Below are positions 1-64,000 of a DNA stretch of 64,000 bases, piece by piece. The DNA comes from an uncultured Thermococci archaeon. GTDB taxonomy: Archaea; CAYQAE01; CAYVLA01. Below the pieces are notes generated by a model, which saw nothing but the letters and a program-made list of their open reading frames with translations, ran no database searches and was not told the DNA's origin. The DNA is taken from the NCBI GenBank assembly GCA_964549615.1, contig CAZJVP010000020.1, forward strand, positions 64,001 through 128,000, in the 5' to 3' direction. How positions within the stretch are numbered: the first letter of the stretch is position 1; each line of letters opens with the position of its first letter. A program made the position numbers and the translations under genes.

Positions 1-719
1 TGCTGGCTCATCTCGTAGATGAACATCTGGCAAAGCTGCACGACGCCCCTTTCGTCCCTTCCCTCCAGGTACGGGGCCATGAAGACGTTGAAGAGGTTGT
101 AGGACTGCCCCCCTGACCAGAAGACCTGGGACGCCGCGAGGGCCTTCGCGGCCTGGAATATGGCCACCTCGCCGTGCCTCGCGGGCCCGGCTACCGCGGT
201 GTCCTTCCCGGACCCATCCACCTTCAGGCCCCACATTAGGATGTCCCTGAGATCATGGACGAAGCAGTAGGGGCGCGTGACGAAGTACTCCAGGTCGTGT
301 ATGTGGATGACGCCACGGCGGTGGGCGTCCGCGATCTCGGTGGGGATGACCCTAGACAGCGCGTACTCCCTGGCTATCAGGTCGCCCATGTACTTGTGAA
401 TCGATTCCGGATTGAACTGGGCGCTCGCCTCCATCCTCGCTTCGCCGGAAAGAATCCTCTGAACGTCGTACACCGGAAGGCCAAGCCGCTGATGCTTGGA
501 CGCGATGTCGTCGAAGCCGTACTCTATTAGTTTGGCGTTGACGATTTCCCGGATCATCGTGGTCGTGGGCGATATGTCGATCCTCGAAAGATAGCTTTCG
601 ACATCGGCGGCCACCTTCTCGGCGATGCGGAGCGGCGCGTTCGCCTCGTTCACGAGGGCCCTCACTATCTTGTTCCTATCGAAGGGCTCGATGGTGTCGT
701 GGGAAGTCCGTACCCTCAA
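1..719 (-). CDS. nrdD: Anaerobic (class III) ribonucleoside-triphosphate reductase, 5' part (runs off window start)
   Basis: Not in the ORF track. Manual minus-strand translation from TTG at 719 gives LRVRTSHDTIEPFDRNKIVRALVNEA (ATP-cone) ... NPESIHKYMGD ... GVIHIHDLEYFVTRPYC ... WSGGQS, which are archaeal NrdD motifs. Confidence 0.9.
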   Translation of the reverse strand, partial: MRVRTSHDTIEPFDRNKIVRALVNEANAPLRIAEKVAADVESYLSRIDISPTTTMIREIVNAKLIEYGFDDIASKHQRLGLPVYDVQRILSGEARMEASAQFNPESIHKYMGDLIAREYALSRVIPTEIADAHRRGVIHIHDLEYFVTRPYCFVHDLRDILMWGLKVDGSGKDTAVAGPARHGEVAIFQAAKALAASQVFWSGGQSYNLFNVFMAPYLEGRDERGVVQLCQMFIYEMSQ

Positions 720-769
720 TGTCCTACCGGCTTATGAGAATTTCGATGAATGTCGGTTGACTGATAAGT

Positions 770-790
770 AGCAATATATATAAAATTGAG
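770..790. promoter_or_regulatory. AT-rich TATA-like element between divergent nrdD and wHTH genes
   Basis: CAATATATATAAAATT in a GC-rich background, in a roughly 100 bp divergent intergenic region. Confidence 0.55.
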
Positions 791-822
791 CTTTTAAGCG
801 CCAGCCGCGGGGGACCGGCCCC

Positions 823-1308
823 TTGATGCTTTCAAGAGCCGAAATGCAACTCCTCATATCGTTGAGGGATTCCTTCAAGACCAGGAGCGAGCTGGACGCT
901 GAGGATCTCTGCCACAGGGACACGCTTTCCAAGTGCCTCAGAAGGATGGAAGAGCTGGGATTCATCCTCAGGACGCCCAGGTGGATGGACGGGCGCTACA
1001 CGGCCGAGTTCAACCTCACCAGGTGGGGCAGGGAGATGGCCCTGATTCTGGAATCCTTCAAGCTCGGGGATATGCCCGAGACGGGCATCACGGAGCAGCG
1101 CTTCAGGATCATGCTCCTCTGCAGGGAGGGCAAACGGTTCGGCGAAATACGCGATGAGCTCGGGATAGCCGAGCCGAACGTGGACAGACAGCTGAAGATC
1201 CTTCTAGCGGCAGGGATCATCCAGAAGGAGGGCGATGCATACCTGCTCAGTCCGAGTGGCAGGGCTCTTGTGAAGACCTTGGAACAGAAGGCAAGCCAGG
1301 CGATGTAA
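823..1308 (+). CDS. Tandem winged-helix (MarR/ArsR-like) DNA-binding protein
   Basis: Two wHTH-like halves (TLSKCLRRMEELGFI...FNLTRWGRE; IAEPNVDRQLKILLAAGII...YLLSPSGRAL). Stop abuts the next start. Confidence 0.75.
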   Translation: MMLSRAEMQLLISLRDSFKTRSELDAEDLCHRDTLSKCLRRMEELGFILRTPRWMDGRYTAEFNLTRWGREMALILESFKLGDMPETGITEQRFRIMLLCREGKRFGEIRDELGIAEPNVDRQLKILLAAGIIQKEGDAYLLSPSGRALVKTLEQKASQAM

Positions 1309-1875
1309 ATGCAGGAGAGGATCAGGTCGTTCATAGCGGTAGAGACCCCCCAAGAGCTGGTGGCACGCATCGAGCCATTGTTGGAGGATCTTGCCAAACT
1401 CGGCGATCTCCGCGTCGTGAGGAGGGAGAACCTTCATTACACCGTGAAGTTCCTGGGCGAAATTTCACCCGAGATGATCGGGCCTATCGGCGACCGCATG
1501 AGGTCGGTCAGCGGCATGCTCGGCTTCCGGATCAACATAGGCGGAATCGGAGCATTCCCGAGCGCAAGTAAGCCAAGGGTCGTATGGATCGGAGCATCCA
1601 GCGAGGGGGACAAGATGGTCGCGCTCGCGAGGCTGCTTGACGAGCGCCTTCACGAGCTGGGCTTTGCGAGGGAGAGAAGCTACGTCCCTCACCTGACCCT
1701 CGCGCGAAGCCGCACTGGGAGAGGGAGTCCCCGACTCGTCCGGTACATAGAGAGCATGCGTGACGTCCAGATTGGATCGATGATCGTCAATAGCATGGTT
1801 CTTAAGAAATCGGTCCTCACACCTCAAGGCCCGATCTACTCGGACCTTCTCAGGGTGGAGTCGCCGGGGGTGTGA
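1309..1875 (+). CDS. thpR: RNA 2',3'-cyclic phosphodiesterase (2H family, LigT-like)
   Basis: Two HxT motifs (LHYTVKFLG, PHLTLAR), RSFIAV start, GAFP..PRVVW, SVLTPQGPIY. Confidence 0.93.
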   Translation: MQERIRSFIAVETPQELVARIEPLLEDLAKLGDLRVVRRENLHYTVKFLGEISPEMIGPIGDRMRSVSGMLGFRINIGGIGAFPSASKPRVVWIGASSEGDKMVALARLLDERLHELGFARERSYVPHLTLARSRTGRGSPRLVRYIESMRDVQIGSMIVNSMVLKKSVLTPQGPIYSDLLRVESPGV

Positions 1876-3284
1876 AGCTGGCGGACCCTGAATCCCTCCT
1901 CCCAAGTATCCTCAAGAGGATAACCCCTTCCCCGAGGACGCGGTCCATAGTTGAGCCCCTCGCCCGGGCCATCACCTCCGAGATCGAGGGGATCGTTCAG
2001 GGCGTGTTGCCGGGCTGTGTAGTGGAGGTTGAGGGATCCGTCGCGAAAGGCACCTACCTGGAAAGCCAACACGACATCGATATCTTCGTGTTCTTCCCGC
2101 CGGAGACGTCGAGGCCGCAGATGGAGGAGACGATCCTAAGCGTTGGCAAACGGTGGGCGGAAAACCGGCATGCGAAGTACCAAATCGCATACGCGGAGCA
2201 TCCCTACGTAAGGGTTTTCCTTGACCACGAGGGCCTAACCTTCAAGGTCGACGTTGTGGGAGCGTTCCTGATACGATCCACATCCAAGCTCAAGTCCGCG
2301 GTGGACAGGACGAGATTCCACACAGCCTACGTCAGGCAGAGATTGACCCCTCAGCTCCGCGACGAGATCCTGCTGACCAAGCAGTTCATGAAAGGGATCG
2401 GCGTGTACGGATCAGAGTCCAGGGTCGGCGGCTTCTCCGGCCTCCTCTGCGAAGTCCTGACGATCGCTCATCGAACGTTCCTTGAGCTTCTCAGGGCAGC
2501 TGCGGAGTGGCGCCCCGGACAAGTCGTCGATGTCGAAGGACTTGGTGCCGGTCGGAAAACCTTCGACGCAGCTCTCGTCGTCATCGACCCCACGGATGGA
2601 CGCAGAAACGCCGCGGCCGCAGTCTCCCTAGAGAAGATGTGCACATTCATACATGCGGCAAGGAGCTTCCTCGAGAATCCGACCGAGCGTTACTTCTTCC
2701 CGAAGCCGAGAAGACCCCTGCCGAAGTCCGAGCTCATGCGTATCCTCAAGGCAAGGCGAACCAAGCTACTAATCATCGAGTTCCGCAGGCCAGACATCAT
2801 CGACGACATACTGTACCCACAGATCGAGAGGATGACATCCGCCCTCAGGGGACAGCTCGCCGAGAAGGGGTTCACCCTAGTCGGACCGTCCACCGACTCG
2901 GTTCGGGAGGATGGTGGAAAGATCCATATCCTCATCGAGCTTGGGGTTGCGTCGTTGGCCCGCGTCGAGAAGAGGAAGGGCCCGGGCTTGGACAGGATTG
3001 GCCACGCAAGGAGGTTCCTTGCAAAGCACAGGGAAGAATACCCGTATCTGGAGGGTGCGAACTGGTGCGTCGACGCCCCCAGGAAGTACAGCGAGCCGGA
3101 ACAGCTCCTCTCCTTCATACTGTCCAGCAACCCCCAGGGGATCCTCCCGGGCAACCTCGCTGCCGCTTTGTCGAAGGGCTGGGCGATCAGGGCTGACGAG
3201 GAGGCGGTCAGGCTGGCGTCGCCCACCGTGAGGCAGATGTTGACCGAGCATTTCTGCAGGCTTTTTCCCTGGGAGATCGAGTGA
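1872..3284 (+). CDS. cca: Archaeal (class I) CCA-adding tRNA nucleotidyltransferase
   Basis: GSVAKGTYL..HDIDIF, YAEHPY, SAVDRTRFH, GVYGSE..GGFSG, DPTD..RNAAAAVS. GTGA overlap with thpR. Confidence 0.95.
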   Translation: MKLADPESLLPSILKRITPSPRTRSIVEPLARAITSEIEGIVQGVLPGCVVEVEGSVAKGTYLESQHDIDIFVFFPPETSRPQMEETILSVGKRWAENRHAKYQIAYAEHPYVRVFLDHEGLTFKVDVVGAFLIRSTSKLKSAVDRTRFHTAYVRQRLTPQLRDEILLTKQFMKGIGVYGSESRVGGFSGLLCEVLTIAHRTFLELLRAAAEWRPGQVVDVEGLGAGRKTFDAALVVIDPTDGRRNAAAAVSLEKMCTFIHAARSFLENPTERYFFPKPRRPLPKSELMRILKARRTKLLIIEFRRPDIIDDILYPQIERMTSALRGQLAEKGFTLVGPSTDSVREDGGKIHILIELGVASLARVEKRKGPGLDRIGHARRFLAKHREEYPYLEGANWCVDAPRKYSEPEQLLSFILSSNPQGILPGNLAAALSKGWAIRADEEAVRLASPTVRQMLTEHFCRLFPWEIE

Positions 3285-3394
3285 TGTTCAACAACTTACG
3301 ATAATTTCCACATGTATCCGAAATCTTTATAAGTCGCGGACGCGCACGCAAACGCCACCCGATTTCCCTCATTGCCGACTCGGCGGCGATTACC

Positions 3395-5626
3395 ATGGCG
3401 TGGACCAACAAGATGCCTGAGGTTCGGAAGAGCATAGGGGTGATAAAGCCCTGGAACAGGAAGGAGATCTACGACTCCCTGATCAAGGAAGCTGGCATCT
3501 CGCCAACGATGGCGAACAAGATCACAGACCTCGTCGAACTGGAACTCCGCCGGCTCAAGATCGAGAAGAACGTGGAGTGGCTTTCAGGAGAGATGATCAG
3601 GGTACTAGTCGAGAGGGAGTTGATCAATCAGGGGCTGGAGAACGAACGGAAGCTCTACAGCAGGACCGGCATGCCCCTCTATGACCTGGAGCAGCTCTAC
3701 TTCCATTACGACTGGGAGAACAGCAACCAGCACCCTGCCCCCGAGTTCATCCATAAGACCATGGCCGACCAGATGAGCCGTCAGTACGCGCTGATGAAGC
3801 TGTTTAACGTCGACATAACCACCTCCACGGGGGCCAGCTACAACCTGTCGGATGCCCACATGAGCGGGATGATCCACATCCACGACCTCGACTACCTCGA
3901 CCGGCCTTTCTGCAACCAGATCTCGGGACGCTATGTCTTTCGCAACGGCCTCTACATCGACGGCACGGGCCAGTATTGCAACGTCTCATCGCCGCCCAAG
4001 CACCTGGATACCGCCATCAAGCTCGCGTGCGAGTTTCTGGCCGCCTGCAGCAGGAACTGGAATGGCGGCCAAGCCTGGAGGAACATTGCGTGGGAGCTCG
4101 GACCCTTCATCGAGAAGGCAGCCAAGACGAGTTGGACGACGAAGGCCGTCAACGGCATGCAGATCCCCGCCAACATCGTCCAGGGCGCGCAGACCCTGAG
4201 GTATGAGCCGAACCACATACTGGTATCAAGGGGCAGCCAGGCGGCCTTCTCGACCTCGTACTTCCAGGCGAAGCCGCCGAAGTACCTCAGGGAAGCGGAC
4301 GTGGTTTTGCCGGGCGGCGAGGTTGAGAGGGACTCCAGCTACGAGCAGTATGCCGAGTACGTCTACATGTTCATGTACGCCTACCTGATGGAGTCCATAA
4401 AGGGCGATCACTCTGGGAAGATGTTCGACTGGATGAAGGACGACATCAGCATCGACCCAAAGCTCAGGTCGGACAATGAGATCTGCGAGAACATCTACGA
4501 GCCCACGATGAAGTACATCGCCAAGTTTGGCGGACCGTACCTGCTCAACGGCCGCAACGTCCAGGATGATGAGGTCGAATGCTCCTCCTGCTGCTCCCTG
4601 GTGATAAGATCCAAGGATCCAGAGGACTTCGAGTTAGCCGCAAAGGGGGTTCTCCAACAGGGCGGGTTTTCCTGCACGACCCTCAACCTGCCAAGGATCG
4701 CCTACGATGCTCACGGCGACGATGATGTCTTCTTCGAGCTTCTCCGGGAGCGAATGGAGGTCATGCGGGAGGTTCATCTGATCCGGCGGGAGTTCTTCAG
4801 GAAGGTGATGAAGAGCGGCGCCACTCCCTTCCTCCTGCAGCCGAGAATCAGGAGCGGCCCGGACAAGGACCTTACTCCCTTCTTTGACCTGGACAAGCAA
4901 AGCCTGCTCATGGGGATGGTTGGCCTCAATGAGGCCGTCCAGAAGCACCTGGGGCAGGAGCTCCACGAATCAGCGGATGCCCACAGGTTCGGCCTCAAAA
5001 CAATAAAGGCGATGGTCGACGCCGCGGCAGAGTTCAGTGAAGAGACCGGCGCGCCCTTCGCCGTATGGAGGACGCCAGCCGAAACCGCAGCCCACCGACT
5101 CGCCGGCATCGATAACGAGCTTTACGGAAACGAGGCAATCGTCCGGGGCGACCGGCGGTCAGGGGCCGTCTACTACACGAACTCCACGCACGTCAGGGTC
5201 TCTGCGGACGTCCCGCTCTTCCGAAGGATCCTGCTTGAGTCCTCCTTCCACGCGCTCCTAGGCAGCAACCTGCTGCACATCTGGTTGGGCGAGGGCAACC
5301 CTGACCCCGAGGCCATTTGGTCGCTCACCGAGAAGATCATTAACCAGACGGCGGCCGAGTACTTCACGTATACCAAGGAGATCAGCACCTGCTACAGCTG
5401 CTTCACGACCTTCTCCGGAATCGTCGACCGCTGCCCCAACTGCGGCCAGGACGGCAGCAACATCTACGTTCAGTCCCGCATCACCGGGTACATGTCGACC
5501 ATCGGAAGAGCAAAGGACATAATCGCGCTCAAGAACAGGGATATGACGGCGCTCGAGAATCTTCACTGGAACAAGGGAAAGAGCATGGAGATGATCGAGA
5601 GACACAGGACCCCGAACCTCTCTTGA
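3395..5626 (+). CDS. nrdD: Anaerobic (class III) ribonucleoside-triphosphate reductase, second paralog
   Basis: N-terminal ATP-cone, HIHDLDY..PFC, TLNLPRIA, GMVGLNE, TPAE, YYTNSTH, CxxC..CxxC Zn site, glycyl-radical loop SRITGY. Confidence 0.93.
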   Translation: MAWTNKMPEVRKSIGVIKPWNRKEIYDSLIKEAGISPTMANKITDLVELELRRLKIEKNVEWLSGEMIRVLVERELINQGLENERKLYSRTGMPLYDLEQLYFHYDWENSNQHPAPEFIHKTMADQMSRQYALMKLFNVDITTSTGASYNLSDAHMSGMIHIHDLDYLDRPFCNQISGRYVFRNGLYIDGTGQYCNVSSPPKHLDTAIKLACEFLAACSRNWNGGQAWRNIAWELGPFIEKAAKTSWTTKAVNGMQIPANIVQGAQTLRYEPNHILVSRGSQAAFSTSYFQAKPPKYLREADVVLPGGEVERDSSYEQYAEYVYMFMYAYLMESIKGDHSGKMFDWMKDDISIDPKLRSDNEICENIYEPTMKYIAKFGGPYLLNGRNVQDDEVECSSCCSLVIRSKDPEDFELAAKGVLQQGGFSCTTLNLPRIAYDAHGDDDVFFELLRERMEVMREVHLIRREFFRKVMKSGATPFLLQPRIRSGPDKDLTPFFDLDKQSLLMGMVGLNEAVQKHLGQELHESADAHRFGLKTIKAMVDAAAEFSEETGAPFAVWRTPAETAAHRLAGIDNELYGNEAIVRGDRRSGAVYYTNSTHVRVSADVPLFRRILLESSFHALLGSNLLHIWLGEGNPDPEAIWSLTEKIINQTAAEYFTYTKEISTCYSCFTTFSGIVDRCPNCGQDGSNIYVQSRITGYMSTIGRAKDIIALKNRDMTALENLHWNKGKSMEMIERHRTPNLS

Positions 5627-5634
5627 TCGAGCCG

Positions 5635-5925
5635 GGCTTGGAATCCCCTCATACATCCGTACACCGTTCCCGTTTCTAAGAGTCCCTATGACCTTCCAGT
5701 GCAGGACAAGCGTCCTCAAAGCCCGCTCCGAACGATTGTTGGTGAACTCCACGCCGGGATGACTCACCGCCGTGGACAGGTAAGGATAAGCAGCCTTGAC
5801 CTTCCTGACAAACCTTAAGATCTTTGCAGACCGGCACGCAAGCCTGCCTCTTTCCTCCGGGGGAGGATCGTTCTTCAGGGCTTCTTTGGACGTCTCATAG
5901 ATGCTGTGAAGACCCTTCCCCAGAG
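5635..5925 (-). mobile_element. IS66-family transposase remnant (C-terminal fragment)
   Basis: Minus-strand frame reads ...YLSTAVSHPGVEFTNNRSERALRTLVLHWKVIGTLRNGNG, matching the IS66 TnpC C-terminal TNNxxERALR motif. No intact N-terminus. Confidence 0.75.
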
Positions 5926-6071
5926 ATTAGGCCCCCATGTGCCGCGTATCTTTTTCCCCTGCCTTTCAACAGCGTCCTTCTGATCCTTCCCAGCCTTGTC
6001 GTTTCGGCTTGTGTGCCTTGTGTGCCCTGCACGCGTGCAGTTAAATAGGGTCAAGAGTCAGGCCTTGTGCA

Positions 6072-6485
6072 ATGCCAGGCTCAGCGAACCTCGCAACCCT
6101 CGGACTCCTACTGGTCCTCATCACGGCTGGGTGCCTTTCTTCCTCGGTCGAACCCGGTAGCCAGGCCAATCAGACAGACAACGCCACCTCGACCAAGATG
6201 ATCTACTACTACTTCTACAGTGACGCGTGCCCCGCCTGCAAACTGATGGAGCAGACCACGCTATCCAACAGAACGGTCTTGGATGCGCTCGAGGCAAATT
6301 TCATCCTCAGGAAAACGAATGCTGCCACGAACGCGCGCCTCGCGCAGAGATACGGCATCGTGTTCGTGCCCACGAGCGTCTTCACGCGCCCCGACGGAGA
6401 GGAGCTCAGGAGGGTTGTGGGTGCGGTCCCGGCCGAAGAGTTCCTCAAGCTGCTGGACGAGGTCGTCGCCCTGGCGCAAGGCTGA
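6072..6485 (+). CDS. Thioredoxin-family lipoprotein
   Basis: Hydrophobic signal ending ITAGC (lipobox-like), CPAC motif, cis-Pro motif FVPT. Confidence 0.85.
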   Translation: MPGSANLATLGLLLVLITAGCLSSSVEPGSQANQTDNATSTKMIYYYFYSDACPACKLMEQTTLSNRTVLDALEANFILRKTNAATNARLAQRYGIVFVPTSVFTRPDGEELRRVVGAVPAEEFLKLLDEVVALAQG

Positions 6486-6488
6486 CGG

Positions 6489-7583
6489 TCAGGCGCGCCG
6501 AGAAAAGCATCCCCAGTATGAGGCGAGAAGCCCACGGAGCCTCGCCGATGTCCTCTGTGCCTCCGAGGTCCGCTTCTCGTCATCAACCTTCCTCGGCAGG
6601 CGTTCGGTCGGACCCTCGAACGGCATGTGCAGGGTCCCGGTCATGAGAGAGTACCAACAGCTCGGGATGGCCGCGATATCGTAGCCGCTTCCCATGATGT
6701 CTAGATACAATGCCCCAAGTTCGTCTCTAAGGCTGCCGACCCAGGAGCCCAAGGTGTGCAAGTCGGCTTTGCTGAGGCCAAGATAGGTCTGGTAACCCAA
6801 GTGCGTTATGTCGAAAAGGTAAAGGTCGGACCCGCCGTTTCTTATGATGAGCTGGGGCCTGAACTCCCTCGCGATGGGCAGCAGAATCTCTTCCCAGAAT
6901 ATCCGGTAGCACTTGATGCCAGCGAAGGGGGGCATCGGGAAGTTCACGCAATAGCCTGCTCCTCGGCCCTCCCCGATCTCCTCGACGAAGCCTCTCAGCG
7001 GATAGAAGTTCGTCGGGTCATGGTGCACGGACACCGTCAGGACGGTCGGGTCGTTGTAGAATATATCCATCGTCCCATCGCCCGCATGGGCGTCGGTGTC
7101 CAGAACCATCACCCTCTCTATACCGAGGTCCCGCGCATGTTGAGCCGCGGCTGCGACATCGTTCAGGACGCAGAAACCGCCTCCCCGGGATGGGCCTGCG
7201 TGGTGAAGCCCTCCGAAGGTGTAGACCGGCAACCGTCTCTCCTTGGCAAGCTCAACCCCCATCATGGTGGCCCCGACGATTAGCTTGTTGGCCTCCAACA
7301 TCTCCCGCTCGACTTGGGTGTCCGCAGTCAGGTACGTGAGAAAGGTGCCGGGTATCTCGCTGGCCAACTGCTCAACGTAGTTCAGGTACTCCTCGGTGTG
7401 GATCTTGAGGAGATCGTCCCTCGTTGCCTTCTTGGGCCTGACCACCTCATAGAGGTGGTTTGGCATCCTCGAGACCAGGAAATCCCAGAAATCGGTGAAT
7501 CGCTGGCCGGAGAAGGCATAGCTGGGGGGCACGTCGTACTTGGCGAACGCCGAATCGTAGATAATCAGGAAAATTGGCGCCAT
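6489..7583 (-). CDS. Histone deacetylase / AcuC family deacetylase
   Basis: GGLHHAG, GGFC..NDVA, LDTDAHAGDG, GGSD, GSGY. Start set at ATG 7583, which overlaps the DUF2070 stop. Confidence 0.9.
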   Translation of the reverse strand: MAPIFLIIYDSAFAKYDVPPSYAFSGQRFTDFWDFLVSRMPNHLYEVVRPKKATRDDLLKIHTEEYLNYVEQLASEIPGTFLTYLTADTQVEREMLEANKLIVGATMMGVELAKERRLPVYTFGGLHHAGPSRGGGFCVLNDVAAAAQHARDLGIERVMVLDTDAHAGDGTMDIFYNDPTVLTVSVHHDPTNFYPLRGFVEEIGEGRGAGYCVNFPMPPFAGIKCYRIFWEEILLPIAREFRPQLIIRNGGSDLYLFDITHLGYQTYLGLSKADLHTLGSWVGSLRDELGALYLDIMGSGYDIAAIPSCWYSLMTGTLHMPFEGPTERLPRKVDDEKRTSEAQRTSARLRGLLASYWGCFSRRA

Positions 7584-9349
7584 CAGAAGGTCCGGCCCCT
7601 CAGGACGATGAAGATCAGCACGCAAAGGGCAATGACGGCGATGATCAGGACCGCGGTGAACCCCTTCCCCATCGACATCATGGAGTTGAGCGTCGTGACC
7701 ATCTCCGAAATCTTGCCGGGCCCGAAGACGTTGATGCTCGGCGTCATGCGCACATCCAACCGGGCCGTAACGGGAGAAAGGCCGCTCAGCGCGTCCTTGG
7801 TTGCGGCGAGGACGTCCTCAACCAGCCCTTCCGTCGAAGCACCCGCCGGGTTGAAGTCGCCCTTGAGGAGGTTGACCGAGTGGTTGTCACTGGTCATCAC
7901 TTCGCACTCGTCCACGAGCCCCGAGAGCCTCTCCGCGATCTTCTCCCTCATGCCTCCAACCATATTATTCGCATCTACAGCGACGTAGGCTACCTTCTGC
8001 GTTCCTATCTCCATGACGCAGACGCGTATCCCCAGGGGGCCGATGCTCTCGCCCTCGCACCCTCTGACCCCGAACCCGGCCCTGATCGGGAAGGTCTCTG
8101 CAGTTGATAGCCTACGCGCAAGTTCGGCCACCGCGTTCAACAGATCGTATCCCTCCCTGTCGCCCGCATGGATCGCCTTTGCAGATTCGCTGAAGCAGTT
8201 GTGGGCATCCACCAGTGCCACCTGCCTCGCTCCCGCCGCTTTCCCGGCCTCCATGGCCGCCAAGCCAAGGCCCAGCTCAACGTCCTCCGTTGGCAGCGGC
8301 GAGAACGTATTGATTGCGAAGAGGGACCCGTCGATCATCTGACCGACCAGCTTGGAGGACCCGACCTGGACCCTCTGCACGTTCGTGCTCTTGGAGACCC
8401 ATCCGTCCCTCTCCGAAAGGACCTCCCTTGCGACCCGGGCGAGCTTCCGGGTCTCCTGAGCCGACGTCGGGTTCAAGTCGTGGGTAGACGAGCCGTGGAC
8501 GACCAGCAGACACCCTGACTCCGAGGAAAGCTCGTCGTCAAGCAGTTTCGTCACATTGGAAGCCCCAAGGTTTCCCAGAGGGCCGGGGTGAACATATGGG
8601 ACGATGATCATCCCCTTCGGCTTGCCGGTGTCGGCGTCCCTGAAAACCAGATGGCCGGCAGGCACGGTCACGGACTGACCTATCGTCTGGAAGAATCGCT
8701 CCATTGACAAGGAGTTGCTCGTGAGGTGGTCGAAGAAGGAGCTTATCAGGTCAAACACCCCGAAGCCGAAGGCCTGCTTCATCGGGGACTCGATGATTTT
8801 CATGTAGACGAAAACGCCGGCCGCTATCGTGGCAAAAACCGCCAAGGCGACTATGGGTTTGAAGTTCTCCGGGAGGAGGTACAGGCCCGGGGCAACCCTT
8901 TCCATGGCTAAAAGGATGGCTATCTGGAAGAGAGGCTGCGTGCTCGCGGGCAGCACGCATGATATCCTGTTTATGTTGGTTATGGAGAGTATGGCGAAGT
9001 AGCTCAACGCGAAGGCCATCGCCTGGCCGAAGATGAGGGAGTCCAAAAGCAAGGAAGGGGCGAAAGCGTAGGGAACGAAGAAGAAGAGGGCGATGACCAG
9101 CATCGATATGAGGGAGAGGAACATCGACCTGCGTATGAACAAGCTCCTGCTCCATGGCCTCGTCATGGCGGTGGATGCCGCGGCGGAAAGCAGCGCTGGG
9201 ACGCCGAAGACCAAGAAGGAGAAGACGTAGTGGCCGCGCATGAACAGGCCAAAGAGGATCGTGATGAGGATCACCGCGATGGCGGTCGCGTGGTACCTCG
9301 GCACGCTGAAGGCATACTTCCTCAAGGACCTGAGCTTGTTTACGTCCAT
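7583..9349 (-). CDS. DUF2070 family archaeal membrane protein
   Basis: Multi-TM N-terminus, VHPGP.G..G, HG...HD.NP, VDAHN, DANNM, TSDNH, C-terminal TM. Confidence 0.85.
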   Translation of the reverse strand: MDVNKLRSLRKYAFSVPRYHATAIAVILITILFGLFMRGHYVFSFLVFGVPALLSAAASTAMTRPWSRSLFIRRSMFLSLISMLVIALFFFVPYAFAPSLLLDSLIFGQAMAFALSYFAILSITNINRISCVLPASTQPLFQIAILLAMERVAPGLYLLPENFKPIVALAVFATIAAGVFVYMKIIESPMKQAFGFGVFDLISSFFDHLTSNSLSMERFFQTIGQSVTVPAGHLVFRDADTGKPKGMIIVPYVHPGPLGNLGASNVTKLLDDELSSESGCLLVVHGSSTHDLNPTSAQETRKLARVAREVLSERDGWVSKSTNVQRVQVGSSKLVGQMIDGSLFAINTFSPLPTEDVELGLGLAAMEAGKAAGARQVALVDAHNCFSESAKAIHAGDREGYDLLNAVAELARRLSTAETFPIRAGFGVRGCEGESIGPLGIRVCVMEIGTQKVAYVAVDANNMVGGMREKIAERLSGLVDECEVMTSDNHSVNLLKGDFNPAGASTEGLVEDVLAATKDALSGLSPVTARLDVRMTPSINVFGPGKISEMVTTLNSMMSMGKGFTAVLIIAVIALCVLIFIVLRGRTF

Positions 9350-9393
9350 CCCCGCACGCCTTCTTGCAGGAGAGGCCCTTGGAACAGATATAA

Positions 9394-9993
9394 ATGAAAG
9401 CGGACGGGAAAGCTGCCGTGGGAGTCGAAAGGGAGCCGAGGCTGTTCGTTTTCAATGCGCACCAGTGTGATCCGAAGAAATGCACCGGGCAGAAGCTGAA
9501 ACGACACGGCCTGGTCACGGTCGTGAAAAGGATCCCTTTCGGAACGGTGCTCCTGGACCCCTTCGCGACGATCACCCTGAGCCGGGGGGATCTGGACCGG
9601 GCGCTGGATCGGGGGATGACCGCCCTGGACTGCTCCTGGAAGAATGCCCAGGCAATATTTAAGAGAGGCGCAGGTTCCACGGTACGTAGACGGATACCCT
9701 GGACGGTCGCCACGAACCCCATCAACTACGGGAAGCCGTGCGAGCTGAGCACCGTCGAGGCCTTGGCGGCCGGCCTGTACATTTTGGGGTTCAAGAAGAG
9801 GTCCGAAGAGCTTCTGAACAAGTTCAAGTGGGGTCCCTTCTTCACGGTGCTGAACGGGGAACTCCTAGAACTGTACTCGGAAGCTGACACGTCCGAGGGC
9901 GTGGAGGAGGCCGAAAGAAAGGCTTTGGAGCGATTGCGATGCCAAGGTTCGAGGAAGCCGAAGCAAGGCTGTTCAACAAGAAGATCTGCATGA
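9394..9993 (+). CDS. tsr3: 16S rRNA aminocarboxypropyltransferase Tsr3 (DUF367)
   Basis: [46 protein letters not shown]. Confidence 0.93.
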
Positions 9994-10085
9994 AGTGCAA
10001 TGCGAGAAACCCGCCCAGGGCCTCCAAGTGCAGGAAGTGCGGAAGCAAGGCACTCAGGTTCAAGAACAAGGAGGTCAAGGGTTAA
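9939..10085 (+). CDS. rpl40e: 50S ribosomal protein L40e
   Basis: Below the ORF-track cutoff. Manual translation [48 protein letters not shown]; overlaps the 3' end of tsr3. Confidence 0.95.
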
Positions 10086-10213
10086 CCTTACTGTGCCTGC
10101 GAGGGCGCACATCTAGCACTTGCCAACACCAAGATGGCCCGCACGCATGGAACGTCAGCCGGGCGCCCTAACGGGGGCTCACCGCGCGACCTCACAACAC
10201 AGCTCGCCCCGCC

Positions 10214-11155
10214 TCAGTACACCGGGCTGAGCCATTCCTTGTGTCGCTCGTCCGCACCCGTAGCGGCCCTGAAGTACGCCCTCTGGATCTCCGCCGTCAC
10301 TGGGCCGCAGGTACCCTTGCCGATCTTGACGTGACCGATCTGGGTCACGGGGGTGACCTCGCCCGCAGTTCCGACCATGAACACCTCATCCATCCCCAGA
10401 AGCTGGGCCCTGGTGAGGTCCACCTCCTGCACGGACCTGCCGGCCTCCTTGAGCAATTCGATAACGGTCATCCTCGTGATGCCCGGAAGGATCGAGGCTG
10501 TAAGAGGCGGCGTGAGAATCCTTTCGTCCTTCACGGCGAAGATGTTCTCGCCGCTTCCCTCGCTCACGAAGCCGCGGCTGTCCAGGAATATCGCCTCATC
10601 GAAGCCGTTCTCAACCGCCTCCATCTTGGCAAGCACCGAGTTCAGGTACTGCCCGCAAGCCTTCACCTCGGGAGGCAGCGACCTCGGCGAGATCCTCTCC
10701 CAGGACGTGAACATGACCTTCACTCCCTTCTCCAACGCATCCTCGCCGAGATACCGCCCGAAAGGCAGGGCGTAGATGAACATCCTCACCGGGTTCTTGA
10801 ACGGGTTGAGACCAAAGGGGCCGGGGCCTCGGTAGACCACGGGGCGCAGATAGCAGGTCTCACGGATCTGATTCTTCGCAACGACCTCCTTGCAGAGATT
10901 CGCGATCTCCTCGGGCGAGGCGGGAAGCTGCATCCTGTAAACCTTCGCCGAGTAGAAAAGCCTCGAGACGTGATCGGCCAACCTGAAGAGGAATACGTTC
11001 TTCTTTTCCTCATTCCAGTATCCGCGGATTCCCTCGAAGACGCCGGTCCCGTAGTGGAGGGCGTGTGTCGTGACGTGGATCTTGGCGTCCTCCCAGCGGA
11101 CGTACTCGCCGTCCATCCAGACGTACTGCGCCTTCCGTTCGGCCATTTGCAGCAT
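10214..11155 (-). CDS. ilvE: Branched-chain amino acid aminotransferase
   Basis: HALHYGTGVFEGIR, KACGQY.NS, SEGSGENIF, ILPGITR, GTAGEVTPV. Start uncertain (11146/11155/11182). Confidence 0.95.
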   Translation of the reverse strand: MLQMAERKAQYVWMDGEYVRWEDAKIHVTTHALHYGTGVFEGIRGYWNEEKKNVFLFRLADHVSRLFYSAKVYRMQLPASPEEIANLCKEVVAKNQIRETCYLRPVVYRGPGPFGLNPFKNPVRMFIYALPFGRYLGEDALEKGVKVMFTSWERISPRSLPPEVKACGQYLNSVLAKMEAVENGFDEAIFLDSRGFVSEGSGENIFAVKDERILTPPLTASILPGITRMTVIELLKEAGRSVQEVDLTRAQLLGMDEVFMVGTAGEVTPVTQIGHVKIGKGTCGPVTAEIQRAYFRAATGADERHKEWLSPVY

Positions 11156-11207
11156 CTCCCACGACATCGAGACATTTTTCAAACTCCTTTTTTATCTTAT
11201 CCCGTCT

Positions 11208-11303
11208 GCTCCAGTGGTGTAGCGGCCAATCGACCTTCTTCAGGGCCACACATCTGGGACTCTCGATCCCAGGCCCCGGGTTCAAATCCCGGCTGGAGCA
11301 CCA
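11208..11303 (+). tRNA. tRNA-Glu(CTC) with a 20-nt D-loop intron (about 11230-11249), CCA encoded
   Basis: Acceptor GCTCCAG/CTGGAGC. Anticodon arm TGGGA-CTCTCGA-TCCCA (CTC at 11262-11264). T-arm CCGGG-TTCAAAT-CCCGG. Removing 20 nt restores the D-stem GTGT/ACAT. TTTTTAT lies upstream. Confidence 0.92.
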
Positions 11304-11636
11304 TGAACCTCAATTGACTGCCCGACCTTGCCTCCCTAGGATCCTGTACGATCTCACCGCGCACCGTGATTCGATTCCCCAACGGTCGCCTTGCAAGCCC
11401 CTTCGGCGAACGGGGATCTCAGAACACGGAGCTCTTCGCCGGCCTCTCGCTAAAAAGAGAAGGTAGCGGTCAACCTCGGTGGCTGTTTCGAAGGCTCATG
11501 GTCGCAGGGAATCCTCGACCGCCTTCCCAACCTTAATGCACACGTACTCCTTCGATCTCATGGGCCCTCCTCGGATACCGGGATGAACGGCGGTGGTCCG
11601 GGCTCCCCCCATTGCTTAGGCGGTTGGCCCAGCAAT

Positions 11637-12707
11637 TCAAGGCGAGCGCTGCTTCGTCCTTCGCTCGCCCGGCTGCCAGGGATCGGAACTAGTTTGGGGA
11701 ACTTCGAAGACCAGCAGCCTGTCGACCTCCAGGTTCACGCCGAAATCCTGGCTGTGCGTTGGGTCAATCGCCTCCACATACATCAGATACCTGGGGCGCA
11801 GAGGATCCCGAATGATGTCGACGTAGCTGTGAACGGGAAAAGGTTCCTTCTCGTACTGGGTCGTCGCCTTCCACCTTCCCCGAAAGATCGTCTCAAGATT
11901 GCATCCCCTCCAGTCCAACACGTAGGCGCCCAACGTGTTGGACACGGCCGCCCCGTTCCTGACCTCCCGGCTGTCGAACCCGACGAAGATGGGGCCCATG
12001 CAACCGGACAGGAAGCTCCCACACAGTAGATGATAGCGTGGCTGCTCGGTTCCGTCGAGCCTGAGCGGACCATGCTTCTTCCACTTGAAGCCGTCGCCGC
12101 TCGTCGCCAGTGCGGTTCTCACCTGCTTGCCGTCGTTGGCCTTGTACAGTGCAAGATACAGACCATCGACGATGCCGATGCTACAGTCCCTTGCTTCCCT
12201 TGAGTCATACGCCTCGCTGCGTTTGATAGCTTCGCACTCAAACCTCCAAGGTCCCTCGGGCGTTTCGGACGAGAAGAGGAACGTCCCCCATCCGGCCCCG
12301 TCGTCTAAAGCCAAGTAGAGATGGCAGCGATCGGTCGCAGGATCCTTGAGGAGCTGCTGTCCCTCGATGCTTCTCACCTCGACCCCCGAGAGGCGAGCGA
12401 CCTCCTCCTTGGCTATGGACTGGACCAACCTGAACTTCTCCCCATTCCTTGACGAGTAGATCTCGACCGCGTAACCCCTCACCCCCAGCTTGCGGGGCCT
12501 TGTCGTGAGCCAGAACAACCCTGAATCCAAGTCAAACAAAATCTTGCCTGCTCCCCTCCACGAGCCCGCTTTGAAGTCCGGCGGATCTAGAGCTATTCCG
12601 ATGAAATGCCTGCGGGTCAGGAAGAGCTGGGGAGGAGTAAGTCCCTGCCAGCTCGCCTCCGAGGCAGCATGGCGATGGCCCTTGCCCATGAGCATCCCGG
12701 TCGGCAC
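11637..12707 (-). CDS. Putative five-bladed beta-propeller glycosidase-like protein (GH43/GH130/GH32-like)
   Basis: Repeated propeller/Asp-box-like segments (YSSRNGEKF, SETPEGPW, ARDCSI, ATSGDGFKWKK). Start uncertain. Confidence 0.5.
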   Translation of the reverse strand: MPTGMLMGKGHRHAASEASWQGLTPPQLFLTRRHFIGIALDPPDFKAGSWRGAGKILFDLDSGLFWLTTRPRKLGVRGYAVEIYSSRNGEKFRLVQSIAKEEVARLSGVEVRSIEGQQLLKDPATDRCHLYLALDDGAGWGTFLFSSETPEGPWRFECEAIKRSEAYDSREARDCSIGIVDGLYLALYKANDGKQVRTALATSGDGFKWKKHGPLRLDGTEQPRYHLLCGSFLSGCMGPIFVGFDSREVRNGAAVSNTLGAYVLDWRGCNLETIFRGRWKATTQYEKEPFPVHSYVDIIRDPLRPRYLMYVEAIDPTHSQDFGVNLEVDRLLVFEVPQTSSDPWQPGERRTKQRSP

Positions 12708-12757
12708 TTGGGCTTATTATCTCTTCCGAGCCAACGTGCCCATTTTTTTCAAGCATT

Positions 12758-13444
12758 TTGCTCCCGCCCAGGCCATACTCTTTCATCGTTACAGACATAC
12801 GTGCTCCAACTTCGTTCTCGAACTCACGAGGTGATCCTACGAGACTCAAGATTGCGTTCATCTTGGCAGTTCTTGCTCTGGCCACGCAGCAGGCGATGGC
12901 TGGGGATCAGATCTTCGGAACCCCAAGCTACGTGCAAGCGTCCGTCCGGAACTGGTGGGGTAACGCCGTTCCGGTGTACTACTACGGCCGAGGCGAGCTT
13001 TATCTGGCCGCCTACACCGCCGTCGCAGGCGGGGTCAACGTACGAGGCTTCATGCACAAGGACTTCGTCTGGGACAACCCAACCGGACCGGCAACCGCCC
13101 GGTTCGACTTCGCGCTCTGCGCAGAGGTCGCGGTCGGCACGCCGGTCTCCGGCGTTGAGATCACCGTTACGGGATTCCTCCGCGACGTCACCAGCACGGA
13201 ATATCCGATCTACAGCGTCCTCTACAGCTACACGAGATCGACCCTTGGCTATCAGGTGTTCATCACGGGCGGCCCCCGCAACATCAGGCTCGAGATGGTG
13301 AAAGGCCACAGCTACACGATCGGATACGTGGTCGACGTCTCGGCGTACTGCTATCTGAGATCCCTCTGCCCAATGGCCTGCGCGAACCTTGGCGAGCAAG
13401 GCTGCAGCTTCTGGTGGCAGCCCACCGGGGTTTTCAACGGGTGA
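12758..13444 (+). CDS. Hypothetical secreted beta-rich protein
   Basis: Signal-like LKIAFILAVLALATQQAMA, Tyr/Val/Gly-rich body, Cys-rich C-terminus. True start uncertain. Confidence 0.55.
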   Translation: MLPPRPYSFIVTDIRAPTSFSNSRGDPTRLKIAFILAVLALATQQAMAGDQIFGTPSYVQASVRNWWGNAVPVYYYGRGELYLAAYTAVAGGVNVRGFMHKDFVWDNPTGPATARFDFALCAEVAVGTPVSGVEITVTGFLRDVTSTEYPIYSVLYSYTRSTLGYQVFITGGPRNIRLEMVKGHSYTIGYVVDVSAYCYLRSLCPMACANLGEQGCSFWWQPTGVFNG

Positions 13445-13448
13445 TCGG

Positions 13449-13892
13449 ATGAGGCACATGCTTGCTCTCATCCCATCCGTCCTTTTTCTGCTCGGGTACG
13501 CCGGGTTGCAGGGGATCCGGGACGGCGAGTTGGCCAGGAAGCAGTCGACGGCAAACCGCCTATCGTTTGAGATGAGCGCGCTCTCCGCGCATGTGTCAAG
13601 AAGCATCCAGTCGGTCAGCGTGGGCAACGGATCCTACGAAGAGGCGCAGCGAGAGATCGCCGATGCCAACGAGCGCCTCGCGGCCATACAGCGGGATCTT
13701 GAGGCCACCTGGTCCGAGATGGACGAGCTCAAGGTGAAGGCTGCGGACGATGAGGCGCTGGCGAGGATCTTCAAGCTCGCGGGCATCGGCCTTTCGGCGT
13801 TGGCCTTCGGGTTGATAGGCAGCCGCGAATCCAGGGTTGCTCCGCACTGCCTAGTTGCAATGGCGCTGACGCTCATGTTGTCGGTGGTGTAG
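13449..13892 (+). CDS. Hypothetical membrane protein with central coiled coil
   Basis: N-terminal TM, heptad-rich middle (YEEAQREIADANERLAAIQRDLE), two C-terminal hydrophobic segments. Confidence 0.55.
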   Translation: MRHMLALIPSVLFLLGYAGLQGIRDGELARKQSTANRLSFEMSALSAHVSRSIQSVSVGNGSYEEAQREIADANERLAAIQRDLEATWSEMDELKVKAADDEALARIFKLAGIGLSALAFGLIGSRESRVAPHCLVAMALTLMLSVV

Positions 13893-13896
13893 GAGA

Positions 13897-14523
13897 TTGA
13901 GATCGGCACCGATCCTCGCCGTCCTCTTCTTGACATCGTCCGCCTGTGCCCTGACGATCGAGGAGGCCTTGCGTTTTGAAACCGAGCGGAAGCTCCACAT
14001 AAGCGTATCGGTCAAGGATCTTCAGACACCAAATCTTTCCTTGAGTTGGGCGATCCCGTCAAGCCATATTCTGGAGCTTCCACCTCTGGCGAACCAGTCA
14101 GGCGTGCTCACAAAGACTTCCGAATCTGCATTGACGGTCTTCGTCACATGCACGGAACCCGTATCATTCTCCTTCCTGGTAGAGTTTCCTTGCGAGGACA
14201 GCCGGAACCATGCCTTCCCGGCCGCCCGCTCGGGGGCCAACATCTCCAGACACACCCTTCGCGTCCTTCTTCCCGACGGTTGGACCGCCGCCGGATTCTC
14301 GCAGGGGTGCAGGAAGATATACGATCCTGAGGCGGGCAGGGTCGCACTGGAATGGGCCGATGTTGGTTCAGGGCGCTGCGAGGCGGTCCTCTTACGCCCG
14401 GGCCGGGAAGCGGAGATAAGGTGGAGACTGACCTGGATGATGATCCGTGGGTACGTTCTCGTAGGCCTTCTCGTCGTCCTCGTACTGCTTGGCGCAATCC
14501 TACTTCGTCGCATCGCCCTGTAG
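13897..14523 (+). CDS. Hypothetical surface protein (signal peptide, C-terminal TM anchor)
   Basis: MRSAPILAVLFLTSSACA signal, C-terminal VLVGLLVVLVLLGAILLRR. Confidence 0.6.
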   Translation: MRSAPILAVLFLTSSACALTIEEALRFETERKLHISVSVKDLQTPNLSLSWAIPSSHILELPPLANQSGVLTKTSESALTVFVTCTEPVSFSFLVEFPCEDSRNHAFPAARSGANISRHTLRVLLPDGWTAAGFSQGCRKIYDPEAGRVALEWADVGSGRCEAVLLRPGREAEIRWRLTWMMIRGYVLVGLLVVLVLLGAILLRRIAL

Positions 14524-14631
14524 CTCCTGCCCCCGGGGGATTTAGGATAGTAAAGACTCGCAGGAGGTCCGCGCGATTTGACGGCGAAAACTCTTATATT
14601 TGGCCCGTCGAAGCCGGCGCCGGGACCTTCC

Positions 14632-15972
14632 TTGAAAGAGAAGCTCAACGTCCTCTTGCTGGGAATCGACAGCCTCAGAGCCGACCACATGAGCTGCTAC
14701 GGCTATCACCGGCTGACCACCCCGCACATGGACCGCATCGCGTCGAAGGGCGTTCTGTTTGAGAACGCATACAGTCCCTACATCCCAACCACGCCGGGAT
14801 ATACGGCCATGTTGACCGGCACCGACGTCATGACCAACCAGATGGTCAGCCTTAGTCCGAAAGGCCCCATACCGGAATCGATCAAACTCCTGCCGGAGAT
14901 CCTCCGCGAAAAAGGCTACAGGTCAGCGTGCATAGGCTTCGACACCCCGTTCTACCGGGGCTTCGACAAGTACGAGACCTACCATGCCTGGATGGCGTGG
15001 GAAGATGCACCGGGGCACAAGGCGGAGGCCCTGAACGAGAAGGCCCTGCCCGCCCTGGAGGAGATGGCCGACGGGCCATTCCTGCTCTTCCTGCGGCATA
15101 TGGACCCCCACTCGCCCTACCTGCCACCGCCTCCCTTCGACAGCATGTTTTACGACAAGGACCCATGCGACCCCTCCGTCAACACGATGAAGCCGGTCTT
15201 CGAATTCGCCCCCTTCGCCGAGTTCTTCAAATCCTGGATGCCGCCGGGCATAACCGACATAGAGTGGGTCGTCGCGCACTACGATTCGTCCCTTGCCTAC
15301 ATGGACGCCTGCATCCGCCGGATCTTCACCAGGCTTGAGGAGCTTGGCCTGATGGACAAGACCCTGATCGTCATAACCTCCGACCACGGCGAAACCCTGA
15401 CGGAGCATGACATCTACTTCGACCACCATGGCCTCTACGAACCGACGATACACATACCGCTCATCTATTACCTGCCCGGGCTCATCCCGGAGGGGCGACG
15501 AATCAAGGGATATGTGCTGCAGCAGGACTTGACCCCCACGATACTGGATCTTCTGGGATATGGGAGCCTGGCAAGGAGATTGGGCATGGATGGCAAGAGT
15601 GCCGTTCCCTTGATCGAAGGCCTAAGATCGACGAACTACTCCGAGTTCTACCTGACCGAGTGCACGTGGATGCGCAAGCGAGGCTGGCGCACCCCACACT
15701 ACAAGCTCATCGAGGCCTTGGAGCCTGACTTCCACAACAAGCCACCCTTGGAACTTTACGACCTCGTCGAGGATCCCCTTGAGAACCACAATATCGCCGA
15801 TGAAAGGCCCGAAGTCGTCGAGGCCATGAAGAAGAGCATGGATGGCTGGATAAAGAGAAGGCTTGCCGAGACCGGCAAGGGCGACCCGATACAGGACTAC
15901 CGGATCGGGCTGGACCGGCGCATAGGCTCCATCAAGACGGCCCGCGAGATGCAGGCCGCGGGCAAGAAGTAG
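14632..15972 (+). CDS. Sulfatase-like (alkaline phosphatase superfamily) hydrolase
   Basis: GIDSLRADH, TPHMD, DPHSPY, TSDHGE, ELYDL..DP.E..N. Start set at TTG 14632, with a CTTATATT TATA box about 35 nt upstream. Confidence 0.88.
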   Translation: MKEKLNVLLLGIDSLRADHMSCYGYHRLTTPHMDRIASKGVLFENAYSPYIPTTPGYTAMLTGTDVMTNQMVSLSPKGPIPESIKLLPEILREKGYRSACIGFDTPFYRGFDKYETYHAWMAWEDAPGHKAEALNEKALPALEEMADGPFLLFLRHMDPHSPYLPPPPFDSMFYDKDPCDPSVNTMKPVFEFAPFAEFFKSWMPPGITDIEWVVAHYDSSLAYMDACIRRIFTRLEELGLMDKTLIVITSDHGETLTEHDIYFDHHGLYEPTIHIPLIYYLPGLIPEGRRIKGYVLQQDLTPTILDLLGYGSLARRLGMDGKSAVPLIEGLRSTNYSEFYLTECTWMRKRGWRTPHYKLIEALEPDFHNKPPLELYDLVEDPLENHNIADERPEVVEAMKKSMDGWIKRRLAETGKGDPIQDYRIGLDRRIGSIKTAREMQAAGKK

Positions 15973-15984
15973 GCCGCCCATGCT

Positions 15985-16728
15985 GTGAGGGCCTCCATGG
16001 ACGTTCCGGTCGCTTTAGTCCAGTTCGATGCCGTGCCGGAGCAGGTGGAGAAGAACCGCGGGGCCATGGAACGGCTGGTCGAGGAAGCCGTGGGGCTCGG
16101 ATCCAGGTGGATCGTCTTCCACGAGGGAACGCTAGCCGACTACACCCCCAAGCTACCCAAGCTAGCCGAGGCCGTACCGGGGGGCCCGTCAACCCGCAGG
16201 ATGGCCGCGCTGGCGGCGGAGCTTGGTTGTTTCATCTCGTTCGGCCTCTCCGAAGTGGAAGGCGACCGCTACTACATCACCCAGGCGTTCGTCGGGCCAG
16301 AGGGGTTCGTCTACCGCTACAGAAAGACCTGGCTGTGGCGATCCGAAAAGGACGAGGGATACAGGAACGAGTGGGCCAGATATGACCCGGGCACAGGTCC
16401 CGAGCTCTTCCTCATTGATGGCGTCAGGGCGACCTGCTTCATCTGCGCGGATGCGGAGGCGCCGCGATGCATAAGGCGCGCTGCAGCGCTCAAGCCTCAG
16501 GTGGTCTTCTACCCTAACAACAGGGGAAGCCTGCCCGGCTTCAGGGTCTTCGGGGCCAGGGCAAGGAAGATCGGTGCTCCCATGCTTGTGACCAACAGGG
16601 TGGGCCGTTCGTGGAAATACGAGTGCAAGGGGGGTTGTATGATCTACTCATCTAGGGGGCGCGTGCTTGCCAAGGCCAACAGGGGAGGTCGCGAGGAGAT
16701 TCTCTTCCACAGGCTCAGGATTCCGTAG
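15985..16728 (+). CDS. Carbon-nitrogen hydrolase (nitrilase) family protein
   Basis: Glu-Lys-Cys triad motifs VFHEG, YRKTWL, ICAD. Confidence 0.88.
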   Translation: MRASMDVPVALVQFDAVPEQVEKNRGAMERLVEEAVGLGSRWIVFHEGTLADYTPKLPKLAEAVPGGPSTRRMAALAAELGCFISFGLSEVEGDRYYITQAFVGPEGFVYRYRKTWLWRSEKDEGYRNEWARYDPGTGPELFLIDGVRATCFICADAEAPRCIRRAAALKPQVVFYPNNRGSLPGFRVFGARARKIGAPMLVTNRVGRSWKYECKGGCMIYSSRGRVLAKANRGGREEILFHRLRIP

Positions 16729-16863
16729 CCACCCGGTCCGTGCACCCGGCTGCCCGGCCTTAGGTACCTATCACCACGCCGATTGACGGGTCCTTCCGGT
16801 CAGCGACCGCGAAAAACGGAAAGCCTTATCTGAGAATCCGCCAACAAGAACGATCTGGAGTTC

Positions 16864-17253
16864 ATGACCGCAACATCGAGGGGCGTCCGAGATCTGAAGC
16901 GGAAGGCTGCGCGGGATGAGGATATCCTGGCCGTCATCTCGTTCGGCAGCTACGCAAGGGGCGAAAGCTACTCCGATGTTGACGTCTGCCTAGTCATGCT
17001 CCCACGGCGGTACGAGGAGTTATACCTTTCACAGAAGAGGCTCGATTATCAGGCCCTCCTTGGCCAAGACTTCGACGTTCAGATCTTCCAGCAACTTCCC
17101 TTGTATGTGAGGATCCGGGTCCTGCGGGAGGGTAGGGTCGAATTCTGCAAGGACGAACAAGCGCTCTACGACCTTGCATTTCAGACCATCGAAGAGTTCG
17201 AGGAGTTTGAGCCCATCTACCTTTCGTATCTGGAGGCCGTAGCCAGTGCTTGA
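16864..17253 (+). CDS. Minimal nucleotidyltransferase antitoxin (MntA-like, type VII TA)
   Basis: FGSYARGESYSDVDV (GSx9DxD), 129 aa, overlaps the downstream HEPN gene. Confidence 0.9.
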   Translation: MTATSRGVRDLKRKAARDEDILAVISFGSYARGESYSDVDVCLVMLPRRYEELYLSQKRLDYQALLGQDFDVQIFQQLPLYVRIRVLREGRVEFCKDEQALYDLAFQTIEEFEEFEPIYLSYLEAVASA

Positions 17254-17692
17254 TAGGCAAAGGGTTCTCGCCAAACTGGACGAGCTCGACTCCTATCTCC
17301 GCGAACTCCGGGACATTGCTCCCAGAAGCTATGAGGAGTATCTCGCATCGCGCGAGAAGCGGAGGGCCTGCGAGAGGCTCCTCCACATATCCATCGAATG
17401 CATCATAGACGCCTGCAACGTCCTAGTGTCAGGCATGAGGCTTGGCCTTCCGGCCGGCGAGGAGGACCTCTTCGTGAAGCTCCGGGACGCCGGCCTCATC
17501 TCGTCTGAACTGACGGACATGTTGAAGCGGATGCGGGCTTTCAGAAACATACTGGTTCATAGGTACGGGAGCGTCGACGACAGGTTGGTCTACGACGCCA
17601 TAGAGCGCAGGCTGGGCGACTTCGATAGGTTCAAGACAGAGATCCTGGAGAGAATGCGGACCCCGGGACGCAGGGCGGATGCGACGAAGTAA
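17246..17692 (+). CDS. HEPN/DUF86 toxin (HepT-like RNase)
   Basis: ACERLLHISIECIID and the Rx4H motif FRNILVHRY. Confidence 0.92.
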   Translation: MLDRQRVLAKLDELDSYLRELRDIAPRSYEEYLASREKRRACERLLHISIECIIDACNVLVSGMRLGLPAGEEDLFVKLRDAGLISSELTDMLKRMRAFRNILVHRYGSVDDRLVYDAIERRLGDFDRFKTEILERMRTPGRRADATK

Positions 17693-17796
17693 GTGCTGCA
17701 AAGATCGATGAAAGCAAGCCCCCATGGGCTCAAGCGTGGGTCGCTGCATTATCGCGTGGGCCATGCCACTAGGACGCCTAGATAGGAGACTAGAAA

Positions 17797-17890
17797 GCCA
17801 GGCTCATCTTCTCGAGTTGAAGGACGCATTGAAAAGTTCAAAGCCGAGATCCTAGAGAGGATTCGCCTCAGGGACGCAAGGCAAAGCGAC
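17797..17890 (+). pseudogene. Degenerate, internally deleted second copy of the HEPN gene 3' half
   Basis: AAGTTCAAAGCCGAGATCCTAGAGAGGATTCGCCTCAGGGACGCAAGGC resembles the gene end AGGTTCAAGACAGAGATCCTGGAGAGAATGCGGACCCCGGGACGCAGGGC. GCCAGGCTCATC..GAAGGAC resembles GCCGGCCTCATC..GACGGAC at about 17488-17520. Confidence 0.65.
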
Positions 17891-18081
17891 CCAGTGGAGC
17901 TCCAAGGGTGAGACGGGGCAAAGCCTAGGATCGGGCGGTGACCAGATACTCCTAAGCACCCTGTTCATCCTTCTGGACATAGGAAGAAACAAACCGGGCT
18001 TCATCAAAGGAGCAAAGACGCCGACTGGAAATAGCCAGGGGCAACCATGGGCTGCGCAAAAAAAGATAGATTTTTCGGGAA

Positions 18082-19341
18082 ATGGACAACCTGCGCTCAT
18101 CTGTGCTGATTACTCGCACCTCCTCGAACCTACAAGCAATCCTTGCGATGGTCGTTTCCTCGGCTATCTTCTGCGTGTTCCCTGCCCCGGGACTGGAGGA
18201 TGGTCGGATCGGCGTCCTCTACGTCGGCTGCGTAGCGCGCTCGCAGCCCTTCTGGATGATGAGATCCGATCCCCTGTTCAGGATGCAATTCGTGCAGGCA
18301 ACGATCCGCGACTTCATGATGTATGGGCCGATGCCTGCCAAGACAGACGCTGACGTGCACAGGATGGTTAGGCTTTACATGCCACGCACCGACCGGGAGC
18401 TAACGGAAAACTACGATGCAATCGTCCTCTCCGAGGCCAACGTGGATGCGGTTGGTCCCCACATCGACAAGCTGGCCCGAGCCGTCTCCGAGGGGGGCCT
18501 CGGCCTCGTCATGGCCGGTGGCTGGCAGTCGTTCGGAGCTGCCAGCTCCTATCACCCGTGGAGCGAAACCTCGATTGGACGACTCCTTCCGACCGAAGAC
18601 ATCGCCGGAACCTGGGATGAGTCCGTGTTTCAACGCCTAGTGATCGACAGGCCCGATCACGAGCTGATGAGCAGCGTTCCATGGCAGTCGGGCGATCCCG
18701 CTTTGGCCGGCGGGATATGGCACCACAACCGGGTCACCGTCAAGCTAGGCGCCGATCAGCTTGCGCATGTGGTATCGGGCTCAGGCCACGAGGACCCCCT
18801 CATGGTCACATGGAGGATAGAGACCGGGCCCCGGACCTTTGCGCTGACAAGCGAGTCATGCCGCCTTCCCCTGTGGATCTACGCCTACGACTACGTCAGC
18901 AACCTGATGATCTTCCTAGACGAGCGGCCGGTCCCTCAGGATGTGAACCTCGTTCACGCCGCGAGGTCGAAGATGCTCGAGACCAAGACAAGAAGGTCGC
19001 TTCTTTCTTCCCTCCTCGATTTCTGTGAATCATTTGGAGCGAACACCCGCAGTATGATGTCTAGGCTTGAGAAGATGGATGAGATAATTGCCAGCGCCAC
19101 CCCCAGGTATCTTGAGCTTCGTTTCGACGATATGATGGAGACCTACCGCCGGGTTGGCGAGATCCTCGACGATGCTGAGGAGGAGGCCATCAAGCTCAAG
19201 AACCGAACCTTGCTCTGGGTCTACCTGATCGAGTGGCTTGCGGTGAGCGGAACGGCGGCGGTCTGTGGATTCCTGCTATGGTCGCTGATGTTGCGTCGCA
19301 GGTTCTACAGGGAGGTTCAAACCACAAGGCTCGCCAGGTAA
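18082..19341 (+). CDS. Family A copy 1: membrane-anchored GATase1-like surface protein
   Basis: Signal peptide, GRIGVLYVG, RLYMPRT, YDAIVLSEA, GLGLVMAGGWQSFG, DFCESFGANT, TM LLWVYLIEWLAV..SLMLRRR. Confidence 0.8.
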   Translation: MDNLRSSVLITRTSSNLQAILAMVVSSAIFCVFPAPGLEDGRIGVLYVGCVARSQPFWMMRSDPLFRMQFVQATIRDFMMYGPMPAKTDADVHRMVRLYMPRTDRELTENYDAIVLSEANVDAVGPHIDKLARAVSEGGLGLVMAGGWQSFGAASSYHPWSETSIGRLLPTEDIAGTWDESVFQRLVIDRPDHELMSSVPWQSGDPALAGGIWHHNRVTVKLGADQLAHVVSGSGHEDPLMVTWRIETGPRTFALTSESCRLPLWIYAYDYVSNLMIFLDERPVPQDVNLVHAARSKMLETKTRRSLLSSLLDFCESFGANTRSMMSRLEKMDEIIASATPRYLELRFDDMMETYRRVGEILDDAEEEAIKLKNRTLLWVYLIEWLAVSGTAAVCGFLLWSLMLRRRFYREVQTTRLAR

Positions 19342-19657
19342 TGGACCAACACGGAAATCACCCCGGCAACAAAAGAAGGACGATGGCCGCGAAGCGTCAA
19401 TCCCCCTCTTGGGGCGGCCAAGTCGCTGGACCCGAACATACTCAGACTGGATTCGAGTTAACCCCAGCCGCTACCTTTAGGCTTAGACCCTTTTGGGCGC
19501 ACCCAAAGCCTTGATGGCAGAACCGCGGCAAACATCACCGAGGCGCCGATGGCTCGTTGCGCGACCCCGAAACGGTACGAGATGCCTTCAGGCTGCTGCC
19601 CGGCAGCGGGGACGGAACAGATAAGAGCATTGCAGGGAGGCGGAGAGCAGTGGTAGG

Positions 19658-20788
19658 ATGGCTTTGGAGCTGTGGATGCATGGCATATCGGCACAGGACC
19701 CGCAGGCCTGCCTGGAAAGGCTTCACGATCTTGGGTTCTCGGCCGTGGTTCTAGGCACCGACCAACGCCAGTTGGCCGCAGCCAAGAAAGTCGGGCTGCG
19801 TGCATACGCGTGCACCGGAACCTTCTCCAGATCCAAGGAATTCCGGGACGAAAGCTACCTTGCGATAGACGTCGAGGGAAGCCCCCGCGAATGGTTTGGG
19901 TCAACGTGCCCAAACCGAGGTGCGGTGAGGGACTTTAACCTCTCCCAGATACGGGATCTGGTGACTAAGACCGATGCCGACGGAGTCCTCTTGGACGGCT
20001 GTCGCTTTGCCTCCCCGGCCTCGGGCCTAGAGGCATTCTTCACATGCTTCTGCCCGACCTGCGAGAAGAAGGCCCAAGAGATGGGCTACGATTTTGCGAG
20101 GATGAGGAAACAGATCAAGACGATCTACAGGATGCTTGCTGACGGCCGGCTCGGCAAACGACCCGTGGACATGAACCCCTTCCTCTTGCTTTCATCGATC
20201 TCGGTCTTTCCCGCACTTGGCGACTGGATCTCCTTCAGGACGGAGTGCATAATCGAGCACTTTTCAAGCGCCTCGGAGCTGGTCAGGGGGGCGGGCGCCA
20301 AGATGGGCGCTTACATCTTCACTCCCTGCCTGTCGCCGCTGGTCGGACAGCGCTACTCCAGCCTGGCTAACCTGTTGGATGTGGCCTCCCCCATGATCTA
20401 CAGGAACTACCCCGAGGGCGAGGGTCCTGCATGCCTGAACAAGGAAGCCGCGACCCTTGCCCGGTTTCTACGTCGGGGCGGGCTGAAGGACCGCAATGCG
20501 GTGGAGATCGTGAACCGGTTCCTCGGCTTGTGCGAGGAGGACAAGACCATATCTGGCGTGGATAGGGAGATCTCGTTGGAGTCCATCGAGCGGGAACTCA
20601 CAAGGACCGTGGTGTACCTAGGCGGCCGGCCGAAGGTTGTGCCGATACTCTACCTCGGGGATGAGCTCGTGGAGAACTGCGTCCAAGCCGCATCGTCCGC
20701 TGGGGTGGACGGAGTCAACTTCTTCGTCTACAAGGATGAGTGGAGCGGCGTCGTGGAGAGGATCTCCCAGTGCGCGCATCCGAAGTGA
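19658..20788 (+). CDS. Putative glycoside-hydrolase-like TIM barrel (GHL10/DUF187-like)
   Basis: TCPN..AVR, DGVLLDGCRF, CFCPTC, DVASPMIY, GVDGVNFF. Confidence 0.55.
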   Translation: MALELWMHGISAQDPQACLERLHDLGFSAVVLGTDQRQLAAAKKVGLRAYACTGTFSRSKEFRDESYLAIDVEGSPREWFGSTCPNRGAVRDFNLSQIRDLVTKTDADGVLLDGCRFASPASGLEAFFTCFCPTCEKKAQEMGYDFARMRKQIKTIYRMLADGRLGKRPVDMNPFLLLSSISVFPALGDWISFRTECIIEHFSSASELVRGAGAKMGAYIFTPCLSPLVGQRYSSLANLLDVASPMIYRNYPEGEGPACLNKEAATLARFLRRGGLKDRNAVEIVNRFLGLCEEDKTISGVDREISLESIERELTRTVVYLGGRPKVVPILYLGDELVENCVQAASSAGVDGVNFFVYKDEWSGVVERISQCAHPK

Positions 20789-22008
20789 GTGGGTTCACAG
20801 CCAGGACCCACGTAGAACGTTCAGCCGCCGGCCTGTTGGCGGTCTGCATGGGATTCCTCCTTTCCGTCCCCTTATGTGCGGCGAGGAGCGATCCTGCGAC
20901 GGGACGGGTGAGGTTGATCTACTTCGGAGACCCGATAGGTGCAAGCCCCTTCCCCTTCATGATGAACGAGCCGCTCCTCGCACCTGCAGCCGTGATGGCC
21001 TGCAAGATGTGGTACCCCTACGAGACCATACGCAAGAGCATGCGGATCTATGCGCCGCGCACCTTCGAGGCGTTGGACTCGTCGTACGACATGATCATCC
21101 TCAGCGACGCCAACGTGCTGAGCTTCGAAACAAGGCACCTGGACTGGTTCTCCCATTTCGTGGCCGATAAGGGCGGAGGGCTCGCGATGATCGGCGGGTT
21201 CGAGTCCTTCGGGGGCCAGGGCTACTTGTCCTGGGGTCCGACGCCGGTGGGCGATGTCCTGCCGGTCGAGTGCGTGGCCGGAGGCTACAACGCCGAGGGC
21301 CAGATAATCATCGTCCAGCCGGATTGCCCCGTGGTCTCCAACCTCCCATGGAACACCTTGGGCCCGAGCAACTACCTTGGGGGAAATCGGGTCACGCTCA
21401 AGACGGGATCTGAGCTTGTCGCCAGGTTCTCGGACTCAAACCCCCTCTTTGTATGGTGGAAGTGTGGAAAGGGAAGGTCGTACGCGATGGCCGGTGACTG
21501 GACCCCGGCCGGGGGAACGCAGTTCATGAAGTGGGATTACTATGGGGACTATGCGGTGAACGTCGTCCTATTCACGGCAAGCGAGGAGGTCCCCGCCGAT
21601 GTAGAGATCATGCATTCGGTCAGAGGGATCCTTCGCGCCTATGGAGAGACGAAGGGCTACCTGTACTCCCTTATGGATTTTGCCGAGAAATTCGGCGCCA
21701 GCATGAACGGGATCGAGCGAAGCATCGGCGAGGCCGAACTGGAGGCCTCGCGTGCCAGGTCCCTCTATATGTCCTACGATTTCCATGGCGCCGCTTCAGC
21801 CGCCGCGGAAGCCGTGGCGATGCTGGAGGCTGCGTTGGATGACGCCGTCCGCGCAAAGGACAGCGCAATGCTTTGGGTATTCCTCGTAGAGTGGTTGGCG
21901 GTGATCTCGACTTGCATGGTCTCCGGCCTGGTGCTCTACGAGTTGATGATCGCGCGGCGGCTGCTCAAGCCAGCCCCATCGAGCATCTTCACCAAAGGCA
22001 TGTCCTAG
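20785..22008 (+). CDS. Family A copy 2: membrane-anchored GATase1-like surface protein
   Basis: ARSDPATGRVRLIYFGD, RIYAPRT, YDMIILSDA, GLAMIGGFESFG, GKGRSYAMAGDWTPAGG, DFAEKFGAS, MLWVFLVEWL. GTG start overlaps the previous stop. Confidence 0.85.
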   Translation: MSGFTARTHVERSAAGLLAVCMGFLLSVPLCAARSDPATGRVRLIYFGDPIGASPFPFMMNEPLLAPAAVMACKMWYPYETIRKSMRIYAPRTFEALDSSYDMIILSDANVLSFETRHLDWFSHFVADKGGGLAMIGGFESFGGQGYLSWGPTPVGDVLPVECVAGGYNAEGQIIIVQPDCPVVSNLPWNTLGPSNYLGGNRVTLKTGSELVARFSDSNPLFVWWKCGKGRSYAMAGDWTPAGGTQFMKWDYYGDYAVNVVLFTASEEVPADVEIMHSVRGILRAYGETKGYLYSLMDFAEKFGASMNGIERSIGEAELEASRARSLYMSYDFHGAASAAAEAVAMLEAALDDAVRAKDSAMLWVFLVEWLAVISTCMVSGLVLYELMIARRLLKPAPSSIFTKGMS

Positions 22009-22237
22009 AGACATGAACGCGATCAAGCTGCCGGCGGGGATTTGCCGTGCTTCCTATGTCCGACCTGCTCTCATCCCCCGCGAGCAGGCCAGCCATCCGG
22101 CGGGCAATCGTCCTTCTGGCAGTGCTGGATATATGGGCGGCGGCGCCAAGCGAAACCCATGTCGACCGTTGGTCGCCGTCGAGACCCCAGCCTCGCCCGC
22201 TGATAACACTAAATAGCCATCGGCCGATGCGCGGCCC

Positions 22238-23434
22238 GTGAGAGAAACCGCGGTTGCCGCTGTGTGCCTGTACCTCGCGGCAGCCTCGCTTGGCCCGACG
22301 GGTCTCGCGGCGACCAACGAGACGATCGCGAGGCAGCTCATGACCCAGCTGGGGAGGTTCGGGCCGTCCTATCCCGACTCACCAGACAGACACGACGCCC
22401 TTCTCCAGATCGACAGCCTCTTCCTGAACGATAGCCTTGGACCGCTCCGGGCGTTGGTCAAGGAAATGATCTCGACCGCGTTGTCCGACATCGTGGGCTA
22501 CCAAGGATCGGCCCCAAGGGTGTGGTACTTCTGGAACATGGGCTACATCGTAAAGGCGAAGGGCCAGGTGCTGGGGTTTGACCTTGCCGAGCTGCAGCTC
22601 GCACCGCTCAACGCTGAACAGAAGAAGCTGCTCGGCCAGAACCTGGACGTACTGTTCGTCTCCCATGTGGACAATCCGCATATAGACAGGGACCTTGTGT
22701 CGTACATGAGGGCCGAGTCGTTCGTCGTCTGTCCGGCTGAGGACGTCTCCTTCTTCGATACCGTGTTGGACAGGAAATGCGCGATCGTTGGCATGAAAGC
22801 GGGGGAGAAGCGTCAGGTCGGCTCCACGTCCGTGGAGGCTTACCCCGGTGACCACGGCGCCGGGGGACCCAACATGCGCTGTTACTTAGTATCAATTGGT
22901 GGAACCAAGCTCATGCAGACCGGCGACCAGCGCACCGTTGCGGAGTGGATGAAGGAGGTAGGCAGGAAGTCGCTCGACGTTCTCATGATCAACCCCCTTT
23001 GGGAATACAACTGGACGGTGGAGGCGGTCAGGACCATGAAACCGTCCTGCGCGCTGCCCGGAACGATGTACGATATGTCGCACGAGAAGGAGACCTGGCA
23101 CGGATATCCCTATGCCTTCCGGCTCAGGGAGGACGTGGGGCCGAACGTGTTCCCGATCTTCTTTGGGGAGAGGATATCGATCCCGACGTCGTCCTCGGAT
23201 TCCCTTTCCTTCGTGCTAATCGGCCTCGTTGCGGCAGCCGGCGTCGCGGTAGCGTATGGAGCGGTGGCCCGGAGGAGGAGAACGCCCGGCGCGAAGCTTC
23301 CCAAGCCAGCTGCGGATTTGATGTGCCAAAAGAGGTACGTTCCGGAGCTTTGCGTGACGTGCAGGCACTACGTCGTGAAGGGCGGCAAGATCCACTGCTC
23401 GAAGCACAACATCGCCCTCGACTCCGAGACCTAG
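22238..23434 (+). CDS. Secreted MBL-fold (UlaG-like) protein with TM anchor and cytoplasmic Cys4 tail
   Basis: Signal peptide, NMGYIVK..GFD, LDVLFVSHVDNPH, QTGD, TM, then CQKRYVPELCVTCRHYVVKGGKIHCSKH. Confidence 0.8.
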   Translation: MRETAVAAVCLYLAAASLGPTGLAATNETIARQLMTQLGRFGPSYPDSPDRHDALLQIDSLFLNDSLGPLRALVKEMISTALSDIVGYQGSAPRVWYFWNMGYIVKAKGQVLGFDLAELQLAPLNAEQKKLLGQNLDVLFVSHVDNPHIDRDLVSYMRAESFVVCPAEDVSFFDTVLDRKCAIVGMKAGEKRQVGSTSVEAYPGDHGAGGPNMRCYLVSIGGTKLMQTGDQRTVAEWMKEVGRKSLDVLMINPLWEYNWTVEAVRTMKPSCALPGTMYDMSHEKETWHGYPYAFRLREDVGPNVFPIFFGERISIPTSSSDSLSFVLIGLVAAAGVAVAYGAVARRRRTPGAKLPKPAADLMCQKRYVPELCVTCRHYVVKGGKIHCSKHNIALDSET

Positions 23435-23435
23435 G

Positions 23436-24767
23436 TCAGTCCTCAAAGGGGATGGGAAGCTTGTGCTTGGAGCAGTAATGACTTCCGGCCCTTATCGTGT
23501 TGTATCTGCAGAACGGACACAGTTCTTTGGCGGGCTTTCCCTGGCAGACCTCGTATGGCCTCTTCTTAGCCCTTCCCGCTTGGGCCGTTCCTTCCTTGCG
23601 TTTCCGGCTCCTCACGACCCAAGGCGAGACGACCCCCAGGACCAAAACGATTGCAACCGCAACATAGAGGAGTGGAATCCCGCTGCCTTCAGGCTTGGCT
23701 ATCTCGCCCCTGAATCGCGTGACCCCGGCGGATGTGGCAAACCAAACGTAGGCACCGTCGACTGCAATGTCACGGACTTCGCTGGACGCAAGGCCCTCTG
23801 ACCTCCTGTAGACGCCGATGCCGCCCCGTCGTCCGATGGCCGTGACTCCGAAAGTCAAGCTCCCGGCCCATATCCTCGAGTTCGTGGCGACGGACCCCAC
23901 CGAGTTGTCCGCGAGTCCTGTGGACTTGTCGTAGGTGACGATCGAGCCGTCTTCAGGATCGTACCGGCACAACCCTCCCGCCCCGGTGCCTATCCAAAGG
24001 AACTCGTCATCTGCGGCCAGCGCCAGGATCCGACTGTCCGAAAGGCCGTCGCCGATGCTGACCTGCTTCTTGAAGCTCAGGGAGGCGCGGTCGAAGCCGA
24101 GGACTCCGTTCGCGTTCGTCCCGAACCATATCATCCCTTTCAGAACCGCCACCGCGCTCGTTGTCTTCTCTGGCAGCCCCGCCCCGCCGATGGTCTGGAA
24201 CGAGGGGATCTCTGCGTCGAGAGAGGCCCGTGCTCCGCCGCCCGAGGTTGCTATGTACAGGTACTCCCCGTCGCTCGCTAGGTCGGCCACGCGGTTGTCG
24301 GGCAGACCGTTCTCCGTCGTGTAGGACTCCCAGGCACCTGATCTGTACCTAAACAGCCCGTCACCGAAAGTTCCCAGCCAGACGCCTCCCTTGGCGATAT
24401 GTATGCATACGACCCTGGTCGCGAGGCCGGGCGGACTCATGGCAGTCCAGGTCCCGCTGGACGCAGCGAACCTTGCGACCGCGCCGGCCATCCCAGCCCA
24501 GACTTCGCCCTTCGAGGCCGCTATGCTGAACACGTTCTCGTCCGGCAAACCTTCATCGCGGCCAAAGCTTGTCCACGTTGCTTCCTCTGTCTGCGCATCG
24601 CAAGACGGGGGAGAGAGCGTGAGGACTGCGATTATGCAGGCCAGCCCCGCCGCTACCGTTCCTCGGCTTTGAACGTAAGCCGGTAGACCACAGCGATCGC
24701 CACCAAGCCGAGCGCGGTGAACAGCGCCAGACGAATGATCCTTCTCTGTGAGCTCTTCTTCCTCCAC
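23436..24767 (-). CDS. Two-component-regulator-type (Reg_prop) beta-propeller protein with TM anchor and cytoplasmic Cys4 tail
   Basis: Repeats GLPDENVFSI / GLPDNRVADL / GLSDSRILAL / GLADNSVGSV / GLASSEVRDI with WxGT, then TM and CQGKPAKELCPFCRYNTIRAGSHYCSKH. Start uncertain (GTG 24767 has an upstream GGAGG). Confidence 0.8.
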   Translation of the reverse strand: MEEEELTEKDHSSGAVHRARLGGDRCGLPAYVQSRGTVAAGLACIIAVLTLSPPSCDAQTEEATWTSFGRDEGLPDENVFSIAASKGEVWAGMAGAVARFAASSGTWTAMSPPGLATRVVCIHIAKGGVWLGTFGDGLFRYRSGAWESYTTENGLPDNRVADLASDGEYLYIATSGGGARASLDAEIPSFQTIGGAGLPEKTTSAVAVLKGMIWFGTNANGVLGFDRASLSFKKQVSIGDGLSDSRILALAADDEFLWIGTGAGGLCRYDPEDGSIVTYDKSTGLADNSVGSVATNSRIWAGSLTFGVTAIGRRGGIGVYRRSEGLASSEVRDIAVDGAYVWFATSAGVTRFRGEIAKPEGSGIPLLYVAVAIVLVLGVVSPWVVRSRKRKEGTAQAGRAKKRPYEVCQGKPAKELCPFCRYNTIRAGSHYCSKHKLPIPFED

Positions 24768-25675
24768 TCCGATGCCTCCTTGGCGAGTTCGGCCTTCTTC
24801 CGCTGGAACGCATCGAGGCTTGATTTCAATGCTTCCATGCGTTGCTGCGAGGTAGTTCTGCCCCTTTCCGCTGTCCATCTCAGGCAGCTTTTCAGCAGTG
24901 CCTGGAATTCCGGGTTGTAGACGACCCCGGAGTAGTCGTCGGGGCCTCCCCGCTCCGTCAGGCCGAATGCGGGGAGCACTACAGACCGGCCCGCGTCCTC
25001 ATAGGCTATCACCGCCGGCACCATCCCGTCCTCATAGGAACTCTTGGCCTCCTGGGTCTTGTAGACCACGGCCATCGTGCCCACGGATGGCTTGGGAGGA
25101 TCCCTGGCTTTGGTCTCGCCCGCCAAGCTTGACCAGTAGAGCCTGACATCGCTGAAGAAGATCTGGTCCGGCAGCCCGGCGGCGATGGGATGGGTTGGGT
25201 CGCTTTTCACGTAAGTGTGTCCCATGGCTATCTTGCCTCCCACCACGGTCAGACGACCTTCGCTTGTCGCATTAGCAAAGACGGGCAGGATGGTGCGCGA
25301 GAGATTGGTCGCAAATGCAACTTCGTTGATCCCGATCAAACCTACGCCTCTATCGAACAGCTCGATCATCGCCGCCTGCAGTTCAGCAGGGATCAATGCC
25401 GAATAGATCGATATGATTCCGACATAGGTCTGGGGGAAGGCTAGGTACTCGACGAATTCGCCCAGCGAGCCCACAACGACTGGCTTGAGGCCCAGCGAGG
25501 TATCGTTTGCGATGATTTGGGCGAGAGCCGATGCATAGGCCCCGAAGATGTTGCTTTCACCGGGCAGCTGCTGGTAGCCATTCGCGCAGAGGATCGGCAC
25601 GATTCCTTCCTGGCCCGTCGCGATCGGAAGGCAAAACGCCAAGATGATGAATGCGACGAACCGCGTTCCCGGCAT
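24653..25675 (-). CDS. Family C copy 1: secreted ThuA/GATase-like fold protein with helical stalk and C-terminal TM
   Basis: Signal peptide, FDRGVGLIG, HPIAAGLPD, VIAYEDAGRSV, PEFQALL..RW, TM. Paralog of 50633-51625. Confidence 0.7.
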   Translation of the reverse strand: MPGTRFVAFIILAFCLPIATGQEGIVPILCANGYQQLPGESNIFGAYASALAQIIANDTSLGLKPVVVGSLGEFVEYLAFPQTYVGIISIYSALIPAELQAAMIELFDRGVGLIGINEVAFATNLSRTILPVFANATSEGRLTVVGGKIAMGHTYVKSDPTHPIAAGLPDQIFFSDVRLYWSSLAGETKARDPPKPSVGTMAVVYKTQEAKSSYEDGMVPAVIAYEDAGRSVVLPAFGLTERGGPDDYSGVVYNPEFQALLKSCLRWTAERGRTTSQQRMEALKSSLDAFQRKKAELAKEASEWRKKSSQRRIIRLALFTALGLVAIAVVYRLTFKAEER

Positions 25676-25677
25676 GG

Positions 25678-26559
25678 CTACACCTCCACGTAACCTCCGT
25701 TCTCGATGATGTGTAGCAGGATCTTGTCCGCAGCCAACTCCCCATCGATCTCGAACTTGACCATGTGAACCAGGTACTTGCCGTAGAGCTGCTTGGCGAA
25801 CAGCTTGGGATAGGCACTGTATGCTGAGCGGATGCGGTAGACTATGGAGACCCGGTCATTCCTGGCAAGATCGGAGAACACGATCCTGCCCTGTCCAGGG
25901 GCCTTGCTAGCCGGCAGCGCGCCGGCCGCAAGCGCGGCCTTGTCCTCCGCGGACACGTACGTCGTCTTGTTGGCGTTCACCGTGATCTCGAGCCCCTTCA
26001 GGGAGATCTCACGCATGAAGAAGTAATCCGAGACCCCCTCGTAGAGGCCTTCGATCATCTTGGACTTGTTCAAGACGACCGCGTAGACGGTCGGGTAGTA
26101 GGATGACCCGCTCGGCGGAAGAACGGGGTTGAGAGCCGGACCGAAATCGTAGACCACCATGGTTCGCCTCCCGCCCCCGATGTCCACATCGGACACCGTC
26201 ACCTCCGGCTTGTAGCCCAGATCCTGCACCAGGCCAAGCTTTCCACTGATCTGTTCGATCACCTCGCCGGCCCTTCGCGGATCGTCCACCTTTGGCGAAG
26301 CCTCGGTGAAGTTGGGCCGAACCGGCATGAGGAAGGAGAACGACACAGCAACCTGTTTGAGCGGCTCCCTGCAGATGAAGGCGACCGAGTACTTGTCCTG
26401 ATCAAGCTCCGATACGCCCGCGAGAGCTTTCAGCGGAAATGATTGATCTATCACGTTGATGGGCGTCTCTATCTTCTCTTTGATCAGGTAGAGGGAGATC
26501 AGGCTCCCCACTATCAAGGATATGACAAGGACGCCGATGAGCCGCCTCTCGACCTTCAT
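25678..26559 (-). CDS. Family B copy 1: N-terminally anchored hypothetical protein
   Basis: Single N-terminal TM. Aligns by eye with 51622-52470 (SFPL/EYPL, YEG..YFF..EISL/FEG..FF..ERSL, APGQGRIVF/APADGVLVF). Confidence 0.7.
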   Translation of the reverse strand: MKVERRLIGVLVISLIVGSLISLYLIKEKIETPINVIDQSFPLKALAGVSELDQDKYSVAFICREPLKQVAVSFSFLMPVRPNFTEASPKVDDPRRAGEVIEQISGKLGLVQDLGYKPEVTVSDVDIGGGRRTMVVYDFGPALNPVLPPSGSSYYPTVYAVVLNKSKMIEGLYEGVSDYFFMREISLKGLEITVNANKTTYVSAEDKAALAAGALPASKAPGQGRIVFSDLARNDRVSIVYRIRSAYSAYPKLFAKQLYGKYLVHMVKFEIDGELAADKILLHIIENGGYVEV

Positions 26560-26619
26560 GATCGACCGCCTCGGTTTGCAGAGAGGGAGTATAGAAAAAA
26601 GGGAAAAAAGGCAGAAGGC

Positions 26620-29313
26620 TCAACTTCTGCCCCTAAGTCTCCTGGCAGCTGCTAGCGATACGAGGAACAGTGCTGGAATCACTGCTTCAGGGACGCCAAA
26701 GTAATTGGTGTTGCGAAGGTCCCTGTACATGTACGGCCAGGGCGTCGACGAGGACAGCACCAAGCCGGATATCGGCGTCTCCACCCCGAAGATGCCCTTG
26801 GTGGCTATCACGCTCACATTGCCCCTCTCGTCGCCGTACAGAAGCTCGGTTATCCCGTCGCCGTTCATGTCCACGGCCACCGCGTGGTTCCACCGGAACC
26901 TGCCTGAGTTCACGGCCTGGTAGGTCCAGACGACCCTCCCGTCGCTGCCGCGCAGGGCATAGATCCTGCCGTCCGAGCCTCCGACTATGACCTCGGGCTT
27001 CCCATCGCCCGTTATGTCCGCGACTATCGGATACTCGGGCTGGAAGGCCCCTAGGACCTGGCTCGATAGGTTCTGCCTCCAAACCACGGCTCCCTTGTAG
27101 TCCAAGCAGTATACGAGGCCGGTTCTCCTGAGAGTGAACACGGTCTCCAGCTTGCTGTCGCCGACCAGATCCGCAACCTGCGCCTTGCTTACCCTCACCC
27201 GCATCCCTGAGTCGAAGACCCACTTGCGCGTGCCCGTGTCGTCGACGCAATACACACGCCCCTCGTAGGCACCGCCAACGACGATCTCAAGATACCCGTT
27301 GCCGTCGATGTCCGCTATCGAGGGCGCCGCGTTCAGGCGATCGCCGGGCTCCACAGGGCTCACCCATAGAGGTGTGCCGTCGGCCTTCCACGCGTAGATC
27401 CCGTAGAGCACCTCGTCCTCCGACGTCATAACTATGTCCAGACTGCCGTCGCCGGTGATGTCCGCCACCGCAACCGTATTCTCGCCTATCGATCCAACCG
27501 GAGCTTCCCACAAGGTCTTGCCGGTGTAGTCGAAGACGAAGAATTTCTTGAGCTCCTTCGAGCCGACCAGTATCTCCAGCTTGCCATCCTTGTTCAGATC
27601 CACCAGCGTGGGCGAGCAGTACAGTATGTTCGGGTCGCTGGGGGGCACCCCCGCCCACAAGAGCTTGTACCAGAGAGTCCTGCCCTGGTTGTCAAGCACC
27701 CGCATCGTTCCGTTCCTGGTATTGAAGACGATCTCCGGTTTGCCGTCGCCGTTGATGTCGCCAATCGCTGGCAACCTATAGATTTGATAACCGGCAGTGT
27801 AGCGCCACAGTTCTTTCTTAGCCTGGTAATCCAACGCGAACAGAATGCCCGTTCCGCTGGTGCCCACGATGATCTCGGGTTTGCCATCGCCGGTTATGTC
27901 CGCTGCGAAGGGCGGCGCCTCTATGCTGCCGCCGACATTGTAGGTCCATATGGGGTACTCCCTCGGGAAGTAGTTGTTGTTGTTCGGGGTTCTGCACATC
28001 AGTGGCCAGGGGGATGACCAATCTCCCACGAACATGCCTGGTGTCTTCAGCACGCTCACGTTGCCCCTCTCGTCCCCGTATATGATCTCTGCCCGCTGGT
28101 CGCCGTCCAGATCGGCGACGCACGGCTGGTTGTACTGGAACCTCCCTGCGTTGATGGCTTGGTAGGTCCACACAACCTTGCCGTCCGCACCGTTCAGAAC
28201 GTAGATCTTGCCATCCGAGCCGCCCAGAACAACGTTGGGCTTGCCGTCGCCCGTCACGTCCGCAAGAACCGGTAGCTCCGGATGGAATCCGTTCAGAACC
28301 GGAGCTGTCAGGTTGGTTATCCATAGCTGCTTGCCGGTGTGGTCAAGTGCATAAACGAGACCCGTTCTCTTGACGACGAACACGAGATCCAGCTTGCCAT
28401 CGCCGTTGAGATCGCCCAAGGGCGTCTTCCCCACCCTGTCCCGTTTCCCTGCAGAGTCTGCCGTGTCGAACACCCATTTCCTTGCGCCCGTGCGGTCGAG
28501 GCAGTATACGCGGCCTTGGTAAGCACCGCCAACAACGATCTCCACGTAGCCGTCGCCATCCAGGTCCGCAATGGACGGGCAGAAGTTGAGAATATCTCCC
28601 GTCTCAACCTGATGGACCCAGATCGGTTTGCCGTCTGCCTCCCAGGCGTACACCGCATACAGGGTTGCGTCCTCCGACGTCAGCACAATCTCCAAGTCGC
28701 CGTCGTTGTCGATGTCTGCCACTGCAGCAGTGTTGTCGCCAATCTTCCCTATCGGAGCGTTCCACAGCTCTTTACCGGTGTAGTCGAACACGAAGAACTT
28801 CATGAGTTCCTTGGAACCGACCATGATCTCCAGCTTGCCATCCTTGTTGATGTCGGCGAGAGCCGGCGAGCAGTACAACCGATCGCCCGGATCAGTGCTG
28901 GGGTCCCCAGCCCATAAGTTCTTTTGCCAGACAAGCTTACCTTGGTTGTTGAGGACCCGCATCGTGCCGTTCCTCGCATTGAAAACGATCTCCGGCTTCC
29001 CGTCGCCGTCGATGTCGCCCACCGCGGATATTCTGACGATCTGGAATCCAGCGTCGAATTCCCACAGTTTTGCGCCGTTCACGCCGTTGAGCACCGTCAG
29101 CTTGCCCGTTTCCCTGCCTCCGACGATCAGCTCGGGCTTGCCGTCTCCTGTTATGTCAGCCGCCATTATGGGCGATTCAATCCTGCCGCCCACGTTCGTG
29201 GTCCAAACTAGTGTTCCTTCAGCTAGCACTGGTACGATCCCTGCCAATCCGATCAAGCACGCAGCAAGTGCGACGCTGATCGGAAAGACTCGAAAACTCC
29301 TGCAGACCTTCAT
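26620..29313 (-). CDS. FG-GAP/PQQ-like tandem beta-propeller surface protein with VPE-type C-terminal sorting signal
   Basis: Many DxxGDGxxE Ca-binding repeats, two internally duplicated halves, signal peptide after ATG 29313 (GGAGG upstream), ends GVPEAVIPALFLVSLAAARRLRGRS. Confidence 0.88.
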   Translation of the reverse strand: MKVCRSFRVFPISVALAACLIGLAGIVPVLAEGTLVWTTNVGGRIESPIMAADITGDGKPELIVGGRETGKLTVLNGVNGAKLWEFDAGFQIVRISAVGDIDGDGKPEIVFNARNGTMRVLNNQGKLVWQKNLWAGDPSTDPGDRLYCSPALADINKDGKLEIMVGSKELMKFFVFDYTGKELWNAPIGKIGDNTAAVADIDNDGDLEIVLTSEDATLYAVYAWEADGKPIWVHQVETGDILNFCPSIADLDGDGYVEIVVGGAYQGRVYCLDRTGARKWVFDTADSAGKRDRVGKTPLGDLNGDGKLDLVFVVKRTGLVYALDHTGKQLWITNLTAPVLNGFHPELPVLADVTGDGKPNVVLGGSDGKIYVLNGADGKVVWTYQAINAGRFQYNQPCVADLDGDQRAEIIYGDERGNVSVLKTPGMFVGDWSSPWPLMCRTPNNNNYFPREYPIWTYNVGGSIEAPPFAADITGDGKPEIIVGTSGTGILFALDYQAKKELWRYTAGYQIYRLPAIGDINGDGKPEIVFNTRNGTMRVLDNQGRTLWYKLLWAGVPPSDPNILYCSPTLVDLNKDGKLEILVGSKELKKFFVFDYTGKTLWEAPVGSIGENTVAVADITGDGSLDIVMTSEDEVLYGIYAWKADGTPLWVSPVEPGDRLNAAPSIADIDGNGYLEIVVGGAYEGRVYCVDDTGTRKWVFDSGMRVRVSKAQVADLVGDSKLETVFTLRRTGLVYCLDYKGAVVWRQNLSSQVLGAFQPEYPIVADITGDGKPEVIVGGSDGRIYALRGSDGRVVWTYQAVNSGRFRWNHAVAVDMNGDGITELLYGDERGNVSVIATKGIFGVETPISGLVLSSSTPWPYMYRDLRNTNYFGVPEAVIPALFLVSLAAARRLRGRS

Positions 29314-29989
29314 TTCATCCTCCTCTCTCCTTTCGAGTAGGCGCGCAGAGGCTTGTCGGCCTTCTCTTAAAGGTTGCGTCACCCAGTTCAGTTCACCGTC
29401 TAATCCAACCCGATTCAACCAGATGGACCCCTGGCCTGCGATGTCCCCGGATAAAGGACGGATGGCTAGAAACCCTAGTAGACCAAGAGACGCTGTCGAG
29501 GGGCCGCAGGGGCAAGAACGCCCTTGAAGGATTCGGTCGAGCCTTTTAGCCAGCACATCCGTACGTCCGAGAAGCTGCTCCCGCGGAATCAACCTTGAGG
29601 CCCGCCCGAGCAGGGATCACCCCAACATCGAGGTGGGATCGACTCGGCAGGCCCCGCAGATGTTCGGTAAACCCACATATGCCACACTTTGCAAGAGGAG
29701 CTATCGGTGGCTCAGCCCGAGGAGACACCGGCTTCCAACCCGCGACCGGGTGTATCGAATGGGTGGATGGGATTTCGGGTATCTCTTCTTCCCCGGAGGA
29801 GACAAAGGACTCCGGCCTCTCCAATCGCTTTGTCCGAAGCCCTGTGCATCAACGTGCCGTCCCGAACTTAATCGCCTGCTGGAGGTCATCCGGATCGGGA
29901 AAACGGAAGAGTGTAAACACGTCCCTTCGCCTGACAGCGAGCCCCAGCGGGGAACACTTAAGAGGCCTCGAAGGGCCCGAGCGAACCAC

Positions 29990-31207
29990 ATGAAGGCTCT
30001 GGCATCTGCATTCGGGATCGGTCTCGTAATCCTCGCATCCCTCGGGTGCATCCCGGCCCGGCAGGATCCAGCAACCGGGAAGGTACGCCTTCTCTACATC
30101 GGGGATTACGTTGGCCCCAACACCCCGGCCCGCTTCCTGGACGAGGAGCCGCTCATATCCGTGAGGGGGGTGCCGGCCACCCTTGCTTGGTACCAGGAGA
30201 CGTTCATCCGGAAATTCATGAGAATCTACATGCCGCGAACCTACGAGGACCTGTCGGGCAATAACGATGTCATCCTCTTCAGCGACGCGGGGGTGCGGAT
30301 GTTCGAGGCCAGACACTTCGCTTGGTTCAAGGATGCCGTTGTGAATGATGGACTGGGCATGGCGATGATAGGGGGCGTGGAGAGCTTCGGCGCCGAGCCC
30401 GGTAGGCCGCCCTGGATTGGCACGACCGTCGCCGAAATACTTCCCGTTGAGGGCGTGTTCCAGAGCTTCAACCCGGCGACCGGCACGGTGGCAATCCTCA
30501 AGCCGGACAACGAGTTCATCGCAAGCCTTCCCTGGGATACGTTGGTTCCCCCGATGAACACGTTCCTGAGGTTCAACGATCTGATCCTGAAGGAAGGCGC
30601 CGATGAACTGGCCGCGCTGATGGTTGGGAAGGAGAGCCATCCCTTCCTGGTCACCTGGCTGCAGGGAAAGGGACGGACGTTCGCCATGGGGGCCGACTGG
30701 ACGCCCACCGGCGGGGTCAACTTCATGAAGTGGGAATACTACGGAGACTACGCAAGCAACCTAGTGCTCTACACGGCGCAGACAAAGGTGCCGTCTGAAC
30801 ATGGGCTCAGACACGCATACAAGACGCTTGCGATGAAGTACCGGGACGGCAAGGTCCTCTTGATGGCGACGCTGGACTTCGTGGAGAAGTTCAACGCAAA
30901 CACGCGCTCCCTCGTCATCGACATAAACGCAAACGAGCTGCAGAAGAAGGAGGCCGAGAAGCTGTACATCGAGCAGGACTTCGAGGCAGCCGTGTCCAAG
31001 ATGAGCGAGGTCATCCAGCGAAACGACGAGCTCACGATCGAATCGTTGAAGCTGAGGGACAGGGCACTCCTCTGGGTCTACGTCATCGAGTACCTGGTCG
31101 TGACCGCCACCTGCCTCATCACGGGGACATTGGTTTACACCTTGATGATCAGACGCAGGCTCTACCGCGAAGTCGAGATGACGAGGGGCAAGGGAAGAAG
31201 GCTTTGA
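29990..31207 (+). CDS. Family A copy 3: membrane-anchored GATase1-like surface protein
   Basis: Start at ATG 29990 (MKALASAF signal), ARQDPATGKVRLLYIGD, RIYMPRT, GLGMAMIGGVESFG, DWTPTGG, DFVEKFNANT, LLWVYVIEYL. Confidence 0.85.
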   Translation: MKALASAFGIGLVILASLGCIPARQDPATGKVRLLYIGDYVGPNTPARFLDEEPLISVRGVPATLAWYQETFIRKFMRIYMPRTYEDLSGNNDVILFSDAGVRMFEARHFAWFKDAVVNDGLGMAMIGGVESFGAEPGRPPWIGTTVAEILPVEGVFQSFNPATGTVAILKPDNEFIASLPWDTLVPPMNTFLRFNDLILKEGADELAALMVGKESHPFLVTWLQGKGRTFAMGADWTPTGGVNFMKWEYYGDYASNLVLYTAQTKVPSEHGLRHAYKTLAMKYRDGKVLLMATLDFVEKFNANTRSLVIDINANELQKKEAEKLYIEQDFEAAVSKMSEVIQRNDELTIESLKLRDRALLWVYVIEYLVVTATCLITGTLVYTLMIRRRLYREVEMTRGKGRRL

Positions 31208-32697
31208 AGAGCGCGAGCCGCTACGCTTTCATGGTCTTCATCCAGTTGCTGGCAGCGCACGCCAGCGGCGGGGCATCGGCCGACTCGCCCTACGGCGTGG
31301 TTCACGGAGATCGCACCTCCTTCCTGGTGGAGGGCGGCTTCAGCTGGACAAGGGTGGACTTCAACTGGAACGCCATTGAACCCCAGAATGGCACCTTTAC
31401 GTTCGAGCAATACGACAGTTTCGTTGAGAACTGCACGCGCGCTGGCATACACGTCTTGGCCATACTGGACTACTCCGCCAACTGGGCATCGTCCGGCCCA
31501 CCCGACTGGAAGGACATAGACCGGTTCCCGCCCAAGTACATGAGCGACTGGGAGGAATACGTCTTCCAGACCGTCAGCCACTTCAAGGACCGCGTCAAGC
31601 ACTGGGAGGTCTGGAACGAGCCCAACATTCGGTACTTCTGGTTTCCAAAGGCCGACGCGAAGGAGTATTACCGGCTGCTAAAGTCCGCCTACGCCGCTGC
31701 AAAGAGGGCCGACCCGGAGTGCACTGTTTTGATCGGAGGGATCATAGGATTCGACGTGCGATACCTCCGTGAGGTATACGAGCTGGGCGGAGCGAGGTTC
31801 TTCGACGTCATGGCAATCCACCCCTACTCGGCCGAGCCCTACGACAGATGCAACTTCAGCGGCAACATGTCGGCGCTCAGATCGCTCATGGCCGAGTACG
31901 GGGACTCGAAGAAAGAGATCTGGTTTACGGAGCTCAGCTGGACGGTCTCGCAAAACCTCTCGAAGGATGACCAGGCAGCCTACCTCATCCGCTCGTACGT
32001 CCTGTCCTTCGCGGAGGGCGCGGACAAGTTGTTCTGGTTCAACCTTAACGCGGCCCCGCCACCGGAGGAGAGCTCCGGGCTGATCGAGCACGATCTCACA
32101 CCAAGGCCGGCCTTCTGGGCCCATAAGGCCCTAGCCGATATCGTAGGACCGGCAGAATACCGGTGTAGGGTCAAGCTTGGCACGGGAATCCATGCCCACC
32201 TTTTCCACCGGGAGGGAACGTACGTCATGGTCCTCTGGGCCCCCAACGAGACCGCCGAAGTCAGACTCAGAATGGCATCGAGGAGTTCCAGCCCCCGCCT
32301 CTGGGACATGTTCGGCAAGGCGATTCAGCCATCCATCAAGGGACGGTTCATTTCGCTTGAAGCGTCACCACACCCGATCTTCATCTCGAATCTGAGCGAG
32401 GACGATGTTCAAGCACTGCTGGCCCGACGGGGTTGGATTCCGTTTGTGAGCTTGGCCGCGCTGGTCGCCGCGGTCGGATGCTCGATGGCATACCTTTGGG
32501 TGCGGCGACGCCGTGGCCCAGCTCCTACGCAGCGGGCCGATGGGGAGAAGCCGCCAACCAGGTCCGCGACGAAGTTCGGAGATGTGCCGGCCGAATGCCA
32601 AAAGGCTTTCAAGGACACGGTCTGCCTCAAGTGTAGGCACTACGTGATCCAGGGAGGAACTGGACGTTGCAGGAAGTTCGGCATAAGGTTGGACTAG
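31204..32697 (+). CDS. Clan GH-A glycoside hydrolase (GH39/GH5-like) with TM anchor and cytoplasmic Cys4 tail
   Basis: Signal peptide, acid/base WEVWNEPN, AIHPY, nucleophile IWFTE, TM, then CQKAFKDTVCLKCRHYVIQGGTGRCRKF. Confidence 0.85.
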   Translation: MKSASRYAFMVFIQLLAAHASGGASADSPYGVVHGDRTSFLVEGGFSWTRVDFNWNAIEPQNGTFTFEQYDSFVENCTRAGIHVLAILDYSANWASSGPPDWKDIDRFPPKYMSDWEEYVFQTVSHFKDRVKHWEVWNEPNIRYFWFPKADAKEYYRLLKSAYAAAKRADPECTVLIGGIIGFDVRYLREVYELGGARFFDVMAIHPYSAEPYDRCNFSGNMSALRSLMAEYGDSKKEIWFTELSWTVSQNLSKDDQAAYLIRSYVLSFAEGADKLFWFNLNAAPPPEESSGLIEHDLTPRPAFWAHKALADIVGPAEYRCRVKLGTGIHAHLFHREGTYVMVLWAPNETAEVRLRMASRSSSPRLWDMFGKAIQPSIKGRFISLEASPHPIFISNLSEDDVQALLARRGWIPFVSLAALVAAVGCSMAYLWVRRRRGPAPTQRADGEKPPTRSATKFGDVPAECQKAFKDTVCLKCRHYVIQGGTGRCRKFGIRLD

Positions 32698-33899
32698 CCC
32701 TCCTTGCCTGCGCAGCCATCACGATGGGATTCTTGGCCCCGGCTTCAGCCGCCCGCCACGACCCCCAGACCGGGCGTATCAGGATACTCTTCATCGGCCA
32801 GCTCGTCGGCGCGGTGAACCTCTTCACCTCTTGGTACACGATCGAGCCGAGGATGACCGTTCAACCGGTTCCCTGCTCGCTCCAGCAAGTGTTGTTGACG
32901 GAGGCCAAACGCCTCGTCCGCCTTTACGTTCCACGCACCTACCAGGAGATGGTTGGGAAGTACGACTGCGTCGTGGTCCAGGACCTAGGCCCCGACGTCC
33001 TCTCACCCAATTTCCTACCAGACTTCCGGAGAGCCATCGAAGAGGAGGGCCTGGGCGCAGTCCTCGCGGAGTTCGTGTACTGGGTTGGAAACGGCAACAG
33101 GATAGACCTCTGGATGGCCTCGACCTTCTATGATATCGTGCCTGCAGACATACTGTTCGGGATCGAGATCCCACAAGGCCAGAACTCCTTCTACAAGCTG
33201 GTTGGAAATAACCCCATCCTGCAGCTGCCCCAGATCGAGAAGTACCAGATGAACGGCGGCCACCACGGGCCCATGATAGCCCGCCAGGGCAGCGAGGTCC
33301 TGGCCATCTGGAGGGGCCTCGAGTACCCGGCGGTGACCTTCAGGAATTCGGGACGCGGCGCGCTCATCCAGATAGGACACGGATTTGACAATATCCCATC
33401 ATCCACCTTGTACGACTGGACATACTCCCAGGACTACGCCTACAACCTCGTCTACGGCGCGACCCAGGAGGAGATCCCCAAGGATCTTGAGTTGGTGAGG
33501 AAGGCGAGGTCGCTCTTCACCTCGGCCGCTGAGAAGAAGTCCCTGGTCTTCGCGATCCTGGAGTTCGCCGAGAGGTTTGGGGCCAACACCCACCCGATAA
33601 CGAGGGAGATCGGAAATCTGGCGGAGAGGTACGCTGAGGGCAACTCCCACTACATCGACGGAGACTACGAACAGGCTGCCGCGGTCTACGAGGAGATCAT
33701 CGAAGAGTATGACAGGCTTGAGGCCAAAGCGCTCGCGCTGAAGGACAGGGCGCTTCTCTGGGTCTACACGATTGAGTGGCTCTCCGTGTCAGGCACCTCG
33801 ATGCTCTCGGGGTTTGTCCTTTACTCGCTCATGGTGAGGCGAAAGATGTTCCGGGCAGTTGATTCCACCAGGACGGCCTCCAAACGGAGATCGACATAG
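32667..33899 (+). CDS. Family A copy 4: membrane-anchored GATase1-like surface protein (divergent)
   Basis: ARHDPQTGRIRILFIG, RLYVPRTY, EFAERFGANT, LLWVYTIEWL..SLMVRRK. TTG start with GGAGG upstream. Confidence 0.85.
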   Translation: MQEVRHKVGLALLACAAITMGFLAPASAARHDPQTGRIRILFIGQLVGAVNLFTSWYTIEPRMTVQPVPCSLQQVLLTEAKRLVRLYVPRTYQEMVGKYDCVVVQDLGPDVLSPNFLPDFRRAIEEEGLGAVLAEFVYWVGNGNRIDLWMASTFYDIVPADILFGIEIPQGQNSFYKLVGNNPILQLPQIEKYQMNGGHHGPMIARQGSEVLAIWRGLEYPAVTFRNSGRGALIQIGHGFDNIPSSTLYDWTYSQDYAYNLVYGATQEEIPKDLELVRKARSLFTSAAEKKSLVFAILEFAERFGANTHPITREIGNLAERYAEGNSHYIDGDYEQAAAVYEEIIEEYDRLEAKALALKDRALLWVYTIEWLSVSGTSMLSGFVLYSLMVRRKMFRAVDSTRTASKRRST

Positions 33900-33949
33900 G
33901 CCCCTTGGGCGGGAAGGCTGGTCGGACGGCCGACCGAGCTTGAGACGCC

Positions 33950-34750
33950 CTAGGTTCCGCTTCCGGCGGCTCCCGCTCCCGAACGCCTCCAGCCCTTGAC
34001 GGATGCCAAGGCAAGGCTTGCGCCCGCGGTTATGAATGACGTGTCGCTGTCGACAGCGCAAAACCTGAAACCCATATCGATCGCGTCGTTTACGGTTTCC
34101 CGGGTGCAGTGCATGCCGGGCGCCACGCCATGCCTACGACAAGCCTCGACCACGTTCCTGAGGGTTTTCCGAAATTCCGCGTCCTTCCACGGCGGCGGAG
34201 GGCCGACCCCAAGGTTCATTGAGAGGTCCCAAGGACCTATGAAACAGGCATCGATGCCCTCAACGGCGAAGATCTCGTCCAAGTTGTTCAGGGCCTGACG
34301 AGTCTCGATCATTGCCGCGACGAGGATCTCGCGGTTGGCCGTACCGAGGTACTCGGGATCCCTCAGCATTGCCCTCCTTGGCCCAACGCCGCGGATGCCC
34401 TCCGGAGGGTATCTGCAGGACCTGACGGCGGCGAGCGCCTCTTCGGGGGTATTCACCATCGGCACGATGACTCCGAAGGCGCCGATGTCCAAGACCCGCT
34501 TGATGAGGACGGGATCGTTCCACCTGAGCCTCACCAGGGGCACGCAGTCCTTGGTGAAGCCCATGGCCTGCATCATCACCTGTACGGTCTCAAGGCTCAG
34601 CGGGCTGTGCTCAATGTCGAACGTAAGCCAGTCAAAGCCTAGGTCGGCCAGCCTCTCAGTCACATCCGGATGACCGATGGTAACCCAGGTGCCGATCGAG
34701 ACGTCACCGGCCTTGAGCTTGGCCTTCACGGGGTTTTTCATACGACGCAT
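33950..34750 (-). CDS. HpcH/HpaI class II aldolase
   Basis: GFDWLTFDIEH, RVLDIGAFGVIVPMV, RYPPEGIRG, MIET, FIGPWDLS. Confidence 0.92.
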   Translation of the reverse strand: MRRMKNPVKAKLKAGDVSIGTWVTIGHPDVTERLADLGFDWLTFDIEHSPLSLETVQVMMQAMGFTKDCVPLVRLRWNDPVLIKRVLDIGAFGVIVPMVNTPEEALAAVRSCRYPPEGIRGVGPRRAMLRDPEYLGTANREILVAAMIETRQALNNLDEIFAVEGIDACFIGPWDLSMNLGVGPPPPWKDAEFRKTLRNVVEACRRHGVAPGMHCTRETVNDAIDMGFRFCAVDSDTSFITAGASLALASVKGWRRSGAGAAGSGT

Positions 34751-35152
34751 GCCTCGACTATGACCGTTCTTGAAGGTTTCCCGTAAGTAGACATCTCGGG
34801 CATTGTGGGGCTCCGGCATGCGGCTTTCACCCGCCTCCTTGTAAAGCCGTCGTCTGACGATGAGAATCCGCAGGCTTACCTGGGGGGCCAATGGCTTGTC
34901 TGGTGCGACAGGTTTGCTGTGTCGTTCGAAAATCACTCCATCCCCCCGTTTTGGGTGTGTCGGTGGGCAAGCTGACCTACACAACGATCCGGTAGACGGT
35001 GCGATGCGAAGAAAAGGGTGGGATGACCAACAACGAGATCGCGGGAGCCTAAGAGATCAGCACAGGAAGACTCCAACAGCTGGGGGCCGCGGCGCGTTAG
35101 CATCGAACATTTATCTACAGCTCTCCGGGGTACGGGTCAGGGAGGCCACATC

Positions 35153-35815
35153 GTGGACAAGATACGAGTGCTCTGCTGGTCCGAGAGGACTGAACCCCCA
35201 AACGTCTATCCCAATGGCATCAACGGCGCAATCGCCGAGAGCCTCAACAGGCACAAGGATGTCTCGGCTAGGACTGCCTCGATATCAGATCCCGAGCAAG
35301 GATTGACGATGAACGCCCTCAGGGAGGCGGAGGTGCTCATCTGGTGGGGGCATGCGAAGCACGGGGAGGTCAGGGACGATCTGGTCGATCGCGTCGTCAA
35401 ACGCGTGAGGAACGACGGGATGGGCTTCATACCCGTCCACTCGGCCCACTACTCCAAACCTTTCAAGGTGCTCACCGGCATGCCATGCGACCTGGGCGGC
35501 TGGCGCGAGAAGGGCGAGTGGGAACGGATCAAGGTCATGGATCCCAACCACCCGATCGCGAGGGGCATCTCTGACTTCACCATCCCCCGCGATGAGATGT
35601 ACAAGGAGCCTTTCGGAATACCGGAGCCCGAGGCATTGGTCTTCCAGTCCACCTTCGAGGGCGGCGAGTGGTTCCGCTCGGGGGTTGCCTTCACCTTCGG
35701 GAAAGGCCGGGTCTTCTACTTCAGGCCCGGGCACGAAACGTTCCCGGTCATGATGGACAAGAACGTCCAGAAGGTCCTCTACAACGCAGTGCTCTGGGCT
35801 GCGCATAGGACATAG
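35153..35815 (+). CDS. Trehalose utilization ThuA-like protein
   Basis: VYPNGI..AIA, VLIWWGH..H, GMGFIPVHSAHYSKPF, EMYKEPF, FYFRPGHET. Confidence 0.9.
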   Translation: MDKIRVLCWSERTEPPNVYPNGINGAIAESLNRHKDVSARTASISDPEQGLTMNALREAEVLIWWGHAKHGEVRDDLVDRVVKRVRNDGMGFIPVHSAHYSKPFKVLTGMPCDLGGWREKGEWERIKVMDPNHPIARGISDFTIPRDEMYKEPFGIPEPEALVFQSTFEGGEWFRSGVAFTFGKGRVFYFRPGHETFPVMMDKNVQKVLYNAVLWAAHRT

Positions 35816-35835
35816 CGGGCAACGGGGGTTGGCAC

Positions 35836-36825
35836 ATGCTCAAGGTTGGCGTCATCGGGATGGGAGGCATCGGAAACACCCACGCCGACATGTACAGGCA
35901 AAATGAACGCGTCAAGTTGGTCGCCGTATGCGACCTCATTAAGGAAAGGGCGGACAAGGCAGCGGCCCGGCTCGGCGTGAAGGCATACTACAGCGCCCCG
36001 GAGATGCTCGATGCGGAGGAGCTTGACATAGTAAGCGTCGCGACCGCAGGAGTTGAGAACGGTTCCGACCACTTCGAGCCCACGATGCAAGCCTTGGACG
36101 CGGGCGTCCACGTGCTCTGCGAGAAGCCTCTATGCAACGACGTCGCCAAGGCCGAGATGATGGTCGAGAAAGCCAAGGAGAAGGGCCTTTGTCTGGGTAC
36201 CAACCTCAACCACAGGTTCGTGCCACCAGCGGCGAGGGCCAAGAAGTACATAGAAGACAAGGAGCTCGGCGAGCTTCTCTTCGTCAACATGGCCCTCTGG
36301 ATAGACAACCCCAACGAGTCCTCCCCCTATTTCCACCTTCGTGCCCTCCATCCGCACTCCATCGACGTGATGAGGTACTTCTGCGGGGACGTGACCAAGG
36401 TGCATGCATTCTTCACCCGGCCCTCTTACCGAAAGATCTGGTCCAACGCACAGATCAACATGCTGTTCGCCAACGGCTGCATCGGACACCTGACCGGTAG
36501 CTACGACATGTCGGGCAATCACCCGATCGAGAGATGCGAGGTGGCGGGAACCGAGGGCAGGTTCATCATCGAGAACGTATTTGAGAGCCTGACGTTCATG
36601 CCCAGGAGAAGGCCGGAAAGGATCGTGTACAAGAACAACATCTTCAGTGGCGTCGGAAGCTTCAGGGACACGTTCAAAAACCGCATCAACCGCTTCGTGG
36701 AACAGATAGCCTCAGGCTGCAAGCCAGAGGAGATAGAGGCCTCAGGGGCGGATGGATTGGCCGCCCAGCGCATAATCGAAGCTGCCATAAAGTCCCACGA
36801 GACCGGCAGGGTCGTCAAGCTCTAG
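35836..36825 (+). CDS. Gfo/Idh/MocA oxidoreductase
   Basis: GVIGMGGIG, HVLCEKP, HSID. Confidence 0.92.
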   Translation: MLKVGVIGMGGIGNTHADMYRQNERVKLVAVCDLIKERADKAAARLGVKAYYSAPEMLDAEELDIVSVATAGVENGSDHFEPTMQALDAGVHVLCEKPLCNDVAKAEMMVEKAKEKGLCLGTNLNHRFVPPAARAKKYIEDKELGELLFVNMALWIDNPNESSPYFHLRALHPHSIDVMRYFCGDVTKVHAFFTRPSYRKIWSNAQINMLFANGCIGHLTGSYDMSGNHPIERCEVAGTEGRFIIENVFESLTFMPRRRPERIVYKNNIFSGVGSFRDTFKNRINRFVEQIASGCKPEEIEASGADGLAAQRIIEAAIKSHETGRVVKL

Positions 36826-36840
36826 GCGAATAGTGGTCGC

Positions 36841-37698
36841 ATGCAAGACCTTACCGTCGCCGCGGTTCAGATGAACGCCGAGCTTGGACGAACGCAGCAA
36901 AACTTGCGCAAGGTGCGAGCTTGGACCGGCAAGGCCTCCAAATCGGGTGTGGATCTGGTGGTCTTCCCGGAGCTTGCAATAACCGGCCACTGGTGCAGCC
37001 CGGAATCCTGGAAAGCCTCGCAGGCCGTCCCGAACGGTCCCGCAGTCGTTGAGATCGAGGAACTGGCTAAGAAACACGATCTGCACATCTCCATCGGCAT
37101 CGCTGAGAGGGAGCACGGCGTGCAGTACAACAGCCAGATCCTTGTTGGGCCCCAAGGCTACATCGGGAAGCAGAGAAAGCTGCACATGTCAAGCGACGAG
37201 TATTTCTATTTCAGGGCTGGCGCCGAGATGCCCGTCTTCGACATCGGCAAGTGCAAGATCGGCACGGCGATATGCTACGATAACTTTTTCCCCGAGGTTC
37301 CCCGCATCCTAGCCCTGAAGGGTGCGGAGGTCGTGCTCAGCCGCCATGCGGCACGGTTCGGGAAGTGCAGGAAGAAAGGGCAGCGAAAGATCGTGGCGGA
37401 TCAAAAGAAGTTCTACCGAAAGGTCTACGCATCAAGAGCATACGACAACGGGGTTTTCTACGTCATCGTGAACCAGGCGGGGCGGGCGGGCGAGGATACT
37501 AGTCATGCCGGCGGCACCATGGTACTGGACCCCGAGGGGGAGGTCGTGGCGGAATCCAAAACAAAGGTCATCGAGGAGGAGATGGTGATCGCCGAGCTGA
37601 AGTCGTCCCTCTACGAGAAGAGACGCAGCTCAAGGTGCTTCAACCTCGTCACAAGAAGGCCCGAGATATACGGCGAGATCGCGCGTCCAGCAAGCTGA
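36841..37698 (+). CDS. Nitrilase/carbon-nitrogen hydrolase family protein
   Basis: VFPEL, QRKLH, ICYDNFFPE. Confidence 0.92.
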   Translation: MQDLTVAAVQMNAELGRTQQNLRKVRAWTGKASKSGVDLVVFPELAITGHWCSPESWKASQAVPNGPAVVEIEELAKKHDLHISIGIAEREHGVQYNSQILVGPQGYIGKQRKLHMSSDEYFYFRAGAEMPVFDIGKCKIGTAICYDNFFPEVPRILALKGAEVVLSRHAARFGKCRKKGQRKIVADQKKFYRKVYASRAYDNGVFYVIVNQAGRAGEDTSHAGGTMVLDPEGEVVAESKTKVIEEEMVIAELKSSLYEKRRSSRCFNLVTRRPEIYGEIARPAS

Positions 37699-37816
37699 TC
37701 TTTGAGGGGTTGGCGCGCGCGAGTGAAGCTTCGGGACAATTAACTCTCGGTAGGGCCCGTGGGGAGCTCCTCTCGCCGTCCGTGCCCGCCGCGCGCCTCG
37801 CTGATCCTGCAACCGT

Positions 37817-38518
37817 CTACGCGGCGGGGAATAGCATCACGGACAGGATTCCAGTTAGGAATATTCCATCAAAGGTGCCCGCCCCCCCAATGCTCACCAT
37901 GGGTGCTCCAAGACGGGATATCCTCCCAAGGTTCAGCAGATCGGCGCCGATCAGGACGCCTAAGACTCCTGATACGTATGCGATCCCCGCGACCTGATGG
38001 AACGGCAGACCTAGGATTCGTGTCACGACATAGGCCGAGGTTGCGGCGGACAACGGCGGGATGAGAACCGGGATAGAAATGCCGAAGCCGGGCACCGGCC
38101 TAGCCAACGAATGGCAAACGATGGTGACCATGATCGTCGCAGCCGCGAAGCCGGCGAGGGCGTTCGGAGCCATGACGAGAAGGAACAGGCAGATGGCTAC
38201 CGGTACGATGCACCCGCCCAGATTCACAGCTACCTTCGTTTCCTGGATGACCGTGTCAATGAACGGGACTGGATACAGGAAACCTAGAAAGGCCGGCCGC
38301 ATGGTGAGCGTCTGAACCCGCGAGGCCACCCTCGCGACAGGGATGTTGATCCAACTGCCGCCCAGCGAGATGAGAAGGGCCAGCATGGCATACTCTGGCG
38401 GGAGCCCGATTTGCCGAAAGGCGCTTCCGGCCACCCTGGTCACGATGAGGGCGAAAAGGAACATGGTCATGAGGAAGAGGAGCACCATGTATGGCGCTAT
38501 GACCGGCGGCGTTGCCAT
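37817..38518 (-). CDS. DUF1614 family membrane protein
   Basis: GSWINIP, AVNLGGCIVP, GVLIGADLLN, VSIGGAGTFDGIFLTG. The upstream part of the 540-aa ORF is antisense shadow; start approximate. Confidence 0.85.
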   Translation of the reverse strand: MATPPVIAPYMVLLFLMTMFLFALIVTRVAGSAFRQIGLPPEYAMLALLISLGGSWINIPVARVASRVQTLTMRPAFLGFLYPVPFIDTVIQETKVAVNLGGCIVPVAICLFLLVMAPNALAGFAAATIMVTIVCHSLARPVPGFGISIPVLIPPLSAATSAYVVTRILGLPFHQVAGIAYVSGVLGVLIGADLLNLGRISRLGAPMVSIGGAGTFDGIFLTGILSVMLFPAA

Positions 38519-38695
38519 CGCGAGCGACCTAGGCCCTCTTGCCCTCATCGTATCATCAGGCCGACCAGGTTTCATAATTGTTACTGAAGGCGCGGAGCCG
38601 TAGCTTCGAGGATTTGTGATCGCGATCCGGCTGGGACCTTCCAAGAGCCGATAACCTTTTTCATCCGACCTTGAGCGTCGAAAGATGGTGCTTAC

Positions 38696-39718
38696 ATGAA
38701 GGCTGCGGTTCTTCACGCGATCAATGACATCAGGTTCGAGGAAATCCCGACTCCGAAGATACGTGAGAACGAAGTCCTGCTCAGGGTCAAGGCATGCGGG
38801 CTGTGCGGAACGGACGTGCACTTCCTGCGCGGCGAATGGGCGGTGAGGATGCCCTTGGTCCCTGGCCATGAGTTCTCGGGCGAAATCGCCGAGGTCGGCA
38901 GGGAAGTGACCAACGTTTCGGTGGGAGACAGGGTCTCCATAGATCCCAACGTCGTTTGTGGAGTGTGCAAGAACTGCCGCAGGACCGAAAGGAACCATTT
39001 GTGCTCGAACATCAGGGCCATTGGGGTCGACGTCGATGGCGCATTCGCGGAGTTCGTGAAGGCGCCTCGGGAGGTCGTGTATCGCCTTCCACCGAACGTT
39101 GACTTTGAGACGGGCGCAATGACGGAGCCCGTGGGATGTTGCATCAGGGGATTCGACAACACCAGAGCTGCGCTGGGGGATACGGTCGTGGTGATCGGAG
39201 CAGGCCCGATAGGGCTGATCCTGCAGCAGATGGCTCTCCTGCAAGGTGCGGCGAAGGTCCTGACGATTGAGCCCGTGGAAGGCCGAAGGCGAATGGCAAA
39301 AAAGTTGGGCGCGCACCGAACCATAGACCCCGCCACGGAGGATGTGCCCATGATCGTTGCGGATGAAACCGAGGGGAACGGGCCTGAGGTCGTCTTCGAG
39401 GCCGTTGGCTCGCCCAAAACCATTTCGCTGGCGCTCCAACTTGCTGGAAGGGGCTCAAGGGTGAACCTCTTCGGCGTCGCACCACAGGCCTCAGAGGTCA
39501 CGATCAAGCCGTTCATGCTTTACGACAAGGAGCTCAAGATCTCCGCATCGTACAGGGACCCTTTTACCTTCGATAGAGCGATACAGCTCTTGGCCAACGG
39601 CAGGTTGGATGTCAAGTCGCTCATCACCCACAGGTTCCCCCTATCCAAGGTTGGCGAGGCCATGGAAACCTTCGAGACGAAGAAGGAGGAAGCCATAAAG
39701 ATAATGCTCCGACCCTGA
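38696..39718 (+). CDS. Zn-dependent (MDR) polyol/sugar alcohol dehydrogenase
   Basis: CGLCGTD, GHEFSG, CGVCKNC..C, GAGPIG. Confidence 0.93.
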   Translation: MKAAVLHAINDIRFEEIPTPKIRENEVLLRVKACGLCGTDVHFLRGEWAVRMPLVPGHEFSGEIAEVGREVTNVSVGDRVSIDPNVVCGVCKNCRRTERNHLCSNIRAIGVDVDGAFAEFVKAPREVVYRLPPNVDFETGAMTEPVGCCIRGFDNTRAALGDTVVVIGAGPIGLILQQMALLQGAAKVLTIEPVEGRRRMAKKLGAHRTIDPATEDVPMIVADETEGNGPEVVFEAVGSPKTISLALQLAGRGSRVNLFGVAPQASEVTIKPFMLYDKELKISASYRDPFTFDRAIQLLANGRLDVKSLITHRFPLSKVGEAMETFETKKEEAIKIMLRP

Positions 39719-39893
39719 CGTCCCTCCACAGGGCAGGCAGAACGCAGGATGCCTTGGCCACAACGCGCTGAGCGCGAGTGGTGCTGGTCCGCCTTCTCGC
39801 TCACGATCCTTGATATCCAACCTGCTCGAAGCGGCGCCGGTTGCAGCTTGCGAAACAGGTTTATGCATGTACATACGCCGCTTGGTCCCGCAA

Positions 39894-40847
39894 ATGATGA
39901 TCTCCTATCTGGTCATAGCGGGTGCCACCTGGGTCGGGTTCAATATCGGGGCCAACGATGGCGCCAACTGCGTCGGAGCCTGCATCGGGGGAGGAGCCCT
40001 CGGATTCCGCAAGGCCGTTCTTCTCGGCGCAGCATTCGCATTCGTCGGCGGGCTCTTCGGGACAAAAGTCACCGCCACCATATCCCAAGACGTGCTGCTG
40101 CCTAGCGACCTCACGCCAATGGCCGCCGCCGCCTGCCTCTTCGCGGCCGGCTCAGTTGTAGCTCTCGCCACGACGTTCGGCATGCCCGTATCAACTTCCC
40201 ACGCGACCGTGCTCGCGATGGTGGGCGTCGGCCTCGGCACGAAGGCGCATATTGAAATGGCGAACCTCGCCAAGATAGTGTCCTCTTGGGTCATCCTGCC
40301 CGTAGCTATGATCGGCCTTTCATTCCTGATCATCACCGTCCTGAAGTCGCTCCTCTCGCGGGTCAGCTCGCTTGTGAACCTTGAGATCATACTGAAGTAC
40401 ATGTTGATCGCCAGCAGCATGTACGCTTCATTTGCTCTTGGTGCAAGCCACGCTGGACTCGCGGGCGGAATGGTGGAGGGGGCAGAAATCCTAGGCCGCT
40501 TCGGGGCGACGCTCTTAGGATCCTTTTGCATCGCGGCCGGCGTCTTGTTTTTCGGCGGTAGAGTCATAAGGACGCTCGCCGAGGGAATCACTCCCTTGAG
40601 TCCGGTCTCTGCCTTCGCGATGCAACTCTCCGCCGCCGTGGGGCTGAACGTGTGTTCGATCCTCGGATTGCCTGTATCCAGTTCACAGGCCATCGTCGCG
40701 GCCGCGGTTGGGGTTGGCCTCGCCCAGCGTGGGACGGCAGTGAACAGCAGGCAGATAGCCAAGATAGTCGTCTTCTGGATCGTTATCCCCATCGGCACTT
40801 TCCTAGCGACATATCTGTTCTTCCAGTTCATCGGTCACCATGGCTGA
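39894..40847 (+). CDS. PiT family inorganic phosphate transporter
   Basis: GFNIGANDGAN signature, PVSTSH, PVSSSQAIV. Confidence 0.9.
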   Translation: MMISYLVIAGATWVGFNIGANDGANCVGACIGGGALGFRKAVLLGAAFAFVGGLFGTKVTATISQDVLLPSDLTPMAAAACLFAAGSVVALATTFGMPVSTSHATVLAMVGVGLGTKAHIEMANLAKIVSSWVILPVAMIGLSFLIITVLKSLLSRVSSLVNLEIILKYMLIASSMYASFALGASHAGLAGGMVEGAEILGRFGATLLGSFCIAAGVLFFGGRVIRTLAEGITPLSPVSAFAMQLSAAVGLNVCSILGLPVSSSQAIVAAAVGVGLAQRGTAVNSRQIAKIVVFWIVIPIGTFLATYLFFQFIGHHG

Positions 40848-40894
40848 GGCAAAAGATTCTTCATTGGAAAGAATGTGGAAGGAGACGTGGTTAG

Positions 40895-41530
40895 TTGGTA
40901 GGAGCAAAAGAGAAACGTGCCATGGAAGGGATCAACACACACATGAAGCTGGTCGCTGATTGCACGACCCAGCTGGCGAAGGTGTATCAGCTGTACGTGG
41001 GGGGCGACCCTGAGAGATACCAACAGGAAGCCATGCGGATGCGCGAGATGGAGCGCGAGGCTGACGAGGTCAGGAGGCAGGTGGAGCTCACCATATACTC
41101 TGGTGCATTCATGCCCATCTACAGGGAGGACTATCTGTCCCTGACCGAGCTGATCGACGAGGTTGCAGATGGCTGCCTTTCAGCGGTAAACCTCCTGTCC
41201 CTAACGAGGGTCAGGATACCGAAGGCAGCGGTGGACAGGATCGCTGCGTTGATCGAGAAAACCATCCAGTGCGTCGATGCCTTGCGGCAGTGCGTATCGA
41301 TCTGCTTGAAGGACAGAAGGAAGGCAGCTGAGATGGCGGCACGGGTGGAAGAACTGGAGGAATCCATAGACCAAGACGAATTCGATCTGCGCTCTGCCCT
41401 TTACAGGATGCCAATAGAGGGTTACGACAAACTGCTGCTCAACGATGTGGTGGAAAGGATCGGGAGCATATCCGACACCGCCGAGGACGTGAGCGATAGG
41501 ATAGTCATCATGGTCAGCAAGAGGGGATAG
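40895..41530 (+). CDS. DUF47 / PhoU-like phosphate transport accessory protein
   Basis: EREADEVRR, PIYRED, ISDTAEDVSDRI; follows PiT. Confidence 0.88.
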   Translation: MVGAKEKRAMEGINTHMKLVADCTTQLAKVYQLYVGGDPERYQQEAMRMREMEREADEVRRQVELTIYSGAFMPIYREDYLSLTELIDEVADGCLSAVNLLSLTRVRIPKAAVDRIAALIEKTIQCVDALRQCVSICLKDRRKAAEMAARVEELEESIDQDEFDLRSALYRMPIEGYDKLLLNDVVERIGSISDTAEDVSDRIVIMVSKRG

Positions 41531-41687
41531 TCCCGTCCCGAACACGATGCCCGCGTAAACACCTGACCCGGTCAGGGGCCTGCCCGGATCTCGGCTTTCC
41601 CAAGCATAGCTAGCGGCTACCAAAAATCTTTAAGGCCACCCGGCGAGACCTTCGCGTTAATCCGTAGGTCGCGGTGCTGATAGCCAA

Positions 41688-42059
41688 ATGGGGCTGGCGA
41701 GCTTCGTCCAAGAGATAGGTGAGGTCCTCGAAAGGAATCTGAAGAGCAAGGCCGTCATCGTCACCATCATGGTCCTTGCCGCCCTCTTCCACGTAGTCTG
41801 CTTCATAATCCTGGGAATCCTATCGTTCACGCTATACATCCGCTCCCTGAGAGGCCCGTTACCCCTCTTTCCGAAGCGTGATGATAAGGAGACCGGGACG
41901 ATAGTCATCGGGATCGTGCTTTTTGGTTTCGGCCTCTACTACCTCGTGAGATCGTATATCCCAGAATTCGGGTGGCAGATAGCGTTCGTGCTGGTCGGTT
42001 CGTTCTTGATCGCCTTCGGGCTGAGCAGAGGAAGCGAGAGGCGTGAGGCGGGACACTAG
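41688..42059 (+). CDS. Hypothetical membrane protein
   Basis: Three hydrophobic segments; first gene of an overlapping trio. Confidence 0.55.
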   Translation: MGLASFVQEIGEVLERNLKSKAVIVTIMVLAALFHVVCFIILGILSFTLYIRSLRGPLPLFPKRDDKETGTIVIGIVLFGFGLYYLVRSYIPEFGWQIAFVLVGSFLIAFGLSRGSERREAGH

Positions 42060-42243
42060 GCGGGACAAGTACCTGCTCAGGGGATTCTTCGCAACCACCC
42101 TCGGCCTGATGTGGCTTGCGGCCGCAAAGCAACTTGTAGAGTTTCGGCCAGGACCGTACATCGCAGTCTTCTGCATGGCCTTTGGAGCGGAGATGGTCGC
42201 AATCGGGCTAATCAGAGAGCGCGCGAGAAGGTCTTTGCCTTGA
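42043..42243 (+). CDS. Small two-TM hypothetical protein
   Basis: 66 aa, two hydrophobic helices, overlaps both neighbours. Confidence 0.45.
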   Translation: MRRDTRRDKYLLRGFFATTLGLMWLAAAKQLVEFRPGPYIAVFCMAFGAEMVAIGLIRERARRSLP

Positions 42244-43289
42244 AGATTGATCCGCTGCCATCCGCAATCGCCGTCGGCATCTTCTTGATCACGATCTCGG
42301 TCCTTGACCTTTCGTTGGCGCCCGAGACGAGCAAGGCCTATCTGGCGATCATGTGCGGAGCCATGTTCTTCGCCGCGTCCATTGTCTCAAGACGAGGAGG
42401 GGCTGCTGAGTTGGGTGCTCAGACCGTCGCCTCCTATGCCACGCTCTTGGTCGCCGCGCTCGTTTTCTTCTCGCTGCCCCTTCCGGTACCCATTTTTTCG
42501 CTCGTCACCGGGCAGGAGGCCGTCCTTAGCGAAGCCCATGAGGGAAACATCACGACTGCCAGGGTCCTCATCAGCTTGGATATGGTGAACCTTGAACTCT
42601 CGCTCGAGAACTCCAACACGTCGGGATACAGGATAAGCTCCGAGATGGCAGCCCGGGGCGTGACCAAGAAGGCAGCGTCCCGGGTCTTGGAGAAGTGCAG
42701 ACTCGAGATATTTGACGTGGGGGGCAACATCAGCGTCCGATTGACGGGGCCCAAGCGCCTGCAGATAAGGGTTAGGCCTCGCCTGACCATCCGGGTGCCG
42801 ACGAACGCCACCGTAAACCTCGAGGTCAGATCTACCAAGGGGTCGCTGAACCTGACCGGGCTCTCCTGCGGAAGGATAGGCGCTTGGATGAAAACGGGCA
42901 CCATCAGCGCCCGTTCTCTCAGCGCGTGGTCGTGCGAATTGGTCCTGGACAACGGTCCAATCGACATCGAAGTCGTGGCTCGACAGCTTCGCCTCCAGAC
43001 CATAATCGGCGACATCCGCGTCCTGTCGCTCAGGCCCGAAGCCGATCTGTCGGCAGAAAGCGTTAATGGCAAGATAGACGCTCGGCTGAACTTTTCGGAC
43101 GAGATCGGCTACTGGGTCGAGGCCGACACAATCGGTGGATCCATACAGGTCAACCTGACCAACGTTCTCGTGATCAAGCAGAAGACCGGCTTCATCTCCG
43201 TCAGAAGCCGAGATCTAGAGGAGAAGAAGGCGATCACCAACGTATATGCAAGGACGACAACGGGCAACATCACGATAGCTCAGGCCTAG
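42240..43289 (+). CDS. DUF4097-like beta-strand repeat protein with N-terminal TMs
   Basis: Repeats STKGSL, MKTGTI, DNGPID, TIIGDI, SVNGKI, TTTGNI. TTG start overlaps the previous stop. Confidence 0.75.
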   Translation: MKIDPLPSAIAVGIFLITISVLDLSLAPETSKAYLAIMCGAMFFAASIVSRRGGAAELGAQTVASYATLLVAALVFFSLPLPVPIFSLVTGQEAVLSEAHEGNITTARVLISLDMVNLELSLENSNTSGYRISSEMAARGVTKKAASRVLEKCRLEIFDVGGNISVRLTGPKRLQIRVRPRLTIRVPTNATVNLEVRSTKGSLNLTGLSCGRIGAWMKTGTISARSLSAWSCELVLDNGPIDIEVVARQLRLQTIIGDIRVLSLRPEADLSAESVNGKIDARLNFSDEIGYWVEADTIGGSIQVNLTNVLVIKQKTGFISVRSRDLEEKKAITNVYARTTTGNITIAQA

Positions 43290-43325
43290 CCGTCCAACCA
43301 CTTCGAAATGCCGACAGCGCACACA

Positions 43326-43670
43326 CTACTTCTTGGCCTTGGCCAGGCCCAGGCGTGCCCTCATGTCCTTGTTCCGGATCAGCTTTCCGACGATGTCTTT
43401 CAGCAAGGGATTCTCTCCGCCGCGGTTCTTCGTCTCGTACTCAAGGGCCATGAGCGTCTCACGAATCTTCTTCTTGACCGCCCTAGAGGCCAACGGCATG
43501 GACGCCTTCTGGTAGAGGGAAGAGCTCTCGTCGTAGCACACGATGGCCCTCTTCATGCATTCAACTCTGCCACCAGGGTTTGATGACTCCTTGTACGCCT
43601 TGAGCATGAGGAGGTCACCTTGACCCTCCAGTGACGAGGCTTCTAGCAATCCGGAGGAATCGATCTTCAT
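43326..43670 (-). CDS. Hypothetical helical protein
   Basis: Lys/Glu-rich 114-aa ORF filling the gap; TTTAAG TATA-like sequence upstream. Confidence 0.5.
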   Translation of the reverse strand: MKIDSSGLLEASSLEGQGDLLMLKAYKESSNPGGRVECMKRAIVCYDESSSLYQKASMPLASRAVKKKIRETLMALEYETKNRGGENPLLKDIVGKLIRNKDMRARLGLAKAKK

Positions 43671-43716
43671 CTCAATCTAAGATCTGCGGCAGGATGCCGA
43701 ATCTTCTTAAATCTTG

Positions 43717-44742
43717 TCAACTCTCCCGACCCCGGTATGCGATCTCCACTCCTGTATCCCGCCTCCGTTCGGACTCTGCCACGACTAGGCCGGCGATTAT
43801 CGCTGCAGAACAGGCCAGTTGGACTGCTGAGAGCGAATCACCCAGAAACGCTCTCCCAAGTATCAGCGCGACGACCGGAACCAGGAATATGAAGCCCGCC
43901 GCCCTTGAAGCCTCCATGCGGCTGAGAGCCCCGACATAGCATGAATAGGCCAAAACCGTCGGAACCAACGCGAGGATGAGCAGCAGTCCTACCTCTGAAC
44001 CGGATAACTTGGCCACCCACCCGAGCGGTTCGGTCGCCGCCGCGAAAGCCAATAGAGGAATCGTCCCGCCGATCGAAGTTCCGGCAAGCAGCGACATGGG
44101 GTGCACCCTATCCAGTATGGACGCCCTCAGCGCAACGGTGTAGAAGGCGTAAGCCACGCTGCTGCCGACGATCAACGCCAGTCCGTATGCGGAAGCGTTG
44201 CCCGACCCTTTCGAACCGAACGAGAGCACCATCGTCCCCGAGAACGCCGCGATCGACCCAACCAACCTCCTTGCACCAAACCGCTCGTCCAGAAGAACCG
44301 CCGCGATGATGGCAGTGTAGATCGGGCCCGCCCCTTGGACGACCCCGGACAGGCTTGCGCTGAGATGGAGCATGCCGTAGTTTTGGAGGATGTTCGGCAG
44401 GAAGGTGCCCACGAAACCTATGGCGAAGAACCTTCCCCACAAGGCACGGCTGAGGAGCTGATCCCGCAGCCTCGGAATCGCAAGGGTCACGCATAGCAGG
44501 ACGAGCGCAGCGATCCCAAACCTTGCCGCTGCGAGTCCCGCCGGCGGCAGGGTGCCCAGCGCCATCTTTATCCACGTGAATGATGCTCCCCAGCAGACGA
44601 CGGATACGAGCATCAGGCAGCTCCCAACCAGGCCCGAGTTCGATCGGCTCTTCAACGGCCGGTCCAGGAAATCCTTCGATAAATGTCTATCAGTCGGCGA
44701 GTCGGCGACTAGCCGGCCAGCCATCCTACGTTCGTTCTGCAC
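43717..44742 (-). CDS. DMT/EamA family transporter
   Basis: About 10 TM segments, WGASF..IK, AARF, PIYTAIIAAVLLDE. Start uncertain. Confidence 0.9.
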   Translation of the reverse strand: MQNERRMAGRLVADSPTDRHLSKDFLDRPLKSRSNSGLVGSCLMLVSVVCWGASFTWIKMALGTLPPAGLAAARFGIAALVLLCVTLAIPRLRDQLLSRALWGRFFAIGFVGTFLPNILQNYGMLHLSASLSGVVQGAGPIYTAIIAAVLLDERFGARRLVGSIAAFSGTMVLSFGSKGSGNASAYGLALIVGSSVAYAFYTVALRASILDRVHPMSLLAGTSIGGTIPLLAFAAATEPLGWVAKLSGSEVGLLLILALVPTVLAYSCYVGALSRMEASRAAGFIFLVPVVALILGRAFLGDSLSAVQLACSAAIIAGLVVAESERRRDTGVEIAYRGRES

Positions 44743-44862
44743 CCCCTGGCAGCTTTCCAGTTGATTATCGTTAGGGCAACCTTCGGGCAGCGAGCCGCGA
44801 GCCGTGAGCCGTGAAACCTTTATTAGGCCTAGTCCGTGCTGCCTCGCACGCGGGTGATCGCG

Positions 44863-45648
44863 ATGAAGTTGGCATGCCAGGAAAACTTGGTTCCGGGCAA
44901 GACCCTGAACGAGAAGCTCACCAAGATGGAGTCGTACGGATTCAGGGGGGCCGAATTCTGGGGCCGAGGACTGCCCGAACGGATGGATGAGATAAAGGAA
45001 GCCCTTGCCTCCACAAAGCTGAAGGCCTCAACGATATGTGCGGGCTATGGGGGGTGCCTGCTGGACACCGACAAGAACGAGAGGAAGAAGGCAATGGAGG
45101 ACATCAAGGCGCTCCTCAAGGCTGGAGCTGACCTCGGCGTGGTTGGGCTCATCACGGTTCCGATCTTCGGCGGGCCGCGCATCCCGGACCTCACCCCTTA
45201 CGCGCCTGCCGTGGAGATAGAGAAGAAGCTGCTCGTGCTGGAACTCAAGGAGCTCGGCAAACATGCACAGGACGTCGGGTGCCTTGTCCTGTTGGAGCCG
45301 CTGAACAGGTACGAGACGCATCTTCTCCGTACCCTGAACGATGCAATGGAGATCCAGAAGGCGGTGGGCATCGACAGCGTGAAGATAATGGCGGACTTCT
45401 TCCACATGAGCATTGAGGAGAGGGACATCGCAGCAAGCCTTCGGGAGGCTGGGGACGCTGTGAGCCACATACATCTGGCCGACAGCACGAGGCAGCTGCC
45501 CGGTTACGGGCATACCGATTTCAGGTCCGGCTTCGCCGCGCTCAAGAAGATTGGATACGACAAGTACATGGCACTCGAATGCGGCGTGCCCGGCGACCCC
45601 GAGGTTGAGCTTCCCAAGGCCGTCAAGTACCTCAAGTCGTGCATGTGA
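44863..45648 (+). CDS. Sugar phosphate isomerase/epimerase (xylose-isomerase-like TIM barrel)
   Basis: LEPLNRYET, ADFFHMSIEE, HIHLADS.R..PG.GH.DF, ALEC. Confidence 0.92.
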   Translation: MKLACQENLVPGKTLNEKLTKMESYGFRGAEFWGRGLPERMDEIKEALASTKLKASTICAGYGGCLLDTDKNERKKAMEDIKALLKAGADLGVVGLITVPIFGGPRIPDLTPYAPAVEIEKKLLVLELKELGKHAQDVGCLVLLEPLNRYETHLLRTLNDAMEIQKAVGIDSVKIMADFFHMSIEERDIAASLREAGDAVSHIHLADSTRQLPGYGHTDFRSGFAALKKIGYDKYMALECGVPGDPEVELPKAVKYLKSCM

Positions 45649-45657
45649 GGCGATTAC

Positions 45658-46620
45658 GTGCCGGTCAGAGTCGGATTCGTCGGCGTAGGCGGAATAGCGC
45701 AGGGACACCTCAACAACGTCAAGAGGAATCCCCTGGCCGAGCTCGTCGCCGTCTGCGACATAGTTGAGGAGAAGGCGAAAGCGGCGTCCGAGAAGTTCGG
45801 CGCCAAGCCCTACACCAACTTTGCGGACATGATCAAGAGGGAAGATCTGCAGGCGCTCTACGTCTGCGTCCCGCCGCACGCACACGGCAAGGTCGAGTTG
45901 CTCGCGGCTGAGAAGGGGATATCCCTTTTCATAGAGAAGCCGCTGGCCTCCGACCCGCTCACCCCGGAGAGAATCGCAAAGGCCATCTCGAGAAAAGGGG
46001 TGATCGCAAGCGTGGGTTACAACTGGCGTTACAGCGACATGACGGACAGAGCCCTCGAAATCCTTAAGGACAAGACCATCGGACTGGTCCTAGGATACTG
46101 GATGGGCGGGCTGCCCGGGGTAGCTTGGTGGCGGGTGAAGGCCCAGTCGGGAGGCCAGGCCGTTGAGCAGACGACTCACATCTTTGACATGGCGAGATGT
46201 CTCGCCGGCGAGGTCAAGACCGTCTATGCATCGGCTGGGCTCCAGTGCATGAAGGACGTGGAGAACCTCGACGTGGAGGACGCCTCGGCCGTGAACCTCA
46301 CCTTCAAGAACGGGGCGCCTGGAGCCATAATCTCGACCTGCATGCTCAGCCAAGGCTATCGGGTGATGATCTCGGTCTTCTCGAGGGACCTAGCCTTGGA
46401 GCACACGCAGGGGACCCTCAGGATCATGACCCCTGCGGAGGAGAGGTTGCTCAAGTCAAGGGTCGACCCATATGCCAAGGAGGATGAGATCTTCATCGAG
46501 GCAGTGTCGACGGGAAATGCCTCAAAGATAAGGTCGCCCTACGACGACGCGCTCAAGACCCACCGGGTAACGATGGCGGCAAACCGCTCCATGCGAACCG
46601 GTAGGCCAGTGGCACTGTAG
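45658..46620 (+). CDS. Gfo/Idh/MocA oxidoreductase
   Basis: GFVGVGGIA, FIEKP, SGGQAVEQTTHIFD. Confidence 0.92.
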   Translation: MPVRVGFVGVGGIAQGHLNNVKRNPLAELVAVCDIVEEKAKAASEKFGAKPYTNFADMIKREDLQALYVCVPPHAHGKVELLAAEKGISLFIEKPLASDPLTPERIAKAISRKGVIASVGYNWRYSDMTDRALEILKDKTIGLVLGYWMGGLPGVAWWRVKAQSGGQAVEQTTHIFDMARCLAGEVKTVYASAGLQCMKDVENLDVEDASAVNLTFKNGAPGAIISTCMLSQGYRVMISVFSRDLALEHTQGTLRIMTPAEERLLKSRVDPYAKEDEIFIEAVSTGNASKIRSPYDDALKTHRVTMAANRSMRTGRPVAL

Positions 46621-47100
46621 GATTCGGGTTGGCCGGCCTTCCGCCCGTCTTAGGCCTTCAGCGTGGCGATCGCCCCGGGGTCAGATGGCTAGAGCGCGCA
46701 AGGAAGGCTTCGTCGAACACTTCTCCGAAAGCATGTACAAACTGCGGGGGGCGAGCTCTTCGATCGTTGTCCAGGAACGCGTGAGGCCCTACTCGAGCAA
46801 GCGGCATCTTCGCGTCCCATCTCCTGGCGCCGACCCAGGCAAACAGCCGGTTGGCAAAGGCCCGGCGTCCGAAAGCTGGCCGCGAAGGCGAGCTTGGGCG
46901 GCATTATCTTGCCGAATGCCAAGCGTGCCACGAGGCATGGGCCTAGCAGCCCGAATCGCAAACCCAGTTCGACACTAGAAAGATTCAGAAGGGCAAGAAA
47001 GCAAGGTCCGTTAGAGAATCTGGCAGCGATACGAATCAAAAGCACGGAGAGAGCGCGGGGGGTCCTCTACAGATCCTACCCCCGGATCAGCGGCGGCAGC

Positions 47101-47688
47101 TCAGCCAACCGACACCTCGTTATCGCCCTTGCTGCCGACGGAGAAGGAAATGGGTCGTGCGGGGATCTCGAGCATCTCGTCCGGACGCAGCAGGGAGACG
47201 GCCGCCTCCCTTCCGATGATGTGTATGTAAAGGATTCTCTCGGGGCTCACTAGATCCGGGCGCGGCCTCGCGATGCGATGCCAAAGCACCTCAACCAGCC
47301 GGGCCAGGGCACTGGAGGGTCCGCCCGTCCTGTACACCACCATCTTCCAGCCTTCGCCCTCGCGGATCCCATCTGCGACCTTGGAGGCGAGCTCGGCGAC
47401 TCTGACCGGATCGCTCGTGCACCAGAAGTCTGCGGGAATCCAGCATCGGGTGTATGAGAACCTCTCCGGCTGGATGGCGTACAGATACCTGAGACGCCTC
47501 ACCACCCTGCGTGGCTCTTCTTCCACAGCAAGCTTCACGACGCCCTCCACGTCGGCGTCAAGCAGCGACGCCCGACTTCGAACCGCGCCCAGCAGGTCGC
47601 AGACCTCAAGCCTCGCCTCCGCCGGGCAGGCCCGATCGTACGTTGAGAGCAGGTTGGCCAGGCGCTCCATCGAACCAATACAAGTCAA
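47101..47688 (-). CDS. THUMP-domain RNA-binding protein
   Basis: NLLSTY, RWIPAD-like segment, C-terminal PDLVSPERILYIHIIGREAAVSLL. Confidence 0.65.
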   Translation of the reverse strand: MTCIGSMERLANLLSTYDRACPAEARLEVCDLLGAVRSRASLLDADVEGVVKLAVEEEPRRVVRRLRYLYAIQPERFSYTRCWIPADFWCTSDPVRVAELASKVADGIREGEGWKMVVYRTGGPSSALARLVEVLWHRIARPRPDLVSPERILYIHIIGREAAVSLLRPDEMLEIPARPISFSVGSKGDNEVSVG

Positions 47689-47785
47689 GCGGCTAGAAAT
47701 ATTGAACGCCTACACCCAGGAGATTCCCTGCGAGGGTCTCGGCGCCAGTCCAAGAGCCAGCCTTCAGTCCGCCGACCCATGGACC

Positions 47786-50485
47786 CTACTCCAATTCGGC
47801 GTGGAGGTCTTCAAAAAGCCCCGTGAAGGCGTTGATGTACTCCTTTCGCTGCCCGTCCTCTGAGGCGTAGGTGACCTCATAGTAGGGCATATGCACGAGG
47901 CGGACCCCCTCCAGTCGATATCCGGGGTAAATGGTTCGCACCAATGCTTCCACGCCGTCACGGTCGTATCTCATTTCGAGGACGCGTTCGGCCCTCAGCA
48001 CGGCGGTGCTGGGAAGCTGCCCCTTGACCGAGTCCGGCCTGGGAGGGAACCTGATCCCCTTGGACAGGGAGCCTCTGAGGCGCCCCTTCCTGTCCTCGGA
48101 AAGTTCTATGATCCCCTTGTCCGAAAGCTCCGTCATGGCCTCGCGTATCTTGGCCCTGCCCATGCCAAGCTCCGCCTCGCATTCCTCGGGCATCCTCCCA
48201 TGGATCACGCAGCGCAAGACGCCAAGATGCCTTTCGCCAAGCGAGGTCAGGGAACGAAGGTTGCTTGACCTCCTGAAGTCGCGGAAGTCCACGACGAGCT
48301 CCCTAAGGTATGCATCGAAGAGCACCGTGCACCTGACCACAAGCCTGCCCGTCAACCACCCCTGCTTCCGAAGCGACAGGGTCGATTCGAACATCGGGCA
48401 GTGAACCAACTGAACCGACTCTATGAACTCCTTTGGCCTGCCCGTCCAGCTCTTTCTTATTCTCTCGAGTGCCATGCCCTTGGCGGAGTCCAGACGGAGA
48501 ACCACCGGGTAGGACTCGACCTCCTGACCGTGCAACGCCCGCGCTTCTGCTGTGTGCGAGCGCACCTGGGATGTCTGGACAGCTGACGGTTCCGGCTTGG
48601 ATTCAGCCCCAATCGTAGGTTCCATGAGGCTCGAGAGGCCGACCTCTTCCTCCTGGGCCACCTCTTCCCTCTCAAGAGCCGGGAACTCCTCCGTCACCTC
48701 TTGCGACTCCGGACCGCTGACTATTAGGTGGTCCGCGTAGTATCTCGCCTTCCCGCGGCCGGCATGCTCCGAACCCAGGATGATCCTAGGAACCTTCTCC
48801 CCCTGCTCGGGCTGTTCCCCGGCGTCCGCACCAGACCCTTCACCCGCCTCCAGATCGCTCGGGAGGCCGGGTGGACCAAGCGGAAGTTGGAGCTCAGCCT
48901 CAGCGGGTTCTTGGGAAGCCGGCTCATCCGGGCTTGCGGAGACTATCTCCAGCGGCTCGGCCGGGGTTTTCTCCACGGTCGCGGAAGGCGGGACGCGACC
49001 CGCCTCCTCGCCCCATATGCTGGGTATGCTCGAAACTCTCCCTTCCTGGGTGGGGCCCGGTCCCGCCTTGCTCGATGTGTCGAGAGGCGGAAGTTGCTTC
49101 TGCGGCACTGACTCCTTTCCCGAATGGTGGGTGAGCCTGGGCCTTATCTGTATAAGGAAGGCGCGCTGCTGCGTCTTCTGGTCAGCAAGGATGGCAAAGC
49201 CGGACGGTATCCCTCGGACGAAGTCGGAATCGGCCAACTGGGGAGGAAGCTTGGCCGGCACCCTCCGCAGCAGCGCCGCTATATCATCCTCCAACCCGAG
49301 GCTGTGGCCGATCAGGATGTCCACCTGCGACAGTATGTCATCATCCGTCGCAGCCGGCCTCTGCGTCGCGAATACCAAGGCACAGCCAGGCTTGCGCCCG
49401 ACCTTGGCGTACTCGATGAGGGGCTTCGATGCCGCAGTCAACCCCCTCCTTGGGATCAGAAGGTGGGCCTCGTCTATCATGAGCCAGGTCACGGGGATTC
49501 TCGGACCCTCGCCAGCGAGCCCAAGCTCCTCCCTGCGGGCATTCTCCATCCTCGCTTGCAGGATCTTCTTCGCTATGATCCCTACTATCAACGCCCTCAT
49601 CTGGTTCTCAAGCTTGGGGTGGCTTACGTCGATCACCGTCACCCTGTCCCAGACGGAGATTTCCTCTATGGGGGTTCCCTCCCGGGAAAAGATGCCCCAG
49701 TTCTCGGCGGCCTTGAGTCTCGCGATCACGCTGCGCCGGGTCGAGCGCGCGTATCCCTTCTCCTCCGAACAGAGCTCGATATCCCTATCCATGACGTCGA
49801 TTATGTCCTCGATCGTGTAGTCACTGCCCTTCCCCGGGATGAATTCGACCTCGTTTAGGCCCTTCCTGACCTTGTACCCTTGCCTAACTTTCTCCAGCGC
49901 CTCACCTATGAGCAAGCCTTGAATCTTGAACCTGTCCAGGCCGAAGACCAGGCACCATTCCTCCGAGGTGAGCTCGGACGGCTTAATGGAGAAGGACCCA
50001 TCCAGAACGTCGTTACCTTGTCCGAAGATCCCGAGAGGCCCGAGGATGCGGACGTTATCCAAGGCTTGGGGCTTGAGCCCCCATCTTTCCAGCTCGCTGA
50101 TCTCCTTCCGGTTCTGGTTTTCCTTCTTCAGCGACCAGTAGATGCCTATCGGATCGACTATCACGGTCCCGATGCCGATCCTGGTTCTGCATAGTTCCTC
50201 GGCAATGACGCCCAGGGTGTAGCTCTTCCCGCCGCCCCTCTTCCCGCAGATGAAGATGATGTGGGGAAACTTGGCATCGACATAGACGCGGTACCCGTGG
50301 AAGGACTGCCCACTTGCCTGTTTCTCGCATACCGCCCCGATGTCAAGGAGGCCCTCGAATCCCTCCCGCTTCTGCTCTTTCTTGGTCCTCCCGACAATGA
50401 TCGCCTCCTTTCCCGGGTCAAAGACCGGGTCGAGGCGCTCGTCCACTATGGGCCGGAAGCTCGTGCTAGCGTAAAGTCTTCCCAA
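47786..50485 (-). CDS. HerA/FtsK-like (DUF87) ATPase with long acidic linker and C-terminal wHTH-containing domain
   Basis: Walker A GKRGGGKS, IVDPIG, Walker B LMIDEAH, GRK.G..LVFATQRP, Pro/Glu-rich linker. Confidence 0.85.
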   Translation of the reverse strand: MGRLYASTSFRPIVDERLDPVFDPGKEAIIVGRTKKEQKREGFEGLLDIGAVCEKQASGQSFHGYRVYVDAKFPHIIFICGKRGGGKSYTLGVIAEELCRTRIGIGTVIVDPIGIYWSLKKENQNRKEISELERWGLKPQALDNVRILGPLGIFGQGNDVLDGSFSIKPSELTSEEWCLVFGLDRFKIQGLLIGEALEKVRQGYKVRKGLNEVEFIPGKGSDYTIEDIIDVMDRDIELCSEEKGYARSTRRSVIARLKAAENWGIFSREGTPIEEISVWDRVTVIDVSHPKLENQMRALIVGIIAKKILQARMENARREELGLAGEGPRIPVTWLMIDEAHLLIPRRGLTAASKPLIEYAKVGRKPGCALVFATQRPAATDDDILSQVDILIGHSLGLEDDIAALLRRVPAKLPPQLADSDFVRGIPSGFAILADQKTQQRAFLIQIRPRLTHHSGKESVPQKQLPPLDTSSKAGPGPTQEGRVSSIPSIWGEEAGRVPPSATVEKTPAEPLEIVSASPDEPASQEPAEAELQLPLGPPGLPSDLEAGEGSGADAGEQPEQGEKVPRIILGSEHAGRGKARYYADHLIVSGPESQEVTEEFPALEREEVAQEEEVGLSSLMEPTIGAESKPEPSAVQTSQVRSHTAEARALHGQEVESYPVVLRLDSAKGMALERIRKSWTGRPKEFIESVQLVHCPMFESTLSLRKQGWLTGRLVVRCTVLFDAYLRELVVDFRDFRRSSNLRSLTSLGERHLGVLRCVIHGRMPEECEAELGMGRAKIREAMTELSDKGIIELSEDRKGRLRGSLSKGIRFPPRPDSVKGQLPSTAVLRAERVLEMRYDRDGVEALVRTIYPGYRLEGVRLVHMPYYEVTYASEDGQRKEYINAFTGLFEDLHAELE

Positions 50486-50632
50486 CCGCGGCGGCTCCCG
50501 CGTCTCAAAAGATTGGCAATCCTCTTATATTTTTTCCAAGATCCAGCGCGCAATGGCAGCCACGATTCGCGCGACAGGGACCGCCGGTTGGCTACCGTCA
50601 CGACCTAAGAATGGGGCCCTCGACGAGCGAGG

Positions 50633-51625
50633 TCAGTGGTCGGCCGATTCCCCGCCTTTCCGATGGGCCAAGAAGCTCCACCGAATCATCGCCGCGATGC
50701 AGATCAGGCCCAAGGCCCAGAAGATGCCGAGGAGGACCATCCTGCGCATTCTCTGAGATCGAGCCCTGCCTTGGGAGCGGGCGAGAAGCTCATCCTGCGT
50801 CTTCTCCCGTTGGGCGACCACTTCATGGTAGTTCGCTGAGTACGCATGGAAGCGTACATTGCCCTCGCAGACCCAGCGGTAAGCATCGGCCAACAGAACC
50901 TGGAACTCGGGCTGCTCCAGGAGCTTGCCGTAGTAACTCTCCGCGGTGGGCTGTTCCCTCAAGAAAAGGCCCGTGAAGGTGGCCGACCGTCCCCCGCGCT
51001 CACCCTCATAGGCGATCACAAGCGGTGCCCCGGTCTTCTTCTCCCGGAACAGCACCGTCCTTTTCCCTGGCAGAGCTTGCACATCGACGAGCTTCTTGTC
51101 CTGGTCACTGGCATAGGCGAAGAACTGCCCTACGACGTCGAAACTGTCCGGAAGCCCGTCTGCGAAGCCTTCCAGGCGATCGGCCCTCACGTACTCATTC
51201 ACGTATGTGCCAGCCTTCCTCACGCCGCTCCCCGTGGTGTTGCCGAAGGCCGGGAAGACCAACCTGGCCAGGTCGCCCACCTGCGTCTGCCACGAACAAC
51301 CGTAGAAGCCGATGGCCGAGCCGCCGCTGCGGAAGTACTCGGTGACTGGTTCGACCAACGCCGTCAGATCGCCGGGGGCAACGGAGGTCAGGATCAAACA
51401 CTTGACGTTAGGGAGCGCTAGGAGGGACCCCACGAGGCTGGGATCGCTGGCCACGATGATCTCCTCCCCCTGAACGCACGAGGCGTTGAGAGCTGCCGCG
51501 ACCCCTTGCGCAAGGACCCTCATGCTCCCGTCGTAAACCACGATGATTGGCCGGAACTCTGCACAGAGGGATGGGGATATGAGTAAAAACGACGCCGCCC
51601 AGAGACAGAACGCTGCGCCCCTCAC
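50633..51625 (-). CDS. Family C copy 2: secreted ThuA/GATase-like fold protein with C-terminal TM
   Basis: Signal peptide, YFRSGGSAIG, PAFGNTT, GLPD, VIAYEGERGGRS, PEFQVLL..RW, TM. Confidence 0.7.
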   Translation of the reverse strand: MRGAAFCLWAASFLLISPSLCAEFRPIIVVYDGSMRVLAQGVAAALNASCVQGEEIIVASDPSLVGSLLALPNVKCLILTSVAPGDLTALVEPVTEYFRSGGSAIGFYGCSWQTQVGDLARLVFPAFGNTTGSGVRKAGTYVNEYVRADRLEGFADGLPDSFDVVGQFFAYASDQDKKLVDVQALPGKRTVLFREKKTGAPLVIAYEGERGGRSATFTGLFLREQPTAESYYGKLLEQPEFQVLLADAYRWVCEGNVRFHAYSANYHEVVAQREKTQDELLARSQGRARSQRMRRMVLLGIFWALGLICIAAMIRWSFLAHRKGGESADH

Positions 51626-52470
51626 TGCTTCACCCCCCTCTGCATCGGGTCCATCAACACGGCCTCCAGCGCGCCGTCGCAGTAGCCGGTGACCAGCTCA
51701 ATCAGGTATCTCTCGGGCGCCCAGGTCACGATCTGACGGAGGCCGTCTTCCGGGATATCGATCGTGAAGGATACCGAGAACCTTTCGTCTCTCTTAACGG
51801 CCTCGAAAACGAGGACGCCGTCCGCGGGCGCCTCCGATATGCGCGGCAATTGTTTCAGCATGGTGCCGGGCCTGACGTACTCCTTCTTCTCAGTGCCCCG
51901 AGAGATCGTGAGGTACTGCAGGCTCCGCTCCGGCTCCATGAAGAACCCGGGGTAGCCCTCAAAGTAGCGCACCTGGTCGCCCCTCACGAGCATCGCAAAG
52001 ACGAGCGGCAGCTTTGACATCATGGACCTATTGTTGAATGCCTCAAGGAACCTGGAGAAATCCGCGATCGTGGCTCTGTACCTAGTCCCGTTCAGTTCGG
52101 CGTCCCTTTCGATGATTTCGGCATATCCTCCCAACGCCGCCACGTAGCTTTCGAGCTTGGCAACGTTAGGTAGGTCACGTAGGTCCACCGATCCGGAGGC
52201 GTTCGCGCCAAGATCCTTCTCGTACAGGGACGAGAAGCGCAGCTCCACCCTCTCGAAGTCTCTCGTTGCCATGAAGGAAAACGACAGCTCGCTGTCAAGA
52301 CCCATGGCTTGCGCGCGCTTGACCAGCGCCAGGGGATACTCGTTCGCGAGCACCAACAACGCGTCCTCTTCCTTCGGCTTCACGATCGTGGCCACAAGCA
52401 GCGTGGAAAGTATCACGGATGAGGCGATTATGGCCCCAAGACGTGGATCAATCCTCGGCAAGTTCGCCAT
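51622..52470 (-). CDS. Family B copy 2: N-terminally anchored hypothetical protein
   Basis: Paralog of 25678-26559. ATG 52470 with AGGAGG upstream; overlaps the family C start. Confidence 0.7.
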   Translation of the reverse strand: MANLPRIDPRLGAIIASSVILSTLLVATIVKPKEEDALLVLANEYPLALVKRAQAMGLDSELSFSFMATRDFERVELRFSSLYEKDLGANASGSVDLRDLPNVAKLESYVAALGGYAEIIERDAELNGTRYRATIADFSRFLEAFNNRSMMSKLPLVFAMLVRGDQVRYFEGYPGFFMEPERSLQYLTISRGTEKKEYVRPGTMLKQLPRISEAPADGVLVFEAVKRDERFSVSFTIDIPEDGLRQIVTWAPERYLIELVTGYCDGALEAVLMDPMQRGVKQ

Positions 52471-52492
52471 CCTCCTAGACCCGAACCCTAGC

Positions 52493-53725
52493 TCACACCC
52501 TCTCAAGCCGCGTGAGTCGAACTTCGGCATACATCTTCCTACGGACCATCAGCGTATAAAGCAGGAAGCCGCACAGCAGGAACGTTCCCGTCACGGAAGC
52601 CCACTCGATCAGATAGACGTTGAAGAGCGCCTTCCTCGCCAGCGCCCTCGCCTCGTCCACCTTCTCGTTGACGAGCCTCATGGCGTTTTCGTAGGCCTCC
52701 AGCGCGGATGCGTATTCGCCCGAGAAATAAAGCCTGTCCGCCTCAGCCCTCGCTCTATCGCAGTCGATCGCCGCAGCCGTAACGGCAGCGAAGTTGCCCC
52801 CAAAGCTGTCAACGATCTCAACCATCGAGTCAAGCGTCGAACGGACGTCCCAGTACTGCCTCGCCCTGCGCCTTATCATGTAGACGACGTCAAGATCGTC
52901 AGGAAGCCTTCTTCCCGCGGTGAACATCACCATGTTTATGGCGAAGTCCGGGTAGTACTCCCAGGTCATGAAGATCATCCCCCCGGCAGGAGTCCAATCC
53001 GTGGTCATCGAGAAGCCCCTTCCCTTGCCGACATCCCACCAAGCCAGGTGCGGTATCCTTCCGTAGCTGAAGGTCTCACCCTCGGCGACTAGGTGCGAGG
53101 TTTGCTTCAGCACCGTGAGGTGCCCCTCGCTGAAGACGCCCTTCGTCCCCAGCGTATCCCACGGCAGGCTCTTTCCGAACTCGCCCTCGCGGTCAACGAT
53201 GACCATCCGGATTGATTGGTCGCAGTACCGGTGATCCAGCATTTCGACCGGCAGTACCTCGGCCACGGTCGTGGTGCTCCAGCTTGGCATCACCGTTCCC
53301 CTCCCCTCGTAGCTCTCGGCGCCGCCTATCATGATGATGCCAAGCCCGCTATCTGTGACGGCCTCGCTCATCCAGCTTATCTCAGCTGGCCTGAAGACGT
53401 CCTTGTTCGCATCGCTGAGGATTATGACGTCGAAGCCGTTCTTCAGCCGATCGGGAGTTCGTGGCATGTAATACCTCATCTGCTTGTTGATGAGATCATA
53501 GGTGGCGTGGAAGGTGCAGGCCGTGACGGGGGTGGCGACGAAGCTCGGCTCCAGTTTCATATAGGGAAAAGGGCTTCTGGCGGTGATCGCATCCCCCAGA
53601 TACAAGACTCGAATCTTGCCGGTCTGGGGATCGGACCTCATCTCCCTGGCCTGGCTTCCGCTTGTCGCCAGCATCAGGACACATGCCAAAGTAAGTCCGG
53701 TTGCCAGACTCCTTTGCACGGGCAT
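52493..53725 (-). CDS. Family A copy 5: membrane-anchored GATase1-like surface protein
   Basis: RSDPQTGKIRVLYLGD, RYYMPRT, FDVIILSDA, GLGIIMIGGAESY, DWTPAGG, DSFGGN, VYLIEWASV. ATG 53725 with TATATA upstream. Confidence 0.85.
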   Translation of the reverse strand: MPVQRSLATGLTLACVLMLATSGSQAREMRSDPQTGKIRVLYLGDAITARSPFPYMKLEPSFVATPVTACTFHATYDLINKQMRYYMPRTPDRLKNGFDVIILSDANKDVFRPAEISWMSEAVTDSGLGIIMIGGAESYEGRGTVMPSWSTTTVAEVLPVEMLDHRYCDQSIRMVIVDREGEFGKSLPWDTLGTKGVFSEGHLTVLKQTSHLVAEGETFSYGRIPHLAWWDVGKGRGFSMTTDWTPAGGMIFMTWEYYPDFAINMVMFTAGRRLPDDLDVVYMIRRRARQYWDVRSTLDSMVEIVDSFGGNFAAVTAAAIDCDRARAEADRLYFSGEYASALEAYENAMRLVNEKVDEARALARKALFNVYLIEWASVTGTFLLCGFLLYTLMVRRKMYAEVRLTRLERV

Positions 53726-54279
53726 GGTTTGGGACGGATCCTGGATATATATCCAACCCCTGAAGCCCGGAACCCAAGCCCGTCCGAAGTTGCAAGGAAA
53801 GGGCGCGATCAACCCGGTAGGTTGCGATTTGCCGAAGCCGGCTGCACATCGAGGTTGTCCGCCATGAGGTTCTGCCCGGATGCTTACACAGTCCACATTC
53901 CGTACGTACCGGGGAATAGCAGACTGTCCGGATTACAAACTCCCTTTGGGGAGGTTAGGTAGGGCGTCTCTGCAAACGGTTGCGCCTGGACCTGAGGATC
54001 CGAGCTGGCGGTTGCCCCGGCAAGAGGTGCACCACGCGGCACATTGGCTTCGACCTTCTTCCGACGTATCTCATAAGGGCTTAGCGGCCATTTGCCTTAG
54101 AGTTCCTCGATGGACACCTCCAACTTGGCAATTCTCGCAGCGTGGGTGAACGGTGACCCACGCCTAAGGGGCTGGCGACCGATGATTTCCTACGTGACCG
54201 CCACAGGCGTGCCGATTCTTGTGCCGCAGAAGTTGCGGACGAGTTCTGCGTCTACTGGAGGGTGTTGCCCTCCGTCCGT

Positions 54280-54788
54280 GGCCTGAACGCCACAGGACCG
54301 ATATGATGGCGAACGTCGTGCTGTATTCGCTCGACCTGCCGTTGGTCTTAGACGTTCGCGCAAGACGCGAGGCCGGCTTCCCATGTCAGACCTCAGAGCC
54401 CAGGAATCGCTGGTGGCCTCCATGATTGAGTACGCCGAGAAGTTCGGAGCCAACACCGTTCCGCTATCCGAGCGGGTCTCGAAGTCGGGCGCCGAGATGG
54501 GAACCGCCAAGCAGCACTATCTTGATCAGGAGTACGACAGCGCGATCACATCATGGACTCGATAACCTCGGCGATGGCCGAATAACCAGGGAAGCCGTGG
54601 ATTTGAAGAACGCGGCGATGCGGTGGGTTTTTCTGTCCGAGTGGCTGGTCGTCACGGGGACTTTCTGCATTTCCGGCATCTCTGTGTGGAGCCTTATGGT
54701 TCGTCGGAAGGCCTACAGGGCCGCCGCCACCACCCGCGTTTCCCCTGCGTACAGAGGCAGGGGGATATGGTCTGAGGAGAAGCGGTAG
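54280..54788 (+). pseudogene. Family A pseudogene (C-terminal part, two frameshifts)
   Basis: Three frames give DMMANVVLYS.. / SMIEYAEKFGANT..HYLDQEYD / DLKNAAMRWVFLSEWLVVTGTFCISG..SLMVRRK. Confidence 0.8.
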
Positions 54789-54789
54789 G

Positions 54790-55626
54790 TCAAGGCGGCC
54801 TTCTCCGGTAGTAGAAGGGTGGAGGCTTCTTCCTCTCCTCCTCCAGAAATGCTAGGATCCCGTCCGCGCCCCCTCCCGATCGCGCCAACACAGCCAGACG
54901 CCCATCAAGCCTTCCGACGTCCAAGACCGCGGCGGACGCGGGGTTGAAGCGCTCAAGCTCCTCGTCAGCCAAAGGCTGTGCTATCAGACCCGTGGCTTCA
55001 TGTAGAGAGAAGGGCAACCTCTGTACCCCTTGGCTGGTGCCATAGTAGCGCTTCGGATGCATGACGCACCTCAACAGGTCCTCGGGGCACTGCTCGCCCG
55101 CCTTCCGGATCAGAAAGTGCTTAAGGTTTAGAAACAGCCTAGGGGCGACTGCCAGGAAGGGCCGTCCGTCGATCCGGTCAGGGAAGGCCGACGATGGGAT
55201 GTGGACGTGAAAGCCGCTGGAACCACTGAACTTGACCCAGTGAGGGACATCCAATTCCTCGAGGACGCCCGCGATGGATGCGGCGACCCTTCGCGCCGGC
55301 TCCAGGGATGTCCTGCCATCTATGTCCAAGAAGAAGTTGAAGGAGTCCTTTGTGCCCTCATCGCCGAACTGGGATGGCGGCCTCGCGTAGCCCGCGTGCG
55401 TCGCATGCAATCCAGGATAGCCTTGGGAAAGCGCCGGCAGGCCTTCCAGCAGCTTTCGAAACCCTTCCCTGCTGGAAGGGAATAGAGGCTTTGTGAACGA
55501 ACTCTCGATCTCGTCTTTCGCATAGTTGACAACGATGCCCCTTCCCCTAGCCACCCGGAACATCGCTTCTAGGATCTCAGCCGTACTGGCTAGGTATGAG
55601 TAGGGACCCTGGCCCAAATTCGGCAA
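54790..55626 (-). CDS. Archaeo-eukaryotic primase (AEP) superfamily protein
   Basis: Motif I LDID, motif II FSGSSGFHV, RLPFSLHEATG. Confidence 0.8.
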   Translation of the reverse strand: MPNLGQGPYSYLASTAEILEAMFRVARGRGIVVNYAKDEIESSFTKPLFPSSREGFRKLLEGLPALSQGYPGLHATHAGYARPPSQFGDEGTKDSFNFFLDIDGRTSLEPARRVAASIAGVLEELDVPHWVKFSGSSGFHVHIPSSAFPDRIDGRPFLAVAPRLFLNLKHFLIRKAGEQCPEDLLRCVMHPKRYYGTSQGVQRLPFSLHEATGLIAQPLADEELERFNPASAAVLDVGRLDGRLAVLARSGGGADGILAFLEEERKKPPPFYYRRRPP

Positions 55627-55709
55627 GGGTCAGACCTCCCCTTCCTCCTGAATAGCAGGCCAGCTAAAAAAATGCTGACCTGTGCTCCGCTCTCCGCACT
55701 CCTAGCGCA

Positions 55710-56765
<1,056 letters not shown>

Positions 56766-56990
56766 TCATCGACCACGGGCTGCGAGCGGCAACGATCCCT
56801 TCCCCCAAACGCACCTCGATTCCTGCGCCGTCACTCCTCTTCGGAGATTCGACTCCGACGTCCTCAGCGGGACAGCCTCTCAGGGGTGCAGAAGCCAACC
56901 ACGGGCATAGGGACGGGACCCAGACGGGCGGTAAGGGACCAAAGCTTGCGGCAGACGAAGACGAAGCCAAGGCCTCTCGGCACGCGATGC

Positions 56991-57989
56991 CTAGCATGCT
57001 CGCAGGCCCAGTTCTTGCTTGATCCTAACCTCAAGCATCGCTCGTACGACTTCGAAAAGCTTGCGAGTGTCAACCAAACGCACCTCGGCGCCGCCGATCA
57101 TGCCCTTGACCTGGCCGCCCCGATCGTCCAGAGGTCCATCGACCTTGCGGAAATCTCCCAGGAACTCCTTCCAAGACTCGGGCAACTCCACCCCGCAGTC
57201 ACGAACTGCCACCCACTCCGCCACGTGTATCGTTGAGTTGACGCTGTGATCGACACCGATGAGCAGTATCTTTCCCCCCGCCTCCATCATCCTGTAAAGC
57301 GGATGATCCTCAAGCCTCTGTCCGGGTCTGTTGTCGTGTCCCTCCAGGATTCTGTTCGCCAGCTTCCCCCAGGCCGCAAATGAGCCTGAGTACTGGTGGC
57401 TCCTGATGGTCCCGGGACGCCGCCAGAAGGTGTCAGGAATGATTCCGGTCCAGGCCGGCATCCTCCATGGCCTAACTTCTTCGGCAGGAAGGGGCGGAGC
57501 ATTCCGGACGAGCTTGACGTCGGTCGAGCCCGTGAAAGTCGAACCCTCGAAGTGCATCTCCCATCCGTTCCGGTCCATGATGCGCTTCCTCTCGCCCAGA
57601 AAACGCCGGTAGAGGTCTTCCACGGACGCGAACGGATACCTGATTCCGGCCTCCTCGGATATGGCCTTGAGCCGCTGCCACAAGGCTACTGCCTTGCCCT
57701 CGAAAACTATCCCTCGTCCGGAGCCTTCGGAGCCATTGATCCCGGCTTGGAGAGCAAGGGCCTCCAAGAAGTAGATCAGCTCCCCGCTGTAGGTTGGCAT
57801 AACCAGAGTTCCCTCAGGCGTCAACACTTCCTGCAGCGCATCTATCACTGCATCGGCGCCTCCCACCACGTACCCCAGACTGCTGAGGCGGCTATGGACA
57901 ACGACGTGATCCCCAGAAGCCAGCCCCATGGATCGTAGTCCCGAGGCAATTTCCTGCTTTCCGACGACCACCCCTCGCCCACCGGCCAT
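56991..57989 (-). CDS. AAC(3)/YokD family N-acetyltransferase with internal insertion
   Basis: VVVHSRLSSLGYVVGGA, GTLVMPTYS, RSH..SFAAWG, GKILLIGV..NSTIHVAE. Confidence 0.85.
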   Translation of the reverse strand: MAGGRGVVVGKQEIASGLRSMGLASGDHVVVHSRLSSLGYVVGGADAVIDALQEVLTPEGTLVMPTYSGELIYFLEALALQAGINGSEGSGRGIVFEGKAVALWQRLKAISEEAGIRYPFASVEDLYRRFLGERKRIMDRNGWEMHFEGSTFTGSTDVKLVRNAPPLPAEEVRPWRMPAWTGIIPDTFWRRPGTIRSHQYSGSFAAWGKLANRILEGHDNRPGQRLEDHPLYRMMEAGGKILLIGVDHSVNSTIHVAEWVAVRDCGVELPESWKEFLGDFRKVDGPLDDRGGQVKGMIGGAEVRLVDTRKLFEVVRAMLEVRIKQELGLRAC

Positions 57990-58337
57990 CGAATCCCTGC
58001 GGGTTCAAAGCGCCATATCACTTTTTCCCCAAGACGCCAAGCCAAAGGTCGGCCGCCACCAAGATCAGGGGCACCCTCAACGAGACTAACACGGTTGCCG
58101 CTCGCGGTCATCCTCGTTCTTGCCTTTTGAGCCCTCATGCCTTACACGCGATGCTCATTGCGATGCGGATAGTCGGCATCTAGATGGCCTGCGTCTAGGA
58201 CGCGATCATGCCACTGCCCACCGACCAGCTCACCGACCGGCATCATTCTGGGGCTGCAACCTCGATCGCCATCCTTTCGTCCCCTTCGGCGCACCAGCTG
58301 CTTACCGGCTTGTGCTCAGAAACCTTGCTCTTTTGAG

Positions 58338-58691
58338 CTAGTCAGCGCGCCTTCGCATTTGACCGAAACTCGGGCCGGTGCGCACGCGCCGAGCAGGATA
58401 GATTCCGAACGTCACCGTCCCACCATCTGTGTAAGGGTCCCCGGGGTCGGGACATTGCACGTATGCTACCCCGCCATCTGGCCCCAGCCCGAGGGAGGCC
58501 GGACTCATGCCCCGGCTTAAACAGGCCAGGAACGGAAGGATGGAGCCCAACGCGTGCGAACATAGGGCGTCGCTTCTACGCAGGTCAAGCCTATACCCCT
58601 GTCGGAAAATCATTCGATCGCCGGCCTTGTAGACTGGGCAGCGCCCTCGAATCCTCTCAACCTTAACCAACAGATCGCATCCCTTCTCCAT
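58338..58691 (-). CDS. TIGR04076-like Cys-containing small protein
   Basis: RGRCPVYKAGD, LCSHAL, VQCPDPG..GGTVTF. Confidence 0.75.
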   Translation of the reverse strand: MEKGCDLLVKVERIRGRCPVYKAGDRMIFRQGYRLDLRRSDALCSHALGSILPFLACLSRGMSPASLGLGPDGGVAYVQCPDPGDPYTDGGTVTFGIYPARRVRTGPSFGQMRRRAD

Positions 58692-58763
58692 GCAATTCCC
58701 CTCGCCGCCGCGCCCCAACGCGAAGCTGAAAAACGTTTTCAACCTCGGTGGCACCGGGGCTCC

Positions 58764-60071
58764 ATGAACGCGCCGTCCCTTTGTCCGAACGTCGATAGGA
58801 TTCGCACGATCCTCTCCAGCCAAGCCGTCGGAAAAGCGACGTCGATAAGGGGGTGGGTTCACCGGATCCGATGGAGCAAGAACGTGACCTTCGTGGTCGT
58901 GCGTGATCCGACGGGGATCATCCAGTGTACCGTTAAGCCAGACTGTCCCGACTTTGAGGCATCGAGGGACCTCACGATCGAATCATGCGTGGCCCTGGCC
59001 GGAGTGGTCAAAGAAGATGAGAGGGCACCGGGCGGGTTTGAAGTTTCGGTCTCCTCGCTCAAGGTCATCGGGAAGGCGCAGCCATTCCCCATAACCGAGG
59101 ACCAAAGCACTCCCTTGATCCTCGACAACAGCCATCTGTGGGTAAGGTCGCGGGAGATGACGAACGTGATGATAATCAATGACTCGGTGAACCGGGCGAT
59201 CAGGGAGTATTTCCGACAGCACGAGTTCTACCAAGTCGACCCCCCGATCCTAATAACGGCCGCGGTCGAGGGCGGATCCACCCTCTTCTCTTTGGACTAC
59301 TTCGGAATGAAGGCCTATTTGACCCAGAGCTCCCAGTTTTACCTTGAGGCCTTCATCCAGAGCTTGGAGAGGGTCTACTGCTGCGCCCCCTCCTTTAGAG
59401 CCGAGAAGTCCCGCACCCGGCGCCATCTCACCGAGTTCTGGCATCTGGAGGCCGAGGAGGCATTCTGCGACCTTTGGGGTTCGCTGAAGACGCAGGAGGA
59501 AATGATCGCACATGTCGCACAGTACGTCGCGAGGGAGAGGCCCAGAGAGCTGCGCGAGCTGGGAAGGGACCCGTCGTATCTTGATTCTATCGAAGCTCCC
59601 TTCGAGAAGATTCCCTACGACGAAGCTATCGCCATCGTCCAGAAGAAGGGACTTGAGATGGAGTACGGCCAGGACTTTGGCGTCGATCAGGAGAGGGCGC
59701 TCGTCGAAGAGTTCGATCGGCCCTTCTTCGTCCACAGCTTCCCGAGCGAGGCGAAAGCCTTCTACCACCGGCCGGACCCGAACAATCCCAAAGTCGTGCT
59801 TTGCGCCGATCTCCTCGCGCCGGAGGGAAACGGCGAGATCATCGGCGGCGGCGAGAGGATATATGAGCTCGACCTCCTGCTTCAAAGGATAGAACAGGCG
59901 GGGCTGAACCCGGCCGACTACGCTTGGTACGTGGATCTGCGGCGGTATGGCACATGCCCCCACGCGGGGTTCGGGCTGGGGGTTGCGCGGCTGGTGAAGT
60001 GGTTCTGCAAGCTCGACCACATCAGGCAGGCCGTACCGTTTCCCAGGACGATCAACCGTATCTATCCCTGA
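58764..60071 (+). CDS. asnS: Asparagine--tRNA ligase
   Basis: OB-fold IRGWVH, YLTQSSQFYLE, FRAEKSRTRRHLTEFWH, GEIIGGGER, WYVDLRRYG..PHAGFGLG. Confidence 0.93.
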   Translation: MNAPSLCPNVDRIRTILSSQAVGKATSIRGWVHRIRWSKNVTFVVVRDPTGIIQCTVKPDCPDFEASRDLTIESCVALAGVVKEDERAPGGFEVSVSSLKVIGKAQPFPITEDQSTPLILDNSHLWVRSREMTNVMIINDSVNRAIREYFRQHEFYQVDPPILITAAVEGGSTLFSLDYFGMKAYLTQSSQFYLEAFIQSLERVYCCAPSFRAEKSRTRRHLTEFWHLEAEEAFCDLWGSLKTQEEMIAHVAQYVARERPRELRELGRDPSYLDSIEAPFEKIPYDEAIAIVQKKGLEMEYGQDFGVDQERALVEEFDRPFFVHSFPSEAKAFYHRPDPNNPKVVLCADLLAPEGNGEIIGGGERIYELDLLLQRIEQAGLNPADYAWYVDLRRYGTCPHAGFGLGVARLVKWFCKLDHIRQAVPFPRTINRIYP

Positions 60072-60092
60072 AGACAAGTTAGGGCACGAGTC

Positions 60093-61706
60093 TTACCCAG
60101 GGCCCATCATCCCAGCCGCCTCATACGCGGACAGCCCGACCGTGTCTACGTTGGTGGCGAACCCGGGCCCGCCAGCAGCCACGTAGCCGTAGCTGGCGCC
60201 AAGCGGACTCGGTGTGATCCAGAAAGCATACAGCCGGCCCTCCTTGAGGCAAAACCGAAGCCGAACCGCCTTCCCGGCTAGGTCCGAGAGGTCCTCCCCC
60301 CCTTCCCATCGAACTTCGCGCAGGGTGGAATCGCACGAAACGGGGATACATCGGGCGAGCGAGAACGGTTCGATCACATTCCCCTTCCTGTCGAGCACTT
60401 CTACGCGGAGCTCGCCTTCCGCTGAGTCAACGTTGACGAAGAGGTGCCGTCCCTTGAACCTGACCATCCGGGTGACCAACGTGCCCCAGTCCTTGCCCGC
60501 ATCCATCGAGGCGAAGCCATCCCGTCGCAACACCGCTAGGCCCGTGCCGCATGCTCCCGACTTGGACGTGCCTCGCACCCCGGCTCGACCGCTCACGTAG
60601 AAGAAAAGCCGGTCGCCCACGACCAGGCAGCAGCCCCCAGCTGATTGAACGTTGCCCCAGTTCCAGTCACCATACCTCTCCGACACGGGGATGAACGGGG
60701 TGCGGACCGGCCGATGCCAGTGGAAACCGTCGCGGCTGAAGCCCACGACGATCTCGTTAATCTTAGGCCGGTCCGTTGGCTGGCCCCGCCAAACGCTGAA
60801 AAGCCCGAGCAACAGGCTCTCGTACGCGACGGCGTCTAGGTTGTAGAGCTCCGGCCTCGTCATCAGGCTGGGGTGCTGCAGGTCAAGGCCGTCAGCCCGC
60901 GTCCAGAGGGGAGGTTGGCCAGCTTCCCAACGGGCCCCCGCAAGAACGTCCCGGTTCTCCCAGTATCGGCGAAAACGCCCCATCGTATCGGGCTCGTAGT
61001 CTCGCAGGCTAAAGACCCAGACCCGGCGGAAAGGATTCCAGAAGACGGTCGTGCGATCGCCGCAGGGACCGCTCCGGGCCGCAGCATCGGACCAGTGGAT
61101 GCCATCCGCCGAGAAATGTATGGAGAGTCCCCAGGCGCCTTCGCGGTGGGAACGAAACATCTTGTAGCGCCGCGCCGGATCTGCCTCTTCCAGGTCCATC
61201 CATATCGTGACGGAATCCCGGTCTCCCCTATGGACGATGTTCGTGGGAGGACAAACGTCCAGCGACGGTTTTTCCCAGTGGATGCCGTCCCGCGAGACCG
61301 CATAGCAGGTCGAGCTGAAACCCGCCATGTACCACATCCTGAATGAGCTGGATTCAGGATCGTACCAGACGCCGTCGCTAAATACCATTGCAAGGGGGGA
61401 GTCGCTGTCGTTCTCCCAGAGCCTGTCAGGTTTCAGAACGGGATTGATGGGCAGATACTCCGCGGCGTGGAACGTTCGTCGGAGCGTCGTGTGCTCGATG
61501 AGAAAGTCGTCCACGAACAACTGGCGTCCGACGTCGATCGGGATGATCGCCGGAGGCCGAGCTAGGTAGGGGGGCAGCCCAGGATCCGAGGGAAGGGAAC
61601 GCCTTCCCGGCGGCCAGGTGCGGGGAAGCCGGATGCCGTTGTAGAGGGTCTGGCTTCCCGACTTGTTCGCTGTACGCACCGTTGTTCGTTTTCCCATGTC
61701 TTTCAT
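60093..61706 (-). CDS. GH32-like beta-propeller glycoside hydrolase-like protein
   Basis: GRQLFVDDFLI, Asp-boxes SRDGIHW / SADGIHW / SRDGFHW, LRRDGFAS, C-terminal beta sandwich. Confidence 0.7.
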   Translation of the reverse strand: MKDMGKRTTVRTANKSGSQTLYNGIRLPRTWPPGRRSLPSDPGLPPYLARPPAIIPIDVGRQLFVDDFLIEHTTLRRTFHAAEYLPINPVLKPDRLWENDSDSPLAMVFSDGVWYDPESSSFRMWYMAGFSSTCYAVSRDGIHWEKPSLDVCPPTNIVHRGDRDSVTIWMDLEEADPARRYKMFRSHREGAWGLSIHFSADGIHWSDAAARSGPCGDRTTVFWNPFRRVWVFSLRDYEPDTMGRFRRYWENRDVLAGARWEAGQPPLWTRADGLDLQHPSLMTRPELYNLDAVAYESLLLGLFSVWRGQPTDRPKINEIVVGFSRDGFHWHRPVRTPFIPVSERYGDWNWGNVQSAGGCCLVVGDRLFFYVSGRAGVRGTSKSGACGTGLAVLRRDGFASMDAGKDWGTLVTRMVRFKGRHLFVNVDSAEGELRVEVLDRKGNVIEPFSLARCIPVSCDSTLREVRWEGGEDLSDLAGKAVRLRFCLKEGRLYAFWITPSPLGASYGYVAAGGPGFATNVDTVGLSAYEAAGMMGPG

Positions 61707-61956
61707 CTCGTGTGGACCGGGGCGGACCGCACAACTCCCGATAGGTCTTGCTCGGGGCAGTACGGCATCTCTGGGCGGAGACTTGCACTGCGCCCTTTTA
61801 TAACCGTTGCGCGATCAAGCGATCAAGCAGCCGGACGGTCAAGGGATGGGACCGCGGGGTTCGGGATGCGGCCGGTTTGTCGCAAGCTTCATCGAGCCGG
61901 TATCTGAACAAGGACTGCGAGCCCGAAGTTCTATGCTCAGCCTAGCAGTTTTGAGC

Positions 61957-62643
61957 CTACGCCCGAAGATCGATGAGAACGAGCGCACGATTCAGCGGAA
62001 GCGAAACGTTGCATATGCGAATGCCGTCAAGGTAGGCTTCTTTTGTGCCATTGTGCGCATGGGCATGGACAACGACGGTCGGTCTTCTCTCTAGGATTAT
62101 GGACTCGAACCGCCGGGTCCCGAGCCATGGAAAGCTTGACTTGGCCTCACCCTCCAAGGTCAAGTAGGTGGGGGCATAGTGGGTCAGGAGGATCTTGATG
62201 CCAGCGGGTTGCTCAAGGAGCTTGCCTACGGTCAAGACCCTGGCACGATAGATGTCCGTGATGTGTGGGATGTTTCGCTTCTGCCAGCTTGTCGGCCTTT
62301 CCAGGCTCCCGGTGGACCCGACGATCAGGGTGTCTGTGCCCCCGATGTCGAGCCTGGTTGCCTCGTCATCGAGAAACTTGACGGAGGGGTTCTGGCTACG
62401 TATGGCGGGCCTGTCCTCCTGAAACTCGGTGTTGCCGAAGGCAGCGATGATCGGGCACGCGACCCGGCGGCGGATGATCGATACCACGGTAGAGTAATCG
62501 GTGACCGCCCCAGGCTTGAGGACATCCCCTGCGATGAGGAAGACGTCCGGATCCCGATCTAGCGATCCCAGGGAGGACTCGAGAAGGCCGGTGTAGAGGG
62601 GATGGTGCATGTCCCCGACGGCCGCGACCAGCAACTCCTGCAT
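61957..62643 (-). CDS. Calcineurin-like metallophosphoesterase
   Basis: GDMH, AGD, GNTE, LTHYAP, HAHAH. Confidence 0.88.
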   Translation of the reverse strand: MQELLVAAVGDMHHPLYTGLLESSLGSLDRDPDVFLIAGDVLKPGAVTDYSTVVSIIRRRVACPIIAAFGNTEFQEDRPAIRSQNPSVKFLDDEATRLDIGGTDTLIVGSTGSLERPTSWQKRNIPHITDIYRARVLTVGKLLEQPAGIKILLTHYAPTYLTLEGEAKSSFPWLGTRRFESIILERRPTVVVHAHAHNGTKEAYLDGIRICNVSLPLNRALVLIDLRA

Positions 62644-62658
62644 CCTCCCGGTCCATCG

Positions 62659-62823
62659 CTAGGAGGCAGACCGGGGACGGATGTATTCTCCCTTTCCCTC
62701 GACTTCCGCGATCTCTCGCTTGACGAACCTGAACATGACCGGTGCTCCACATCTCGGGCAGTTCAGCAGATTCGGCTTGATCCTCGCGTTGCACCGTCTG
62801 CACCATGGCACCGCTACCTTCAC
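62659..62823 (-). CDS. Small zinc-ribbon protein
   Basis: GTG start, PWCRRCN...NCPRCGAP, 54 aa. Confidence 0.6.
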   Translation of the reverse strand: MKVAVPWCRRCNARIKPNLLNCPRCGAPVMFRFVKREIAEVEGKGEYIRPRSAS

Positions 62824-62994
62824 CCGATCAACTCCGCCCCTCAGATGGCCAACCCAAAAAGAAAATGGTTTCTCAATATGCGAAGGGACGCCTCGGGGCA
62901 GCCCGGACCGAAGATAATCCCTTGCAGCGCTCCGCGCTGGCACCGGGCCGGGCCCAAGAAATATTAAAGAGAGTTTCCCCAGGACCCCGCCAAC

Positions 62995-63083
62995 GGGCCC
63001 GTAGTCTAGTGGTTGCCGGTCAGGCCACAGATGACGTCACCCTCACACGGTGAAGACCCGGGGTTCAAGTCCCCGCGGGCCCA
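62995..63083 (+). tRNA. tRNA-Val(CAC) with a 16-nt D-loop intron (63015-63030), CCA not encoded
   Basis: Acceptor GGGCCCG/CGGGCCC. Anticodon arm TCACC-CTCACAC-GGTGA. T-arm CGGGG-TTCAAGT-CCCCG. Splicing gives GTCT-AGTGGTTA-TGAC. AATATTAAAG lies upstream. Confidence 0.92.
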
Positions 63084-63201
63084 CTCATATCCTGCCGGAT
63101 AGGCACCTCCAAAGCACGCCCAGTCTCGCATCCAGCCTATCCTGCCGAACGGGCCGAGCCCACCCCGGGGACAGGCCTCCCTGAAAACCCCGCTCCACCC
63201 A

Positions 63202-64000
63202 TCACTGGTGCGGTGCCTCGGAATCCTGCACCAGCCTCCTTCCCCAAACCACGAGCAAGGTTGGAAGGACGAACATTGTGGCGACGAAGCTGTACGTGAT
63301 CGTCAGGGCTACGATCCCACCGAACTCCTTGACGGGCGGCAGCAGGGAAAACACGAGCAGGCCAAATCCCGCCACGGTCGTTGCCGCGGAGCCGAAGATG
63401 GCCGACCCTGTGTGGGTGACGCTCTCTTTGCAGGACTTGTAGGGGTCGCCCGATATGCGTATCTCTTCAGCGTAGCGATGGGACAGGTGTATGCCATATG
63501 TTATGCCCAGACCTATGGTCAGGGCGGACACGGTCACAGTCATGACGGTGTAGGGGATGCCAAGCGCGTACATGCTTCCCAGGATCCAGGCGCTGCACAG
63601 AAGCACGGGGGTGGTGGTGATGGCGCCCAAGACGATCGACCTCTCAGTCACCCAGAAGACGACAGTAAGGATCAGGAAGGAGGCCACTATGGTGATCACG
63701 AAGGACATCGTCATGCTTTCCTGCAGGCCGTCCAAGATCCGCCGGATCATGATCGAGGACCCTGTTACGCTTACCCTGTCAAGTATCCCCTTGCTCACCA
63801 AGGATCTGAGAGGCGCCGCATCCGACTCAAGTTCCTGGTAGAGAGCATCCGCGATGTCCCTGCTCGCAGACTTGATGCCTATCCTCATCACCGTGCTATC
63901 ATAGCGGCCCTCGGCATCCCGGTGCAGAAGGGCGCGGGCCATCGAGCTTGTGAGCCTGCCCTCGTACAGGTGATCGAGCAGCTCTGTGATGTTCTCGGCC
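63202..64000 (-). CDS. MMPL/RND family transporter, C-terminal part (start beyond window)
   Basis: VTGSSI, multiple TMs, TIGLGITYGIH..RY.EE, TG.AI.GSAATT.AGF..L. Confidence 0.88.
   Translation of the reverse strand, partial: AENITELLDHLYEGRLTSSMARALLHRDAEGRYDSTVMRIGIKSASRDIADALYQELESDAAPLRSLVSKGILDRVSVTGSSIMIRRILDGLQESMTMSFVITIVASFLILTVVFWVTERSIVLGAITTTPVLLCSAWILGSMYALGIPYTVMTVTVSALTIGLGITYGIHLSHRYAEEIRISGDPYKSCKESVTHTGSAIFGSAATTVAGFGLLVFSLLPPVKEFGGIVALTITYSFVATMFVLPTLLVVWGRRLVQDSEAPHQ

Follow-up and report, generated by a model that had tools for sequence, protein, structure and literature searches.

What is the function of a family of predicted surface proteins that occurs in several copies on one archaeal contig? 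Hadarchaeota are widespread subsurface archaea that have barely been cultured, and we know of no characterization of their cell surface. In the stretch of DNA analysed here (64,000 nucleotides from a Hadarchaeota-like archaeon, referred to as the window) an earlier note, made from the sequence without database searches, had recognized an expanded paralog family, family A, with a secreted GATase1-like domain, a helical stalk and a transmembrane (TM) segment bearing a conserved Glu; several of the surface proteins predicted at this locus belong to family A. We have asked whether the family is real, what its ectodomain and its C-terminal third are, which genes accompany it, how old its members are, and which of several possible roles is best compatible with these data.

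Five full-length paralogs and a relic

Family A is confirmed as a set of five full-length paralogs and one frameshifted remnant. Each of the five intact copies is an open reading frame at the place given for it: A1 (18082..19341, + strand, an ORF of 419 aa), A2 (20785..22008, + strand, 407 aa), A3 (29990..31207, + strand, 405 aa), A4 (32667..33899, + strand, 410 aa) and A5 (52493..53725, − strand, 410 aa). A2, A3 and A5 are of the canonical subfamily, A1 and A4 of divergent ones. The earlier note had allowed that the copies might fail to align; in an all-versus-all BLASTP comparison 10 of 10 pairs were significant, with 27–42% identity over 391–429 aa and E values from 5e-43 to 1e-107. A1 matches the other four copies at 4e-52 to 9e-66, and A4 does so at 5e-43 to 1e-56. 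When the five copies were compared with the whole window by TBLASTN, the matches were the five copies and the relic, and nothing else. The length of A2 agrees with a GTG start that overlaps by 4 nt the stop of the upstream gene, and is also that of its database form (407 aa).

The relic (approximately 54303..54788, + strand) is, as had been proposed, a broken pseudogene of family A, of which only the C-terminal third is left, in at least two frames. TBLASTN identifies one piece at 54344–54562 and a second, in a different frame, at 54573–54743, corresponding respectively to positions 284–345 and 353–406 of the family HMM (length 409); a stop codon lies at 54563–54565, and the TM motif is found at 54624–54710. 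The N-terminal two thirds, with the ectodomain, were not found by an HMM search with the --max option in all six frames of positions 53701–54800.

The ectodomain

All copies are built on the same plan: a signal-like N-terminal segment, an ectodomain related to Pfam family PF07090 (GATase1_like), a helix-rich neck of about 90 aa, a single TM helix and a tail. The last 18 residues, after the TM helix, carry a net charge of +4 to +6 in the five copies, and from sequence these appear to be type I membrane proteins on the archaeal cell surface. PF07090 scores above its gathering cut-off of 27 bits in three of the five copies (A2, 69.6; A3, 49.4; A5, 32.1 bits); A1 falls under the cut-off with 20.3 bits, and A4 has no match to this family in the Pfam HMM search. 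Both are counted as family A because of their full-length similarity to the other copies. Among 33 family A members, 27 contain PF07090 at E≤0.01. A search of the PDB with the family profile retrieves the solved PF07090 structures 3RHT, 2GK3 and 3SOZ with E values of 2e-20 to 5e-20, through profile positions 84–269 only. The assignment of a GATase1-like ectodomain is thus upheld, in the form of a PF07090 domain, both by the Pfam matches and by the solved homologues, and a flavodoxin-like GATase1 fold is the likely structure of the head. Similarity to ThuA (PF06283) is sporadic: it was detected in 1 of the 33 members (E = 3.9e-06), and in the database a single relative has a precomputed assignment to PF06283, while none of A1–A5 matches it in the Pfam search. 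The earlier note had also considered that the entire length might map to a characterized family: a known family, PF07090, covers no more than the first two thirds and is itself uncharacterized, and the C-terminal third matched no known family.

The proposed lack of a GxCxG catalytic Cys is borne out. There is no invariant Cys among the copies, and no column of the 161-sequence family alignment reaches 60% Cys; the strand-loop segment that aligns with the solved PF07090 structures reads MIGG-x-E-S, and would, judging from this alignment, occupy the position of the nucleophile elbow. The sole column with at least 60% His, position 292, lies outside the PF07090 domain. We have therefore discarded a catalytic class I glutamine amidotransferase as a model for family A, since a conserved Cys is lacking and the domain contains no conserved His.

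The motifs that had been listed as common to the intact copies are in fact of two kinds. RxYxPRT is present in all five copies, as are the TM motif and the EFxExFGAN-type motif, which in the form (D/E)(F/I)xxxF(G/N)(A/G)(N/S) extends also to the relic; GLxMIGGxES and GKGR..DWTPxGG, by contrast, are well kept only in A2, A3 and A5. In place of the former A1 has MAGGWQS, and A4 has no counterpart. A1 and its clade read GGWQSF and LLPTED, without DWTP, while in the A4 clade the canonical motifs are replaced by LxEFxxW, FPAD and GWDNIP. Nine aromatic columns of the ectodomain are conserved at a level of at least 75%.

Neck, transmembrane helix and tail

Helix formers make up 52% of the neck versus 35% of the ectodomain, Pro and Gly together 5.7% versus 15.9%, and the hydrophobic periodicity of the neck is 3.5–3.6 residues. 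Its length is essentially fixed: no indel of 5 or more columns occurs past position 259 in the 161 sequences. As it spans only about 90 aa and is interrupted at the FGAN turn, the neck would not amount to one long coiled coil.

The TM motif is located at 19216–19302 in A1, 21874–21960 in A2, 31073–31159 in A3, 33759–33845 in A4 and 52535–52621 in A5, and the tail that follows the TM helix is RRRLYREVxxTR (12 residues). Conservation per column is 2.76 bits in the TM helix and 2.84 bits in the tail, but only 1.66 bits in the ectodomain, so that the emphasis originally placed on a conserved TM can be extended: TM helix and tail are the best-conserved part of family A. Since this part is more conserved than the ectodomain, a conserved membrane partner or assembly is implied, and such a partner can be sought. 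The conservation is at the protein level rather than the outcome of gene conversion, because third codon positions in the C-terminal anchor are identical in only 5–13 of 11–25 codons for identical residues, and exact DNA matches between anchors do not exceed 14 nt.

Among the 150 best representatives the TM motif is found in 144, with E in 138, Q in 5 and D in 1 at the position of the conserved Glu, which is kept in 96% of the aligned relatives. As this residue is about 20 residues ahead of the RRR cluster and within an aromatic belt (W−5, Y−3, W+1), it probably lies near the outer membrane interface, and not in the middle of the bilayer. The conservation moment of the TM helix (0.23, versus 0.15±0.07 in shuffles, 14% of which reach it) does not reveal a single conserved face.

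Neighbouring genes and operons

A5 heads a cluster of three genes on the − strand. It is followed by X2 (51622..52470), which encodes an N-terminal TM segment and about 250 further aa; the ATG at 52470 is preceded by GGAGG and is 22 nt from the stop of A5, while an alternative TTG start at 52461 would leave a gap of 31 nt. B2 (50633..51625), with a signal-like N terminus, a charged, helix-like segment and a C-terminal TM, follows X2, its GTG start overlapping the X2 stop as GTGA. The 14 database relatives of X2 are all unnamed or 'hypothetical'; X2 has no match in Pfam, PDB or PADLOC, and B2 none in Pfam. A second such pair, also on the − strand, consists of X1 (25678..26559), a paralog of X2 with its own AT/T-rich upstream region past an FG-GAP gene, and B1 (24653..25675), a paralog of B2 that begins 2 nt after X1. 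B1 has a weak match to ThuA (E = 0.002); homology between the A and B profiles could not be demonstrated with hhalign (probability 8.6%). Family A is directly followed by X in four loci (the window, L001, L004 and L005), and X by B in four loci; of the family A genes whose downstream DNA could be read, approximately 13 by our count, only 4 have X as the next gene. Matches to A5-type proteins and to X also occur on contigs of equal sizes (25841, 5210, 3159).

On the + strand, A3 and A4 flank a gene (31204..32697) for a membrane-anchored, glycosyl hydrolase (GH)-like protein with weak Pfam matches to GH39, GH10, GH42 and GH53 (E = 4e-8 to 2e-4). The N terminus of this protein is signal-like, and a Cys-rich tail comes after the TM at its C terminus. 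The gene overlaps both neighbours, as the stop of A3 extends over its start at 31204 and A4 starts inside its end. Upstream of A2 is a DUF4015-like, putative glycosyl-hydrolase-like gene (19658..20788, + strand; PF13200, E = 0.0016, 18 bits, below the cut-off), and the same gene pair is present in L001, a Hadarchaeota MAG, at 8919–10049 and 10001–11248. Promoter-like boxes are seen only ahead of first genes, with an AT-rich box at −24 of A1 and ATATATAT at −27 relative to the ATG of A5 at 53725. The gene order and spacing show that some A copies are predicted to be co-transcribed with X and B (A5-X-B) and others with the GH-like gene (A3-GH-A4); both operons are described here for the first time. 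FG-GAP/lambda-carrageenase-like propellers and sulfatases are found nearby in the window, L001 and L007; the sulfatase of L001, in the sequence as listed, shows no signal-like N terminus. Family A genes of L002, L004, L005 and L006 lie beside URO-D-like, cyclase, cupin and housekeeping genes.

Distribution and age of the paralogs

Family A is large in metagenomes, where 272 clusters (50% identity) match it at E≤1e-30; among 185,579 species-representative genomes 7 full-length loci were found, all 7 in Hadarchaeota. The four family rows listed by the Atlas search are each 100% archaeal, the phylum being known for 3–4 members per cluster. Family A thus appears to be lineage-restricted, as had been suggested; none of the sources gives it a useful name.

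The further suggestion of a birth-and-death family overstates the turnover. Even the closest pair of copies in the window is only 42% identical, and each copy sits in its own clade with a closer relative elsewhere (48–85% identity); A2, in particular, is 63% identical to its syntenic ortholog in L001. No trace of recent duplication or of gene conversion is seen among the copies. On the evidence of these relationships, the paralogs are to be regarded as ancient subfamilies with their own orthologs rather than recent duplicates, and the alignments show that the many old subfamilies of the family differ mainly in the MIGGxES, LPV and DWTPxGG segments.

Possible functions

We tentatively favour the interpretation that family A proteins are surface subunits without catalytic activity, which probably bind glycans and use their conserved TM and tail for docking, although our confidence in it is low. 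According to this interpretation, the ectodomain would be a binding module, most likely for glycans, with a precedent in CBM87, a domain of GATase1-like fold in fungal Agd3, and the ligands would differ between subfamilies. All paralogs would be docked to a common membrane partner, or into a common oligomer, by way of the juxtamembrane helix, the interfacial Glu, the TM and the RRRLYREV tail, and X and B may be further subunits. The A3-GH-A4 and DUF4015-like-A2 arrangements, and the propellers and sulfatases nearby, are consistent with glycans as ligands; the fact that the motif variants are subfamily-specific yet conserved within clades is consistent with different ligands. Against it, the glycan context is moderate, given the neighbours of other kinds in L002, L004, L005 and L006, and no candidate common membrane partner was picked out. 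If the heads do bind glycans, family A would illustrate how polymers are captured by these archaea. In a more speculative extension, which we consider improbable as it stands, A, X and B would form a modular glycan-capture apparatus of the Hadarchaeota surface, in which paralogous lectin-like heads of GATase1 or ThuA fold, with a separate specificity in each subfamily and carried on necks of fixed length, are joined to one shared membrane partner via the Glu-bearing TM and RRRLYREV, alongside anchored hydrolases. If true, this apparatus would be an archaeal counterpart, with an entirely different fold, of the bacterial Sus-like or cellulosome-like systems.

Several other explanations must be weighed against the glycan-binding one. 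A rather unlikely alternative is that these proteins are structural components of the envelope, that is, anchored stalks or spacers that hold an outer layer or organize a pseudo-periplasm, with TM and neck forming trimers. The model would be SlaB, the S-layer stalk of Sulfolobales, in which beta domains are reported to precede a long C-terminal helix comprising a trimeric coiled coil and a TM helix (PMC10903991). SlaB shares with family A the plan of an archaeal type I protein, from signal peptide and globular head through a helical region into a C-terminal TM; the fixed length of the family A neck, the presence of 3, 4 or 6 chains in the solved PF07090 entries and the similar plan of the B protein also fit. 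But SlaB has a beta-sandwich head, a single helix of 132 aa, heavy glycosylation and one gene per genome, whereas family A has a predicted flavodoxin-like head, a neck broken at the FGAN turn and almost no sequons (0, 0, 0, 0 and 1 N-X-S/T in the five copies, against 14 predicted in SlaB). Its many divergent paralogs per genome are not what is expected of one abundant stalk gene, and no canopy-type partner was seen. It is also unlikely that family A proteins are sensors or co-receptors, whose ectodomain would perceive an extracellular ligand while TM and tail relay this to a partner in the cytoplasm or membrane that all of them share. This would account for conservation being concentrated in the juxtamembrane helix, TM helix and 12-residue tail while the ectodomain motifs vary between paralogs, and X resembles N-terminally anchored regulators of the YycI/PepSY type; the latter is a lead only, as its Atlas scores (0.81–0.86) are under the 0.9 line and within the range of shuffled proteins. 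However, the tail is too short for an output domain, and the conserved neighbours of family A do not include a kinase, a transcription factor or any other signalling gene.

Extracellular enzymes, with a PF07090 site not based on Cys (Glu/Ser of GGxES or Asp of DWTP) and a polysaccharide or other surface substrate, are a decidedly doubtful proposition, which would make pseudo-enzymes of the divergent subfamilies. Elsewhere in the GATase1 clan Ser or Cys serves as the nucleophile; in the canonical subfamily the polar residues E155, S/T156, D253 and D270 (94%) are strongly conserved, and operons are shared with hydrolase-like genes. Yet none of these four residues is universal: at the first site the solved homologues read L/E-S and the proteins of L004 and L005 E-A, and entire clades replace both motifs and still remain conserved. 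Moreover, PF07090 proteins are without any known activity, and the authors of a 2026 paper report finding no functional work on STM3548. Finally, the earlier note had mentioned sorting or intramembrane processing, and the C terminus, with its W-V-Y-x-I-E-W motif, hydrophobic helix and Arg cluster, does have the layout of a signal for cleavage or lipid modification by an archaeosortase, a rhombosortase or an intramembrane protease. This we consider highly improbable. The C-terminal module was seen only on family A, as all 11 matches in the region search carry PF07090 and each of the 17 TM motif matches in the window plus 10 loci belongs to family A; in addition, 10–20 residues follow the Arg cluster, including the conserved LYREVxxTR. 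No NCBIfam model of C-terminal sorting signals matches, and no sortase, rhomboid or S2P-like gene occurs among the 57 of 59 window ORFs that were scanned, which are all but the two shortest, 255–530 and 24842–25132 (the latter overlaps B1).

Relationship to known systems

The nearest solved relatives are stand-alone PF07090 proteins (STM3548/2GK3, STM1381/3SOZ and 3RHT of Planctomyces limnophilus), homologous to family A over a domain of about 180 residues. Common to both are P-x-T...YD-vvILSD, G-GL-MIGG-x-x-S-F, AEVLPV, PLLV..G.G+ and W.Y...N, and in the aligned stretch the solved proteins likewise have no signature of a Cys triad. They are about 250 aa long, 2GK3 and 3SOZ being deposited as cytoplasmic, and leave no room for a neck or a C-terminal TM, because the matches end at or near the chain ends. 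In comparison, family A proteins also possess a signal peptide and the conserved C-terminal third, and the RxYMPRT and DWTPxGG signatures are peculiar to them; PF07090, a Pfam family without a function, thereby gains a predicted extracellular, membrane-anchored context and defined operon partners. PF07090 is also found in bacterial proteins of about 1000 aa from Chloroflexi and Alcaligenaceae (L008–L010), in which von Willebrand A (VWA) domains either interrupt it or accompany it; only HMM positions ~88–264 match, and these proteins have neither the family A neck nor its TM. We take them to be membrane-associated and extracytoplasmic, of a VWA type that presumably belongs to Bat/MoxR-like systems.

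The A-X pair resembles the pairing of GldG/ABC_transp_aux, a membrane-anchored protein with a GATase1-clan ectodomain, with the gene that follows it, whose product (DUF4340) is anchored by its N terminus and is about 300 aa long. This candidate was rejected, as there is no match to PF09822 or DUF4340 (E≤0.1 or E≤5) and there are no ABC genes among the window ORFs. The precedent for a glycan-binding head, CBM87, is the N-terminal domain of Aspergillus fumigatus Agd3 (PMC7229062). No Agd3 chain (residues 141–364) was retrieved at E≤10 in the PDB sequence search with family A. The fungal domain is fused to a deacetylase, whereas family A has a TM anchor instead; if the family A heads bind glycans, the CBM87-type use of the GATase1 fold would extend from fungi to archaea.

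Family A genes and remnant

Family A encodes predicted surface proteins with a PF07090 head, a helix-rich neck and a transmembrane (TM) anchor, and its five intact genes in the window lie at 18082-19341(+) (A1), 20785-22008(+) (A2), 29990-31207(+) (A3), 32667-33899(+) (A4) and 52493-53725(-) (A5). All ten pairwise BLASTP alignments extend over nearly the full length, with 27-42% identity (E = 5e-43 to 1e-107), and a TBLASTN search of the window with the five proteins returned, beyond these genes, only a remnant at approximately 54303-54788(+) in at least two reading frames. Of the 409 positions of the family HMM, only 284-345 and 353-406 are represented in the remnant; an HMM search (--max) in all six frames detected no ectodomain sequence anywhere in 53701-54800, and a repeat search around the relic gave only short, chance-level repeats. 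The pairwise alignments, the TBLASTN search and the mapping of the remnant thus confirm what the earlier note, made from the sequence alone, had described as five copies and one pseudogene at these coordinates.

Head and neck

Hydrophobic 19-mers (KD > 1.6) are found at the N-terminus of four of the five copies (A5 has none at this threshold) and at the C-terminus of four (A4 has none at this threshold); the homologous C-terminal TM motif is present in all five, and 113 of 123 full-length relatives have a strongly hydrophobic N-terminal segment. C-terminal to the TM helix, the final 18 residues have a net charge of +4 to +6. The hydrophobic segments at the two ends and the positive tail fit a type I topology, in which most of the protein would lie outside. 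N-X-S/T sequons number 0, 0, 0, 0 and 1 in A1-A5, a near-absence that in our opinion is unusual for an archaeal surface protein.

The first two thirds of the protein correspond to PF07090 (GATase1_like), a curated family without assigned function. Three of the five copies score above the Pfam cut-off of 27 bits, while A1 falls below it and A4 is not matched; among 33 family members, 27 match PF07090 at E≤0.01, and the family profile matches the solved PF07090 structures 2GK3, 3RHT and 3SOZ at ~2e-20, over profile positions 84-269 only. These matches bear out the GATase1-like domain proposed earlier, and the reported lack of a catalytic Cys also stands: no column of the family A alignment reaches 60% Cys, and the strand-loop aligned with MIGG(Y/W)(L/E)SF of the solved structures, the presumed elbow, is MIGG-x-E-S. 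The sole conserved His is outside the PF07090 domain. As the triad is absent, a catalytic amidotransferase was rejected.

The neck, of approximately 90 residues, has more helix formers (52% versus 35%) and less Pro and Gly (5.7% versus 15.9%) than the ectodomain, and has a hydrophobic periodicity of 3.5-3.6 residues that breaks at the conserved DFxEKFGAN turn. Its length is fixed, since none of 161 sequences has an insertion of five or more columns after position 259, and its last helix appears to be continuous with the TM helix.

The membrane anchor

Conservation is 2.76 bits per column in the juxtamembrane and TM segment and 2.84 in the tail, as compared with 1.66 in the ectodomain and 1.65 in the neck; the anchor consensus is KDRALxW(V/I)YxxEWLxVTGTxxxxGxxLWxLMVRRRLYREVxTTR. 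The motif is recognized in 144 of the 150 best representatives, with Glu in 138, Gln in 5 and Asp in 1, and across the 161 aligned sequences 96% have Glu in this column, which makes it the most conserved acidic position of the protein. In the codons of residues that are identical among the copies, third positions agree in only 5-13 of 11-25, and the longest exact run of DNA common to any two copies is at most 14 bases: the conservation of the anchor is therefore at the level of the protein. Recent duplication or gene conversion of the copies was rejected on the same third-position mismatches and short identical runs.

The Glu lies ~20 residues N-terminal to the Arg cluster and within an aromatic belt (W-5, Y-3, W+1), and from this spacing and setting we infer that it would be placed at or near the outer interface, not in the middle of the bilayer. 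Conservation in the TM helix is distributed around the helix, and a single conserved face was not detected (conservation moment 0.23, versus 0.15±0.07 for shuffles, 14% of which reach 0.23).

Family range and subfamilies

In a library of 1.84 billion cluster representatives, the HMM of the five copies, whose construction the earlier note had proposed, has 2294 matches at E≤1e-3, of which 550 reach 1e-10 and 272 reach 1e-30; the best 150 are mostly 380-430 aa long and match end to end. All 24 relatives retrieved by a word-based search have a precomputed PF07090 assignment, and the sole name among them is 'uncharacterized membrane protein'. Among 185,579 species genomes (one per species), a 9-sequence alignment used as query found seven full-length loci in three Hadarchaeota MAGs, with 2-5 copies each, a genome count that is a lower bound because just two peptide patterns were used. 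The same scan gave three bacterial loci, in which a partial PF07090 match is contained in VWA-domain proteins of ~1000 aa. In the Atlas, 29 of the 30 clusters nearest to the homologue P0012 are of the same kind, and the four family rows shown are all 100% Archaea, with a phylum assigned to just 3-4 members of each cluster.

In a tree of 161 sequences A1, A3 and A4 each belong to a different clade; A2 and A5 are both placed in a single broad clade, but their nearest relatives differ. Every copy has an outside relative that is closer than any other window copy (85% for A4, 63% for A2, 61% for A5, 59% for A1, 48% for A3). In place of the canonical MIGGxES, VLPV and DWTPxGG motifs, the A1-type clade has GGW(E/Q)SF and LLPTED, and the A4-type clade LxEFxxW, FPAD and GWDNIP; RxYxPRT, W165, D270, N274, DFxEKFGAN and the anchor are kept in all clades. 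The closer outside relatives of the individual copies, the motif variants conserved within clades and the motifs common to all clades indicate that the paralogs are stable, functionally constrained subfamilies, not decaying copies. The birth-and-death process suggested earlier holds only as far as pseudogenes go, namely the relic in the window and an apparently frameshifted copy in the Hadarchaeota locus L001; nothing points to recent births. A clade-based search for specificity-determining positions returned one column only.

Gene neighbourhood

The contig of L001, from a Candidatus Hadarchaeota MAG, is syntenic with the window, the shared order consisting of a DUF4015-like gene, the A2 ortholog (63% identity) and, 3' of it, genes for a Cys-tailed protein, a beta-propeller, B and X. 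The window also holds typical archaeal genes, such as those for the CCA-adding enzyme and DUF2070. X, which has 14 unnamed relatives, consists of an N-terminal TM helix and ~250 aa, and is encoded directly 3' of family A in four loci (A5/X2 in the window, L001, L004 and L005); B, which follows X in four loci (two in the window and two in L001), starts with a signal-like segment and ends in a TM helix, and also has a weak ThuA-like region and a charged helix-like segment. X1 (25678-26559(-)) and B1 (24653-25675(-)) have stop and start spaced by 2 nt, while X2 (51622-52470(-)) and B2 (50633-51625(-)) overlap, the GTG of B2 with the stop of X2; the conserved pairs of L001 are at 6822-7670/7667-8659 and 20247-21146(-)/19204-20244(-).

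AT-rich boxes are present at -24 to -28 upstream of A1 and A5, and none was found within 90 nt upstream of A2, the GH-like gene between A3 and A4 (31204-32697(+)), A4, X2, B2 or B1. On the basis of this distribution and of the B2/X2 overlap, A5-X2-B2, X1-B1, A3-GH-A4 and DUF4015-like-A2 are likely operons. A5-type and X matches come from contigs that have three lengths in common (25841, 5210 and 3159), which suggests that the pairing extends to further contigs; of the 13 family A genes whose downstream DNA can be read, by our count only ~4 have X directly 3'. A family A gene in two frames (5520-6578 and 6493-6822) is directly upstream of X-B in L001; either a frameshift has made it a pseudogene or the assembly is wrong at this point.

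No Pfam, PDB or PADLOC family matched X, PDB profile searches of X and B returned nothing at E<0.01, and the Atlas scores for X (0.81-0.86) are at the level of a lead only. Homology of A to B or X was not detected (hhalign probability 8.6% and 0.1%, respectively). NCBIfam had no relevant match for A, X or B, and PADLOC had none at all, so a defence system was rejected. An 899-aa HerA/DUF87-like ATPase with weak PADLOC matches (HerA and mad8) is encoded downstream of B2 (47786-50485(-)); a link to this ATPase was rejected, as its gene has its own promoter-like AT-rich box at -50 and is not conserved beside B in L001.

Sulfatases, FG-GAP/lambda-carrageenase-like propellers, a DUF5696 protein and sugar-oxidation genes recur as neighbours in the window, L001 and L007; in L002, L004, L005 and L006 the neighbours are unrelated.

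Interpretation

The most economical reading of these sequence comparisons, offered with low confidence, is that the head of family A would be a non-catalytic binding module, that the subfamilies would bind different things, and that neck, TM helix and tail would fix all paralogs alike to a shared partner or oligomer, of which X and B may be further subunits. Three observations count against it: Agd3 has no detectable sequence similarity to family A, the glycan context is not universal among the loci, and no partner was found for the anchor.

Among the alternatives, an envelope stalk like SlaB (PMC10903991) is unlikely, although it is the best placed of the four; a sensor is slightly less probable, and an enzyme that works without a Cys somewhat more doubtful again. 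By far the weakest is a C-terminal sorting signal, which we consider very improbable because the anchor module is seen on family A alone and continues past the basic cluster; on the same grounds the sorting role that the earlier note had entertained for the TM segment is not upheld. A general sorting signal was rejected on the specificity of the module.

Full-text literature searches returned no paper on archaeal family A or its anchor and no functional study of STM3548, STM1381 or their structures; the authors of a 2026 paper (PMC13432705) state that they, too, found none for STM3548, and the available part of a paper on Hadarchaeota (PMC10811742) does not mention S-layer, glycoside, extracellular or sulfatase. 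Databases already list family A proteins, as hypothetical proteins without names; what we rate as new is that a known domain is part of a strongly conserved architecture that had not been described and that has defined operon partners.

Other features of the window

A second C-terminal module comprises a TM helix, an Arg/Lys cluster, a ~40-aa linker and a terminal Cys-rich, zinc-ribbon-like tail (C-x2-C-(R/K)-x-(Y/N)-x7-9-C-(S/R)-K-(H/F/Y)). It occurs at 22238-23434(+), 23436-24878(-) and 31204-32697(+) in the window and at 16795-18015(+) and 18017-19339(-) in L001, attached to three ectodomains that are not related to one another (one without a Pfam match, a Reg_prop beta-propeller and a GH-like one); it is thus a portable module, in contrast to the anchor of family A. 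Large FG-GAP/lambda-carrageenase-like beta-propeller proteins (26620-29592(-) in the window, 449-2140(-) in L001) end in P-E-A or S-E-A, a hydrophobic helix and an Arg-rich end, which looks like a sorting signal; no NCBIfam CTERM model matched these C termini.

A cytoplasmic ThuA gene adjoins a GFO/IDH/MocA oxidoreductase, a xylose-isomerase-like TIM barrel adjoins a second oxidoreductase, and a sulfatase is present (35153-36825, 44836-46620 and 14578-15972, all +); these genes form a sugar-oxidation and desulfation set. Just upstream of A1 is a nucleotidyltransferase/HepT-like toxin-antitoxin pair (16864-17253(+) and 17246-17692(+)). Rfam finds only two tRNAs in the window, one of 93 nt at 11208-11300(+), which overlaps the end of the mechanical ORF 10241-11317 and is not called by ARAGORN, and one of ~90 nt at 62995-63084(+), which ARAGORN calls as tRNA-Val(CAC); both genes are long enough for introns.

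Follow-up and report, generated by a model that had tools for sequence, protein, structure and literature searches.

The question raised by this locus was whether nine consecutive ORFs (positions 20785-33899 of the window, the whole 64,000-nucleotide stretch of archaeal DNA analysed) encode one cell-surface system and, if so, what such a system would do. The explanation favoured here, at a probability of roughly 0.45, is that this cluster exemplifies a modular cell-surface system specific to one lineage, a hot-spring archaeal family, with a role in glycan handling suggested by sequence. The system looks undescribed, and the functions proposed for it are putative.

All nine ORFs were present in the ORF list at the positions and in the order given in a preliminary description of this DNA. 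A1 (20785..22008, + strand; longest ORF from 20740) belongs to family A, which comprises a PF07090 GATase1-like ectodomain, a helical (three-helix) stalk, a conserved transmembrane (TM) helix and a basic tail. It is followed by MBL-like-Cys4 (22238..23434, +), with an MBL-like ectodomain, TM helix and Cys4 tail (tail 23291-23431). On the minus strand lie RegProp-Cys4 (23436..24878, −; likely start near 24671), a Reg_prop beta-propeller with TM helix and Cys4 tail (23439-23579); C1 (24653..25675, −; alignment A5), with a signal, ThuA-like GATase1-superfamily ectodomain, helical stalk and C-terminal TM helix; B1 (25678..26559, −), with an N-terminal TM helix and beta-sandwich ectodomain; and FG-GAP (26620..29592, −; likely start near 29313), a double FG-GAP beta-propeller with a P-x-P-E-like motif, TM helix and basic tail. 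A2 (29633..31207, +; likely start near 29990), an A-family gene, diverges from this FG-GAP operon and is followed by GH-Cys4 (31204..32697, +), which combines a GH-A (GH39/PslG-like) ectodomain with a TM helix and Cys4 tail (32566-32694), and by A3 (32667..33899, +), also of family A. Just upstream of the cluster are a further A paralogue, A0 (18082..19341, +; signal, GATase1-like ectodomain, C-terminal TM helix), and X (19658..20788, +), which directly precedes A1. X is predicted to be cytoplasmic; no TM helix was seen in the hydropathy scan, and its match to DUF4015, a putative glycosyl hydrolase (PF13200, E 0.0016), is weak and below cut-off. The X-A order recurs in genomes G001 (L037) and G002 (L045).

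An N-terminal signal or anchor was predicted for all nine proteins and a C-terminal TM helix for eight, B1 having its N-terminal helix only. These predictions were made by hydropathy scan (TM helices at 14 and 377 in A0, and at 27 and 375 in A1), with direct sequence reading for C1, the A3 C-terminal TM helix and the GH-Cys4 signal, and agree with the earlier claim that every protein from 20785 onward is exported and tethered. Gene junctions were measured on longest-ORF coordinates. The stop/start overlaps described previously were recovered as 4-nt overlaps of A2 with GH-Cys4, of B2 with C2 in a second locus and, given a GTG start for A1 at 20785, of X with A1; the gap from B1 to C1 is 2 nt. 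The second locus, first drawn as 47786-53725, does repeat A-B-C at 50633-53896: A4 (52493..53896, −; likely start 53725) is the first gene of the operon, followed by B2 (51622..52530, −; a B HMM match 23% identical to B1) and C2 (50633..51625, −; a C HMM match), with B1/B2 and C1/C2 homologous pairs. Its original outline also took in a cytoplasmic HerA/DUF87-like ATPase, which is not a module member. Sugar-catabolic neighbours, likewise proposed, were present among the Pfam matches (HpcH aldolase, ThuA, two GFO/IDH/MocA proteins and a xylose-isomerase-like TIM barrel); a ThuA-GFO/IDH/MocA pair, the aldolase and the TIM-barrel isomerase-like gene adjoin the cluster.

The Cys4 tail comprises roughly 35 residues after a single TM helix, on the predicted cytoplasmic side, and carries the motif C-x8-C-x2-C-x11-C, its four Cys being invariant in 12 of 12 aligned tails. 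Tail HMM scores were 77 (MBL-like), 74 (RegProp) and 60 bits (GH). Nine proteins in this genome carry the tail, three of them inside this one cluster. It was found on 41 proteins in 5.8 billion, with heads assigned to Reg_prop (22), GH-A (6) and Kelch (1) or without a Pfam family (12, of which five align with the MBL-like protein). What had been described as a common tag on different heads is thus a rare module on at least three to four ectodomains (Reg_prop, GH-A, MBL-like, Kelch). Comparison with known zinc-finger families and with Pfam and PDB profiles gave no match, and the one pointer to metal binding by the tail is its four invariant cysteines. Across four genomes, 10 of 19 Cys4 loci have a B or C gene a few genes away at most; six of the 19 are without a nearby A, B or C, two of these being on contigs of about 4 kb and one having an FG-GAP gene.

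The heads were then compared with known families. RegProp-Cys4 matched PF07494 at 49.4 bits (cut-off 20.4) and the sensor domain of a B. thetaiotaomicron hybrid two-component system (4a2l, E 6.4e-22; 3v9f, E 1.1e-14). About 60 residues follow its TM helix, and no HisKA/HATPase, receiver or AraC domain was found by Pfam. GH-Cys4 scored 33.0 bits against GH39 (cut-off 26) and 32.2 against GH10 (cut-off 22.1). Its residues 41-317 matched PslG (5bx9, E 2e-22) and 5jvk (E 8e-25), and its catalytic motifs were read as WNEPN at 137-141 (acid/base NEP) and FTELSW at 241-246 (nucleophile TEL); the scores above family cut-off and the Glu motifs make it a putative GH-A/GH39 hydrolase. MBL-like-Cys4 gave no Pfam or PDB profile match. 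Its label, which lacks an HMM match, draws on a language-model (atlas feature) match of 0.96 to Lactamase_B_3 clusters and on one homologue named UlaG-like by its source, so that the fold is a possible one; the conserved motif, SHxDxPHxD, differs from HxHxDH, and an orthologue in G001 is 47% identical. The FG-GAP protein matched FG-GAP_3 at 220 bits over 10 stretches and has orthologues 62-71% identical. In about 10 of 22 FG-GAP paralogues the C-terminus consists of a P-x-P-E-like motif, TM helix and Arg/Lys, a candidate sorting signal, and the genome has two PF09721 (exosortase-family) matches above cut-off.

Some modules also include an FG-GAP propeller, a Cys4-tailed Reg_prop, GH39 or MBL-like protein, or both, and other modules or A genes are adjoined by GH2, GH9, sulfatases, esterases and BNR. 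In the favoured explanation, the ectodomains would cooperate outside the single membrane to bind, sense and cut extracellular polysaccharide, and the products would supply the neighbouring genes for cytoplasmic sugar breakdown. As for A, its numerous paralogues would be non-catalytic binding or scaffold modules of differing specificity, docked via a common anchor. The Cys4 tail may form a metal-binding knuckle through which the state of the ectodomain is reported or coupled to a cytoplasmic partner, taking the place of the kinase or regulator through which hybrid two-component sensors of Bacteroides act.

The same proteins could instead serve biogenesis and remodelling of the envelope or of an exopolysaccharide, with A, B and C as structural or scaffold parts of a pseudo-periplasm or matrix, and with the GH, MBL-like and propeller proteins trimming or monitoring the cell's own glycans. 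The best characterised relative of GH-Cys4, PslG, is a Psl pathway hydrolase that processes self-exopolysaccharide and is not used in foraging, whereas solved relatives of the Reg_prop sensor domain respond to imported glycans of dietary or host origin. Envelope proteins typically have long helical stalks and TM anchors such as those of A and C, and the abundance of A (about 136 genes and 5.6% of coding residues in this genome) would be expected of structural families; however, more than 100 diverged paralogues would be better explained by a variety of ligands than by a uniform wall. The sorting-signal-like C-termini and exosortase-family genes also fit an envelope role, but no glycosyltransferase, flippase or polymerase was among the Pfam matches in or beside the cluster, and the neighbours are catabolic sugar genes, sulfatases, GH2 and GH9. 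An envelope function was judged unlikely.

A1, A2, A3 and A4 are mutually homologous (phmmer, E <=1e-45). PF07090 scores were 69.6 (A1), 49.4 (A2) and 32.1 bits (A4), all above the gathering cut-off of 27; A0 (20.3 bits) and A3 (no match) fall below it, yet are homologous to the other A proteins (phmmer, E <=1e-45). Searched by phmmer against ORFs of its own genome, A0 gave 142 matches, including 15 close paralogues at E <=1e-114, and A3 likewise gave 142. The AF2 model of A4 had a pLDDT of 84.4 and matched 2gk3 in Foldseek (E 4e-12). Conservation in A is highest in the anchor, which A3 shares (2.5-2.9 bits per column vs 0.8-2.2 elsewhere), and 122 of 130 paralogues have a Glu in the TM helix. 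No conserved Cys/His/Ser triad was found in the ectodomain alignments; for the Cys-His-Glu triad of class I glutamine amidotransferases, no invariant Cys or His was present in 11, 27 or 130 aligned A sequences, and the elbow position was variable (ESF, QSF, VYW). Of 130 A genes, 23 (17%) have a B or C no more than two genes away, and on the A tree these do not group together (Fitch 20 changes vs 21.4 shuffled); the other 107 have neither within that distance. A copies are dispersed over the genome, and their operonic neighbours (20 scanned) are mixed, including CysRS, radical SAM, polyprenyl synthase and others, with an ABC-2 permease in 1 of 20. Because most A genes lie apart from B and C and have such mixed neighbours, A may act alone or outside glycans. 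The proposal of shared core subunits was therefore kept in part: A, B and C do exist as families, with operons that recur in four genomes, but A is not a dedicated core subunit.

Variable ectodomains on a conserved anchor, dispersed copies and a very large lineage-specific expansion (first-look candidates numbering 158, 241, 177 and 131 in G000-G003) could also mark A, and perhaps B and C, as a family of surface receptors or decoys that diversified through interactions with viruses, symbionts or neighbour cells, the glycan enzymes being incidental. Between genera, however, orthologues of A1 (66%, G001), A2 (69%, G003) and A3 (58%, G003) approach the identity of AspRS (72-78%), which indicates purifying selection and not an arms race. 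The A paralogues are old (22-41% identical to each other), and the tight B-C pairing and tail-bearing enzymes would be left unexplained, making such a receptor family very unlikely.

B (a TM helix plus beta-sandwich) has about 30 copies in this genome. A Pfam/NCBIfam search with B1 matched no family; its AF2 model had a pLDDT of 91.7, and its relatives form only 117 clusters among 1.84 billion representatives. C has 16 copies in this genome and the same layout as A (ectodomain, helical stalk, C-terminal TM helix). C1 scored 18.9 bits against ThuA, below the gathering cut-off of 33.4; C2 had no PF06283 match, and precomputed PF06283 was found on 2 of 10 listed C1 matches, one being C1 itself. 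In this genome, C-B adjacency was observed 11 times (0.29 expected) and B-A adjacency 17 times (2.15 expected), neither count being reached in any of 2000 shuffles; A-A adjacency (18 vs 10.9 shuffled) was reached in 172 of 2000 and is not clearly above chance. B lay within 700 nt of 41 of 47 C matches in G001-G003. B and C were shown to be an obligate gene pair, which an A gene often precedes.

Matches in G000-G003 numbered 31, 40, 17 and 21 for B, 17, 25, 10 and 12 for C, and 9, 10, 2 and 7 for Cys4 tails; these four genomes are all kin, and the cross-genome counts are not independent. A sister-family genome, G004, had no B, C or tails and two weak A matches, and 26 other archaeal genomes had no A or B. 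High numbers of A, B, C and the tail are thus confined to one archaeal family (four genomes). FG-GAP, B, C and RegProp-Cys4 with divergent A2 (and A3) are conserved in G003 (L009), and G001 holds the same cluster split over L037 and L042, with cluster orthologues 47-71% identical as against 72-78% for AspRS. Paralogous modules in this genome comprise FG-GAP, RegProp-Cys4 and A/B(/C) in C48 and C88, and A, C, GH-Cys4 and B in C36. The preliminary description had named two outcomes that would refute it, co-location made random by abundance and a lack of co-occurrence across genomes. Neither applies to B-C, A-B or the tail, but the objection is still fair where the flanking A genes are concerned, which by themselves prove little since 0.56 A genes are expected per 13.1 kb by chance. 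Co-location without joint function, through abundant families, local duplication and a chance run of exported proteins, draws on that frequency, on A-A adjacency and on mixed A neighbours, but is barely credible overall. For B-C, A-B and the tail it is refuted in large part by the shuffles, the co-occurrence of B and C in related genomes, the operon order conserved between genera and the three of nine tail-bearing ORFs in one cluster.

Should the favoured explanation be true, a one-membrane archaeon senses and degrades extracellular polysaccharide with neither SusC/D nor two-component outputs. The Cys4 tail would then represent a new and minimal module for signalling or coupling in the cytoplasm, and the uncharacterised PF07090 fold would gain a function. 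Whatever its function, so large an A expansion is not usual in an archaeal genome of 2.4-4 Mb; it is of similar size in three relatives and may explain why these genomes exceed the 0.5-2.1 Mb of the other 27 sampled archaeal genomes.

Among known systems, the A ectodomain is homologous to PF07090 proteins of Salmonella (STM3548/2gk3, STM1381/3soz) and Planctomyces (3rht), with profile E values of 1.6e-14 to 4.4e-12, Foldseek E values of about 1e-11 to 1e-12 and TM-target of 0.69-0.75. Those solved proteins stand alone at about 250 residues, two being titled cytoplasmic, whereas A is exported, has a three-helix stalk and a conserved TM anchor, and numbers more than 130 copies per genome. As these nearest solved relatives are themselves uncharacterised, glycan binding by A is a guess. 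ThuA, GH42 middle-domain and IFT52/GldG (GIFT) GATase1 domains share the fold class of A (Foldseek E 1e-5 to 1e-6), as, weakly, does C through its ThuA-like domain. GldG has N- and C-terminal TM helices around a GATase1-type domain and a beta-rich TM protein as neighbour; no ABC_transp_aux/GldG Pfam match was found for A or C. PslG of Pseudomonas (GH39-like) shares a homologous ectodomain, the NEP/TEL motifs and membrane anchoring with GH-Cys4. PslG, however, has an N-terminal anchor and its gene lies in a biosynthetic operon, whereas GH-Cys4 has a C-terminal TM helix and Cys4 tail and its gene lies between two A genes.

The term PUL-like, used previously, was reduced to an analogy. Pfam scans of the 13 module proteins, and of 32 further ORFs of the window, gave no TonB-dependent receptor, Plug or SusD family. 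Unlike a Bacteroidota PUL, the archaeal locus has no SusC/TonB-dependent transporter, SusD or outer membrane; the cytoplasmic part of its sensor is a Cys4 tail of about 45-60 residues and not a kinase, receiver or AraC domain; and the recurrent A, B and C have no PUL counterpart. A doubtful extension of the favoured explanation is an independently evolved archaeal counterpart of Sus/PUL and HTCS logic, in which 130-240 interchangeable A receptor ectodomains would dock via their Glu-bearing TM helix and basic tail on a common membrane partner, B-C would be the fixed core and the sensor or enzyme heads would signal across the single membrane through a four-Cys metal knuckle not described before. 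Such a system would be new both as a class of transmembrane signalling output and as a type of machine for capturing glycans at the surface. With Bacteroidota PULs that carry an HTCS, the locus has in common a co-located glycan-active enzyme and sensor-like protein (with a putative regulatory role), many paralogous loci per genome, catabolic genes nearby and a homologous Reg_prop sensor ectodomain (4a2l, E 6e-22; PF07494).

The cluster (window 20785-33899) contained nine genes in a row, which by ORF listing and translation formed three transcription blocks. The first (+) comprised A1, of the PF07090 surface protein family A, and the MBL-like gene. The second (-) converged on it and comprised an FG-GAP gene, B1 (transmembrane (TM) helix plus beta-sandwich), C1 (ThuA-like) and RegProp; the third (+), divergent from the second, comprised A2, GH and A3. 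The preliminary description had given this order, including the converging operon and the divergent A2-GH-A3 block, and had all cluster proteins exported and membrane-tethered. Both points were borne out, with an N-terminal signal or anchor in 9/9 proteins (hydropathy scan and direct reading) and a C-terminal TM helix in 8/9, B1 having the N-terminal one only. Just upstream lay a further A gene, A0, and the cytoplasmic DUF4015-like gene X. A sulfatase (175 bits) was encoded approximately 2 kb upstream of A0 (window 14578-15972, +).

The second locus had also been described as part of the system. Its A4, B2 and C2 genes did form one operon, with overlaps of 4 nt and 38 nt; the HerA/DUF87-like ATPase with which the locus had been taken to begin (899 aa, window 47786-50485, -) was removed as a module component, being single-copy and without a paralogue, with G001 and G002 orthologs (same-family relatives) away from A-B-C. 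This gene and a PrimPol-like gene (window 54790-55626, -) flank the operon. Elsewhere in the window, a cytoplasmic ThuA (103 bits) was located directly upstream of a GFO/IDH/MocA oxidoreductase in a classic ThuA-ThuB-type pair (35153-36825, +), and a second GFO/IDH/MocA gene was accompanied by a xylose-isomerase-like TIM barrel (44836-46620).

PF07090 (GATase1_like; cut-off 27 bits) was matched by A1, A2 and A4 at 69.6, 49.4 and 32.1 bits. A profile made from 11 A sequences matched the structural-genomics PF07090 proteins 2gk3, 3soz and 3rht (E 1.6e-14 to 4.4e-12). The same three were the top Foldseek matches of the A4 AF2 model (pLDDT 84.4), followed by GH42 middle domains, ThuA-like proteins and the IFT52 N-terminal domain; the model comprises an alpha/beta domain and then three long helices, the last entering the membrane. 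No conserved Cys/His triad was found in A alignments, and A is therefore probably not an amidotransferase. The best-conserved part of A was the juxtamembrane-TM-tail segment (2.5-2.9 bits per column vs 0.8-2.2 elsewhere), and a membrane Glu was present in 122 of 130 paralogues. This type of anchor was rejected as a sorting signal common to other proteins, all 139 of 139 anchor-HMM matches being A. A0 (window 18082-19341) belonged to a much tighter subfamily, with 14 other paralogues at E 1e-114 to 1e-167 and the rest at 1e-73 or weaker, a gap that points to a younger burst inside an old A expansion.

For B, profile scans returned no Pfam or NCBIfam family, and only 117 B clusters were recovered by HMMER among 1.84 billion representatives. 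The AF2 model (pLDDT 91.7) showed one TM helix followed by beta-sandwich domains. Foldseek found no convincing relative of this model (TM ≤0.27), Atlas scores were ≤0.86, and VIA-align placed pilin/adhesin Ig-like domains at the top with Z 8.4, an unremarkable level that models lacking any clear relative commonly reach; no kinship with pilins is therefore claimed. As these structural matches are generic, B is called only a beta-sandwich protein. Among public members of the family, P0031 carries a fused C-terminal glycerophosphodiester phosphodiesterase domain (GDPD, 150 bits), and P0035 and P0041 have N-terminal extensions. C has the same layout as A, with a domain that was weakly ThuA-like (18.9 bits, below cut-off); PF06283 was precomputed on 2 of the 10 C matches listed. 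When the A4 + C2 + B2 complex was predicted with B as partner, a control in which chain 1 was replaced scored as high as the complex, an outcome that speaks neither for nor against the assembly.

The Cys4 tail (C-x8-C-x2-C-x11-C) was located approximately 20-45 residues past the TM helix. Its four Cys were invariant in 12 aligned tails (3 from the cluster, 6 others from the source genome, G000, and 3 from relatives), as expected of the common tag that had been proposed. Searches of the tail against Pfam and PDB gave no family and chance-level matches only (E 0.015 or higher). Among 5.8 billion proteins searched with its profile, 41 carried the tail, comprising 22 Reg_prop proteins, 6 of GH-A families, 1 Kelch protein and 12 with no Pfam family, of which 5 align with the MBL-like protein and 1 is from contig C77 of G000. 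The tail is a rare element common to a few ectodomain types within the A-B-C modules.

Adjacency was assessed in G000 (3.21 Mb, 104 contigs) by searching six-frame ORFs, with 3243 genes picked greedily as heuristic gene calls, and by 2000 label shufflings over gene order. For A there were 149 ORF matches, corresponding to 136 genes, or 4.2% of all genes and 5.6% of coding residues; B was represented by 31 ORFs, C by 16 (17 matches in the cross-genome search) and the tail by 9. C adjoined B in 11 cases (shuffle mean 0.29) and B adjoined A in 17 (mean 2.15); 6 of 8 tail genes were located within 3 genes of A, B or C (mean 2.19), though these cases are not independent since 3 of the 6 come from the one cluster. 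Pure chance co-location through sheer abundance fails for B-C and A-B, reached by 0 of 2000 shuffles, and for the tail, reached by 6. A-A adjacency (observed 18, mean 10.9, reached by 172 shuffles) is not clearly non-random. Only 23 of 130 A genes had B or C within 2 genes, and these were dispersed across the A tree; a dedicated B/C-linked subfamily was rejected by a tree test (Fitch 20 changes vs 21.4 shuffled). Twenty operonic neighbours of A other than A, B and C were mixed, and included CysRS, radical SAM and polyprenyl synthase as well as esterases, a sulfatase, an ABC-2 permease and a BNR protein. On contig C47, a sulfatase gene other than that upstream of A0 immediately follows an A gene.

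Further modules were present in G000. These comprised A, B, FG-GAP and RegProp-Cys4 on C48; C, B, A, two FG-GAP proteins, RegProp-Cys4 and A on C88; A, C, GH-Cys4 and B on C36, followed there by a RegProp-like protein with a fused GH9 domain; and, on C77, A, FG-GAP and GH2 genes, the last immediately preceding the gene of a tail-bearing protein. The C36 fusion (873 aa, L031:11521-14139, G000:C36:30521-33139) matched RegProp at phmmer E 1.3e-14, carries CelD_N and GH9 domains and so joins a sensor-like propeller to an enzyme of a cellulase family. Directly past RegProp-Cys4 on C48 (L032:8503-10468, G000:C48:58503-60468) lie genes for an exported terpene-cyclase/prenyltransferase-toroid-like protein, a DUF4430 protein and then an ABC ATPase.

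The family was sampled by four species-level genomes in three genera (G000-G003), all kin. The co-occurrence of A, B, C and tail across genomes held in all four: in G000, G001, G002 and G003 respectively, B gave 31, 40, 17 and 21 matches, C 17, 25, 10 and 12, and the tail 9, 10, 2 and 7, with 0 of each in the sister-family genome G004. First-look figures for A, which are candidates (58 scored, with 58-59 matches listed for each genome), were 158, 241, 177 and 131, with 2 weak matches in G004. No A or B match was found in 26 further archaeal genomes searched. In G001-G003, B lay ≤700 nt from C in 41 of 47 C matches and at 1.3-1.7 kb in 4 more. B and C constitute an obligate gene pair, A-B(-C) is a frequent operon, and FG-GAP with RegProp-Cys4 is a recurrent add-on. 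Among 19 tail loci of the four kin genomes, B or C was present within a few genes in 10 and A, B or C in 13; 1 had FG-GAP only and 5 had none of these, two of the 5 being on contigs of approximately 4 kb. The cluster itself recurred in relatives. G003 (L009) has A3, A2 / FG-GAP, B, C, RegProp-Cys4 / further A, A, B, C, A, without GH and MBL-like genes; in G001 (L037 and L042), five inserted genes separate X and A1 from MBL-like-Cys4, RegProp-Cys4, C, B and FG-GAP, which are followed by A2, GH-Cys4 and A3; G002 (L045) has X, A, B and MBL-like-Cys4. Cluster orthologs were 47-71% identical, vs 72-78% (G001, G003) and 70% (G002) for AspRS. Orthologs of A are conserved nearly as well as a housekeeping gene, which weakens the reading of A as the product of an arms race. 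No description of the system or of the A expansion surfaced in those parts of the literature reached by full-text search.

The FG-GAP protein is a tandem double propeller (Pfam). A P-x-P-E-like motif, TM helix and Arg/Lys cluster were found at the C-terminus of approximately 10 of 22 FG-GAP paralogues, including that of the cluster (window 26620-26700). This C-terminus may be a sorting signal, in which case FG-GAP proteins would be processed and not simply TM-anchored. Two exosortase/archaeosortase-family genes exceeded the Pfam cut-off (G000:C88:53688-54371 and G000:C51:56558-57319). In favour of the MBL label, Atlas features scored 0.96 against Lactamase_B_3 clusters and one source uses a UlaG-like name, but Pfam scans gave no HMM match and the motif reads SHxDxPHxD, so an MBL identity is at best tentative. 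Against PDB, neither the MBL-like protein nor X matched anything below E 0.2.

We infer joint action of these proteins on polysaccharides at the cell surface from the homology of RegProp to glycan-sensing systems, the apparently intact GH, the CAZyme-like neighbours and the adjacent sugar-catabolic genes. A role in the envelope or in exopolysaccharide remodelling competes seriously with this reading. GH is GH39/GH10-like in Pfam, with NEP and TEL motifs intact, and its closest matches were PslG (E 2.1e-22) and 5jvk; PslG is a self-polymer hydrolase, which gives this rival its weight. The glycan-sensing homologues of the RegProp ectodomain are periplasmic sensor domains of hybrid two-component systems (HTCS) in Bacteroides thetaiotaomicron (4a2l, E 6.4e-22).

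Follow-up and report, generated by a model that had tools for sequence, protein, structure and literature searches.

Three tail-bearing membrane proteins

The window (the whole 64,000-nucleotide stretch of DNA that was analysed) comes from an archaeal genome whose relatives are labelled Candidatus Hadarchaeota in their records. Three of its genes encode membrane proteins with different exteriors and a common C-terminal tail. T1 (22238..23434, plus strand) is an ORF of 398 aa for a type-I membrane protein, in which an N-terminal signal-like segment is followed by an MBL-fold (UlaG-like) ectodomain, a TM helix (aa 322-344; 23201..23269; Kyte-Doolittle mean 2.33), the basic cluster RRRR, a 12-aa linker and a Cys4 module of 42 aa (23306..23431; Cys1-Cys4 span 23324-23398). 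T2 (23436..24878, minus strand; 480 aa) consists of a Reg_prop beta-propeller, a TM helix (about aa 398-422; 23613..23687; mean 2.55), the cluster RSRKRK, a 20-aa linker and a 42-aa module (23439..23564; Cys span 23472-23546). Its true start probably lies downstream of the first ATG; the database copy of the protein (P0026) has 365 aa. The T1 and T2 genes are convergent, with stop codons 1 nt apart, and the pair recurs in a genome of the same genus (L022). T3 (31204..32697, plus strand; 497 aa) is identical to database protein P0010 and carries a clan-A-like glycoside hydrolase (GH) ectodomain, a TM helix (aa 414-433; 32443..32502; mean 1.97), RRRR, a 25-aa linker and a 39-aa module (32578..32694; Cys span 32596-32670). 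An earlier, sequence-only reading of the locus had quoted three peptides of identical cysteine spacing behind a TM helix, a basic cluster and a short linker; they translate exactly as quoted, its coordinates are the Cys1-Cys4 spans, and the tails do lie at the ORF ends.

The same reading named the ectodomains as MBL, Reg_prop and GH-A, and each assignment stands. In Pfam, the T2 ectodomain matches Reg_prop (E 1.7e-13), and that of T3 matches GH39 (3.8e-8), GH10 (8.5e-8) and GH42 (2.9e-7). T1 itself has no Pfam match; among its family relatives, Lactamase_B_3 is matched by five of seven and Lactamase_B_2 by two of seven. The T1 model is of low confidence (pLDDT 54.7), and its top Foldseek matches are MBL-fold chains only (2wyl, E 5.8e-9). 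No MBL chain was returned by a PDB profile search with the T1 family, the best match being an SRP54 chain (E 0.008). The MBL-fold assignment is thus owed to the Lactamase_B matches of the relatives and the Foldseek result, not to the PDB profile search.

A domain family with four invariant cysteines

The module comprises about 40 residues with the pattern C-x8-C-x2-C-x11-C at the C-terminal end of T1, T2 and T3. It is basic (net charge +2 to +6 in nine of nine) and contains many aromatic residues. Across the 18,811 six-frame ORFs of at least 80 aa, the exact pattern occurs 14 times, where 30 residue shuffles gave a mean of 1.4 and a maximum of 5. When only the final 50 residues of each ORF are counted, there are eight occurrences against 0.4 (maximum 2). 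Nine of the 14 matches form one family, and a tenth genomic copy has x7 spacing. A profile built from these ten copies scores each of them at E 1e-16 to 1e-20 per genome (T1, 9.8e-21; T3, 4.5e-17). Only the four cysteines are invariant, in all ten own copies and all 36 family tails; the spacing x8/x2/x11 is kept in 35 of the 36, with x7 in one. Of the own copies at least 90% have a lysine two positions after Cys4, and of the 36 tails at least 70% do. The conserved CQ, CR(H/Y) and CxK of the sequence-only reading are therefore a property of the three window tails but not of the family.

A DNA-repeat or inverted-repeat artefact was considered and rejected. The ends of T1 and T2 give just a 35-nt inverted repeat of 71% complementarity, which is due to the shared peptide. 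The nucleotide alignment diverges at the codon level. An alignment of the DNA of all three tails has 35 invariant columns of 129, and as these fall mainly at constrained codon positions, the tails are not a recent DNA repeat.

The window's three tails belong to a domain family, some 40 residues long and with four cysteines that never vary, which had not been described before; the suspicion that the module is not a named domain was borne out. A Pfam search at E<=1 with three tail constructs gave nothing for two and one chance-level row for the T3 tail (Rv2743c, E 0.25), and hence no zinc-ribbon family, the known domain that the sequence-only reading had singled out as the competing identity. 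NCBIfam, at the same threshold, gave no match for two tails, and the best PDB sequence-profile match to the module had an E of 1.1. The 42-residue module model, whose length leaves structural comparison little power, found nothing better than E 2.6 with Foldseek against the PDB and nothing at Z>=2 with VIA-align against 48,161 chains. In the ESM Atlas the tail had no usable match, and a small protein with two TM helices that also carries the module (described later in the text) reached best scores of 0.80, which is noise level. A full-text literature search, judged mainly on abstracts, found no description of the module.

Modelling of the T2 module with AlphaFold2 (36 sequences) gave a compact structure with a mean pLDDT of 88.1, comprising a helix (residues 3-7), strands 22-25 and 28-31, and a single hairpin, modelled without cofactor. 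Zinc ribbons are defined by two CxxC/CxxH knuckles and two beta-hairpins, whereas the module has one CxxC and one hairpin. The remaining candidate ligands are lone cysteines, 8 residues before and 11 residues after the single CxxC.

Distribution and history

Besides the ten copies in the window's own genome, there are 11, 3 and 8 in three sister genomes. The module is thus present in four of the five genomes of the phylum, which are all four of the window's own family; by profile search it is absent from the fifth and from all but one of 36 other archaeal genomes, the exception giving one weak match (E 0.003). A profile search of the kind that the sequence-only reading had proposed, run over 1,835,955,588 protein representatives, gave 21 matches at E<=1e-3; 19 of these are real, and all 19 are C-terminal. 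No TM helix is seen in one relative of 208 aa (P0016), which may be a fragment. The module is confined to one uncultured archaeal lineage.

At least seven architectures carry it: a Reg_prop propeller, an MBL fold, a clan-A-like GH, GH99, an unassigned ectodomain, a small protein with two TM helices (the 2-TM protein) and a multi-TM protein. On the tail tree the ectodomain class changes nine times, the minimum being eight, so that the grouping is near-perfect. As the tails cluster by ectodomain class, the attachments must be old and few, rather than the product of ongoing shuffling. The module had been described as mobile, and this is true in that it sits on unrelated N-terminal parts, but the tree does not show it moving now.

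Between orthologues, amino acid identity is 50-86% in the module, 50-77% in the ectodomain, 20-64% in the TM helix and 25-73% in the linker. The module is always better conserved than the TM helix and the linker, and it equals or exceeds the ectodomain in four of the six best pairs; in the two exceptions it falls short by 1 and 5 points (T1, 50 versus 51%; T6, 72 versus 77%). The module is under purifying selection.

Topology

Counted over 15 residues on each side of the TM helix, lysine plus arginine rise from 1 to 6 in T1, from 3 to 5 in T2 and from 2 to 5 in T3, and they are more numerous after the helix than before it in seven of eight type-I members. N-terminal hydrophobic, signal-like segments are present in seven of eight. 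By the positive-inside rule and the types of domain involved, the module is predicted to be cytoplasmic, in agreement with the intracellular location first proposed for it. Four invariant cysteines could in principle pair as two disulphides in a knotted tail outside the cell, had the topology been reversed. This is very improbable given the charge bias, given that GH, propeller and MBL domains behind signal-like segments belong outside, and given that the 2-TM protein is basic both at its N terminus and after its second TM helix.

A probable metal centre

The cysteine pattern suggests that the domain most likely folds about a single metal site, to which all four cysteines would be ligands. The metal is somewhat more likely than not to be zinc; an Fe-S cluster is a less probable, though still credible, occupant. 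The order of lone Cys, CxxC and lone Cys is a counterpoint in that it departs from the two knuckles of a zinc ribbon and is seen more often in Fe-S motifs; the cluster motifs of endonuclease III and WhiB also have this order. PMC8251831 gives CX8CX2CXC as the Fe-S-binding M1 motif of anamorsin (CIAPIN1), the first three cysteines of which are spaced exactly as in the tail. The fourth follows after one residue there and after 11 residues here. Anamorsin, moreover, is soluble and eukaryotic, and no profile match links the two.

An extension of the Fe-S view is that the tail is a redox or iron sensor, the state of a [2Fe-2S] or [4Fe-4S] cluster controlling how stable or active the surface protein is. 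The organism probably lives anaerobically and has many Fe-S enzymes, and an aldehyde ferredoxin oxidoreductase gene adjoins that of the 2-TM protein, which together with the anamorsin spacing make such a sensor conceivable. Nevertheless it should be held only tentatively: neither CIAPIN1 nor any other Fe-S family in Pfam matches at E<=1, the conserved Pro/Gly pattern typical of ferredoxin motifs is lacking, and the compact hairpin predicted without cofactor suits a small zinc finger at least equally well.

A handle for docking or an anchor?

Surface-to-cytoplasm linkage in archaea is poorly known, and for uncultured lineages almost nothing has been described. Here, seven or more membrane proteins unrelated to one another carry the same compact, strongly conserved Cys4 domain at their inner end. 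We favour, with moderate confidence, the reading that it is a lineage-specific cytoplasmic metal-binding (Zn, possibly Fe-S) docking handle for surface proteins. It would form the cytoplasmic end of a C-terminal cassette, made up of a stop-transfer TM helix, a basic cluster, a variable, disordered linker and the Cys4 domain, that sits on Sec-type exported surface proteins of the lineage. Through such a handle, ectodomains that bind or degrade glycans but are otherwise unrelated (propellers, GH and MBL hydrolases) could engage one putative partner, cytoplasmic or at the inner leaflet, that reports on or positions them. Docking is suggested by the presence of the same module on unrelated proteins. 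The domain is small enough for quick expression, metal typing and structure determination, and then for use as bait; the identity of a partner would reveal either a new transmembrane signalling route in archaea or a hitherto undescribed means by which surface enzymes are organised. At minimum, it is a new domain family for which annotation pipelines at present give no label.

Where these ectodomains have paralogues without the tail, the C terminus is either a PEP-CTERM-like 'VPEP + TM + basic' signal or free of any anchor. The archaeosortase and exosortase signals (PGF-CTERM, PEP-CTERM) resemble the cassette in that a C-terminal TM helix and basic cluster are found on many unrelated surface proteins of one lineage. 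Such signals are marked by a short signature directly ahead of the TM helix, and the basic cluster closes the protein. The Cys4 cassette has no such signature, no shared motif preceding the TM helix among the eight type-I members, and it runs on for 50-110 residues, with a linker of 12-30 residues and then 39-72 residues of module and tail, including the folded domain. Sorting enzymes are encoded in the genome (two PF09721 matches, of the exosortase family, above cut-off), and the VPEP-ended paralogues account for them.

As the tail takes the same position as the VPEP ends, it could be a purely structural alternative to archaeosortase-type anchoring, locking or clustering proteins through anionic inner-leaflet lipids, self-association or the 2-TM protein. 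A basic, aromatic-rich module would suit such a role, as would the retention of the single-copy 2-TM protein, with its divergent module copy, in all four genomes. We consider this unlikely, however: there is no conserved pre-TM motif, and the TM helix and basic cluster already suffice to anchor, yet the extra domain is conserved, so the module probably does more than anchor.

A possible signalling role and the gene neighbourhood

A special case of the docking handle would be a transmembrane signalling output, in which glycan-sensing ectodomains make the Cys4 tail hold or release a cytoplasmic regulator, or cause it to be freed by intramembrane proteolysis. The Reg_prop propeller is the commonest host (5 of 10 in the genome, 20 of 36 aligned tails), one relative is annotated by its source as 'ligand-binding sensor domain-containing protein', the module is basic, and the tail genes are set among sulfatase, GH2, GH9, GH129-like and FG-GAP genes. 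There is also a precedent in the RsgI anti-sigma-I sensors of Clostridium thermocellum, a polysaccharide degrader: its nine RsgI factors recognise different substrates and undergo cleavage within the TM helix (PMC12203970, PMC10328401, PMC6852018). As with the Cys4 tail, one small cytoplasmic domain is common to several single-pass RsgI proteins per genome with unrelated carbohydrate-binding or GH-like exteriors.

The differences are considerable. RsgI is bacterial, whereas the host of the Cys4 tail is an archaeon without sigma factors. The cytoplasmic domain of RsgI is N-terminal, has no Cys4 motif and is paired with an adjacent sigI gene. The Cys4 domain is C-terminal, has no adjacent partner gene among the 59 neighbouring ORFs scanned and is unrelated in sequence. 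Much the same is true of the ZAS anti-sigma factors and of membrane proteins with an N-terminal zinc ribbon or DZR. Like the tail proteins, they cross the membrane once and have a small Cys-rich module facing the cytoplasm, which binds metal in their case and putatively does so in the tail. Their modules are N-terminal, with HxxxCxxC or paired CxxC knuckles, as opposed to a C-terminal C-x8-C-x2-C-x11-C without a Pfam match.

Among 59 neighbouring ORFs scanned, no conserved cytoplasmic neighbour of the type-I members was found, and just two ORFs, at different loci, have DNA-binding (HTH-type) domains. Four kinds of gene do recur near tail genes and were rejected as dedicated neighbours: GATase1_like, FG-GAP, '293-aa' and '318-aa' match 148, 28, 31 and 17 ORFs genome-wide, respectively. 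These are hugely expanded surface-protein families, and their adjacency is therefore expected by chance. The tail-less propeller paralogues, moreover, end in sorting-signal-like and not in signalling domains. On balance a signalling output is doubtful.

The gene for the 2-TM protein is always upstream of a cytoplasmic DUF4838 gene. In a broader and equally speculative scheme, the tail would serve as output for a new archaeal one-component system for glycan sensing or surface organisation: some ten ectodomains per cell, unrelated to one another, would have a cytoplasmic metal-finger in common, which might bind a common partner, possibly the 2-TM Cys4 protein with its co-operonic DUF4838 enzyme, or might be freed by intramembrane cleavage and act on transcription. 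If true, the archaeal system would parallel RsgI/anti-sigma logic while using a fold of different origin. A complex prediction for residues 70-150 of the 2-TM protein with the DUF4838 protein and two Zn scored 0.00 (mark 0.32), which neither supports nor opposes binding. The genome of this lineage is unusually large, and dense in surface proteins and carbohydrate-active enzymes.

The Cys4 tail of the three window proteins

Three proteins encoded in the window, T1, T2 and T3, end in a module of about 40 residues with the cysteine spacing C-x8-C-x2-C-x11-C. The ORFs lie at 22238-23434 (+ strand, T1, 398 aa), 23436-24878 (- strand, T2, 480 aa counted from the first ATG) and 31204-32697 (+ strand, T3, 497 aa), and in each the module is at the very C-terminus. 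The true start of T2 is probably further in than the first ATG, since a database copy has 365 aa. The T1 and T2 genes are convergent, with 1 base separating their stop codons. The layout described in the sequence-only reading, a TM helix, basic cluster and short linker before the tail, is present in all three: the helix is hydrophobic, with a Kyte-Doolittle mean of 2.0-2.6, the basic cluster after it reads RRRR or RSRKRK, and 12, 20 or 25 linker residues then lead to the 39-42-residue module. The three peptides quoted there are exact translations, each running from the first to the fourth cysteine. At its start T3 shares 4 nt with the gene before it, and the GATase1_like gene after it could begin as early as a TTG that falls 31 nt within the end of T3 (32667-32697), inside the module coding region. 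The operon is perhaps tightly packed, or else the GATase1_like gene really begins further downstream.

The ectodomains are unrelated, as had been claimed. T2 matches Reg_prop (Pfam, E 1.7e-13) and T3 matches GH39, GH10 and GH42 (Pfam, E 4e-8 to 3e-7). T1 itself has no match in Pfam or NCBIfam, and its proposed metallo-beta-lactamase (MBL) fold is supported at the family level: in its aligned family of seven, five match Lactamase_B_3 and two Lactamase_B_2, and one relative carries the source name UlaG-like. Although AlphaFold modelled T1 poorly as a whole (pLDDT 54.7), a Foldseek search with this model gave only MBL-fold chains as top matches (2wyl, E 5.8e-9). Relatives add further hosts: P0021 with a GH99 ectodomain (E 2.6e-36), the multi-TM protein P0014, and P0016, which has 208 aa and no evident TM helix and is possibly a fragment.

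A family of ten in the genome

The window is C20:64001-128000 of an archaeal genome assembly (3.21 Mb, 104 contigs, 60% GC; with the archaeal model its SSU fragments reach 676 and 476 bits). This assembly contains 14 exact matches to the pattern among 18,811 six-frame ORFs of at least 80 aa, compared with a shuffled mean of 1.4 and maximum of 5 (30 residue shuffles). Within the last 50 residues the counts are 8 observed and 0.4 shuffled. Nine of the 14 form one family, with similarity reaching beyond the cysteines, and a tenth copy has x7 in place of x8. With a profile of the ten, the E values per genome of the individual copies are 1e-16 to 1e-20. The ten comprise five Reg_prop propellers (T2 and those on contigs C48, C88, C103 and C43), two clan-A-like glycosidases (T3 and C36), the MBL-fold protein T1, a protein on C77 whose ectodomain has no Pfam match, and a 150-aa protein with two TM helices on C67. 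The C43 copy (C43:16785-17057) is a fragment; contigs C37 and C7 terminate with the N-terminal part. Both break off inside the same propeller gene, just where the module starts, and C43 opens with the remainder. It looks as if near-identical paralogues split the assembly here, and the copy number may therefore be 11. The conservation of CQ, CR(H/Y) and CxK holds for T1, T2 and T3 but not for the whole family, in which the four cysteines alone are invariant.

A recent DNA repeat as the origin of the tails is ruled out by the nucleotide alignment of the three window modules, in which only 35 of 129 columns are invariant. T1 and T2 do form a small inverted repeat of 35 nt (71% complementarity), which is no more than a mirror of their common peptide.

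Identity, structure and conservation of the module

The module was not recognised as a named domain at first, and this stands. At E<=1 the tails matched no Pfam or NCBIfam model beyond one chance-level row (Rv2743c, E 0.25, T3 tail), the best E in a PDB sequence-profile search was 1.1, and an ESM Atlas search for the tail gave nothing usable. The AlphaFold2 model of the T2 module, built with 36 aligned tails, has a mean pLDDT of 88.1. It shows a short helix up to Cys1, a helical turn opened by the CxxC, and a beta-hairpin finishing at Cys4, followed by another short strand. Fold searches with this model found no neighbour, their power being low at 42 residues.

Identity between orthologues of sister genomes is 50-86% for the module, compared with 50-77% for the ectodomain, 20-64% for the TM helix and 25-73% for the linker. 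Module identity equals or exceeds that of the ectodomain in four of the six best orthologue pairs; in the other two it is lower (50 versus 51% for T1, 72 versus 77% for T6). Net charge is +2 to +6 in all nine modules measured. The module is a real domain under selection.

No description of it was found in a literature search at the level of titles and abstracts. It represents a new domain family whose general type is familiar, the small cysteine-rich cytoplasmic module on single-pass membrane proteins, and differs from known examples in its C-terminal position, its cysteine pattern, its archaeal hosts and its restriction to one family-level lineage. As an object of study it is real, clean and testable.

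Distribution and history

A profile search of 1,835,955,588 protein representatives found 21 proteins at E<=1e-3. P0022 and P0024 were rejected as cysteine-rich repeats lacking the architecture; the other 19, one of which is T3 itself, carry the module C-terminally. A word-seeded search, covering 5.8 billion clusters, gave 32. By genome, there are 10 copies in the window's own (G000), 11 in another of the same genus (G001), and 3 and 8 in two of the same family (G002 and G003). The search of G004, the sole other genome of the phylum, found none, and among 36 genomes of other archaea 35 had none and the 36th gave one weak match (E 0.003). At five of six confirmed loci with close relatives the source is Candidatus Hadarchaeota archaeon; the sixth, from a bacterium, was discarded as an 11-residue chance match. 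Among the genomes searched, the module is confined to one family-level lineage.

The sequence-only reading had called the module mobile. It does occur on unrelated proteins, but the joining was rare and ancient. On a maximum-likelihood tree of 48 tails, built on just 40 columns and with many forks unresolved, the ectodomain label changes 9 times, where the minimum is 8 and the shuffled mean 24.2. Two broad tail types are present, one on propellers and including the GH99, multi-TM, no-TM and C77-type proteins, the other common to MBL, GH-A and 2-TM proteins. As the label needs so few changes, few such joinings took place, all of them old, and the module has diverged together with its hosts since.

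Side of the membrane and possible function

An intracellular tail, as first proposed, is predicted from several features. K+R is higher in the 15 residues after the TM helix than in the 15 before it in seven of the eight type-I members, the exception being C77. Seven of the eight also carry a hydrophobic segment resembling a signal at the N-terminus; the large domains belong to types that work outside the cell; and in the 2-TM member the N-terminus and a stretch behind TM2 are basic. On these grounds the tail is probably cytoplasmic.

The best-supported reading is that of a lineage-specific cytoplasmic Cys4 domain, predicted to bind metal, which would provide unrelated surface proteins with a common intracellular handle. 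A zinc ribbon is ruled out by the cysteine order (a lone Cys, one CxxC and a lone Cys). The first three cysteines are spaced as in the CX8CX2CXC motif of anamorsin, which binds Fe-S (PMC8251831). Because of both points, Fe-S is a serious alternative to Zn at the predicted site.

The common handle could also be a signalling device, in the manner of the RsgI anti-sigma sensors of Clostridium thermocellum, where one cytoplasmic domain on many carbohydrate-sensing ectodomains serves signalling (PMC12203970, PMC10328401, PMC6852018); unlike these, however, the tail genes have no partner gene adjoining them. Around them are genes for sulfatases, GH2, GH9, GH129-like proteins, FG-GAP/carrageenase-like propellers and transporters, and DNA-binding domains occur in two of 59 neighbouring ORFs, each at a different locus. 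Recurrent neighbours were found, all from enormously expanded families (membrane-anchored GATase1_like, 148 ORF hits; FG-GAP, 28; two unnamed, 31 and 17), so that adjacency is uninformative and these were rejected as dedicated partners.

Paralogues of the tail-bearing ectodomains have either no anchor or a PEP-CTERM-like 'VPEP + TM + basic' end, in which (V)PE(P) stands before a hydrophobic helix and a cluster of basic residues (C2:764-2506, C9:5037-7037, C101:30062-31573, C36:30386-33142 and C23:1127-3829). Two exosortase/archaeosortase-family genes are present (C88:53688-54371 and C51:56558-57319). The Cys4 cassette thus sits where a sorting or anchoring signal would be, although it lacks a signature before the TM helix and runs on for 50-110 residues. 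Its exchange for sortase-type ends in paralogues speaks for an anchoring or organising role.

The 2-TM member and its DUF4838 neighbour

The 150-aa 2-TM protein is found in all four tail-bearing genomes, as a single copy, and has the most conserved version of the module together with a linker that is conserved as well; across 13 sequences, 31 columns are invariant. Its gene (locus L035, G000:C67:1-12000, 3505-3957, + strand) is followed by one for a cytoplasmic DUF4838/GH67N-like protein (4039-5967, + strand) of 642 aa without a signal peptide. The order is kept in three genomes, with the DUF4838 gene 40-82 nt downstream on the same strand. Divergently upstream are genes for an aldehyde ferredoxin oxidoreductase and a CobW/HypB-like GTPase. 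Six database pairs of a 2-TM protein and a close DUF4838 relative have equal longest-contig sizes, which is indirect support for linkage; one pair is from the window genome's own contig. Similar DUF4838 proteins also occur widely in the absence of the 2-TM protein (915 matches, E<=1e-20), some being named from Anaerolineae, Brockarchaeota and Thermoproteota.

Other features of the window and genome

Four membrane-anchored GATase1_like (PF07090) paralogues lie in the window at 18082-19341, 20740-22008, 29633-31207 and 32667-33899, all on the + strand. Their C-terminal TM helix is strongly conserved (LWVY-x-IEWL-x-V) and followed by RRR-x-YR. An iterative search of the 3.2-Mb genome gave 148 ORF hits, of which about 130 are full length, and this one family takes up roughly 5% of the genome. 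On the - strand, genes for a ThuA-like protein (24653-25675, 340 aa), a 293-aa protein with no family assigned (25678-26559) and a 990-aa FG-GAP/carrageenase-like propeller (26620-29592) form a unit whose families recur genome-wide (17, 31 and 28 ORF hits), often beside GATase1_like genes; the unit appears to be a repeated cassette of surface proteins. A ZIP-family zinc transporter gene (locus L041, G000:C88, 10803-11549, - strand) lies about 1.5 kb from the C88 tail-bearing propeller gene, at this one locus only, and may be a coincidence.

Genes for an MNT-like nucleotidyltransferase (16864-17250, + strand) and a HepT-like RNase (17246-17689, + strand) overlap by 5 nt, a layout that matches a type VII toxin-antitoxin pair. 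The tRNA-Val(CAC) at 62995-63084 (+ strand) is 90 nt, exceeding the standard tRNA length; tRNA introns are common in archaea, and the extra length may be one.
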